In this document: positions 1 to 32,000 of the stretch, one piece after another | Layout: every line of letters starts with the position of its first letter | How positions within the stretch are numbered: the stretch's first letter is position 1 | Assembly: GCA_031316235.1 (NCBI GenBank) | Contig: JALDRA010000001.1 | Span: forward strand, 2,940,001 to 2,972,000 | DNA from: Candidatus Scalindua sp. | GTDB taxonomy: Bacteria; Planctomycetota; Brocadiia; Brocadiales; Scalinduaceae | DNA length: 32,000 bases | Direction of reading: 5' to 3' | Made by a program: the position numbers and the translations under genes | Notes under the pieces: generated by a model | The model's database searches: none | What the model was told of the DNA's origin: nothing | The model's input: only the letters and a program-made list of their open reading frames with translations

Positions 1-9
1 CATTTACCA

Positions 10-576
10 TTACCTGGGCTGTAATATATTTCTAACGAGTTTTCGGCAGATTTTTTGTGCAAGGCTGTTTAATGAGTCTTTCATGAACCAGGAGCTCTTT
101 CCCGTTTGTGATTTGCTTGCAGTCCACAAAATCTCCCCGCTCTCCACATCGAGAAGGCGGATATTTATCCCCACAACAGGAACTTCACTCAAGTCCATTT
201 TGTATCGGTACTCTGAAACAGATCCAAAAATTACCGTATCCACTCCCAGAAGTTTCCCGATTTCTCCTGCAGAAATATTGTCTAAAACAGATTCAAGATA
301 GTCCTCATCATAATATTTACTCTTTGTAAGTTTCTCGTGTATCGCGGATTGTTCCATCATCTGGAAATTCGGAACGGTATAGAGTTCTGAAGCCATGAGG
401 TCGGTAACGATTTTTCCTGCCTGGGGATTGTTTGTGTGGTTTGCAAAACAAAGCAAAGCGACGTATCTTGCCCTGGAATGTATCTCTTCAGCTTTTATAA
501 AGCCCTGTTGGTTTGTCTGGCAGGAAAGAGGTGTTGTGGCTATCAAAAGGAGGATAAAAACTTTTAATGTTTTCAT
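10..576 (-). CDS. Secreted lipoprotein, CsgG/LpoB/PelC-like (family assigned by recall only)
   Basis: Complete 188-aa ORF (ATG at 576, TAA at 10-12). It has a signal peptide with lipobox PLSC (MKTLKVFILLLIATTPLSC). The body motifs GKIVTDLMASELY, LLGVDTVIFGSVSEY and VGINIRLLDVESGEILW resemble small periplasmic ring-forming lipoproteins. Confidence 0.6.
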   Translation of the reverse strand: MKTLKVFILLLIATTPLSCQTNQQGFIKAEEIHSRARYVALLCFANHTNNPQAGKIVTDLMASELYTVPNFQMMEQSAIHEKLTKSKYYDEDYLESVLDNISAGEIGKLLGVDTVIFGSVSEYRYKMDLSEVPVVGINIRLLDVESGEILWTASKSQTGKSSWFMKDSLNSLAQKICRKLVRNILQPR

Positions 577-619
577 GTTTTATCAGTGTATGAAACTGTT
601 TACCTTCGGATTCCTTACT

Positions 620-652
620 ATATTTCAAACAGCAATCTGATGTTTGAAATAT
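620..652. promoter_or_regulatory. Perfect 12-bp inverted repeat with 9-nt spacer, candidate operator
   Basis: ATATTTCAAACA (620-631), then gcaatctga, then TGTTTGAAATAT (641-652). It lies 44-76 nt upstream of the minus-strand lipoprotein start, inside a 660-bp divergent intergenic region. Confidence 0.2.
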
Positions 653-1237
653 GGCTGGCTTTGTAAAAAATCAGGTAAAGCACAGGGATCTTGGATCAGG
701 GAATAAACCCGCCGTATCATGGGTTAAAGCACTTTATGATGCGGCACCATTCAACTTGATTTATTGCCTGTTGTCAATACTATTTTTATCCCTTATCGTT
801 TTGAAACAGGTTAAATCAAATTCCCTGGATCAATTAACGAAGAATTGGGCCCGGTAAATCGAGAAATAAAAGAGCGGCACCAGCGATTCAATAGATCATG
901 AAAAAGGTGATACTTTTTCCTGTTACAAAATAAGGTGTGCTGAAGGGAAGCCATAAGATCGAACCTGAGATCTGGGTAGGGATTTTGTATTTCTGGCGAT
1001 GAAAAATTCCCCCATAAACTGTTGAAATTATGTACATCATGGAGGAAAACAGAGTCGATGGAGACATTACTGAAAAATATATTGAAATAACAGACATTGA
1101 TAAGTCTTGCTGTTTAAACAAATTACCGGTAGTCTTTTTCTCAAAAGAGAGAATTTGGATAAGAAGTTCTTTATTAGGCATCATTTTAGCGGAAGATACT
1201 TCTGAAACAAATTCAAAATCTGTGATTGGAGGTGAAT

Positions 1238-2284
1238 ATGAAAAGTAAAATTCCGAAAATTACCGGTCTGATTTGTATTACAACGATAGTGGGTGTGGTT
1301 AATGTACCACATTCTTTCTGCTCTGATCAACCCGGCAAAGCTGTCTTTGGTGGTACAGCTGCCGTTAATGATTCCCGTCTTGACTATAGACCTGTGCCGG
1401 AAGTCTCACAATGTAACGAGAGTGAGTGGGGGGTATCCGGCCAGAAAGGTATCAGGACAAAGCATGATAATATTCCCTATAGAAAATGGTGTGAAGAGAC
1501 ATTTGTTAATGGTAATTACATCTATACTGCTTATAAGGAGATAGCATTCAATATTACCTATACTCCTGAGCAGGAAAAGGCCGATTTCTGGCAGACACCC
1601 TCTGAAACTGCCAGGATAAAGAGGGGAGACTGTGAGGATGCCGTATTTCTGTTTTTTTCACATATTCATCCGAAACAAAAATATGCTGAAATTGTCTGGG
1701 GTTGGGTGATTGATAGAAAAAGCATGATTGGTAAGGCTCATGTATGGTACCAGATCAAGGATAAGAAGGCTCAGACGTACGTTGTTGAGGCATTTTCTCA
1801 AGACTGGAACGGGATAATACCGCTGGACGTTTTGGAACGAAATGAAATCAGGAAACCCATATTTGTGATTGCTCATACTACCATCGGTAGTCTGGTCAAA
1901 TCTCTTAGGAAAACGGACAACTCTCAGAAAAAAGAAGCAGAAAAGGAGTTATTTAGAGAAACAGGTCTTGGAAGAGAGGAAAGAGACCAGCCGTTTTCTC
2001 AAGAATGGGCGACGCTGTTTTCGCTGCCGGACAACGACCTCTTTGAACGTGTTATAACTATGCAGCATAAATCACGCGTTTCAAACAGGCCTCAAAGATT
2101 TTTTCATAAGCGTAATTTGTCTTTAAACATGAAAGAGATATCCAATATTGTAACAAAATTGCATGAAGTCTTATCCCGCCATATTAACCAGAGGAATGAG
2201 ATTGGTACACAGGCAATGGTTGCGGCACGCAGCGATGATGCAAGACGTTTCTGTCTTACCAGTAATTTTATATGCAGAAGGTAA
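1238..2284 (+). CDS. Secreted transglutaminase-like cysteine peptidase (BTLCP-like) with a basic C-terminal extension
   Basis: ATG at 1238 is preceded by GGAGGTG; the track start at 1226 is a TTG lying inside that SD. The signal peptide is MKSKIPKITGLICITTIVGVV. The motif DFWQTPSETARIKRGDCEDAVFLF (catalytic Cys in GDCED) followed by GKAHVWYQI (His) matches the BTLCP pattern. Confidence 0.75.
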   Translation: MKSKIPKITGLICITTIVGVVNVPHSFCSDQPGKAVFGGTAAVNDSRLDYRPVPEVSQCNESEWGVSGQKGIRTKHDNIPYRKWCEETFVNGNYIYTAYKEIAFNITYTPEQEKADFWQTPSETARIKRGDCEDAVFLFFSHIHPKQKYAEIVWGWVIDRKSMIGKAHVWYQIKDKKAQTYVVEAFSQDWNGIIPLDVLERNEIRKPIFVIAHTTIGSLVKSLRKTDNSQKKEAEKELFRETGLGREERDQPFSQEWATLFSLPDNDLFERVITMQHKSRVSNRPQRFFHKRNLSLNMKEISNIVTKLHEVLSRHINQRNEIGTQAMVAARSDDARRFCLTSNFICRR

Positions 2285-2295
2285 AAGGAGATAGT

Positions 2296-2934
2296 ATGGA
2301 TATTAATTTGCCGGGAATAGATTTTTTTGGAGACGCGTCTGCTGTCTCCTTGAACGAGACGGGTAAGCTTCTGGCATTATCTGGAGAAATGGTTCAGGCA
2401 GAAGGCTCTTTTTCTAAGGCCATCGAGATTGATCCCACGTATCCTCAGAGTTACAAAAACCTCGGAACCATTCAAGCTGCCCAATCAAAGACTCGTGAGG
2501 CTATTAAAAATTTTAAGAAGTTGGCAGAATTAGAGCCTGAAAAAGCAGAACATTTTACGAACCTGGGGATTTTATACTTTTTGGACGGCTCATTTACTGA
2601 TTCGGAAGCAAGTTTTGAAAAAGCACTTGAGCTGGACAAGAATTGTCCTGATGCGCTGTTTAATTTAGGGAAGCTGCTCTTTAATTTAGACAGATCTGAT
2701 GAGGCTGCAGCGAGAATTGAAACTTTTCTTGAAATTTCTCCATCAAATACTGAAGCAATGACAATTCTGGGAATGTGTTATCAAAATAACAATAATGAAG
2801 AGATGGCAAGATCAATATGGGAAAAAGCACTGGAAATAGACCCAGATCTTAAAGAGGTGAGGGTAAGGTTGGATGAGATCTCAGAGTTGTCTGATTTAGG
2901 GAAAAAATTGATGGAGATCTCAGCTGTGCGCTAA
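2296..2934 (+). CDS. TPR-repeat protein
   Basis: ATG at 2296 follows AAGGAG (2285-2290). Repeated 34-aa TPR units are visible (AIEIDPTYPQSYKNLG, LAELEPEKAEHFTNLG, ALELDKNCPDALFNLG, ALEIDPDL). Confidence 0.8.
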   Translation: MDINLPGIDFFGDASAVSLNETGKLLALSGEMVQAEGSFSKAIEIDPTYPQSYKNLGTIQAAQSKTREAIKNFKKLAELEPEKAEHFTNLGILYFLDGSFTDSEASFEKALELDKNCPDALFNLGKLLFNLDRSDEAAARIETFLEISPSNTEAMTILGMCYQNNNNEEMARSIWEKALEIDPDLKEVRVRLDEISELSDLGKKLMEISAVR

Positions 2935-2937
2935 CGG

Positions 2938-3041
2938 TACTCATCTTATAATGGTTTTCGAATAAAATCCGAGAAAAAAATGAGCGAATACCCCAGCAAC
3001 CAGGCTTTGGTTTTCAGAAAAACCAAATCGGTTTTAGTATA
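2938..3041 (-). mobile_element. MITE-like repeat, copy A (104 bp, short variant, degenerate outer end)
   Basis: TACTCATCTTATAATGGTTTTCGAATAAAATCCGAG...AAACCAAATCGGTTTTAGTATA aligns with the six other copies. It starts 3 nt after the TPR gene stop codon. Confidence 0.8.
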
Positions 3042-3100
3042 GTTATGGTTCAACAGTTCGAAAGTTGGATCTCATATTTGTTGTGGAAACGGATTTGAAA

Positions 3101-4444
3101 ATGGAAAATGAATTAAGGAAAGGGGAAGAACTCTTTACGGAGGGCAGAATTGATGATGCTGAAGACCAATTCCTTTCAATTGTGAAAAGAGATAACAACA
3201 GTAAGGAGGCGTATAATAACCTCGGGGTTATCGCTTTTCAGAAGAACGATATCAAGAGAGCGATAGAGTATTTTACCCGCTCTTTGGAGATAGATTATTC
3301 ATACAAAGATGCGGTAATTAATTATACCGATTTACTTGGATCTCTCAATCAATCTCAGATAGCCATACCACTTTTGGAGAAAATTGTAGAGGATAACCCT
3401 CGTGACAATGAAATGAGAAGGCTTTTGGAGGAAATCAGCCCTCAAAAACACCCACAGGCAAAAATGGTTGTCTTATGCCTTCCCGGACTGGAATCATTCC
3501 TGGATGAGCTCGTCAATTTTCTTGGAAAACAATATGAGGTGAAGAGCTGTTACAGCCACGATCAACACGAGATTGAATCTGCCGTTCAATGGGCAGACAT
3601 AGTCTGGCTGGAATGGGCAAATGAACTCTCCATCAATCTAACCAATCATGCAGCGTTGTTAGAAAGGAAACACGTAATCTGCCGTTTACATAGTTATGAG
3701 GCATTTGTTCCTTTCGCTCAACAGATCAGGTGGGAGAAGGTAAATGATTTACTATTTGTTGCAGAACACATTAAGCATATTGTTCTTCAGCAGGTTCCAG
3801 ATCTTCCTGAGAAGGTGAAGAATATTCATATTGTTCCCAACGGAATCGATTTGAATAAATTTCCCCTTAAAGAGAGACCGAGGGGGAAAAATCTTGCATT
3901 CCTGGGCCATATTAATTTCAAGAAGGGTCCCATGCTTCTTTTACACGCATTCAGAGAATTGGCTCAAACTGACGGTGAATATCGTTTATGTATTGCGGGA
4001 GAATTCCAGGAAATAAGGTACCGGCTTTACTTTAACCAGATGATAGAAGAGATGGGGCTGGAAGAGAAAGTCCGGTTCGACGGATGGGTAGAGGATGTAA
4101 ATACCTGGTTTGAAGATAAAGACTATATTGTTTGTACCAGCGTACTCGAGGGACATCCGGTTGGCGTGATGGAGGCGATGGCATGCGGTCTCAAACCGCT
4201 CATCCACAATTATGTGGGTGCTCGGGGAAGCTACCCTGATCAATATATCTGGAACACAATTCCTGAATTTATCGAAATGGTTACCGATGGGAATTATGAT
4301 TCTCTGGAATATAGAAAATTTATTGAAACAAATTACAGCCTTGAGATGCAGTTGGAGAAAGTAGACAGAATCATTTCAGATGGATGCAAAGAAAAGCGGG
4401 GAAAACCTCAATCTGTCAGGAATCGAATCATCGAAACAGATTGA
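3101..4444 (+). CDS. TPR domain fused to a family-1 (GT4-type) glycosyltransferase
   Basis: N-terminal TPR units (EAYNNLGVIAFQKNDIKRAIEYFTRSLEID) are followed by a C-terminal GT-B domain with the E-x7-E region EGHPVGVMEAMACGLKPLIHNY. The start is uncertain: ATG at 3101 or TTG at 3065. Confidence 0.8.
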   Translation: MENELRKGEELFTEGRIDDAEDQFLSIVKRDNNSKEAYNNLGVIAFQKNDIKRAIEYFTRSLEIDYSYKDAVINYTDLLGSLNQSQIAIPLLEKIVEDNPRDNEMRRLLEEISPQKHPQAKMVVLCLPGLESFLDELVNFLGKQYEVKSCYSHDQHEIESAVQWADIVWLEWANELSINLTNHAALLERKHVICRLHSYEAFVPFAQQIRWEKVNDLLFVAEHIKHIVLQQVPDLPEKVKNIHIVPNGIDLNKFPLKERPRGKNLAFLGHINFKKGPMLLLHAFRELAQTDGEYRLCIAGEFQEIRYRLYFNQMIEEMGLEEKVRFDGWVEDVNTWFEDKDYIVCTSVLEGHPVGVMEAMACGLKPLIHNYVGARGSYPDQYIWNTIPEFIEMVTDGNYDSLEYRKFIETNYSLEMQLEKVDRIISDGCKEKRGKPQSVRNRIIETD

Positions 4445-4500
4445 TTTCTCCTTATAAAGAAAACAGGGAATTATCATCCCCGGGAATATCAGGAAATAGT

Positions 4501-5637
4501 ATGCTTTACATAAACAACTACCATATGGACATCTTGACCAGAAATGTCCCCTGTCCTGTCCGGTTAAACATTGAACTCACAACACATTGTAATCTGAAAT
4601 GTGTTATGTGCAGGGGGAGGCAGAATTATGTGGAAGAAAAAGAAGCGGGAAGGCATTTGACCACAGATGAATTTGTTCGTATCCTCAATGGTACAGATTT
4701 AAACAGGCTGAGAATTTTAAACCTGGCAGGTTCTGCTGAACCTTTATTAAATCCTGATATTTTTTCGATTCTGGATGTATGCAGAAAAAAGAAGCTCATC
4801 GTTGAATTTATAACGAATGGTATGCTTCTGACGCCTCAGATCTCAAAACAGATAGCAGGGTTTTCAAGCGGGATTCACATAAGTTTTGGAGGTTCAAAGA
4901 AGGAAACGTTTGAATCCATTCGTAACGGTTCAGACTTTGAACTTGTCTGCGAAAACATACGGACCATTGGCAGGATCAAGAAGGAGTGTAATCAACGTTA
5001 TCCTCTCGTCTGGCTAAATCCAATACTTATGAAAAGGAACATTCACGAACTGCCCGGAATAATTGAACTGGCGAAGGAACTGGGCTGTCAGGGAGTCTCC
5101 TGTTCACATCTGACCGTAAACAGTCCGGAATTGATCGAGGAAAGTCTCTTTTTTCATAAAGAAACAGGTAATCATTTTCTTCATGAGGCCTCGGAACTGG
5201 CCCGGAGATACAAAATTGCCATAATCAGACCTGAAAGCTTTTCACTTGAACCCGATTGTAATGAAAAGAGAAATAAGACAGAGGCATGGAAAAAGTGCAG
5301 GTTCTTATGGAACCATGCAATAGTGGGTTTAAGGGGAATCGAACCTTGTTCATCTAATAAGGTGATAGATTTTGATGGTGACGTCATTAGAAACAAATTC
5401 ACGGATATCTGGAATAATGATTGGTATGCCGATATGCGATACCGGTTGCTTACCGGTACCCCACCTCAATATTGCAAAAACTGTACAGACCCGTCCGTAA
5501 AGGATCCGGATCATATCAGCTCATATTTTAAGGAAGAGATACTTTCTGATGCATTTGATTATGTCAGAAAAAATCCGAAACTGTCTCAAAAAAATCAATT
5601 GGAAAAGAGTGGAGTTCCTGTTCTATCAAGCAATTAG
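4501..5637 (+). CDS. Radical SAM enzyme with C-terminal Cys-rich (SPASM/twitch-like) region
   Basis: The CxxxCxxC cluster is in LTTHCNLKCVMCRG. C-terminal cysteines occur in CRFLWNHAIVGLRGIEPCS and YCKNCTD. ATG at 4501 avoids the overlap with the upstream gene that the 4384 track start implies. Confidence 0.8.
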   Translation: MLYINNYHMDILTRNVPCPVRLNIELTTHCNLKCVMCRGRQNYVEEKEAGRHLTTDEFVRILNGTDLNRLRILNLAGSAEPLLNPDIFSILDVCRKKKLIVEFITNGMLLTPQISKQIAGFSSGIHISFGGSKKETFESIRNGSDFELVCENIRTIGRIKKECNQRYPLVWLNPILMKRNIHELPGIIELAKELGCQGVSCSHLTVNSPELIEESLFFHKETGNHFLHEASELARRYKIAIIRPESFSLEPDCNEKRNKTEAWKKCRFLWNHAIVGLRGIEPCSSNKVIDFDGDVIRNKFTDIWNNDWYADMRYRLLTGTPPQYCKNCTDPSVKDPDHISSYFKEEILSDAFDYVRKNPKLSQKNQLEKSGVPVLSSN

Positions 5638-5657
5638 CATAAAAAGGGTGGTGACTA

Positions 5658-6509
5658 ATGAATAAGGGAAGGGTGTTGATAATCGTTCCGTCATTCCGTG
5701 AAGAAAAAAATATATTTCACGTTATTTCGGGGCTAAGGGTGCATGTGCCCCATCTTGATATTTTAATCATTGATGATGGTTCAAAAGACAGAACCCAGGA
5801 GATCGCGGCGGATAATGGAGTTAAAGTTTTAAAGCACCCCTTCAATATGGGGTATGGCGTTGCGGTACAGACAGGGTATAAATATGCGGTAAAGCATGAT
5901 TATGATATAGTAGTTCAAATTGATGGTGATGGTCAGCATGATCCGAAATTTATCACTCCGCTGATCAGGACGTTGCAGCAAAGCAGAGCGGATGTTGTTA
6001 TCGGTTCCCGATTCTTAAAAGGGGGCGGATATGATGCCCCATTCATAAGAAAAGCGGGTATCAAATTTTTTTCTAAGATTGCGAGTGTTATCACAAAGCA
6101 GAAATTTACCGATTCGACATCCGGACAACAGGCCTTGAGCAGGAGAGTTTTCACCTACTTTTCCGAGCTGGACAATTTTCCCTACGATTATCCCGATGCA
6201 GATACGATTATAACCTTGTGTTTTGCCGGATTTAAGATCAAGGAAATCCCTGTCCACATGCATGACAGGATGAAGGGGAAGTCAATGATCTCGGGTATCA
6301 GGGTCATTATTTATGTCATACAGATGCTGATATCCATATTCATCATTCTCATCAGAAAGAGGAAGATAGCCAATGGCTATATACAAAGCAGCATAAACAC
6401 AAGACCGGAAGTGAAAAAGAGTGTTACAAAACTTAAGATTAAACATAAAATTAAACCAAAGATTAAGTCGAAACACAGGCTGCTGCATCCTCGTGTCTCT
6501 CTCAATTAA
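5658..6509 (+). CDS. Family-2 glycosyltransferase (polyprenyl-phosphate sugar transferase, DPM1/GtrB-like) with Lys-rich tail
   Basis: Motifs: VLIIVPSFREEKNI, ILIIDDGSKDRT, QIDGDGQHDP, one C-terminal TM helix, and the tail KLKIKHKIKPKIKSKH. An SD sequence AGGGTGGTG lies upstream. Confidence 0.85.
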   Translation: MNKGRVLIIVPSFREEKNIFHVISGLRVHVPHLDILIIDDGSKDRTQEIAADNGVKVLKHPFNMGYGVAVQTGYKYAVKHDYDIVVQIDGDGQHDPKFITPLIRTLQQSRADVVIGSRFLKGGGYDAPFIRKAGIKFFSKIASVITKQKFTDSTSGQQALSRRVFTYFSELDNFPYDYPDADTIITLCFAGFKIKEIPVHMHDRMKGKSMISGIRVIIYVIQMLISIFIILIRKRKIANGYIQSSINTRPEVKKSVTKLKIKHKIKPKIKSKHRLLHPRVSLN

Positions 6510-6581
6510 GGGACGGATCAGAAATAAGCCTCTATTATATTCCGTCTGATGATCCGCCGGTACCCGATTGCAAATTCTAAT

Positions 6582-6953
6582 ATGGCTACCAATTATATTT
6601 TTATACAGACAATTTCAGTATTAACCTTTATGTATATCATTCGGCTTATATACACGCACAAACTGAGGATTGGTAATTCGTGGTTTCTGTTTCTCCTGGG
6701 AATGGGTTTTCTTGTATTGACAGTTTTTCCGAAAACCATAAACATCCTTGGTTACATGACAGGTTCGACTTCCTGGTTGAGCAATATACTGTTTTTTCTG
6801 ATCATGTTTTTATTTATCATAATCGTCCACTGCACTCTCATGATAAAAGGACTGATCAGTCGGGTGAAAGAACTGGGGCAGCAGTTAGCACTCCTGAACT
6901 CTGAAATTGACGAGAAAAATTCATTACATAATCGAGAAACTCAATCCGCTTGA
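6582..6953 (+). CDS. Small membrane protein, DUF2304-like (usual partner of this GT2 type)
   Basis: Three or four TM helices, then an amphipathic tail VKELGQQLALLNSEI. Its position directly after the GT2 matches the GT2-DUF2304 pairing I recall. The start is either 6582 or 6549. Confidence 0.6.
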   Translation: MATNYIFIQTISVLTFMYIIRLIYTHKLRIGNSWFLFLLGMGFLVLTVFPKTINILGYMTGSTSWLSNILFFLIMFLFIIIVHCTLMIKGLISRVKELGQQLALLNSEIDEKNSLHNRETQSA

Positions 6954-7009
6954 TCTGCCAGTTTCACTATACTGTTTGTATTCATTTCAATTGGCACTTG
7001 ATTGAGCCG

Positions 7010-8008
7010 TCAACTGAAGCTCCATCTCAGCATTTCATATACGTCTCTAAGGTTTTTTCCTGTCTCCAAAACAACGGTAGGTTCAAATCCGCAATGTACC
7101 ATACAATTACGACAGCGGGGGTCTTTTCCGCTTTCGAATTTGTCCCAGTCTGTGGTGTCCATAAATTCCCTGAAAGTGCTGAAATGGGATTCTGTGATCA
7201 TATAGCAGGGGCTTTTCCAGCCGTGATAGTTTCTCGTTGGATTACCCCATGGAGTGCACATCAGATCTCTTTCGCCTTTAAGAAATTTTAAGTAGAGGGG
7301 GGTGTTCAGAATCTTGTATTTTTTTGATAGTTCATAGATAAAACTGAATTTTCGATAGAATTCCTCTTTTTGAATAAAGATATCGTTTGTATTATCCTCA
7401 AAACTGAAACCTGGTGATACGAGTATTCCATCGATATGCATTGTTGTGAGAAGTTTAAATAACTCCTCTATTTCCCGTGGATCGGAATCTTTGTAGATTG
7501 TCGTGTTTGTGCACACGTTAAAGCCCGATTGCTTGGCTTTCTTTATAGCATCAGTTGCCTTTTGAAAAACACCTTTTGCTCCGACAATACGGTCATGAGT
7601 TTCTGAAAGTCCATCCAGATGGACGTTAATGTTCAGTCGTGAATCAGGATGGAATTTCCTGAGGGAATCGGCAAGGGTGATTCCGTTTGTGCAGAGATAA
7701 ATGTGCCGTTTTTTTGAGAGAACTCCCTGTACGATCTTATCAATATCGGGGTGCAGGAGCGGTTCTCCACCCGTAATCGTAATAACGGGTGAACGGCACT
7801 CCTCTACTACGGACATGCAATCCTCAAAACTCATCATTCTATCCATAGTATCTTTAAATTCCCTTATTCTACCGCAACCTTCACATGCAAGGTTGCATTT
7901 ATGGGTAATCTCAAGCATCAGCACAAGCGGAAAACGCTTGACAAATGAGAATTTGTTTTTGATGAGATATTTTACAAGAGAATAGGTTAATTTTAATGAA
8001 CCTCTCAT
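7010..8008 (-). CDS. hpnH: Adenosylhopane synthase, hopanoid-associated radical SAM protein HpnH
   Basis: N-terminus KRFPLVLMLEITHKCNLACEGCGRIREF, then ITGGEPLLHPDI and HIYLCTNG. The C-terminal domain CTPWGNPTRNYHGWKSPCYMI...DPRCRNCMVHCGFEP is typical of HpnH. Confidence 0.9.
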   Translation of the reverse strand: MRGSLKLTYSLVKYLIKNKFSFVKRFPLVLMLEITHKCNLACEGCGRIREFKDTMDRMMSFEDCMSVVEECRSPVITITGGEPLLHPDIDKIVQGVLSKKRHIYLCTNGITLADSLRKFHPDSRLNINVHLDGLSETHDRIVGAKGVFQKATDAIKKAKQSGFNVCTNTTIYKDSDPREIEELFKLLTTMHIDGILVSPGFSFEDNTNDIFIQKEEFYRKFSFIYELSKKYKILNTPLYLKFLKGERDLMCTPWGNPTRNYHGWKSPCYMITESHFSTFREFMDTTDWDKFESGKDPRCRNCMVHCGFEPTVVLETGKNLRDVYEMLRWSFS

Positions 8009-8081
8009 TTTTATGTTAGAGCCTGCGATAGCCTGCCCAAATGTGTCGAGCGGGGGTATGAGCTAAATTCTATGAAATAAT

Positions 8082-8110
8082 TTGACATAAATATAGAGTT
8101 ATGATAGATT
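8082..8110 (+). promoter_or_regulatory. Candidate sigma70 promoter for hpnG
   Basis: TTGACA (8082-8087), 17-nt spacer, TAGATT (8105-8110), preceded by TGa (extended -10). It lies about 90 nt upstream of the hpnG ATG. Confidence 0.3.
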
Positions 8111-8200
8111 TCCGAATTCAAAGAGTATTGGTTGTAAAAAGTTCAAAAACTTCTATAGTATAGAATAGTTGTCAACTGTCAAGGGAAAAGAGGGGAAGGA

Positions 8201-8989
8201 ATGATAGCTGTCTGCTGCGCGCTGCCACAAGAACTAAACCCTCTTATATCTTGTGCGAATATTAGAAAAAAGTTTCATTTTGAAAAATCGATTTTTTATC
8301 AAGCAGATCTGAAAGGCCGGCCTGTCATTTTTGTTCAAACAGGGATTGGCAGAGAGAACGCTGTTAAAGCAACTACTCATCTTCTGCAGACCATAAATAT
8401 TACTATAGTAATATCGTCCGGGGTAGCAGGAGGTATAAGGGAAGGGATCCATGTAGGTGATTTGATATTTGCCGAAAATGTTCACTATTGCAGGCAAGGT
8501 GACTTTGGAGGAGAGAGATTACCCGTAGAGTCAGCTTTCACGGTCAAGGGCGAGCTTGTCCAGCTGGCCCTGGAACTGAGTGATAGATTAGGAGTGAAAT
8601 ATCATTGTGGTGATGTTCTGACGGTAGACAAGGTGATAGCACGTGCTGAGACAAAAAGAAAGATCGGGCGCCAGGATTCATTTATAGCCGTAGATATGGA
8701 AAGTGCTGCTATTGCTCAAATTGCTCGTGATAAGGATATAGATTTTGTGATCATACGTTCAGTCTCTGACGATGTAGATGATGACCTTGCAATAGATACC
8801 GATAACCTGATAACTGATACGGGAAAGGTCAGGATTTCTAACCTGGCCGTGAATATTATGAGGGACCCAAAGCAATTAGCAAATCTCAGACGCTTAAATA
8901 AACAGACGAAAAAGGCAGCACGATGTTTGTCTGCTTTCATGCGTGAATATATTCCCCTCCTCTATGAAAAGAAGATAGTTGATTGCTGA
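8201..8989 (+). CDS. hpnG: Hopanoid-associated nucleoside phosphorylase/nucleosidase HpnG (PNP/UDP family)
   Basis: PNP_UDP-type motifs (FVQTGIGRENA, SSGVAGG, AVDMESAAIA, IRSVSD). The gene is divergent from hpnH. Confidence 0.8.
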   Translation: MIAVCCALPQELNPLISCANIRKKFHFEKSIFYQADLKGRPVIFVQTGIGRENAVKATTHLLQTINITIVISSGVAGGIREGIHVGDLIFAENVHYCRQGDFGGERLPVESAFTVKGELVQLALELSDRLGVKYHCGDVLTVDKVIARAETKRKIGRQDSFIAVDMESAAIAQIARDKDIDFVIIRSVSDDVDDDLAIDTDNLITDTGKVRISNLAVNIMRDPKQLANLRRLNKQTKKAARCLSAFMREYIPLLYEKKIVDC

Positions 8990-9243
8990 AAGAGTAGCGG
9001 AACAAGGTGAGCTGAAAGAGAGAAGTGTAAAAAGAAAATTGAACGGTTTACAAAGGAATATCCTTTTTTCAACAACCTGAATAATTCCTTACCTGGCCGG
9101 ATGCAGCGAGTTGCTCTGTCAGAGTGTACACATAAAGAGATTATTTTTTTAACAGTATCGTTAGAAAAACCAGAAAACTCTAGCGATTACCTGCCTGAAA
9201 AAACCTGGGTGGGAAAAGGACTATATTTTTAAAGGAGATTTTT

Positions 9244-10290
9244 GTGCCATTACCGACTATAGAATGGATTGGTGGAATCGATGGAAAGATAAAGATCATA
9301 GATCAGACACTGTTGCCTAAAGAATTGAAGTACAGTTACTGCTGCGATTTAAAAGATATTTATCATGCAATTAAGACCTTAATGGTCAGGGGCGCACCCG
9401 CAATAGGAATTGCAGCTGCAATGGGAACGGTATTGGGGATTGGAAAGAGTAATTCAGGGAATTTTGAAGATTTCATGAAGGATTTGAAAGAGACCACGGC
9501 CTACCTGGGTTCTTCTCGGCCGACAGCGGTAAATTTGTTCTGGGGTTTAAAGAGGATGGAAGATACCGCCTTGAGGAACCGCCATAAGCCGGTTGCAGAT
9601 ATAAAAAATGCATTACTTGATGAGGCAAAAACTATTCTTGAAGAAGATAAGGAGATTTGTCGCAGGATCGGAGAAAATGGGGAGGCACTCATAAAAGATG
9701 GAGGCAATGTTCTTACTCATTGCAATGCAGGAGGGCTGGCTACCTCTTATTTTGGTACCGCATTAGCTTTGATCTTTGCCGCTCATGAAAAGGGTAAATC
9801 TGTCCATGTCTATGCGGATGAGACACGGCCTCTTCTCCAGGGCTCCCGGCTCACGGCATGGGAACTCAAGAATGCGGGCATTGATGTTACCTTGATATGT
9901 GATAATATGGCTGCTCATACAATGAAAGAAAAAAAGGTTGATTGTGTCATTGTCGGTGCGGACAGAATTACCGCGAATGGTGATGCTGCCAATAAGATCG
10001 GCACCTACAGCCTTTCAATCATTGCGAAGGAACATGGCATCCCTTTTTACGTTGCCGCACCCTCTTCGACCTTTGATTTGAGCCTGGCATCAGGTGCTGA
10101 AATTCCAATTGAGGAGAGAAGTTCTGAAGAAGTGACTCATATTCAAGGCAAGAGGATAGCCCCTGAAGGTATAAAAGTGTTTAATCCTGCCTTTGATGTT
10201 ACTCCTGCCGGGAATATAAAGGCCATTATAACGGAAAAAGGTGTGATCAATGACCCCACGACGGAAAAGGTTAAAAGAACAATTCAGTAA
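9244..10290 (+). CDS. mtnA: S-methyl-5-thioribose-1-phosphate isomerase (eIF-2B-like family)
   Basis: GTG start 6 nt after AAGGAG. Motifs: IIDQTLLPKE, MVRGAPAIGIAAA, SRPTAVNLFW, THCNAG, ADETRPLLQG, VGADRITANGDAANKIGTY, AFDVTP. Confidence 0.9.
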   Translation: MPLPTIEWIGGIDGKIKIIDQTLLPKELKYSYCCDLKDIYHAIKTLMVRGAPAIGIAAAMGTVLGIGKSNSGNFEDFMKDLKETTAYLGSSRPTAVNLFWGLKRMEDTALRNRHKPVADIKNALLDEAKTILEEDKEICRRIGENGEALIKDGGNVLTHCNAGGLATSYFGTALALIFAAHEKGKSVHVYADETRPLLQGSRLTAWELKNAGIDVTLICDNMAAHTMKEKKVDCVIVGADRITANGDAANKIGTYSLSIIAKEHGIPFYVAAPSSTFDLSLASGAEIPIEERSSEEVTHIQGKRIAPEGIKVFNPAFDVTPAGNIKAIITEKGVINDPTTEKVKRTIQ

Positions 10291-10303
10291 GTTTGAAGTT
10301 AAT

Positions 10304-10415
10304 TATACTAAAACCGATTTGGTTTTCGGTAAAACCTGAAACCAAATCTTGGTGAAGGTATACTCGCTCAATTTTATCTCGGATTTTATCCGAAAACCAA
10401 TATGAGATGAGTATA
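10304..10415 (+). mobile_element. MITE-like repeat, copy B (112 bp, short variant)
   Basis: TATACTAAAACCGATTTGGTTTTCGG...CCGAAAACCAATATGAGATGAGTATA. It starts 13 nt after the mtnA stop codon. Confidence 0.85.
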
Positions 10416-10460
10416 AAAAAGTGACCGGGATTTTAAACAACTAAATAAGGAGAACATCTT

Positions 10461-10802
10461 GTGGCATCTTTCAAACACTTTATCTTGTTCAGCGTCATGG
10501 TATTGTTTATCACGTTGTTTTCTTTAGGGTGTGGATCTCAAGGTACAACAACAATATTTAAATGGACTCCGGTTGGAAGTATGAAAGATAGTGTTACTGT
10601 TCCTGAAGAGCTGAGCAGTGAACTGGAAGTTCAGAAAGAGCGGGAAGATACGAAAAGGATGAAGCGGCTGCAGGAAAACGCAAAGAAAGAGTCTTTCAAG
10701 CAAAAAACTCCAACTAAAAGTGTGACGGAAGAGACTGCGGAAGAGGCAAAGGAAGAGTTACCGGGCGAAACAATTGATAGTAAAGCAGTAATAAAACCGT
10801 AG
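10461..10802 (+). CDS. Small secreted, probably lipidated, Glu/Lys-rich protein
   Basis: GTG start 8 nt after AAGGAG. There is a hydrophobic leader ending in LFSLGC, followed by a low-complexity charged tail. I recognise no homolog. Confidence 0.45.
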   Translation: MASFKHFILFSVMVLFITLFSLGCGSQGTTTIFKWTPVGSMKDSVTVPEELSSELEVQKEREDTKRMKRLQENAKKESFKQKTPTKSVTEETAEEAKEELPGETIDSKAVIKP

Positions 10803-11053
10803 TTTGTCATTTCTCAGCCAAGCTGCGAACTGGCGTTTGGGGAAAGTACGGCAATTCTGACTGAAAGGGCTGGATAACACAGGTTCTTGACTGCTGCCTG
10901 CTTCAGGCAGCATAAGGCTGATCGCCGTTCTGGATGCCAACTTTAAGCCGAAAGCCTTAAACCCTGTCGCATCGCGTAGAGAGTAATTTCCTGGAATTCT
11001 TCAAACGTTATTCTTCTATCGATTTTGTAAAACATAAGGAAGACGATTTCTCC

Positions 11054-11620
11054 ATGATACTCATAATAGATAACTATGACTCCTTTACCTATAATCTTGT
11101 GCAGCAAATTGGAGCACTTGGTGCTGATATTGAAGTCGTGAGAAACGATAAAATTACGATTCCTGAGATACAAAAGAGAGATTTGAGCCATATCATTATC
11201 TCTCCCGGACCGTGTACGCCGAAAGAGGGTGGGATATCCAATGATGTTATCAGGACTTTTGCGGGCAGGATTCCAATCCTGGGTGTCTGTCTGGGGCATC
11301 AATGCATTGCGTATACCTACGGAGCAGAGGTCATCAGGGCAAAAAGGATAATGCACGGTAAGACATCTTTGATATACCATAATAACACAGCTGTTTTCAA
11401 GGGTTTGATGAATCCCTTCGAAGCGACCCGCTATCACTCCCTGATTGTGAATAAGGAGACATTGCCCGATTGTTTCGAAATTACCGCATATGCGGACAAA
11501 GATGAAATTATGGGCATAAGGCATAAAGAGATCCCGTTGGAAGGCGTGCAATTCCATCCTGAATCTTTCTTGACGGTTGAGGGTACAAAGTTAATGCAGA
11601 ACTTTCTTGATTACAACTAG
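11054..11620 (+). CDS. trpG: Glutamine amidotransferase subunit of anthranilate/aminodeoxychorismate synthase
   Basis: [25 protein letters not shown], the triad context ILGVCLGHQ, and GVQFHPES. I cannot separate TrpG from PabA by eye. Confidence 0.9.
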
Positions 11621-11742
11621 TGGCGGAACCAACTACCCATCTCCCGCGTTGCTGCAGCAATTCCGTAATCCTCACGTACTTGAGCGCGCTCTGGTTCCGG
11701 AATCGTTACGCGCCTTTAATCTGGGCAGTTGGTTCCGCCACT
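11619..11742. repeat. GC-rich 124-nt nested inverted repeat (orphan MITE or structured RNA)
   Basis: The 21-nt arms AGTGGCGGAACCAACTACCCA and TGGGCAGTTGGTTCCGCCACT pair at 20 of 21 positions. They enclose 82 nt containing the inner pairings CGCGT/ACGCG and ATTCCG/CGGAAT and the palindromes TGCTGCAGCA and GAGCGCGCTC. The trpG stop codon lies in the left arm. Confidence 0.5.
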
Positions 11743-11816
11743 GAATGAGTGCACAGCCTTGAAATTTTTGATTCACTTTTAGTTCGTTGTTCTGCAAATA
11801 GTCGCAAATTATTAAG

Positions 11817-12770
11817 ATGGAATACTTCATTGATCAGTTATTAGATACCCTAGAGAAAAAAGAGAGTTGTTCCGTTGTGGGTCTCGATCCTCAATTGGAA
11901 TCTATTCCTGATGAAATTATCACTAACGCTTTTAAGAAAAAAGGGGGATTATTAGAGAGTGGTGCCAGGGCAATAACTGATTTTAACAGACGAATAATCG
12001 ATGTGGTTCAGCCCCATGTAGGGGTAATTAAGCTTCAAATAGCATTTTATGAACTGCTTGGAGTCTGGGGGCTAAATGCATATTCTGATACGATAACATA
12101 TGCAAAAAAAAAAGAGCTGCTCGTGATCGGAGACATTAAAAGGGGAGATGTTTCTCATACCGCAGAGGCTTACGCCGCTGCACATCTGGGGATTACTGAA
12201 TTTAGAGGCATGCAGGAAACCGCCTTTGGGGTAGATGCCGTTACCCTTAACCCCTACTTGGGATCAGACAGTATCCTGCCTTTCATCAAGGTGGCGAAAC
12301 AATACGGTAAGGGGTTGTTTATACTTGTTAAGACCTCAAATCCCTCTTCGAAAGAGATTCAGGACTTGTCATGTGAAAAGAGTGTTGTCCATCAAAAAGT
12401 TGCAGAGCAGGTAGATACATGGGGTAAAGAGATAACAGGGAAGAGGGGATATTGTTCAATTGGTGCGGTGGTGGCGCCGACAAATCTTGAAACGGTCCGA
12501 ACTCTCAGGTCTTTGATGCCTAACGCATATTTTCTTGTACCTGGTTATGGAGCGCAGGGAGGTCGTGCAGAGGACCTCATCAACTGTTTCAATAAGGATG
12601 GTTTTGGTGCCATTGTTAACTCTTCCCGCGGGATAATAAATGCTTATACCCGTGAACCCTGGAAAGAGAAATTTGGTATGAAGCACTGGGAAGATGCGGT
12701 GGAAGAAGCTATCGTAGTCATGAATAAAGAATTGAAAGCGGTGACAAAAAAAGTCCGGGAAAAGAGTTAA
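11817..12770 (+). CDS. pyrF: Orotidine 5'-phosphate decarboxylase, type 2
   Basis: Motifs VVGLDPQLESIP, IGDIKRGDVSHT, VDAVTLNPYLG, LVKTSNPSS and VPGYGAQGG are diagnostic of long-type PyrF. Confidence 0.9.
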   Translation: MEYFIDQLLDTLEKKESCSVVGLDPQLESIPDEIITNAFKKKGGLLESGARAITDFNRRIIDVVQPHVGVIKLQIAFYELLGVWGLNAYSDTITYAKKKELLVIGDIKRGDVSHTAEAYAAAHLGITEFRGMQETAFGVDAVTLNPYLGSDSILPFIKVAKQYGKGLFILVKTSNPSSKEIQDLSCEKSVVHQKVAEQVDTWGKEITGKRGYCSIGAVVAPTNLETVRTLRSLMPNAYFLVPGYGAQGGRAEDLINCFNKDGFGAIVNSSRGIINAYTREPWKEKFGMKHWEDAVEEAIVVMNKELKAVTKKVREKS

Positions 12771-12821
12771 ATTGATTCTTTAAATTTTCTGTGAATTATC
12801 CTGAGGTATAAAAAAGGTTAT

Positions 12822-13313
12822 ATGATGAGAGCTAAAGATTTTGCCGATGAGCTGGTATCTGCCGGCTTCGATTTTTTTACGGGTGTTCCCTGCTCAATTA
12901 TTGGAAACCTGATTTTAGAACTTACCGCTAGGCCCGATATTGCCTATGTACCGGCGGTCAGAGAAGATGTTGCTGTAGGTATTGCAGGCGGTGCTTATAT
13001 GGCAGGAAAAAAACCCGTAGTCCTAATGCAGAATTCGGGGCTTGGGCAATGCTTGAATGCCCTTACTTCCCTGAACCTTATCTACGAACTTCCCTGCCTC
13101 TTGGTAGTTACCTGGAGAGGGTTTGAAGGCAAAGATGCTCCGGAACACATCGTAATGGGTGAGACATGTGACAGGATTCTTGATACAATAGGCATTGTTC
13201 ACCATACACTCAGCGGCGATAATGTCAAAGAGCTTATTAAAGAATCATTTACCCATATCATTGAGAAAAAAACACCTACAGCTCTTTTTTTAAAAAAAGG
13301 GATAATTGAATGA
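12822..13313 (+). CDS. Phosphonopyruvate decarboxylase, alpha (N-terminal ThDP) subunit
   Basis: FDFFTGVPCS, MQNSGLG and TWRGFEGKDAPEHIVMG resemble Ppd (FFTGVPDS, WRGxPGxKDEPQH) more than methanogen ComD. It is adjacent to the beta subunit and phnW. Confidence 0.75.
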   Translation: MMRAKDFADELVSAGFDFFTGVPCSIIGNLILELTARPDIAYVPAVREDVAVGIAGGAYMAGKKPVVLMQNSGLGQCLNALTSLNLIYELPCLLVVTWRGFEGKDAPEHIVMGETCDRILDTIGIVHHTLSGDNVKELIKESFTHIIEKKTPTALFLKKGIIE

Positions 13314-13870
13314 ATTGCAGGGAAGCAGTAAAAACAGTAACAGCAATATTAAATGATCAATTAGTAATATGCGCTAACGGCATAATAAGCCGGGAAACGT
13401 TCACGGCCAGAGACAGGGCGGAAAATTTTTACATGATAGGATCCATGGGTTTGGCATCATCTATTGGTCTGGGAGTGGCATTAAGTAACCAGTCACGAAA
13501 GGTAATAGTTTTTGATGGTGATGGGAATCTGTTGATGAATCTCGGATCTCTCACGATGGTGGGTACACTCCGGCCTAAGAATTTTCTGCATATTGTATTT
13601 GATAACGAAGCTTATGGCTCGACAGGCAATCAACCTACCGTATCGAACATGATAGCCCTTGAGAATATTGCAAAATCAGCCGGATACCTCTATGCTAAGA
13701 AAATTGCCGAAAAGGAATGCCTGATACAGGAGGTTAATCAACTCCTGGAGCTGGAGGGTCCTTCATTCCTTCTTGTTAAGATTTCCAGGTATGCGGGGGA
13801 GACAGACGCCGGCAGGGTAGCTCTTAGCCCTGAACAGATAAAAGGCCGTTTTATGACTGCTATGCAGTAG
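13310..13870 (+). CDS. Phosphonopyruvate decarboxylase, beta (C-terminal ThDP-binding) subunit
   Basis: A 4-nt ATGA overlap with the alpha subunit suggests translational coupling. The ThDP motif is GDGNLLMNLGSL...FDNEAYGSTGNQ. Confidence 0.75.
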   Translation: MNCREAVKTVTAILNDQLVICANGIISRETFTARDRAENFYMIGSMGLASSIGLGVALSNQSRKVIVFDGDGNLLMNLGSLTMVGTLRPKNFLHIVFDNEAYGSTGNQPTVSNMIALENIAKSAGYLYAKKIAEKECLIQEVNQLLELEGPSFLLVKISRYAGETDAGRVALSPEQIKGRFMTAMQ

Positions 13871-13951
13871 TACTTGTCTGGCCGGCTGTTCCGGGGAGAG
13901 GGTGTTGATTAATGTTTTTTCTGCTGTACGGTATTTTTTAGGGAGTCTGAA

Positions 13952-15034
13952 TTGAGAAAGATGATTTTGTTGAATCCTGGTCCTGTATGTACCTCTGAAA
14001 GAGTAAGAAAGGCACTGTTACGCGGTGATATGTGCCATCGGGAAAAGGAGTTTTCGAAGATCTTGAAAGGAGTACGCAAAAAAATTATCCAGGCCTTCGC
14101 ACCAGATGGTGATTACACAACAGCAGTCATTACAGGTTCTGGTACCGCGTCTTTGGAGGCGGGAGTATGTTCTTCGGTAAGTGAGGGGAAAAAACTCCTG
14201 GTTGTAGACAATGGGGTTTATGGTGACAGGATAGCCCGCATTGCATCTGCACATAAAATTGATAAGGTTGTGCTGAAATATGATTGGTTTAAACTGCCGG
14301 ACATTGCAGAGATAGAAGAGACGGTATCGAAGGATAAAGATATTGAGGTGATTGCCATGGTACACCATGAGACTACGACAGGTTTGTTAAATCCTGTCCA
14401 TAGTATTGGTGAAATAGCAAAAAAATATAAAAGGTCCTTTCTCGTTGATTCTATAAGCGGTCTTGGTGGTGAAAAGATTGATCTGGTCAATGATAACGTG
14501 GATATTTGTATTGGTTCGGCAAATAAATGTATTCAGGGCCTGCCCGGATTATCATTTGTTCTGCTGAAGAAATCTGAACTAGACAGGCTCAGAAGTATTC
14601 CAGCACGATCTCTCTATTTTCATCTGGTTTCCCAAATTGATGATCAGGAGGAGAGGGGAGAATGTCCCTTCACACCTTCGGTACATACATTTTATGCCTT
14701 TGAAGAGGCTTTAGATGAACTACTGGAAGAGGGTGTTGCGAATCGGATAAAAAGGTATCAAAGGGCTTCGGGATTTCTCCGAAGAGAATTCAAGAATTTA
14801 CATTTAGAATTCCTCCTGCCTGTCAAACTTCGTTCTAATACCATCACTGCATTAAATTTACCCGATAGCATGACATATACCCTTCTGCATGATAGGTTAA
14901 AGGAAAGAGGCTTTGTTATCTATGCGGGGCAGGGGCAATTACATGCAAAAATATTCAGGATTGCAAACATGGGAGAACTGTCTATGCAAGATTTGGAAGA
15001 GTTTATCAGAAATTTTAAAGATATCATAAACTGA
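13952..15034 (+). CDS. phnW: 2-aminoethylphosphonate:pyruvate aminotransferase
   Basis: LLNPGPV, SANKCIQGLPGLSFVL, RLKERGFVIYAGQ and FRIANMGEL closely parallel enterobacterial PhnW as recalled (SSANKCIQGVPGFAFV, RLKEQGFVIYPGK, FRIGNIGEV). The TTG start at 13952 is 6 nt after GGGAG; an alternative ATG is at 13961. Confidence 0.85.
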   Translation: MRKMILLNPGPVCTSERVRKALLRGDMCHREKEFSKILKGVRKKIIQAFAPDGDYTTAVITGSGTASLEAGVCSSVSEGKKLLVVDNGVYGDRIARIASAHKIDKVVLKYDWFKLPDIAEIEETVSKDKDIEVIAMVHHETTTGLLNPVHSIGEIAKKYKRSFLVDSISGLGGEKIDLVNDNVDICIGSANKCIQGLPGLSFVLLKKSELDRLRSIPARSLYFHLVSQIDDQEERGECPFTPSVHTFYAFEEALDELLEEGVANRIKRYQRASGFLRREFKNLHLEFLLPVKLRSNTITALNLPDSMTYTLLHDRLKERGFVIYAGQGQLHAKIFRIANMGELSMQDLEEFIRNFKDIIN

Positions 15035-15082
15035 AGTATCAACTTTGTTGTTGTGATGGGGTTGATGAGCAGAAATGATGAA

Positions 15083-15194
15083 TATACTAAAATCGATTTG
15101 GTTTTTGGTTTTACCTGAAACCAAATCCTGGTGAAGGTATGCTCGCTCAACTTTATCCCGGATTTTATCCGAAAACCATTATGAGATGAGTATA
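15083..15194 (+). mobile_element. MITE-like repeat, copy C (112 bp, short variant)
   Basis: TATACTAAAATCGATTTGGTTTTTGG...CCGAAAACCATTATGAGATGAGTATA. It lies between phnW and the cytidylyltransferase gene. Confidence 0.85.
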
Positions 15195-15235
15195 ACAAGA
15201 AAGTAACGTAAAAATTTTAAAGGATACTGAACACT

Positions 15236-15967
15236 ATGAAGGTCATAATATTAGCAGCAGGTGTAGGAAAGAGGATGTCGTCAGTAACAGGTCAGACTCC
15301 CAAATGTCTCATTAAGATAGGGGAAAAGACGCTTCTGGAAAATTATCTTGAATCTTTTCATGCACTGGGGTTACAGGAAATTGTCATTGTTGTTGGTCAT
15401 CATAAAGAGAAGATCCAGGAAACGATAAAAACCAAAGGTAAGAGTTTTAATATACGATATATAGAAAATGAACAGTACACAAAGGGCAGCATTCTCTCTT
15501 TGTGGTATGCCAGAAATGAGTTAGATGAAGACACATTGATTATGGATGCTGATGTCTTGTTTCACAAGAAGTTACTGGCAAAGTTGGTAACCTCAAAAGA
15601 TCAAAACTGTTTTTTGTTAGATGAGGATTTTGAAGATTCCGGTGAAGAGATGAAGTTATTTGTTGCAGGGGGTAGGGTAATCGGAATCTCAAAACAATCT
15701 TCTTATGATTCTGAATTAGTAGGTGAAGGGGTAGGTTTTCTGAAACTTTCTCAAGCAGGAGGTGCTATCCTTAAAGATGTGCTTGAAGAGTTTGAGAGAA
15801 ATGGCAAGGTCAATGTCGAATACGAAGATGCCTTGCACGAACTCCTGTCGAGCTGTCCTGTCGGATTTGAAAGAGTGGGAGATCTCCCGTGGATAGAAAT
15901 CGATTTTGAATCAGACATTGAAAAGGCAAAAAATGAAATTTTACCAAGGTTGCTAATATGTCCATAA
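15236..15967 (+). CDS. LicC/PntC-like cytidylyltransferase (predicted CMP-AEP synthase)
   Basis: Nucleotidyltransferase P-loop MKVIILAAGVGKRM...PKCL. Size (243 aa) and the position after ppd and phnW fit an AEP cytidylyltransferase. The substrate is inferred from context. Confidence 0.7.
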   Translation: MKVIILAAGVGKRMSSVTGQTPKCLIKIGEKTLLENYLESFHALGLQEIVIVVGHHKEKIQETIKTKGKSFNIRYIENEQYTKGSILSLWYARNELDEDTLIMDADVLFHKKLLAKLVTSKDQNCFLLDEDFEDSGEEMKLFVAGGRVIGISKQSSYDSELVGEGVGFLKLSQAGGAILKDVLEEFERNGKVNVEYEDALHELLSSCPVGFERVGDLPWIEIDFESDIEKAKNEILPRLLICP

Positions 15968-17256
15968 CTGCCATAATAATCTTCTCCGATAGTTCCGAGA
16001 ATGGTACCACAGCAGAATGGTACAGAAGGGAAATTGCATCTACGCCACTATACAAGCACTGTATCCTTTCTGCCAGTAAGGCAGGGATAACAAAGTTTGT
16101 TTTTCTGGGGTGCGGTTTAAAAGAAGAGATAGAAAATGGCCTCAGGGTGGAGAGGCAAATTGAGTGCGATATGGTATGGTATGACAGGGAGGCAACCATG
16201 TCTCTGGGCAAGGTGATTGCCGATGAAATTTCGAAAGATGAAAAGTTCTTTATCATTAAGGCAAATTCCCTCTTTGATTACCGAGTTCTTGGTTTCCTGG
16301 CAGGGAATACTTCTGACGACACGATTGCAGCAGTTGTCAGGCGAGACAGATCAGAAATATTTAAAAACAGTTCAATGAACAGTATTGCAGAAGACCTCAA
16401 TTTACAAGATAAGATACACGGCGGGATTGTTGCAACCTCTCGAAACATTTTAAACATTCTGGATCCTCAAATTTCAGTACGCTCTCTTGAGAGTTTGCTT
16501 GAGATGCTGGAGAGGGAAAATCTTCTGAAGTCTGTAACAGTAAAAGAGTATTTACACGAGGAGGTAGACTCTGAGGAGAGCCTGCTATCGGGAGAGAAAA
16601 AGCTTTATCAATCGTTGGGGAGTTCATCAGATAGTCCCGTTCTTGATAAATATATTATACGCAGGATATCAAGGTGTATTTCTCGTTTATCCTTGAAAAC
16701 GCCTGTTACCCCAAATCAGGTTACCATTATCAGTTTGGTCTTGGGCCTCTTGTCTGGATTTTTCTTCTCTTTCGGTGAATTTACCTACGGGATTTCCGGT
16801 GGCGTTCTTTATTTTCTGTCTGTAATTTTTGACCAGTGTGATGGCGAAATTGCAAGGTTAAAATATATGGAATCAGAATCGGGAAGAATCCTTGATATAA
16901 TTACCGATACGGTAGTGAATGCTGCAATTGTTGTGGGAATTACCGCTGGAATTTACAGGAATAATGGTTCTGGTTTTATCATTATCTTGGGACTCCTGGC
17001 GATGCTTGGTATCTCGCTCTCTCTTCTTTTGACAACAATTTTAAAAAAGGAGGGGGTGGGGGATAATAGTTCCAATGGCTTTTTTGATAAACTGAACAAT
17101 AAAGATTTCTTTTACATAATCATCATACTCTGTATTTTGACTGATCAAATGATATGGTTTCTCTGGGTAATGGCTGTCGGTACAAATTTCTATTGGTTAG
17201 CACTCAAGGCAGTACACCCCATGAGACGTCTGATATTCTTTTCTGTCCGGAGATGA
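15958..17256 (+). CDS. Fusion of a degenerate nucleotidyltransferase-like domain with a CDP-alcohol phosphotransferase
   Basis: A 10-nt overlap with the upstream gene. The complete motif D-x2-DG-x2-AR-x8-G-x3-D-x3-D is present in FDQCDGEIARLKYMESESGRILDIITD, and the C-terminal half has multiple TM helices. The roughly 200-aa N-terminal domain lacks the GxGxR loop. Confidence 0.8.
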   Translation: MSITAIIIFSDSSENGTTAEWYRREIASTPLYKHCILSASKAGITKFVFLGCGLKEEIENGLRVERQIECDMVWYDREATMSLGKVIADEISKDEKFFIIKANSLFDYRVLGFLAGNTSDDTIAAVVRRDRSEIFKNSSMNSIAEDLNLQDKIHGGIVATSRNILNILDPQISVRSLESLLEMLERENLLKSVTVKEYLHEEVDSEESLLSGEKKLYQSLGSSSDSPVLDKYIIRRISRCISRLSLKTPVTPNQVTIISLVLGLLSGFFFSFGEFTYGISGGVLYFLSVIFDQCDGEIARLKYMESESGRILDIITDTVVNAAIVVGITAGIYRNNGSGFIIILGLLAMLGISLSLLLTTILKKEGVGDNSSNGFFDKLNNKDFFYIIIILCILTDQMIWFLWVMAVGTNFYWLALKAVHPMRRLIFFSVRR

Positions 17257-17370
17257 AAAATTTAGTTAATGGTCGAACGGAAACTACCCATATACTGAGT
17301 TGTGGCAATAATTCTGAAATCATGAAATGCATGACGTTATGAAATCAGCGCTTCATCTATCCGGGCAGTT

Positions 17371-17398
17371 TTGGTTCAGTCACTCCCTGGTATATAAT
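17371..17398 (+). promoter_or_regulatory. Candidate sigma70 promoter for the MPGP-family phosphatase gene
   Basis: TTGGTT (17371-17376), 16-nt spacer, TATAAT (17393-17398). It lies about 75 nt upstream of ATG 17472. Confidence 0.3.
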
Positions 17399-17471
17399 AT
17401 TTATTTGTTCTTGTTCCTCAGAAACAGGATGATTTTCTTGGGAGTAGTTGGTAAAATTGCTGATTTAGGCT

Positions 17472-18296
17472 ATGGAAGACAAGATAATAATATTCACTGA
17501 TTTAGATGGTACTTTGATTGACCATCATACCTATTCTCATCATGATGCAGAAGAGGCACTGGCAGAGGTAAAAAAGCAGAAGGCCTCTCTTGTCTTATGT
17601 TCAAGTAAAACCAAAGAAGAAATAGAGGTCTATAGAAAAAGGCTTTCAAACAGCGAACCCTTCGTTGTCGAAAATGGAGGGGCTATCTTCATTCCGAAAG
17701 AGTATAAGCTTTTAACGGATAGATTTGATCATGAAGATAATGACTATTTCATAATAAAAATAGGCACTGAATATCAAAAACTGGTAGATGTCTTTGAGAA
17801 GATAAGAAGAAAAACCGGAGTTGATACAAAGGGCATTAACGAGTTCACCTTAGAGGAGTTTATTCAGATAACTAAGTTGCATAAGGAAGAAGCAGTGCTT
17901 GCCATGAAACGAGAATACACGCTGCCTTTTGTTGTACATGGTGGAGTGGAAGAGGTAAAAGCCATAAAAGACGAAATAGCATTATCTGGTCTCAATTTTA
18001 CTGAGGGTGCCAAGTTTATGTACCTTATGGGTTCGAACGATAAGGGTAAGGCGGTACGGATTTTGGTAGACATCTTTAAAAGAAACTATCGAGAGGGAAA
18101 AATAACTACCGTAGGTATTGGTGATAGTTTAAACGATCTTCCAATGTTGGAGGCGGTAGAAAAACCATTTCTGGTAAAAAAAATATCAAACGATTACGAT
18201 GGGCGCATAAGGGTTAAAAACCTCGTGCTTGCTGACGGGATTGGTCCTGTTGGTTGGAATAAGGCAGTCTTGCGGCTGTTTAAAAAAAAAGGTTGA
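17472..18296 (+). CDS. HAD-IIB phosphatase, mannosyl/glucosyl-3-phosphoglycerate phosphatase family (YedP-like)
   Basis: IIFTDLDGTLIDHHTYS, LCSSKTKEEI, VVENGGAIF and GIGDSLNDLPML parallel E. coli YedP as recalled. Confidence 0.8.
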   Translation: MEDKIIIFTDLDGTLIDHHTYSHHDAEEALAEVKKQKASLVLCSSKTKEEIEVYRKRLSNSEPFVVENGGAIFIPKEYKLLTDRFDHEDNDYFIIKIGTEYQKLVDVFEKIRRKTGVDTKGINEFTLEEFIQITKLHKEEAVLAMKREYTLPFVVHGGVEEVKAIKDEIALSGLNFTEGAKFMYLMGSNDKGKAVRILVDIFKRNYREGKITTVGIGDSLNDLPMLEAVEKPFLVKKISNDYDGRIRVKNLVLADGIGPVGWNKAVLRLFKKKG

Positions 18297-18323
18297 TTTA
18301 ATGGGAATCAGGGAGGAAGTGAA

Positions 18324-18691
18324 ATGGGAGATTTTCACCAGTCAGGCGAAGTTACAACTCTGCACAGATTTGGAAACTCAGGCCTTAATAAGCTGAGTTC
18401 CGCAGTAAAAAAACTCTCACGCTTAAGGCCGGTAGCCCCTGTATACTCATCTCATACTGGTTTTCGGATAAAATCCGAGATAAAATTGAGCGAGTAAAGT
18501 CCTCGGCGCCTGGTCAGGGGATACCTTCACCAGGATTTGGTATACTCCCAACGATCTTTTCTGGATTGGAAAGTTCCGCGTTACCGAAAATCCTGGATGA
18601 ATTAAAGGAGGTTAAATACCTCAATCAAATGATAGTTACCCTGGGTGGATTTAATAAAGAGCAATTTAAGTATGCAAAGAAATTTGCATAA
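18324..18691 (+). pseudogene. gpgS: Relic of glucosyl-3-phosphoglycerate synthase (N-terminal ~90 codons only), split by a MITE
   Basis: A GGGAGG SD and ATG are followed by MGDFHQSGEVTTLHRFG...SRLRPVAP. Then comes MITE copy D. The sequence resumes in a different frame as LPTIFSGLESSALPKILDELKEVKYLNQMIVTLGGFNKEQFKYAKKFA, then TAA. Both pieces match the GpgS N-terminus as recalled; the remaining roughly 300 codons are absent. Confidence 0.55.
18442..18545 (-). mobile_element. MITE-like repeat, copy D (104 bp, long-variant core, inner hairpin end deleted)
   Basis: TATACTCATCTCATACTGGTTTTCGGATAAAATCCGAGATAAAATTGAGCGAGTAAAGTCCTCGGCG...CCAGGATTTGGTATAC. It lies inside the gpgS relic. Confidence 0.8.
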
Positions 18692-18696
18692 ATTTT

Positions 18697-20034
18697 ATGA
18701 AAATGGATATCCTTACGCTGAGAAAACATGCAGAAGAAATTTTCAGGCATGTATTATGTACCCTGGATCCTGAGCAGTTGGTGAAGAAAAGGCTGTTTAT
18801 GCATGATTCTACACTTTCGGTAGGGCAGAAGGAATACAACCTCGATGAGTATGAACATATCTATGTCATAGGAGGGGGGAAAGCGTGTGCACCAATGGCG
18901 AAAGCAATAGAAGATATTCTGGGAGACAGGCTCGATGGTGGAATCGTTATTGTGAAATATGGCCATGGTTTACTGCTCAGGAAGATCAAAATTGTTGAGG
19001 CTTCACATCCCCTTCCGGATATGAATGGGATGGAGGGAACCACTGAGATACTCAAACTGCTATCAAGAACCGGGGAGAAAGACCTGATACTCTGTCTTAT
19101 TTCCGGTGGAGGTTCAGCCCTGCTTGTTCAGCCACATGCTGAAACAACTCTGGAAGACATACAAACCACGTCAAATGAACTGCTTGCCTGTGGAGCTAAG
19201 ATTGACGAAATTAATGCGGTGAGAAAACATGTATCAATGATCAAGGGGGGGCAACTGGCAAAAGCTGTATTTCCTTCGAGGCTTGTTACATTGATGCTGT
19301 CAGATGTTGTGGGAGATCCAATGGATATTATTGCATCAGGTCCTACTGTGCCTGATGAAAGTACTTTTGAAGATGCTTACAGGGTAATTCAAAAATATGC
19401 ATTAGAAAACAAGATACCGGATAGCGTCAGTGATCTCTTAAGGAGAGGAAGAATTGGACAAGTACCGGAAAATCCAAAACGGGGAGATGTGGTATTTGAC
19501 AATACGCAAAATGAGATTATCGGATCTAACAAAATAGCCTTAGAAGCTGCGAAAGATAAAGCCGCTGATTTGGGATATAATACCATAATTCTCTCCTCTC
19601 TGGTACAGGGAGAAAGTAGAGAGGTAGCAAAATTTTTTGCTGCCATTGCTAAGGAAGTTGGCCGAACTCAGTCACCGATAGGAAAACCTGCATGCATCAT
19701 TGCTGGCGGTGAAACAACGGTAACGATACGGGGAGATGGTAAAGGGGGGAGAAATCAGGAGTATGCTCTTTCCGCTGCCCTCGAGATTGAAGGTGAACAG
19801 GATATTGTGATTCTCAGTGGAGGGACCGATGGAACAGACGGCCCAACGGACGCTGCGGGTGCGATCGTTGATGTTTATACGTGTTGTGATGCGAGATCCA
19901 AATTCAACTTGAGCCCGGAAGACTATCTGCAGAGGAACGACTCATACAATTTTTTTCATCAGCTTGGGCAACTCCTCATTACGGGTCCCACTCTTACAAA
20001 TGTGATGGATCTTACGATCTCCCTGATAATATGA
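18697..20034 (+). CDS. Glycerate 2-kinase / hydroxypyruvate reductase-like (MOFRL family)
   Basis: Motifs: VIGGGKA, LISGGGSALL, IAGGETTV, GKGGRNQE, SGGTDGTDGPTDAAGA. Confidence 0.85.
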   Translation: MKMDILTLRKHAEEIFRHVLCTLDPEQLVKKRLFMHDSTLSVGQKEYNLDEYEHIYVIGGGKACAPMAKAIEDILGDRLDGGIVIVKYGHGLLLRKIKIVEASHPLPDMNGMEGTTEILKLLSRTGEKDLILCLISGGGSALLVQPHAETTLEDIQTTSNELLACGAKIDEINAVRKHVSMIKGGQLAKAVFPSRLVTLMLSDVVGDPMDIIASGPTVPDESTFEDAYRVIQKYALENKIPDSVSDLLRRGRIGQVPENPKRGDVVFDNTQNEIIGSNKIALEAAKDKAADLGYNTIILSSLVQGESREVAKFFAAIAKEVGRTQSPIGKPACIIAGGETTVTIRGDGKGGRNQEYALSAALEIEGEQDIVILSGGTDGTDGPTDAAGAIVDVYTCCDARSKFNLSPEDYLQRNDSYNFFHQLGQLLITGPTLTNVMDLTISLII

Positions 20035-20372
20035 ATTTCTTGATGCTATTATTCACTGCAATGCCGCATCCGTCCGAACGGTGCGGACGGACGGGAAGAG
20101 CACAAAAGAAGATTGAGGATGATGAAAATAGCGGCTGGTTGCCAAAAAAAAATCATGTGCTGCGATTGAGGTGTAATATCTTAAGTGGTATTACGTAAGA
20201 TGAGAGGTGACGTGTATCTTTATGAGAAAAGATACCGTGTGTGTGGAGATATAAATCTTTTCCTTCAGTTTATACGTTAAAATGTGGTATTAACTTGATA
20301 GAGTGAAGGATTTTTGAAATTTTGCGTTCTTTGCGGTGAACTGTTGCTTTTTGATAGAGTTTTGAGTTTTAG

Positions 20373-20422
20373 CCCACAGGGTTCAGAAAAAACAGTAAGT
20401 TATTTTTTCTGAACCCTGTGGG
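20373..20422. repeat. Perfect 20-bp inverted repeat with 10-nt loop
   Basis: CCCACAGGGTTCAGAAAAAA (20373-20392), then cagtaagtta, then TTTTTTCTGAACCCTGTGGG (20403-20422). It abuts the 5' edge of the GH15 relic. Confidence 0.6.
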
Positions 20423-20840
20423 ATTTAAGAAATTCAGAGATGCGGGAGAGCGGATAACACAAGAAAAATCTGCCAGGCAAACATACCATAATGACCTTGA
20501 GGCACAACTTGAAGCGCATTTCAAGATTATCAATGCCTGTTCAATAGAAACGGAAGACAAAGATAGAGTATTGTTAGCAGCCAGGCCTGAATCAAGATAT
20601 CCCTATTTTTATCCCCGCGATGCAGCGTGTGCATCAGAACTCCTTGCCCGTCTTTCTACTTCCTAATACGCATTTGCAGATGAAGCATTTAAACTCCTCA
20701 CCTCAGTTACAAAATTTGTTTTGAAGGCTATAAGGGGTGATGGGTTTGTTGGACAAAGATATGCACTTTCCGGCGAAGAAAAAAGTATTTACAAACAGGA
20801 AGACAATAATGCACATGGTATGATTATCCTTTCTCATTAG
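20418..20840 (+). pseudogene. Relic of a GH15-family glycoside hydrolase (internal fragment with in-frame TAA)
   Basis: VLLAARPESRYPYFYPRDAACASELLARL, then TAA (20664-20666). The same frame continues as FADEAFKLL...GDGFVGQRYALSGEEKSIYKQEDNNAHG, then TAG at 20838-20840. This is about 140 codons of an enzyme that is normally several hundred residues long. There is no credible start, since the GTG at 20418 lies inside the hairpin. Confidence 0.5.
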
Positions 20841-20866
20841 CACCTCTCATATGGTCGCACGTAGAA

Positions 20867-20978
20867 TATACTAAAACCGATTTGGTTTTCGGTTTTTCTG
20901 AAAACCAAATCTTGGTGAAGGTATACTCACTCCGTTTTTTCTCGGATTTTATCCGAAAACCATTATGAAATGAGTATA
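20867..20978 (+). mobile_element. MITE-like repeat, copy E (112 bp, short variant)
   Basis: TATACTAAAACCGATTTGGTTTTCGG...CCGAAAACCATTATGAAATGAGTATA. It starts 26 nt after the end of the GH15 relic. Confidence 0.85.
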
Positions 20979-21039
20979 TATGAAGGCTTTACCCTATAAA
21001 CATGGTCTTTATTTAAATGGGAATACAGAGAAGGGTTCA

Positions 21040-21079
21040 AACTGTTTTGTATAAGAATGCTTTCTTATACAAAACAGTT
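21040..21079. repeat. Perfect 18-bp inverted repeat with 4-nt loop
   Basis: AACTGTTTTGTATAAGAA (21040-21057), then tgct, then TTCTTATACAAAACAGTT (21062-21079). It lies about 87 nt downstream of the minus-strand polyprenyl synthase stop. No flanking U-tract is present on either strand. Confidence 0.55.
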
Positions 21080-21165
21080 AAATGCAGGTTAGAAGAGAAG
21101 TTTTTATGAATACATTTCAGTACGGAAATGCTGATTTCTGAAGGGTATAAAAAAGAGAGACGGTC

Positions 21166-22137
21166 TTATCTTTTTCTTTGTATTACGTAATCGCCTAATT
21201 CAAGAAGTGATGTCTTGAAAACTGATTCTGGTATGAAGGATATGTCATCCTGGGCTTTTTTGACCAATTGCCTCGCACTTTCGTAAGCATATTCCATAGC
21301 TTCATGCTCTTGTAATAAGTCAACAATAGCGGCCTTTGTAGTATTCCCATTGTTTTGGAAGATCAGTTCACAAACACTTTCTTTACGGTTTGCAGGCAAT
21401 ACATTTACCAGCCTGATTAAGGGAAGTGTTAATTTTCCCGTTTGGAGGTCAGTGTTTAATGTTTTCCCCACCTCTTCTTCCTTTCCCGTGACATCTAAAC
21501 AGTCGTCTATTATTTGAAATGCTACTCCTAATTTTAAACCGTAGTTTGCGAGTGCCTCCGAGAGTTTTTTGTTTGCACCAGAGAAAATTGCCCCCAATTT
21601 GCAACTTGCAGCGCATAAGGCTGCGGTCTTTCGTTCTATGATGTTTAAGTATTCCGATTCTGTTACATCGGGATTGTGACGTTTTAGAAGTTGAACAATT
21701 TCCCCCTCGCACAAGATATTTATGGTTTGGGATACGATTAAAGTTGCGATTTGGGAATCCAGGGACGAGAGGATCGTGTAGGCTCTTGAAAAAAGATAGT
21801 CGCCAAAGAGGATAGAAATCTCTCTGCCCCATTTTGCGTTAATAGTTTCCACGTGCCTTCTGACGACAGCTTCATCGATAATATCGTCATGGACCAGCGT
21901 TGCAGTATGGATGAGCTCTACAACTATTCCCAGGTCAATGTGTTGTCGCACGAACGTACCCGAACACTTGCCTGCAAGCAGTAACAATGCAGGGCGAAAC
22001 CTCTTCCCCTTAATCTTGCTGATATGAAGAACCAGATCCGCAAGATGTTTGTCCTGAGATGAGATGTCCTTATAAAGACGCTCCTCAGTCTCACGCATCT
22101 CTTCCTGTATAGGTGCTAAAATTGCATCAAGTCCCAT
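21166..22137 (-). CDS. ispB: Long-chain trans-polyprenyl diphosphate synthase (octaprenyl/heptaprenyl type)
   Basis: First aspartate-rich motif LVHDDIIDE, second IIDDCLD, plus GKRFRP. ATG at 22137 is 9 nt after AAGGAG; the track start at 22212 adds an implausible Cys-rich leader. Chain length is not determinable by eye. Confidence 0.85.
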   Translation of the reverse strand: MGLDAILAPIQEEMRETEERLYKDISSQDKHLADLVLHISKIKGKRFRPALLLLAGKCSGTFVRQHIDLGIVVELIHTATLVHDDIIDEAVVRRHVETINAKWGREISILFGDYLFSRAYTILSSLDSQIATLIVSQTINILCEGEIVQLLKRHNPDVTESEYLNIIERKTAALCAASCKLGAIFSGANKKLSEALANYGLKLGVAFQIIDDCLDVTGKEEEVGKTLNTDLQTGKLTLPLIRLVNVLPANRKESVCELIFQNNGNTTKAAIVDLLQEHEAMEYAYESARQLVKKAQDDISFIPESVFKTSLLELGDYVIQRKR

Positions 22138-22259
22138 AAAACAACAACTCCTTAGAAGATGATATATCTTTTGAAATGCATCATATGCGCAACATAGTAA
22201 CAAGAACCTCAAAAAATGTCAATTACGTTTTGTCTACTGAGGATCAATTTTAGATTTTC

Positions 22260-22967
<708 letters not shown>

Positions 22968-23042
22968 TTATATCTTGGAAATGCTTCAAATTACTGTTTT
23001 AAACGTAGTATCTCTAGATCCCGTTGTCCAATACATAGTATG

Positions 23043-23159
23043 TATACTAAAACCGATTTGGTTTTCGGTTTTAGTTATCCCCGGATAAAAAACGCCGAGG
23101 ACTTTACTCGCTCAAATTTATCTCGGATTTTGTCCGAAATCCAGTATGAGATGAGTATA
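23043..23159 (+). mobile_element. MITE-like repeat, copy F (117 bp, long-variant core, second hairpin arm deleted)
   Basis: TATACTAAAACCGATTTGGTTTTCGGTTTTAGTTATCCCCGGATAAAAAACGCCGAGGACTTTACTCGCTC...CAGTATGAGATGAGTATA. It lies upstream of bioD. Confidence 0.85.
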
Positions 23160-23265
23160 TTCAAGGTGTAAGCAGCATGCTGGCTGTGCCCTGGTTTGTG
23201 TTCAAGCCAGAAAGGAGTAGCCGGGCAGAATCCAAAAATGGTGTTAAGCAACCATATTTTGCACA

Positions 23266-23307
23266 AGTTCCACCTGCCTGTGTGCTGGCGCACAGACGGG
23301 TGGAACT
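23266..23307. terminator. Imperfect 17-18 bp hairpin, terminator-like
   Basis: AGTTCCACCTGCCTGTGTGC..GCACAGACGGGTGGAACT, followed on the + strand by CTTTATTCT. It lies 36 nt beyond the minus-strand DUF62 gene stop. The U-rich tail is better on the + strand than on the - strand. Confidence 0.35.
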
Positions 23308-23342
23308 CTTTATTCTATACTATTTGGATTGGTTCAATTTGT

Positions 23343-24158
23343 TTAGAGAAGATTGTCCTGTACACCTAATATCAGCTTGTCTCCCTTCTGTAGGGCTAAA
23401 ATATTTTCAGCATTTCCCTGATTTACAGATATCTCAAGGAATCCAGTACTTCCAATAATGGCTAATACTTCCTTCTCTTTTACGTCGGTATACGAAGTGC
23501 TAATTTTGTCTATTCTTTTTTCCCCAGCAATAATTGAGAGTTTCTGAGATTTTACTTGCATCCGGTTAATGATTTTGCTGGTAATGTTTGTAATAAGATT
23601 TCCAAAATGGTCCACATAAATGACTTCACCTGTCAAGGTACCACCAGGTGAACGGATCGGTTTTGGTAAATCAATTTTCCTTATCTTATCTATCTTTTCT
23701 CCTAACTTTTGATGATTAGTCCCTTTTGAAAGGTATGCGGCAACAGGTGCAAATATGTCACGACCATGGAAGGTGTTACTAGGTTCAGTTAAAAAAAACT
23801 CTTTATTTGTTACACTAGTAAAAGAGAAAGATTTTGTATCTGTCGTTACAAATGATAGAGCACCATTATCTGGAGCGAGAAAAAGGTAATCGTCTGTTTT
23901 CAGGCATAAGATCTTCCTTTCACTTCCCACTCCGGGATCAACGACAACGATATGAATTGTACCCTTCGGGAAGTATTTATAAGAACTGTTGAGGATATAA
24001 GCTGCTTGAAAGATATTTTGATTTTCTATCATGTTGCTGATATCAATTATGTTTGCTGATGGATTGATTCCGGTAATTATTCCCTTCATTACTCCAACAT
24101 ATCCATCTTGTAAACCAAAATCTGTAATAAGTGTTATTGTGGGTTGTAACTTTGACAT
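23343..24158 (-). CDS. S-adenosyl-L-methionine hydroxide adenosyltransferase (DUF62 SAM hydrolase family)
   Basis: ITLITDFGLQDGYVGVMKG, VVVDPGVGSERK, APDNG, FHGRDIFAP, VIYVDHFGNLITNI and LEISVNQGNA parallel archaeal DUF62 proteins as recalled. ATG at 24158 is preferred over TTG at 24215. Confidence 0.8.
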   Translation of the reverse strand: MSKLQPTITLITDFGLQDGYVGVMKGIITGINPSANIIDISNMIENQNIFQAAYILNSSYKYFPKGTIHIVVVDPGVGSERKILCLKTDDYLFLAPDNGALSFVTTDTKSFSFTSVTNKEFFLTEPSNTFHGRDIFAPVAAYLSKGTNHQKLGEKIDKIRKIDLPKPIRSPGGTLTGEVIYVDHFGNLITNITSKIINRMQVKSQKLSIIAGEKRIDKISTSYTDVKEKEVLAIIGSTGFLEISVNQGNAENILALQKGDKLILGVQDNLL

Positions 24159-24198
24159 ATGGATATGATTAGATTTATCAGCACCTAAATTAAAAAGG

Positions 24199-25323
24199 CT
24201 AGTTGAGATTCCCAATTATCGGAATTCTGAAACCACACTGTGGGCACATCAGGTTCTCTAAAAAAGAAGTTATCACTGAAAATCCTGCTCTTTCAATCAG
24301 CATCTTGCCACATTCATGGCAGTAGGTATTTTCCCACTTGTGGCCGGGGACATTTCCTGTATAAACATATTTAAGTCCTTCTTCCACTCCTATTTTTCTT
24401 GCCAGCTCAAGTGTTGATATAGGGGTTTGTGCTACCTGAGATAAACCAAGATATGGATAAAACTTACTCAAGTGCCATGGCGTCTCATCGCCTAGATGTC
24501 GAACTATCCAACGGGCGATTTCATGTAATTCTTCAGCATCATCATTGTACCCGGGCACAATGTTGGTAATAATCTCTACATGCATGTTCCATTTTGTTTT
24601 TGCTCTGATAGTAGCATCTAATATAGGTTTGACACTCTTGACATTTGCAACATCTTTATAAAAGCAATATCTTGCGTCCTGGAGTCTTGGACTTGTTTGC
24701 ATTTCGGTTTCTGACACATGGTGTGCTTTGCAGCCGTCGAATCCCTTTATATCAACTCGGTAGGCATCTAAAAAAGGTCCTATCGCATCCAAAGCATCTA
24801 GCTCTATATACCCATTTGTTACAAAAACCGTATAGAGGTCTTTGCTTTTTGCGAGTTTTGCGCTATCAATTGCATATTCAATCCAAATCGTAGGTTCATT
24901 GTATGTCCAAGAAATACCCTGGCAACGGTTTTCTAATGTCAGCTCTATTAATCTTTCCGGGGAGATGTATGTAGTGGATCGAGTACTGTTTTTTGCTGTA
25001 GAGTGAGCTATCTGCCAGTTTTGACAGTGACGGCAGCGCATATTACATCCCAGAGATCCTACAGAAAATGTGGAGCTACCCGGGTAAAAATGATATAGTG
25101 GTTTTTTTTCTATCGGATCTGCACCGGCTGACGAGATCTCTCCGTAAATAAGAGAATAAAGTTTTCCGTCGATATTTTGCCTAACTCCGCAGTAACCGAA
25201 CTCGTTATGAGAAATTACACATTTATGCGGACATAGGTCGCAAGAGACCTTTTTGCCACTTACAGAACGATAAAATAAGGCGTTATGTTTCATTTCTGTT
25301 TGTTTTGCAATTTCAGTTGTCAA
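24199..25323 (-). CDS. AmmeMemoRadiSam-system-type radical SAM enzyme
   Basis: CDLCPHKCVISHNEFGYCGVRQN, DPIEKKPLYHF, the CxxxCxxC cluster GCNMRCRHCQNW, and the C-terminal YCHECGKMLIER...CPQCG. The start is TTG at 25323 or, more typical in length, ATG at 25293. Confidence 0.8.
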   Translation of the reverse strand: MTTEIAKQTEMKHNALFYRSVSGKKVSCDLCPHKCVISHNEFGYCGVRQNIDGKLYSLIYGEISSAGADPIEKKPLYHFYPGSSTFSVGSLGCNMRCRHCQNWQIAHSTAKNSTRSTTYISPERLIELTLENRCQGISWTYNEPTIWIEYAIDSAKLAKSKDLYTVFVTNGYIELDALDAIGPFLDAYRVDIKGFDGCKAHHVSETEMQTSPRLQDARYCFYKDVANVKSVKPILDATIRAKTKWNMHVEIITNIVPGYNDDAEELHEIARWIVRHLGDETPWHLSKFYPYLGLSQVAQTPISTLELARKIGVEEGLKYVYTGNVPGHKWENTYCHECGKMLIERAGFSVITSFLENLMCPQCGFRIPIIGNLN

Positions 25324-25500
25324 CGGTACCTATCTGAAAAGACCTATTATGGAAAGAAATTCGAATTAGTTCATGTTGACTCGGAACTCTTGATTATAAA
25401 ACATAAAACATTTTACATCAACCCAAAAAGTGTAGTAGTAAGATTCCTTTATCAGAATTTCAGATGGAAACGCATGTGCCGAAGCATCACTTTTTCTTTT

Positions 25501-25642
25501 TATATACCCATCTCATACTGGATTTCGGATAAAATCCGAGATAAAATTGAGCGAGTACAAGTCCTCGGCGTTTTTTGTCCGGGGATACCTTCGCCAAGAT
25601 TTGGTTTCCGGTAAAACCGAAAACCAAATCGGTTTTAGTATA
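25501..25642 (-). mobile_element. MITE-like repeat, copy G (142 bp, the only copy containing all modules)
   Basis: TATACCCATCTCATACTGGATTTCGGATAAAATCCGAGATAAAATTGAGCGAGTACAAGTCCTCGGCGTTTTTTGTCCGGGGATACCTTCGCCAAGATTTGGTTTCCGGTAAAACCGAAAACCAAATCGGTTTTAGTATA. Confidence 0.85.
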
Positions 25643-25838
25643 TCATGCAGAGATGCTACTATAAACAGCCTCTATTTGCTATAAGAATCAGAGAACTTGT
25701 TGGTCCGTTACCTCAGAAAGAGAGAGGGTAATCACACGGCAGGTCAATTGGTTGAATGCGGAACATCTCAAGCATTAAATTGCGGTAAAGTCTGAAGTAT
25801 TGAATAACCGGAGGGCTTTGTTTGTAAAATCAATTTAA

Positions 25839-25867
25839 TTGACATGCTGCTGAAAATAGATTAGTTT
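25839..25867 (+). promoter_or_regulatory. Candidate sigma70 promoter for tatA
   Basis: TTGACA (25839-25844), 17-nt spacer, TAGTTT (25862-25867). It lies about 45 nt upstream of the tatA ATG. Confidence 0.3.
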
Positions 25868-25909
25868 CGCTAGGGATATTTATGTTGAATCAGATTAACA
25901 GGGAGGTAA

Positions 25910-26122
25910 ATGAAAATGTTTGGCATACCAGGTGGGTGGGAGTGGATAATTGTACTGATTATTGCTTTGTTGGTTTTTGGCAAAAAAATTCCAACTACAA
26001 TGAGGTCTATTGGGAGGAGTGTTGTAGAATTTAAAAAAGGTTTAAAAGGGGTAAAAAACGAGGTTGAAGAAGTAGAGGAAGAGATTAAAAAAGTTGATGA
26101 TAATGATGTTTCTATAAAATGA
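25910..26122 (+). CDS. tatA: Twin-arginine translocase subunit TatA/E
   Basis: GGGAGG SD, then MKMFGIPGGWEWIIVLIIALLVFGKKIP (TM helix with the hinge FGKK), an amphipathic helix, and an acidic tail. Confidence 0.85.
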   Translation: MKMFGIPGGWEWIIVLIIALLVFGKKIPTTMRSIGRSVVEFKKGLKGVKNEVEEVEEEIKKVDDNDVSIK

Positions 26123-26413
26123 TTGCAACTTCTCTTGTGAATAAGCGGATTATAGTCAGCTGAAATTATGAGATGAAAGGGTGAAAATTTTTTCTTCGAA
26201 AAAGTGAGGGGATCTGTTATTACAATTAAGAAATTGGGTGGTTGTTAATTGTTTGAACTATTGATTACCAAGCTCTTTGGCCGTGGGTTAAAATTTTATA
26301 TTATGCGGAGGATGAATGAGAAGGTTATCGGGATTGAAATACTAATTTGGGGGAGGCAATATCACCTTTATTTAAATAAAAAGTGCTTATTCTATACTTT
26401 TGACGATGAAATG

Positions 26414-26489
26414 TGGTACCCCCAAGGGGATTTGAACCCCTGTCTCATGGCTGAGAACCATGTATCCTGGGCCTCTAGACGATGGGGGC
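26414..26489 (-). tRNA. tRNA-Glu (anticodon CUC), CCA encoded
   Basis: The reverse complement is GCCCCCATCGTCTAGAGGCCCAGGATACATGGTTCTCAGCCATGAGACAGGGGTTCAAATCCCCTTGGGGGTACCA. It folds as a cloverleaf with a D arm identical to E. coli tRNA-Glu, an anticodon loop TT-CTC-AG, and a G1-U72 wobble. Confidence 0.9.
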
Positions 26490-26607
26490 ATGAGCAGGCT
26501 GACACATGGTCGCTTTTACTGTTCGATTCTGTGTCAATCAGAACTTTATCAAAATTGCATTAGTTAATCAAATTTAAAATTATTTTTTAAAAAATAAATT
26601 ATTCTTA

Positions 26608-26635
26608 TTGACAAATATTCTTTTTTGTTTAAACT
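26608..26635 (+). promoter_or_regulatory. Candidate rRNA operon promoter with AT-rich UP-like region
   Basis: TTGACA (26608-26613), 16-nt spacer, TAAACT (26630-26635). It is preceded by AAATTATTTTTTAAAAAATAAATTATTC and lies about 130 nt upstream of the 16S 5' end. Confidence 0.5.
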
Positions 26636-26643
26636 GTGGTAAA

Positions 26644-26656
26644 TGTTCTTTGAAAA
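26644..26656 (+). promoter_or_regulatory. boxA-like antitermination element (leader)
   Basis: TGTTCTTTGAAAA resembles E. coli rrn boxA TGCTCTTTAACAA. The identical 13-mer recurs in the 16S-23S spacer. Confidence 0.45.
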
Positions 26657-26766
26657 TTTAACAGCATGAGAGCGAAGGATGTGCGATCCCTGCTTTTCTC
26701 TTTGCCATTAGTTATTTTGCTGATGGCGTGGAAAGGCTGGATTGAAAATTGAGAGTTTTAGAAACA

Positions 26767-28340
<1,574 letters not shown>

Positions 28341-28448
28341 ATTAGAAAATTAAAGTTGGTACATCCAACGCTTTTTATGCTGTTATTTTTACATATAGTT
28401 TGTTATTTGGGGTTGCTAAACCGTCTCGGAAATTTCGAGAAACAAGAG

Positions 28449-28526
28449 GGGCCTATAGCTCAGCTGGTTTAGAGCGTTCCCCTGATAAGGGAGAGGTCAG
28501 TGGTTCGAATCCACTTAGGCCCACCA
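28449..28526 (+). tRNA. tRNA-Ile (anticodon GAU), CCA encoded
   Basis: GGGCCTATAGCTCAGCTGGTTTAGAGCGTTCCCCTGATAAGGGAGAGGTCAGTGGTTCGAATCCACTTAGGCCCACCA forms a clean cloverleaf. Confidence 0.95.
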
Positions 28527-28563
28527 TCCTCAGAATTTTGTTAATTTTGAATGAATCCTTTCT

Positions 28564-28636
28564 GGGGATGTAGCTCAACTGGGAGAGCGCGGCCCTTGCA
28601 AGGCCGAGGTTAGCGGTTCGATCCCGCTCATCTCCA
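28564..28636 (+). tRNA. tRNA-Ala (anticodon UGC), CCA not encoded
   Basis: GGGGATGTAGCTCAACTGGGAGAGCGCGGCCCTTGCAAGGCCGAGGTTAGCGGTTCGATCCCGCTCATCTCCA. The G3-U70 identity pair is present, and the gene is followed by TAAG. Confidence 0.95.
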
Positions 28637-28670
28637 TAAGTTATAAATGGTAGTAAGCATTTCGATGTAT

Positions 28671-28683
28671 TGTTCTTTGAAAA
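28671..28683 (+). promoter_or_regulatory. boxA-like antitermination element (spacer)
   Basis: TGTTCTTTGAAAA is identical to the leader copy. It lies about 30 nt upstream of the 23S 5' end. Confidence 0.45.
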
Positions 28684-28714
28684 TTAGATAATATAAAAAC
28701 TACAAACGAAAATT

Positions 28715-31758
<3,044 letters not shown>

Positions 31759-31838
31759 AATTTTCTTTGTTAGTTTTATATTATTTAATTTCAAAGTTAA
31801 CTGTATTGTTAATATTACGATATGAAATCTCAAAAATT

Positions 31839-31947
31839 TCCGGTGACTATAGTAAGTAATCAAAACCCGTTCCCATTCCGAACACGGTAGTTAAAGTGCT
31901 TGCGCCGATGGTACTGTTCAAAAGACGGGAGAGTAGGTATTGCCGGA
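31839..31947 (+). rRNA. rrf: 5S ribosomal RNA
   Basis: The helix I ends TCCGGTGA and TTGCCGGA pair. Conserved blocks: CCCGTTCCCATTCCGAACACGG, GCGCCGATGGTACTG, GGGAGAGTAGGT. Confidence 0.9.
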
Positions 31948-31954
31948 TTAAATT

Positions 31955-31993
31955 AAAACCCATCCTGAAGATTTTTTTTGGATGGGTTTTTTA
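31955..31993 (+). terminator. Rho-independent terminator of the rRNA operon
   Basis: AACCCATCC (31957-31965), loop, GGATGGGTT (31980-31988), followed by TTTT. Confidence 0.7.
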
Positions 31994-32000
31994 GTTTACG

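Follow-up and report, generated by a model that had tools for sequence, protein, structure and literature searches.

A non-autonomous MITE of Scalinduaceae, most likely mobilised in trans by an IS630-family DD35E transposase

Seven copies of one repeat in a 32-kb Scalindua window

The window analysed here is a 32-kb stretch of a Candidatus Scalindua sp. MAG, in which seven copies of a short repeat, each of 103–140 nt, lie between genes. Alignment and a separate repeat search agreed on these copies, and an nhmmer profile built from the seven recovered the same seven across the 32 kb (E from 3.5e-23 to 9.8e-36), with no further degenerate copy. The positions and strands proposed in an earlier sequence-only reading were thus borne out, with small end corrections for copies D and G, and the intergenic placement it described holds for all seven.

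Copy A (2936–3041, minus strand; nhmmer E = 1.8e-27) is a short form of ~104 nt in which the hairpin-1 loop is shortened; its 5′ TA is intact and its 3′ TA has decayed (GAGTAcc). It lies 3 nt past the stop of a TPR gene (at 2934) and is followed by a TPR/glycosyltransferase gene (3065–4444). Three copies have the 112-nt basic form, laid out in copy B as TA-[TACT...AGTA]-TA. Copy B (10304–10415, plus strand; E = 9.8e-36) begins 13 nt past the stop of an IF-2B/MtnA-family gene (9244–10290), and copy C (15083–15194, plus strand; E = 1.4e-35) lies 48 nt past the stop of a class-V aminotransferase gene (13952–15034) and upstream of an NTP-transferase gene, so that the three copies earlier noted shortly past stop codons are indeed there. 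Copy E (20867–20978, plus strand; E = 2.7e-34) occupies a 1.1-kb gap between convergent glycerate kinase (plus strand) and polyprenyl synthetase (minus strand) genes.

Copy G (25503–25642, minus strand; E = 7e-35), upstream of a radical-SAM gene (24199–25323, minus strand), is the complete 140-nt long form, with the order left terminus, hairpin 1, linker, M2 module, 3′ palindromic unit with hairpin 3, and right terminus; the copy had been recognised correctly, and the 2 extra nt assigned to it before 25503 are flank. Copy D (18442–18544, minus strand; E = 3.5e-23), between HAD hydrolase and glycerate kinase genes, is a long form with the 27-nt M2 module, in which an internal deletion of hairpin 1 has joined TATAC to CAAATC; it too had been located before, and its end is moved here to 18544. 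Copy D is not truncated at its 5′ end: the TATAC tip is kept. Copy F (23043–23159, plus strand; 117 nt; E = 7.1e-25) has the M2 module, but neither the linker nor the right arm of hairpin 1; its neighbours, an AAA_26/dethiobiotin-synthase-like gene and a SAM hydroxide adenosyltransferase gene, are both on the minus strand.

A Pfam scan detected a transposase domain in none of the 30 window ORFs, and tblastn of the window with an intact IS630 transposase gave a best E of 0.14, in agreement with the earlier statement that the window carries no transposase.

The element consists of two tandem palindromic units without coding content, the outer 26 nt of which form imperfect inverted repeats. Since TA is duplicated upon insertion (see below), the element itself runs from TACT to AGTA and is 110 nt long in its basic form, as against 138 nt where the optional 27-nt module is present. 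The TATACT/AGTATA tips and the hairpins GATTTGGTTTTCGG/CCGGAAACCAAATC and TCGGAT-TTT-ATCCGA were found as previously described. The left and right ends of the consensus agree at 18 of 26 positions, comprising the TATACT tips and TGGTTTTCGG at positions 17–26. That the latter is perfectly matched at both ends, as had been claimed, is true of the family consensus and of copies B and E; in copies A, C, F and G one arm carries 1–2 substitutions.

Distribution across Scalinduaceae and duplication of a TA target

The repeat is specific to the anammox family Scalinduaceae and is present in marine anammox genomes in large numbers. A profile search of loci from four Scalinduaceae MAGs besides the window identified at least 151 further copies at 109 loci, which places the family in at least five Scalinduaceae genomes including that of the window; none of 11 loci from unrelated taxa gave a profile match. 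The dispersed copies occupy unrelated sites with unique flanks. Only a high local density would speak for an artefact of assembly or local duplication, an explanation that we consider virtually impossible: it is refuted by occurrence of the repeat in five independent assemblies, including long-read, at non-orthologous sites. Furthermore, in short-read data from the same organism a 2-kb contig ends inside copy D, the behaviour that a genuine repeat would lead one to expect.

Copies across the family are 57–227 nt long, their lengths peaking at 112/113 and at 139/140 nt, and all are too short to encode a transposase; the 57-nt mini-elements consist of the two termini and nothing else. Internal length variants have two sources: deletion between the AAACC arms, which are repeated, and the insertion of cassettes at hairpin apices. 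Conservation is ~97% within TATACT...AGTATA and at background level beyond, so that the boundaries are sharp. The best-conserved segments are the two termini (0.97), as compared with 0.90–0.93 for the interior, and hairpin 3 shows a conservation of 0.98 across species. Of 122 copies, only 10 overlap an ORF of 100 aa or more; by the same proxy, 71% of the DNA is coding.

Comparison of empty and filled sites showed, in four independent cases, that a single TA had become two. The first is a TA within a second repeat family (CGCGCCTTG-TA-CCTGGGC), filled at loci L007 and L015; the second is the same TA of that repeat, filled by a different subtype in L080; the third lies in a third repeat (GGGGKTAA-TA-AATTA) and is filled in L067; and the fourth is an orthologous S/R site in two species (GCGAAA-TA-AACCCAATT), which holds the element in L053 and lacks it in L031. 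The TA duplication that the sequence-only reading had proposed to look for is therefore real. The flanks show an AT-rich, mirror-symmetric preference, with A at −1 in 72 of 121 copies, never C at −3, and the complement downstream. The MITE has inserted in two other repeat families.

These sites bear on the possibility that the repeats are REP/BIME-like or derived from IS200/IS605, moving single-stranded by means of a Y1 enzyme (RAYT/TnpA) that recognises subterminal hairpins. Prominent subterminal hairpins are present at both ends, the modular mosaic copies recall BIMEs, and REP-like GC-rich cassettes occur at hairpin apices. To our knowledge, however, Y1 elements leave the target unduplicated and enter on the 3′ side of a fixed tetra- or pentanucleotide. 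Such an identity is contradicted by the doubling of TA at four independent sites and by flanks that show mirror symmetry rather than a conserved asymmetry; termini like those of a DDE (IS630) element and the mixed orientations of the copies in the window also count against it, and we regard it as very improbable.

A probable IS630-family partner and the mobility of the MITE

An IS630/Tc1-like element duplicating TA had been suggested as the type of partner, and both the TA duplication and the termini in common with an IS630-family IS support this. The IS is 1.12 kb long (complete copies 1,121–1,122 bp), has an uninterrupted 343-aa ORF and is bordered by TA on both sides, in L124 and in 14 further copies. 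Its transposase scores 221.7 and 210.1 bits against the NCBIfam IS630 equivalog NF033545 (cutoff 100) and contains the Pfam domains DDE_3 and HTH_33. The catalytic residues are D173, D253 and E288, spaced D-80-D-35-E; the distance of 35 between D253 and E288 makes this a DD35E enzyme.

The terminus shared by IS and MITE is TA-TACYCAT...TGGTTTTMGG. When compared with seven IS right ends, the MITE right end was identical at 18–22 of 26 positions, the MITE left end at 16–19 of 26 and sister MITE ends at 21–25 of 26, as against a mean of 6.9/26 and a 99.9th percentile of 15 for random 26-mers; an IS carrying the same termini, which the sequence-only reading had recommended seeking, thus exists, its right end matching the two MITE ends at 16–22/26. 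The left end of the IS resembles the MITE weakly (12–14/26). Because the likeness to the IS is limited to the terminal 26 nt, the MITE is no simple deletion derivative of it.

The first 125 nt, ending ...CCTAAAACCATTTCGTAATGAGTA-TA, are the same in three SCAELEC01 contigs and share 93.5% identity with the right end of L139, an IS whose 347-aa ORF is intact; these contig starts are an assembly break within a multi-copy IS. In genome C, L089 carries this transposase gene in decayed form. No MITE was found in the 2-kb flanks of the intact metagenome ISs, so the case for IS and MITE residing together is made by the SCAELEC01 contig ends and by the decayed gene in genome C. A sister MITE sits within the IS630 transposase gene itself.

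We consider it very probable that the seven repeats are a non-autonomous MITE of Scalinduaceae, trans-mobilised by an IS630-family DD35E transposase. From the comparison of sequences, the most likely mobiliser is the transposase of the resident 1.12-kb IS, which would act in trans by cut-and-paste: having bound the two MITE ends, both of which are like the IS right end, it would excise the MITE and integrate it at TA in AT-rich intergenic DNA, with doubling of the TA. Effects on neighbouring genes would be incidental. We infer that the window's own genome still has an active copy of the IS.

It is possible, although we think it somewhat unlikely, that the window copies are instead fossils of an extinct burst, belonging to a MITE family that is now immobile here and forms neutral intergenic DNA. 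The four window copies compared are 86–91% identical to one another (nearest 0.915), as against 0.972 in SCAELEC01, and since the window copies are the more diverged, the family may be inactive in the window's genome. Internal deletions in three of the seven copies, the loss of one TA from copy A and the absence of the IS from the window are further features expected of fossils. Nevertheless, window copies are 94–96% identical to copies in other species while host DNA is 70–78% identical (few comparisons), which argues that they are not ancient, and the evidence for a fossil state comes from 32 kb alone, in a genome that measures 4.15 Mb or more.

RNA-level role, related repeats and apex cassettes

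The elements could also be functional RNAs (3′-UTR stabilising stem-loops, terminators or a small-RNA family) selected at the RNA level, with the transposon-like traits secondary. Long stable hairpins would form on both strands (consensus −37 to −45 kcal/mol), three window copies lie 3–48 nt past stop codons, sequence is conserved between species over the full length, and there are a few compensatory changes (TACAC..GTGTA in L007 and L015; CGG/CCG versus AGA/TCT alleles). Covariation is weak, however, with 5 two-sided changed pairs against 2.9 in shuffled data, a number matched in 35 of 500 shuffles. A role as 3′ stem-loops, which had been suggested earlier, did not hold up: copies in co-directional gaps show no preferred orientation (22 sense, 33 antisense; binomial p = 0.18), the median distance over 122 copies is 131 nt to the upstream stop and 95 nt to the next start, and occupancy of co-directional, divergent and convergent gaps (55/21/17) follows their length. 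Nor can the G-U pair formed on one strand be read as a hint of RNA-level selection. The same diagnostic C.A/G.U state is found in 24 of 25 copies and is thus inherited from the founder, fixed by descent; G-U pairs per copy number 3.93 and 3.97 on the two strands, and what small difference there is in energy favours the opposite strand to that proposed. The window has no more promoter- and terminator-like hits than expected from shuffled sequence, and a covariance search with 4227 Rfam families placed no match on any of the copies at E ≤ 1. We judge a primary function at the RNA level to be quite improbable.

The MITE is an ordinary kind of element, although no earlier account of this family seems to exist. 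The sequence-only reading had not recognised it as any named repeat family; no Rfam family matches it, and the searchable literature yielded no description of it, nor of any MITE in Planctomycetota.

Resemblances to RUP and Correia/NEMIS are of architecture, taken from published description (PMC2229807), and no homology is claimed. RUP of Streptococcus pneumoniae is mobilised by IS630-Spn1 (Oggioni & Claverys 1999, as related in PMC2229807), which that 2007 review gives as the sole MITE–transposase tie then known; outside RUP, similarity of TIRs to an IS had been neither found nor sought in such families (PMC2229807). By its architecture, the Scalindua MITE would be directly analogous to RUP/IS630-Spn1. 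Both are ~107–112 nt, non-coding and intergenic, have at least 100 copies, insert at TA, exist as subtypes and have inserted into other mobile elements, and in both the basis for inferring trans-mobilisation is the resemblance of the TIRs to a resident IS630-family IS. The Scalindua MITE differs in its host, a member of the Planctomycetota, in being a tandem of two palindromic units, in its longer shared termini (26 nt), its optional modules and loop cassettes, and in that both ends copy the IS right end.

The Correia/NEMIS elements of Neisseria likewise have a terminal TA, duplicate TA and carry TIRs of 24–26 bp (PMC2229807). They too are abundant and intergenic, with transcripts that would form long hairpins, and occur as short and long forms (~107/155 bp, compared with 112/140 nt here) that differ by an internal segment. 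IHF-site, promoter and RNase III functions have been reported for Correia elements, whereas none is assigned to the Scalindua MITE. We know of no transposase partner for Correia elements; the Scalindua MITE, in contrast, has a matching IS630-family IS. ERIC/IRU elements of enterobacteria are also imperfect palindromes of ~120 nt with terminal TA, whose variants arise from internal insertions at fixed positions and whose conservation across species is striking (PMC2229807), but their TIRs are short (7 bp) and the lineages are unrelated.

No concept is altered by these findings, as the class of element and the mechanism are textbook. The family does, however, provide a clean bacterial MITE–transposase tie, through target duplication and termini, here in Planctomycetota, and it indicates that the DNA between genes has been shaped by IS630 activity in a nitrogen-cycle lineage that is uncultured and of global importance. 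It also explains the fragmentation of short-read Scalindua assemblies, with breaks in copy D and, for three SCAELEC01 contigs, within the IS. In practice, it supplies an annotation profile for masking an abundant repeat, and, through insertion polymorphism, a dense set of markers by which Scalindua populations that occur together in oxygen-minimum-zone metagenomes can be told apart.

The full 112-nt element is ~94–97% identical between species, where the surrounding DNA is ~70–78% identical, and this whole-length conservation, hairpin 3 included, exceeds what transposase binding alone obviously needs. The element might accordingly be more than a selfish MITE, either having a structural role at the host level or serving as a cruciform scaffold hit by a micro-mobile element specific for hairpin apices; we offer this as a doubtful suggestion. 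The scaffold would then be extruded single-stranded in vivo and the second element could be, for example, REP-like and moved by Y1.

GC-rich cassettes are nested at the apices of the element's two hairpins in ~30% of copies in other genomes, always directly after TTTTA. They are imperfect palindromes of 27–33 nt that occur in mosaic combinations and show no visible duplication, as is the case for REP/BIME; by comparison with the latter, the conserved 5′ tetranucleotide of REP is not evident, and the Scalindua backbone doubles TA and has DDE-type termini.

Copies in the window and their anatomy

The seven repeats that a sequence-only reading had placed in the window, at 2938–3041(−), 10304–10415(+), 15083–15194(+), 18442–18544(−), 20867–20978(+), 23043–23159(+) and 25503–25642(−) (copies A to G), align with one another over their full length in the orientations proposed and were recovered independently by a repeat finder. 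A profile HMM built from them (nhmmer) matched these seven copies, at E-values of 1e-23 to 1e-35, and no eighth in the 32 kb; the only other significant profile matches there were reverse-strand self-matches of hairpin 1, one of the two palindromic stem-loops. Most of the original boundaries were kept; those of copies D and G were mended to the coordinates given here. Because its TATAC tip is retained, fused to CAAATC, copy D is not truncated but internally deleted within hairpin 1. In copy F the right arm of that hairpin is missing, and copy A has lost its flanking TA on one side. The TATACT/AGTATA tips, the motif TGGTTTTCGG at positions 17–26 and the two hairpins are as first described, except that the match called perfect contains one or two substitutions in some copies.

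Every copy lies between genes. Three closely follow a stop codon, much as had been noticed: a TPR gene ends 3 nt before copy A, an IF-2B/MtnA-family gene 13 nt before copy B and a class-V aminotransferase gene 48 nt before copy C. The reported absence of a transposase from the window also held: none of 30 Pfam-scanned ORFs has a transposase domain, and tblastn with the IS630 transposase described below gave a best E-value of 0.14. The window has a G+C content of 41% and ordinary housekeeping genes, with an rRNA operon at 26.7–31.9 kb. At 20373–20422, between convergent glycerate kinase and polyprenyl synthetase genes and ∼450 nt upstream of copy E, lies a unique perfect palindrome with a 20-bp stem (CCCACAGGGTTCAGAAAAAA ... 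TTTTTTCTGAACCCTGTGGG), which has no copy in the other fetched loci, corresponds to weak Rfam mir-9261 matches on both strands and may be a bidirectional terminator.

Folding of either strand of the element gives a tandem pair of palindromic units, TATACT...AGGTATA and TATACTC...GAGTATA. The basic form is 112/113 nt; a long form of ∼139/140 nt has an extra 27-nt module (TCCCCGGAC..CCGAGGACTT) where the two units meet, and of the window copies D, F and G contain this module. Elsewhere, cassette forms of 142–227 nt carry extra GC-rich cassettes, and mini-elements of 57 nt comprise the two termini only. The 26-nt termini and hairpin 3 are the most conserved parts (majority-base frequencies of 0.97 and 0.98), compared with 0.90–0.93 for the interior. 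Forty ‘partial’ matches in the genome loci were considered as solo IS ends and rejected; all proved to be cassette-split or internally deleted elements.

Insertion at TA and a probable IS630-family partner

Conservation drops from ∼97% inside TATACT...AGTATA to background exactly outside it. The flanks show an AT-rich, mirror-symmetric preference: in 72 of 121 copies position −1 is A, C never occurs at position −3, and the downstream side shows the complement. Comparison of empty with filled sites, the check proposed for defining the target-site duplication, gave the same answer in all four independent cases, one of them orthologous: a single TA when empty, and an insert bordered by TA at either end when filled. 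Among loci fetched from other genomes or metagenomes (L-numbers), the element in L007 and L015 lies inside a second, unrelated repeat family with many empty paralogues (CGCGCCTTG-TA-CCTGGGC), and in L080 the same TA is occupied by another copy, which belongs to a different subtype; this TA has been struck at least twice independently. In L067 it lies in a third repeat, whose empty form is GGGGKTAA-TA-AATTA. The orthologous site, GCGAAA-TA-AACCCAATT, is filled in Scalindua sp. SCAELEC01 (L053) and empty in RBC_AMX3 (L031). TA is thus duplicated, which leaves TACT...AGTA as the element itself.

When end-like sequences were scanned outside known copies, three SCAELEC01 contigs were found to start with an identical 125 nt ending in ...CCTAAAACCATTTCGTAATGAGTA-TA, followed by unique DNA; this is the signature of an assembly break in a multi-copy insertion sequence. 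Just four segments of at least 400 nt recur among the loci. A reading frame running into the 125-nt end matches a decayed gene in a long-read genome (L089), with DDE_3 and HTH_33 domains, whose database relatives in Brocadiaceae/Planctomycetota and Scalindua japonica are named ‘IS630 family transposase’. From contigs encoding these relatives, together with 80 further loci from a metagenome scan, we read a complete IS of 1,121–1,122 bp with TA on both sides, left end TATACTGGTCACGAAAAGAAATTAGAG and right end CCTAAAACCATTTYGGAATGGGTATA. Several copies have an uninterrupted 343-aa ORF. Against the NCBIfam IS630 equivalog (cutoff 100) its product reaches 221.7 bits, and D173, D253 and E288 stand in DD35E spacing. 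The sequence at the ends of the SCAELEC01 contigs and the right end of an intact copy (L139) share 93.5% identity.

The suggestion that an IS630/Tc1-like element with the same termini be sought was thus fruitful: the right end of this IS is shared at 16–22 of 26 positions. Seven IS right ends match the MITE right end at 18–22 and its left end at 16–19 of 26 positions; IS left ends match either MITE end at 12–14, and for random 26-mers from these genomes the mean is 6.9 (99.9th percentile 15). Because the similarity stops at the terminal 26 nt, with none further inward, the MITE has the right end of the IS in common at each of its tips and is not a deletion derivative of the IS. The 2-kb flanks of the intact metagenomic ISs contained no MITE.

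A sister MITE, a TA-flanked, near-perfect palindrome of 182 nt whose ends both agree with the IS right end at 21–25 of 26 positions, is absent from the window and occurs at L011:4156–4337, L069:5114–5295, L099:3077–3258 and L089:1638–1819. Its copy in L089 interrupts the decayed IS630 transposase gene, recalling the insertions of the pneumococcal repeat RUP into IS elements.

The best-supported reading is that the MITE is mobilized in trans by an IS630-family transposase. The enzyme would bind the two MITE ends, which resemble the right end of the IS, and then excise the element; integration at a TA would duplicate that TA, and selection would afterwards remove copies landing in genes. What the data show is that TA is duplicated, that the target is symmetric, that the ends of MITE and IS match, that an intact transposase exists and that the IS occurs in two MITE-bearing MAGs; the catalytic link between transposase and MITE is presumed, as is current activity in the window's genome. 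There the nearest same-genome identity is 0.915 among the four copies compared, versus 0.972 in SCAELEC01, and because of this somewhat greater divergence a fossil state is plausible.

As far as published descriptions allow comparison, and with no homology claimed, the closest known system is RUP with IS630-Spn1 in Streptococcus pneumoniae, RUP being a 107-bp repeat with 108 intergenic copies, TA insertion and IS630-like terminal inverted repeats (TIRs), which inserts into other ISs (PMC2229807). On the same descriptive footing, again implying no homology, Correia/NEMIS elements have in common with the MITE a TA duplication, 24–26-bp TIRs and short and long forms, and ERIC a palindromic architecture, internal insertions at fixed positions and cross-species conservation. 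IS630-family ISs have been reported in other anammox genomes (PMC7814187). The searchable literature gave no description of the MITE and no paper joining Scalindua with ‘miniature inverted’, and the main text of a 2024 survey of 183,232 genomes is without anammox taxa. The earlier impression of an unnamed repeat agrees with a whole-window Rfam scan, which at E-values up to 1 gave no match at the copies. We conclude that the family appears to be new and that the kind of element is already known.

Spread among genomes and nested cassettes

Whether the repeat extends beyond the window was addressed by scanning one genome per GTDB species with a 20-nt core, CGGATTTTRTYCGAAAWCCA, which matched at least 120 stretches. 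Profile search identified true copies in 109 of the 120 listed; the remaining 11 came from unrelated taxa and held no true copy, ∼9 chance matches being expected by a hand estimate for the pattern. The true loci belong to Scalindua sp. SCAELEC01, Scalindua sp. RBC_AMX3, the long-read Scalinduaceae assembly and one Candidatus Anammoxibacter contig. The window's own genome is not among them, since the repeat alone matches the window, so that the family has at least five host genomes, counting the four other Scalinduaceae MAGs among the matches listed. These four yielded at least 151 non-overlapping copies, at least 111 of them with both ends. Viral contigs gave no match.

In an alignment (A2) of window copies B, C, E and G with 59 copies from the four other MAGs, the nearest relative of a copy in another species is 94–97% identical, as close as within one genome, and several species have subfamily alleles in common (two linker versions, an AGA/TCT hairpin allele, and presence or absence of the 27-nt module). 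Host DNA is only ∼70–78% identical between species in the few comparisons available. At the level of sequence comparison, this likeness implies that master copies are under strong constraint or, alternatively, that species have recently exchanged the element horizontally.

Of 121 elements from other genomes, 37 harbour nested GC-rich, imperfectly palindromic cassettes of 27–85 nt whose ends read CCYGYC...GRCRGG (for example L023:533–696, L107:7658–7823 and L017:4190–4416); no window copy does. The apex of hairpin 1 (GGTTTTA^C) accounts for 33 of the 41 insertions that measure 15 nt or more and that of hairpin 3 (GGATTTTA^TCCGA; for example L067:4659–4824) for four, the insertion point at both apices being directly after TTTTA. 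The cassettes show no visible duplication, the dominant type differs among genomes, and outside the MITE nearly all of those seen sit at the apex of a different palindromic repeat (L036 ∼2968–2999, L008 2966–2995, L045 4029–4058). The cassettes may represent REP-like micro-elements with extruded hairpin loops as their target. The conservation and the cassettes motivate a novel reading to which we give low probability; neither is needed to explain the window.

Tests for RNA-level effects, a second repeat and assembly breaks

The positions after stop codons had suggested a role as 3′ stem-loops, which the larger sample did not bear out. In co-directional gaps 22 copies are sense and 33 antisense (p=0.18), and over 122 copies the upstream stop is no nearer than the next start (median distances of 131 versus 95 nt). 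Co-directional, divergent and convergent gaps hold 55, 21 and 17 of the 122 copies, in proportion to total gap length. Only ten of the 122 overlap an ORF of 100 aa or longer, usually at the edge of the ORF, although the coding share of the DNA is 71% by that proxy.

Selection at the RNA level, proposed from a single G-U pair, fared no better. Predicted folds contain 3.93 and 3.97 G-U pairs per copy on the two strands, and the mean strand energy difference (−0.9 ± 4.7 kcal/mol) favours the strand opposite to that proposed; the C.A/G.U position in question has an identical state in 24 of 25 copies and so reflects descent. In a 63-sequence alignment, 92.1% of pairing cells can pair, versus 91.7% when shuffled. 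Five pairs are changed on both sides versus 2.9 expected, a value reached in 35 of 500 shuffles, the compensation being undercounted in that the AGA/TCT allele pairs one alignment column out of register, itself a single subfamily event. An RNA function argued from strand asymmetry and covariation was rejected, the former being negligible and the latter weak. Promoter- and terminator-like matches in the window do not exceed shuffled expectation, and TATACT as a −10 box gives only weak 9/12 matches. Single copies may affect neighbouring genes; there is no sign of selection for such effects.

The second interspersed repeat family, unrelated to the MITE and missing from the sequence-only reading, is ∼130–160 nt long and lies in the window at 11617–11744 (+) and 17264–17384 (+). 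It has many copies in SCAELEC01 (for example L119:4157–4313 and L103:1047–1204), inverted ends resembling GTGTTTGAACGAAAACTACCCA / TGGGCAGTTTTGGTTCAAACAC, and 111 profile matches in the fetched loci.

A 2,065-nt short-read contig (L127), corresponding to window ∼18486–20550, breaks inside copy D, and the contig starts of L008, L056 and L120 are breaks inside the partner IS. Because short-read assemblies break in the MITE and its partner IS, the family is a practical cause of the fragmentation of Scalindua MAGs.

Follow-up and report, generated by a model that had tools for sequence, protein, structure and literature searches.

Known and predicted systems related to the locus

In Tetrahymena, glycerolipids of 2-aminoethylphosphonate (AEP) arise by a Kennedy-type synthesis, in which CMP-AEP acts as the analogue of CDP-ethanolamine and a CDP-alcohol phosphotransferase places the phosphono head group on diacylglycerol. 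The lipid data are reported in PMC2108490. The same logic is proposed here for a bacterial locus; the Tetrahymena enzymes are of the eukaryotic EPT/CEPT type, and only the motif is demonstrated as shared with this locus.

Among bacteria, the predicted phosphonolipid clusters called 'Group 1' or 'Burkholderiales_CDP-OH' (Yu et al. 2013, as cited in Li & Horsman 2022, PMC8942020; Nostoc cyanobiont, PMC5987646) have, as outlined in these sources, the same post-mutase enzyme set as our locus: phosphonopyruvate decarboxylase (Ppd), AEP aminotransferase, a stand-alone PF12804 nucleotidyltransferase and a CDP-alcohol phosphatidyltransferase. These clusters are predictions only, and the class has yet to yield a chemically characterised phosphonolipid (PMC8942020). 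A PntC-AEPT fusion from Treponema denticola, Tde1415 (PDB 6PD1/6PD2; Rice et al. 2019), was shown experimentally to make CMP-AEP (PMC6697681). The subsequent transfer in this species is probably to glycans, via Lic-type machinery. RhiEF, from rhizocticin biosynthesis in Bacillus subtilis (PDB 9IZ3/9IZ4), is a verified split Ppd (reviewed in PMC12141560). In IPCT/DIPPS and AF2299, both from Archaeoglobus fulgidus (PDB 4MND, 4O6M), a cytoplasmic domain of nucleotidyltransferase fold precedes a CDP-alcohol phosphotransferase domain of the six-helix type.

Organization of the Scalindua locus

The window, a stretch of 32,000 nucleotides analysed at its full length, belongs to a 4.15 Mb contig of a Candidatus Scalindua MAG, and the host is thus an anammox bacterium, as an initial annotation made from the DNA alone had concluded. 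All five ORFs called in that annotation are present on one strand (+) at 12822-17256. The features of the locus are as follows.

12822..13313, + strand, gene 1, Ppd alpha subunit (PYR/TPP_enzyme_N domain, PF02776), 163 aa
13310..13870, + strand, gene 2, Ppd beta subunit (PP/TPP_enzyme_C domain, PF02775), 186 aa
13952..15034, + strand, gene 3, AEPT of PhnW/AepZ type (Aminotran_5, TIGR03301), 360 aa
15083..15195, no strand assigned, MITE-like interspersed repeat between genes 3 and 4, recognized by terminal inverted repeats and copies, not part of the pathway
15236..15967, + strand, gene 4, PntC-like cytidylyltransferase (NTP_transferase, PF12804/PF00483), predicted CTP:AEP, 243 aa
15958..17256, + strand, gene 5 as a whole (CDP-OH_P_transf), 432 aa
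15958..16647, + strand, N-terminal ~230 aa of gene 5, degenerate nucleotidyltransferase fold (hhalign, AF2 model)
16648..17256, + strand, C-terminal membrane domain of gene 5, CDP-alcohol phosphotransferase (PF01066)
17472..18296, + strand, HAD-IIB phosphatase of the mannosyl/glucosyl-3-phosphoglycerate phosphatase family (TIGR01486)

The ATGA overlap of genes 1 and 2 (13310-13313) and the 10-nt overlap of genes 4 and 5 (15958-15967) can be read off the sequence, and the latter was found again at other Scalindua loci. The gene upstream of the cassette is pyrF, with 259 bits to TIGR02127 (cutoff 111). The assignments first made for the block, namely a split Ppd, an AEP transaminase, a PntC-like cytidylyltransferase and an intact CDP-alcohol phosphotransferase, are borne out by curated profiles, by solved structures and by the comparative context. 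Purifying selection acts on all five genes, with dN/dS of 0.09-0.13, 0.15-0.21, 0.10-0.15, 0.13-0.14 and 0.23-0.25 for genes 1 to 5 (the last for the whole gene), and pyrF is similar. The block is probably a phosphonyl-tailoring (Pnt-type) operon that would form AEP, activate it as CMP-AEP and transfer it to an alcohol acceptor, most likely a diacylglycerol-type lipid.

Genes 3 and 4 are 200 nt apart on account of the inserted MITE-like repeat of ~115 bp, which was overlooked in the initial annotation. Seven copies are present within the window, with terminal inverted repeats TATACT...AGTATA and an RNA fold z of -3.9. The relatives do not have it at this place, and the same junction measures only 15 nt in two of them (L005 and L008). 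Downstream, the HAD-IIB phosphatase (204.9 bits to TIGR01486, cutoff 164.75) is followed in relatives by a GpgS-like gene of 402 aa (NF040724, 383 bits), of which the window holds only remnants at 18324-18443 and 18542-18715. The phosphatase gene is adjacent and syntenic, yet most likely part of a decayed glucosylglycerate module and not of the phosphonate cassette.

It is very improbable that the cassette itself is a relic, inherited with or without a PEP mutase (PepM) since lost, broken by the mobile element and now without product. The position of the repeat, the decay of the neighbourhood, where only fragments are left of GpgS and of a 458-aa gene, and a frameshift of gene 4 in one relative (L006) would suit such a history. 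However, the insertion is intergenic, none of the five ORFs is broken, the translational overlaps are conserved, the dN/dS of the genes (0.09-0.25) resembles that of pyrF, and at least 11 Scalindua genomes keep the cassette across 65-87% protein identity.

The split decarboxylase

Genes 1 and 2 would encode a heteromeric TPP-dependent Ppd that converts phosphonopyruvate to phosphonoacetaldehyde. The two halves of the Ppd model TIGR03297 give 130.7 bits for gene 1 and 180.9 bits for gene 2, and the sum narrowly misses the equivalog cutoff (311.6 vs 312.5). The scores to ComD (TIGR03845, 135.2 bits) and ComE (TIGR03846, 192 bits) are marginally higher, but under the respective cutoffs of 147.95 and 221.5. 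This ambiguity is common to the PepM-linked relatives and is thus a property of the clade. The nearest solved structures are RhiE for gene 1 (9IZ3_A, 125 bits) and RhiF for gene 2 (9IZ3_B, 112 bits). RhiEF is itself a ComD/ComE homologue, with two subunits of ~160-190 aa each as in the window; the similarity is only moderate, and RhiEF is encoded in an antibiotic cluster alongside PepM, unlike genes 1 and 2. Gene 1 is collinear with the N-half of single-chain Ppds (35-42% identity) that adjoin canonical PepMs. Gene 2 possesses the TPP motif GDG-x26-NE at residues 70-100, and its orthologues (50-57% identity) adjoin PepM-nucleotidyltransferase fusions at 17 loci.

According to the initial annotation, a decarboxylase clustering with ComDE would point to sulfonate or taurine chemistry. 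Neither the split into two genes nor the ComDE-like scores indicate such chemistry, as PepM-linked relatives score alike and a verified split Ppd exists. There is only a slight chance that the cassette operates independently of PepM in Scalindua, with the decarboxylase acting on sulfopyruvate (to sulfoacetaldehyde and taurine) or on 3-phosphohydroxypyruvate (to phosphoglycolaldehyde and phosphoethanolamine, with genes 4 and 5 forming a Kennedy-like CDP-ethanolamine route to PE). ComD and ComE scores as good as those of Ppd would agree with this reading, but both cutoffs are missed, a sulfonate such as taurine is not open to the usual activation by a nucleotidyltransferase, and the window has no CoM, sulfolactate or cysteate genes. 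As to 3-phosphohydroxypyruvate, we know of no enzyme that decarboxylates phosphohydroxypyruvate.

Aminotransferase and cytidylyltransferase

Gene 3, a class-V aminotransferase, would convert phosphonoacetaldehyde to AEP. It passes the AEP-transaminase equivalog model TIGR03301 (PhnW-AepZ) with 373.3 bits over a cutoff of 360.8, which also argues against a PepM-independent cassette. Each of the top five PDB matches is an AEP transaminase (E 3.5e-67 to 1.3e-46), and the AEPT domain of Tde1415 is one of them. The S-x-N-K sequence SANK (residue 189) occupies the position of the PLP lysine in class-V transaminases, and its Lys is presumably that residue.

Gene 4 would form CMP-AEP from AEP and CTP. 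Among solved structures it is closest, over the full length, to the PntC domain of Tde1415 (6PD1, E 9e-19), with LicC and IPCT behind. The two partners of the Tde1415 fusion correspond to adjacent genes in the window. The catalytic residues R15, K25 and K153 of Tde1415 and the AEP-amine ligand E196 are all retained. The differences are the order, nucleotidyltransferase then aminotransferase in the fusion and the reverse as separate genes here, a CDP-alcohol phosphotransferase as partner in place of Lic-type machinery, and an Asp at the position of E104. The latter is the LicC state, and is a point in favour of the PepM-independent route.

Related loci and the PEP mutase

A total of 80 related loci were compared, 11 labelled as Scalindua/Scalinduaceae, 2 as other Brocadiales, about 50 as Nitrospirota, 1 as Chlamydiae and about 16 as Binatia and others. 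The core of alpha and beta subunits, aminotransferase and nucleotidyltransferase is kept in most of them, and about 65 also have a downstream CDP-OH match. Orthologous cassettes of other lineages lie 1-5 kb from a PepM-nucleotidyltransferase (Ppm-PntC-type) fusion at 17 of the 80 loci, and one locus (L098) combines all functions and a canonical PepM in a single operon. The Nitrospira cassettes add an HpnL-like LPG_synthase_TM gene, and thereby display the gene content of the published predicted phosphonolipid clusters (PMC5987646, PMC8942020); the Ppm-nucleotidyltransferase fusion and HpnL-like membrane protein of Group 1, as described there, are both present in these orthologues. Compared with Group 1 as outlined in the same sources, the window cluster and the Scalindua flanks (up to 10 kb) lack pepM, the window has neither the 2OG/Fe(II) oxygenase nor the HpnL gene, Ppd is split over two genes, and the transferase bears a nucleotidyltransferase domain that is probably dead. 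Since the oxygenase is missing, AEP and not 1-hydroxy-AEP would be the expected product.

As first reported, the 32 kb contain no PEP mutase: no ORF of at least 110 aa has a PEP_mutase/ICL Pfam domain, and tblastn of Mytilus PepM, a query verified as identical to PDB 1M1B, gave no match in the window. PepM is likewise missing from the flanks, of up to 10 kb, of all 11 loci labelled as Scalindua. One targeted protein search for a Scalindua PepM returned Nitrospira matches only, and a 50%-representative protein search with source look-ups returned no Scalindua sequence, which does not amount to a genome-wide negative. The initial annotation regarded this absence as exceptional, but the unlinked state is that of the majority, with 63 of the 80 loci lacking an adjacent PepM, closed Ca. 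Nitrospira defluvii among them; where the upstream flank extends to 8 kb or more, the figure is 42 of 56 loci. A lone PepM-nucleotidyltransferase fusion amid housekeeping genes in Nitrospina is a precedent for an unlinked PepM. In the proposed pathway, a PEP mutase encoded outside the window would make phosphonopyruvate elsewhere in the cell.

The same majority, closed genomes included, could also be read as PepM-independence, together with Ca. N. defluvii, where the flanking genes are conserved and the PepM-nucleotidyltransferase gene is gone from its usual slot, and with the protein searches that returned no Scalindua PepM. Against this stands an antiSMASH 'phosphonates' (PepM-HMM) match in a congeneric MAG, CarAnox_MAG_1208, with a core gene of 1,611 bp (PMC9902471 Supplementary Data 4), the size of a PepM-nucleotidyltransferase fusion. 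This match is the sole PepM support within the genus, is binning-based and comes from a different Scalindua species.

Every PepM found adjoining the cassette reads EDNxxPKxCS and not EDKxxxxxNS (N122 to Cys, K116 to Asn). The canonical signature, proposed initially as a requirement for the search, may therefore give a false negative. Because of this motif and of a TIGR02320 score under the cutoff (287.7 vs 319.55), the cassette-linked PepM is not a proven mutase.

The CDP-alcohol phosphotransferase and its acceptor

The membrane protein encoded by gene 5 would move the aminoethylphosphonyl group from CMP-AEP to a hydroxyl acceptor, with release of CMP. Residues 292-317 carry the motif DQCDGEIARLKYMESESGRILDIITD (D-x2-DG-x2-AR-x8-G-x3-D-x3-D) intact, as originally read, PF01066 scores 52.4 bits (cutoff 22), and the helices of the AF2 model are unbroken from residue 228 to 431. 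An N-terminal domain of ~230 aa escaped the initial annotation. It is related to the gene 4 family (hhalign E 3.5e-5) and resembles RmlA and MurU in the AF2 model. The equivalent of the catalytic Lys is Trp and the DxD segment 'MDADVLF' is changed to 'IKANSLF', and judged from these residues the domain is probably inactive. Gene 5 would have retained an IPCT/DIPPS-like nucleotidyltransferase fold with its catalytic residues lost. The Nitrospira orthologue shows a weak NTP_transf_3 match. The orthologues from marine Scalindua (205-214 aa) are entirely without the domain, which is thus unnecessary for the chemistry.

AF2299 (4O6M, E 1e-17) and IPCT-DIPPS (4MND) are the nearest solved relatives and the top fold and sequence matches, with the two-domain architecture and the signature motif in common with gene 5. 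Unlike IPCT/DIPPS, gene 5 has lost the catalytic Lys and DxD, and its operon would supply CMP-AEP and not CDP-inositol. PIP synthases are also among the closest relatives. Of the characterised proteins, the nearest work with soluble inositol-phosphate acceptors or with CDP-DAG as donor, and not with CMP-AEP and DAG. The lipid acceptor considered in the initial annotation is in this respect an assumption, as some relatives of gene 5 accept soluble inositol phosphates.

With the same chemistry up to CMP-AEP, gene 5 might instead use an acceptor for AEP that is soluble or not a lipid, such as a glycan, a protein-linked sugar, or a phosphate of inositol or glycerol, to give a phosphonate solute or surface decoration comparable to the product of DIPP synthase. 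We consider this unlikely. The bifunctional IPCT/DIPPS family is the top curated-model match, and the whole-chain fold match to 4MND has TM of 0.66/0.69, second to AF2299; however, the score of 80 bits is far under the cutoff of 580. The shared architecture counts less as marine Scalindua dispense with the N-terminal domain. A phosphorylated-alcohol acceptor would require a phosphatase, and a sugar-phosphate-type HAD phosphatase lies directly 3' in window-type Scalindua loci, but it more likely pairs, as GpgP, with the GpgS gene found in relatives. The marine Scalindua and Nitrospira versions have no HAD gene, and their neighbours are fatty-acid synthesis genes or the HpnL-like, lipid-associated membrane protein. 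Scalindua is marine and requires osmolytes, which would suit a soluble product. On balance, a diacylglycerol-type membrane lipid is the likeliest acceptor, and the product would be a phosphono analogue of PE, as predicted for the Group 1 clusters.

In line with the initial annotation, no paper within the searchable library was found to connect ladderane lipids to AEP or to phosphonolipids. The pathway logic is not new, since the phosphonolipid class with pepM, ppd, AEPT, NTP-transferase and CDP-alcohol-transferase has been published (PMC8942020, PMC5987646). The locus represents a known predicted cluster type, here in a new lineage, a marine anammox bacterium.

Organization of the cassette and its surroundings

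The window belongs to a Candidatus Scalindua MAG: the decarboxylase beta subunit and gene 5 match NCBI proteins of 'Candidatus Scalindua sp.' with 100% identity. Five genes of the window, located at 12822-17256 on the plus strand, probably form a cassette for the synthesis, activation and transfer of 2-aminoethylphosphonate (AEP), judging from the sequences of their products:

12822-13313, plus, gene 1, decarboxylase alpha subunit (TPP_enzyme_N, PF02776)
13310-13870, plus, gene 2, decarboxylase beta subunit (TPP_enzyme_C, PF02775)
13952-15034, plus, gene 3, aminotransferase (Aminotran_5, PF00266)
15236-15967, plus, gene 4, cytidylyltransferase (NTP_transferase; PF12804, 53.9 bits)
15958-17256, plus, gene 5, CDP-alcohol phosphotransferase (CDP-OH_P_transf, PF01066, 52.4 bits versus 22)

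The initial annotation had described five same-strand ORFs with an ATGA overlap, a 10-nt overlap and a full motif in gene 5, all of which are read directly in the sequence, and the upstream neighbour of the cassette is pyrF as it had stated. Its report that PEP mutase (PepM) is absent from the 32 kb was borne out as well: no PEP-mutase/isocitrate-lyase domain was found among the window ORFs of at least 110 aa, and tblastn of the window with the Mytilus PEP mutase (sequence verified as that of PDB 1M1B) gave no match. Promoter and terminator scans returned fewer matches than in shuffled controls and are uninformative on operon structure.

Seven copies of a MITE-like interspersed repeat were found in the 32 kb. 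The repeat measures about 115-145 bp, has terminal inverted repeats (TATACT...AGTATA) and forms two hairpins that are predicted to be stable (RNA fold z = -3.9). The copies are:

2938-3041, minus, copy 1
10304-10416, copy 2
15083-15195, copy 3
18442-18541, minus, copy 4
20864-20978, copy 5
23043-23159, copy 6
25503-25643, minus, copy 7

Copy 3 separates genes 3 and 4, the spacer being 15 nt in relatives; another copy sits within a gene remnant. The other features around the cassette are as follows:

4384-5637, plus, radical-SAM gene, SPASM-type
7010-8008, minus, radical-SAM gene, DUF3463-type
17472-18296, HAD phosphatase of the mannosyl/glucosyl-3-phosphoglycerate phosphatase family, directly downstream of the cassette
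18324-18443 and 18542-18715, remnants of a glucosyl-3-phosphoglycerate synthase-like (GpgS-like) gene, aa 1-40 and aa 40-97
20454-20837 and 20825-21051, two pieces of a gene that is intact (458 aa) in the related loci L005-L008 and has no Pfam matches
23343-24215, minus, SAM hydroxide adenosyltransferase-family gene
24199-25323, minus, adjoining radical-SAM gene
26417-26489, minus, tRNA
26767-28333, 16S rRNA, first gene of a complete rRNA operon
28449-28636, two tRNAs of this operon
28719-31754, 23S rRNA
31839-31948, 5S rRNA

In related Scalindua genomes the GpgS-like gene is intact (402 aa) and located 3' of the HAD phosphatase, while two fragments of it are found in the window. The HAD phosphatase is probably the GpgP partner of this gene and probably lies outside the cassette. 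A compatible-solute module for glucosylglycerate thus seems to have disappeared from this genome, whose GpgS-like gene is left only in remnants. The fragments of the 458-aa gene are a second instance of gene decay near the cassette.

Decarboxylase subunits

The TPP motif GDG-x26-NE was found at residues 70-100 of the beta subunit, and the PYR and PP domains were recognized by PF02776 and PF02775. Model scores place the two subunits between phosphonopyruvate decarboxylase (Ppd) and the sulfopyruvate decarboxylase ComDE. The halves score 130.7 and 180.9 bits with the single-chain Ppd model TIGR03297, in sum 311.6 against a cutoff of 312.5, and both fall below the cutoffs of the ComD model TIGR03845 (alpha, 135.2 versus 147.95 bits) and the ComE model TIGR03846 (beta, 192.0 versus 221.5 bits). 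The HMM scores were calibrated on relatives. With the Ppd model, split relatives linked to PepM reach 300-317 bits and single-chain Ppds adjacent to PepM reach 343-383 bits. The ambiguous pattern is also displayed by split decarboxylases physically linked to PepM, and is thus a property of the clade and no sign of sulfonate chemistry. Moreover, the closest solved structure to genes 1 and 2 is RhiEF, a verified two-subunit Ppd, and single-chain Ppds encoded directly next to canonical PepMs align collinearly with the alpha and beta subunits. These three observations tip the balance towards Ppd, and genes 1 and 2 are predicted to decarboxylate phosphonopyruvate to phosphonoacetaldehyde.

A sulfopyruvate decarboxylase serving coenzyme M or taurine chemistry was rejected as the leading explanation. 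Besides the two failed cutoffs and the like scores of PepM-linked relatives, the operon partners are phosphonate-specific (AEP transaminase and PntC-like), and none of the window ORFs was assigned to the metabolism of coenzyme M, of sulfolactate or of cysteate. PEP mutase is the only known source of the Ppd substrate; orthologues of the beta subunit with 50-57% identity partner PepM in 17 of 80 related loci.

Aminotransferase and cytidylyltransferase

Gene 3 has a class-V PLP fold (PF00266) with the sequence SANK at residue 189, and passes the AEP-aminotransferase equivalog TIGR03301 (PhnW/AepZ) with 373.3 versus 360.8 bits. Its five best PDB matches are all AEP transaminases.

Among solved proteins, gene 4 is most similar to the PntC domain of Tde1415, the PntC-AEPT protein of Treponema denticola (6PD1, E 9e-19, full length), with LicC and IPCT ranking behind; CMP-AEP formation by Tde1415 was experimentally shown (PMC6697681). 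Residues R13 and K23 and the lysine of an 'ISK' motif in gene 4 align with the catalytic R15, K25 and K153 of Tde1415. The criterion for PntC is Glu, not Asp, at both contacts to the AEP amine (E104 and E196), which gives a small pocket. Gene 4 keeps the ligand E196 and has Asp at the E104 position, as in LicC; Ari-PntC is LicC-like yet AEP-specific (PMC6697681). Gene 4 is a predicted CTP:AEP cytidylyltransferase of the PntC type, and the case for the pathway is reasonably strong up to CMP-AEP.

CDP-alcohol phosphotransferase and its acceptor

The C-terminal half of gene 5 is a CDP-alcohol phosphotransferase, a polytopic membrane domain with helices at 228-431 in the predicted model and a fold like 4O6M and 4MND. 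The motif D-x2-DG-x2-AR-x8-G-x3-D-x3-D is complete at residues 292-317, the CDP-alcohol signature allowing x7-12 at the variable spacer. The N-terminal ~230 residues form a degenerate nucleotidyltransferase fold (hhalign versus the gene 4 family, E 3.5e-5), in which Trp replaces the catalytic Lys and the metal-binding DxD is lost. The AlphaFold model (pLDDT 75.8) matches AF2299 and the bifunctional IPCT-DIPPS across both domains (TM 0.66/0.69 to IPCT-DIPPS 4MND), and for the N-domain by itself the matches are RmlA and MurU. These fold matches and lost residues suggest an IPCT/DIPPS architecture with a dead nucleotidyltransferase domain, the activity of which would be supplied in trans by gene 4. 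The N-domain seems dispensable for the chemistry, since it is missing from the gene 5 orthologues of marine Scalindua (205-214 aa).

The best curated match of gene 5 is the bifunctional IPCT/DIPPS family NF041135. The score of 79.8 bits against a cutoff of 580 places gene 5 outside this family. Synthesis of di-myo-inositol phosphate by genes 4 and 5 and the HAD phosphatase was rejected on this seven-fold shortfall, and also because PntC is a closer match to gene 4 than IPCT is, and in relatives the HAD phosphatase pairs with GpgS.

Evidence on the acceptor points in two directions. A soluble acceptor is suggested by the closest relatives of gene 5: these are AF2299 and two kinds of enzyme with inositol-phosphate acceptors, DIPP synthase and PIP synthases. 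A lipid acceptor is suggested by the precedent of predicted phosphonolipid clusters, by HpnL-like/LPG_synthase_TM neighbours in Nitrospira and at the related locus L012, and by fatty-acid synthesis genes close to the marine Scalindua version of the cassette. A lipid product would be somewhat likelier than a soluble one, given the AEP reading of the cassette.

Distribution of the cassette

A profile of the beta subunit, run against a single genome of each GTDB species, gave a total of 80 loci, which were screened with each window protein and PepM. According to their record titles, they comprise 11 loci from Scalindua/Scalinduaceae, 2 from other Brocadiales, about 50 from Nitrospirota, including the closed genome of Ca. 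Nitrospira defluvii, 1 from Chlamydiae and about 16 others. The core of the two decarboxylase subunits, aminotransferase and nucleotidyltransferase is kept in most of them, and a downstream CDP-alcohol phosphotransferase match is present in about 65 of the 80; several loci from Binatia and Thermodesulfobacteriota, counted among the others, possess the core but no transferase that could be detected. An HpnL-like LPG_synthase_TM gene comes after the cassette in Nitrospira.

A PepM-nucleotidyltransferase fusion (PepM-NT) of 556-559 aa is found 1-5 kb from the cassette in 17 of the 80 loci, sixteen of Nitrospira type and the one from Chlamydiae, and a further contig (L098) carries PepM-NT, Ppd, nucleotidyltransferase, aminotransferase and CDP-alcohol phosphotransferase in one operon. 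No other evidence for a role of the cassette in phosphonate metabolism is as strong as this association among relatives. The dN/dS ratios of the five genes against two other Scalindua genomes (0.09-0.25) are indistinguishable from those of pyrF (0.11-0.13). Such purifying selection indicates that the cassette is maintained and its substrate presumably present in the cell, and disfavours a relic.

By the genome scan, the cassettes at L009 and L011 belong to marine Scalindua. These short-form cassettes have on their 3' side a conserved dehydrogenase of 547 aa from the SagB-type nitroreductase family (TIGR03605, 95.5 bits), at L011 13190-14833 and L009 7244-8890. Two copies of the whole cassette were found in one MAG, Candidatus Scalindua sp. 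OFTM180 (L017 and L023, contigs 156 and 170); the gene set may be genuinely duplicated, or the second copy may stem from strain heterogeneity or faulty binning.

PEP mutase in Scalindua and relatives

The initial annotation treated the missing PepM as exceptional, and in this respect it did not hold. An adjacent PepM is lacking in 63 of the 80 loci, and in 42 of the 56 whose upstream flank measures 8 kb or more, so the lack is not peculiar to Scalindua. No PepM was found within flanks of up to 10 kb at any of the 11 Scalindua-labelled loci. Comparison of the N. defluvii locus (L093, FP929003.1, 6291-9471) with the PepM-bearing locus L028 (3683-9385) shows the cassette and its AcrB/HlyD/TetR flanks kept and the PepM-NT slot empty. 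PepM can also lie far from its pathway genes, as exemplified by a Nitrospina SAG contig (L095, AQTY01000032.1, 6495-8231), where a 578-aa PepM-NT with the canonical motif stands alone amid rseP, proS, rimP, nusA and infB. This protein is abundant in marine data, as its 90% cluster numbers 78 members.

The only positive PepM evidence found for the genus Scalindua comes from the Cariaco Basin MAG CarAnox_MAG_1208, in which a PepM HMM triggered an antiSMASH 'phosphonate' region whose core gene, at 1,611 bp, is as long as one for a PepM-NT fusion (PMC9902471 Supplementary Data 4). This supplementary table was all that the literature searched gave on pepM or phosphonolipids in Scalindua or anammox bacteria and on phosphonate biosynthesis in Nitrospira. 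From the genome studied here, tblastn of the window and 97 loci retrieved no PepM. The best 120 matches of a profile search with the cassette-linked PepM-NT fusions were all from Nitrospira. A full search of the 50%-identity representatives, with 20 candidates checked by source and five by genomic context, yielded none from Scalindua; those checked came from Nanoarchaeia, another archaeon, Nitrospina, a Bacteroidota-like genome and a cyanobacterium, among others. This is absence of evidence for a Scalindua PepM and no genome-wide negative.

A Cys-variant PepM subfamily

All 17 cassette-linked PepM domains carry EDNxxPKxCS where canonical PepMs have EDKxxxxxNS; in Mytilus numbering the changes are K116N and N122C:

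L028 5651-7330, minus, variant PepM-NT fusion, EDNxxPKxCS
L030, L031, L032, L034, L039, L040, L047, L048, L050, L055, L057, L070, L076, L077, L081, L087, the other 16 loci with variant PepM-NT

They retain D58, D85, D87, E114, K120, S123, R159 and H190, and score 288 bits to the PepM 5UNC, 250 to the phosphonopyruvate hydrolase 2DUA and at most 156 to lyases, which places them firmly, by sequence, in the clade of PepM and phosphonopyruvate hydrolase. Their scores are under the TIGR02320 cutoff, and position 122 also separates hydrolase from mutase, being Thr in 2DUA. Given the non-canonical motif, the sub-cutoff score and this position, the partner identified by guilt of association is an unproven mutase.

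In the global protein set the variant accounts for many clusters at 50% identity. This PepM-like subfamily, with Cys at the Asn122 position and a fused nucleotidyltransferase and encoded next to Ppd and AEP aminotransferase, is widespread. The main pepM surveys drop every PF13714 protein without EDK(X)5NS. A genome search requiring EDKxxxxxNS, which the initial annotation had proposed, could likewise give a false absence of PepM, because the cassette-linked proteins carry EDNxxPKxCS.

Comparison with known clusters

The logic of the cassette is that of the Pnt pathway of Rice et al. (PMC6697681) plus a Kennedy-type transfer. Like the published 'Group 1' predicted phosphonolipid clusters (PMC8942020), the window has ppd, AEP aminotransferase, a stand-alone NTP-transferase and a CDP-alcohol phosphatidyltransferase. 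In 'Group 1' pepM is inside the cluster and usually fused to pntC, whereas no pepM was found in the window or in the flanks of the Scalindua loci; the window also lacks the 2OG/Fe(II) oxygenase and the HpnL-like membrane protein. The HpnL-like gene is found in the Nitrospira and L012 versions of the cassette, and the Nitrospira cassette with PepM-NT and this gene has the content of clusters named 'Group 1 / Burkholderiales_CDP-OH' and of the Nostoc cluster (PMC5987646). By gene content, the window cassette is a 'Group 1' cluster without PepM. None of the predicted 'Group 1' phosphonolipids has yet been chemically characterized (PMC8942020).

The type of pathway is thus already known, and an unlinked PepM is ordinary for this cassette family; for anammox lipids, a head group of AEP would be a novelty. 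The initial annotation had regarded a phosphonate head group as new for anammox lipids, in agreement with the literature searched, in which neither a phosphonate metabolite nor a phosphono head group was reported from anammox bacteria.

Possible implications for Scalindua and Nitrospira

As chemolithoautotrophs, Scalindua and Nitrospira play key parts in the nitrogen cycle, and AEP is the most abundant biogenic phosphonate. We tentatively suggest, as a possibility on the doubtful side, that Scalindua and the related Nitrospira carriers bear lipids with AEP head groups (ladderane lipids in Scalindua), that their PepM is either unlinked or of the EDNxxPKxCS type, and that they are producers which have been overlooked. 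Enrichment cultures of both exist, so the prediction of AEP lipids is directly testable. If it is true, AEP ladderane lipids would be a class unreported for anammox bacteria, and phosphonate production by both guilds would have been systematically missed. The Cys-variant PepM subfamily merits attention as an overlooked group, and gene-based counts of phosphonate producers may be too low, as standard motif filters remove it.

An active cassette would make marine anammox bacteria producers of AEP, and their unusual membranes might carry phosphono head groups resistant to phosphatases and phospholipases. The use of intact ladderane lipids as biomarkers would be affected, for lipids with masses 15.995 Da below PE could escape notice or be wrongly assigned. 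Activity of the cassette would also bear on the phosphorus economy in oxygen-minimum zones and on the marine phosphorus redox cycle.
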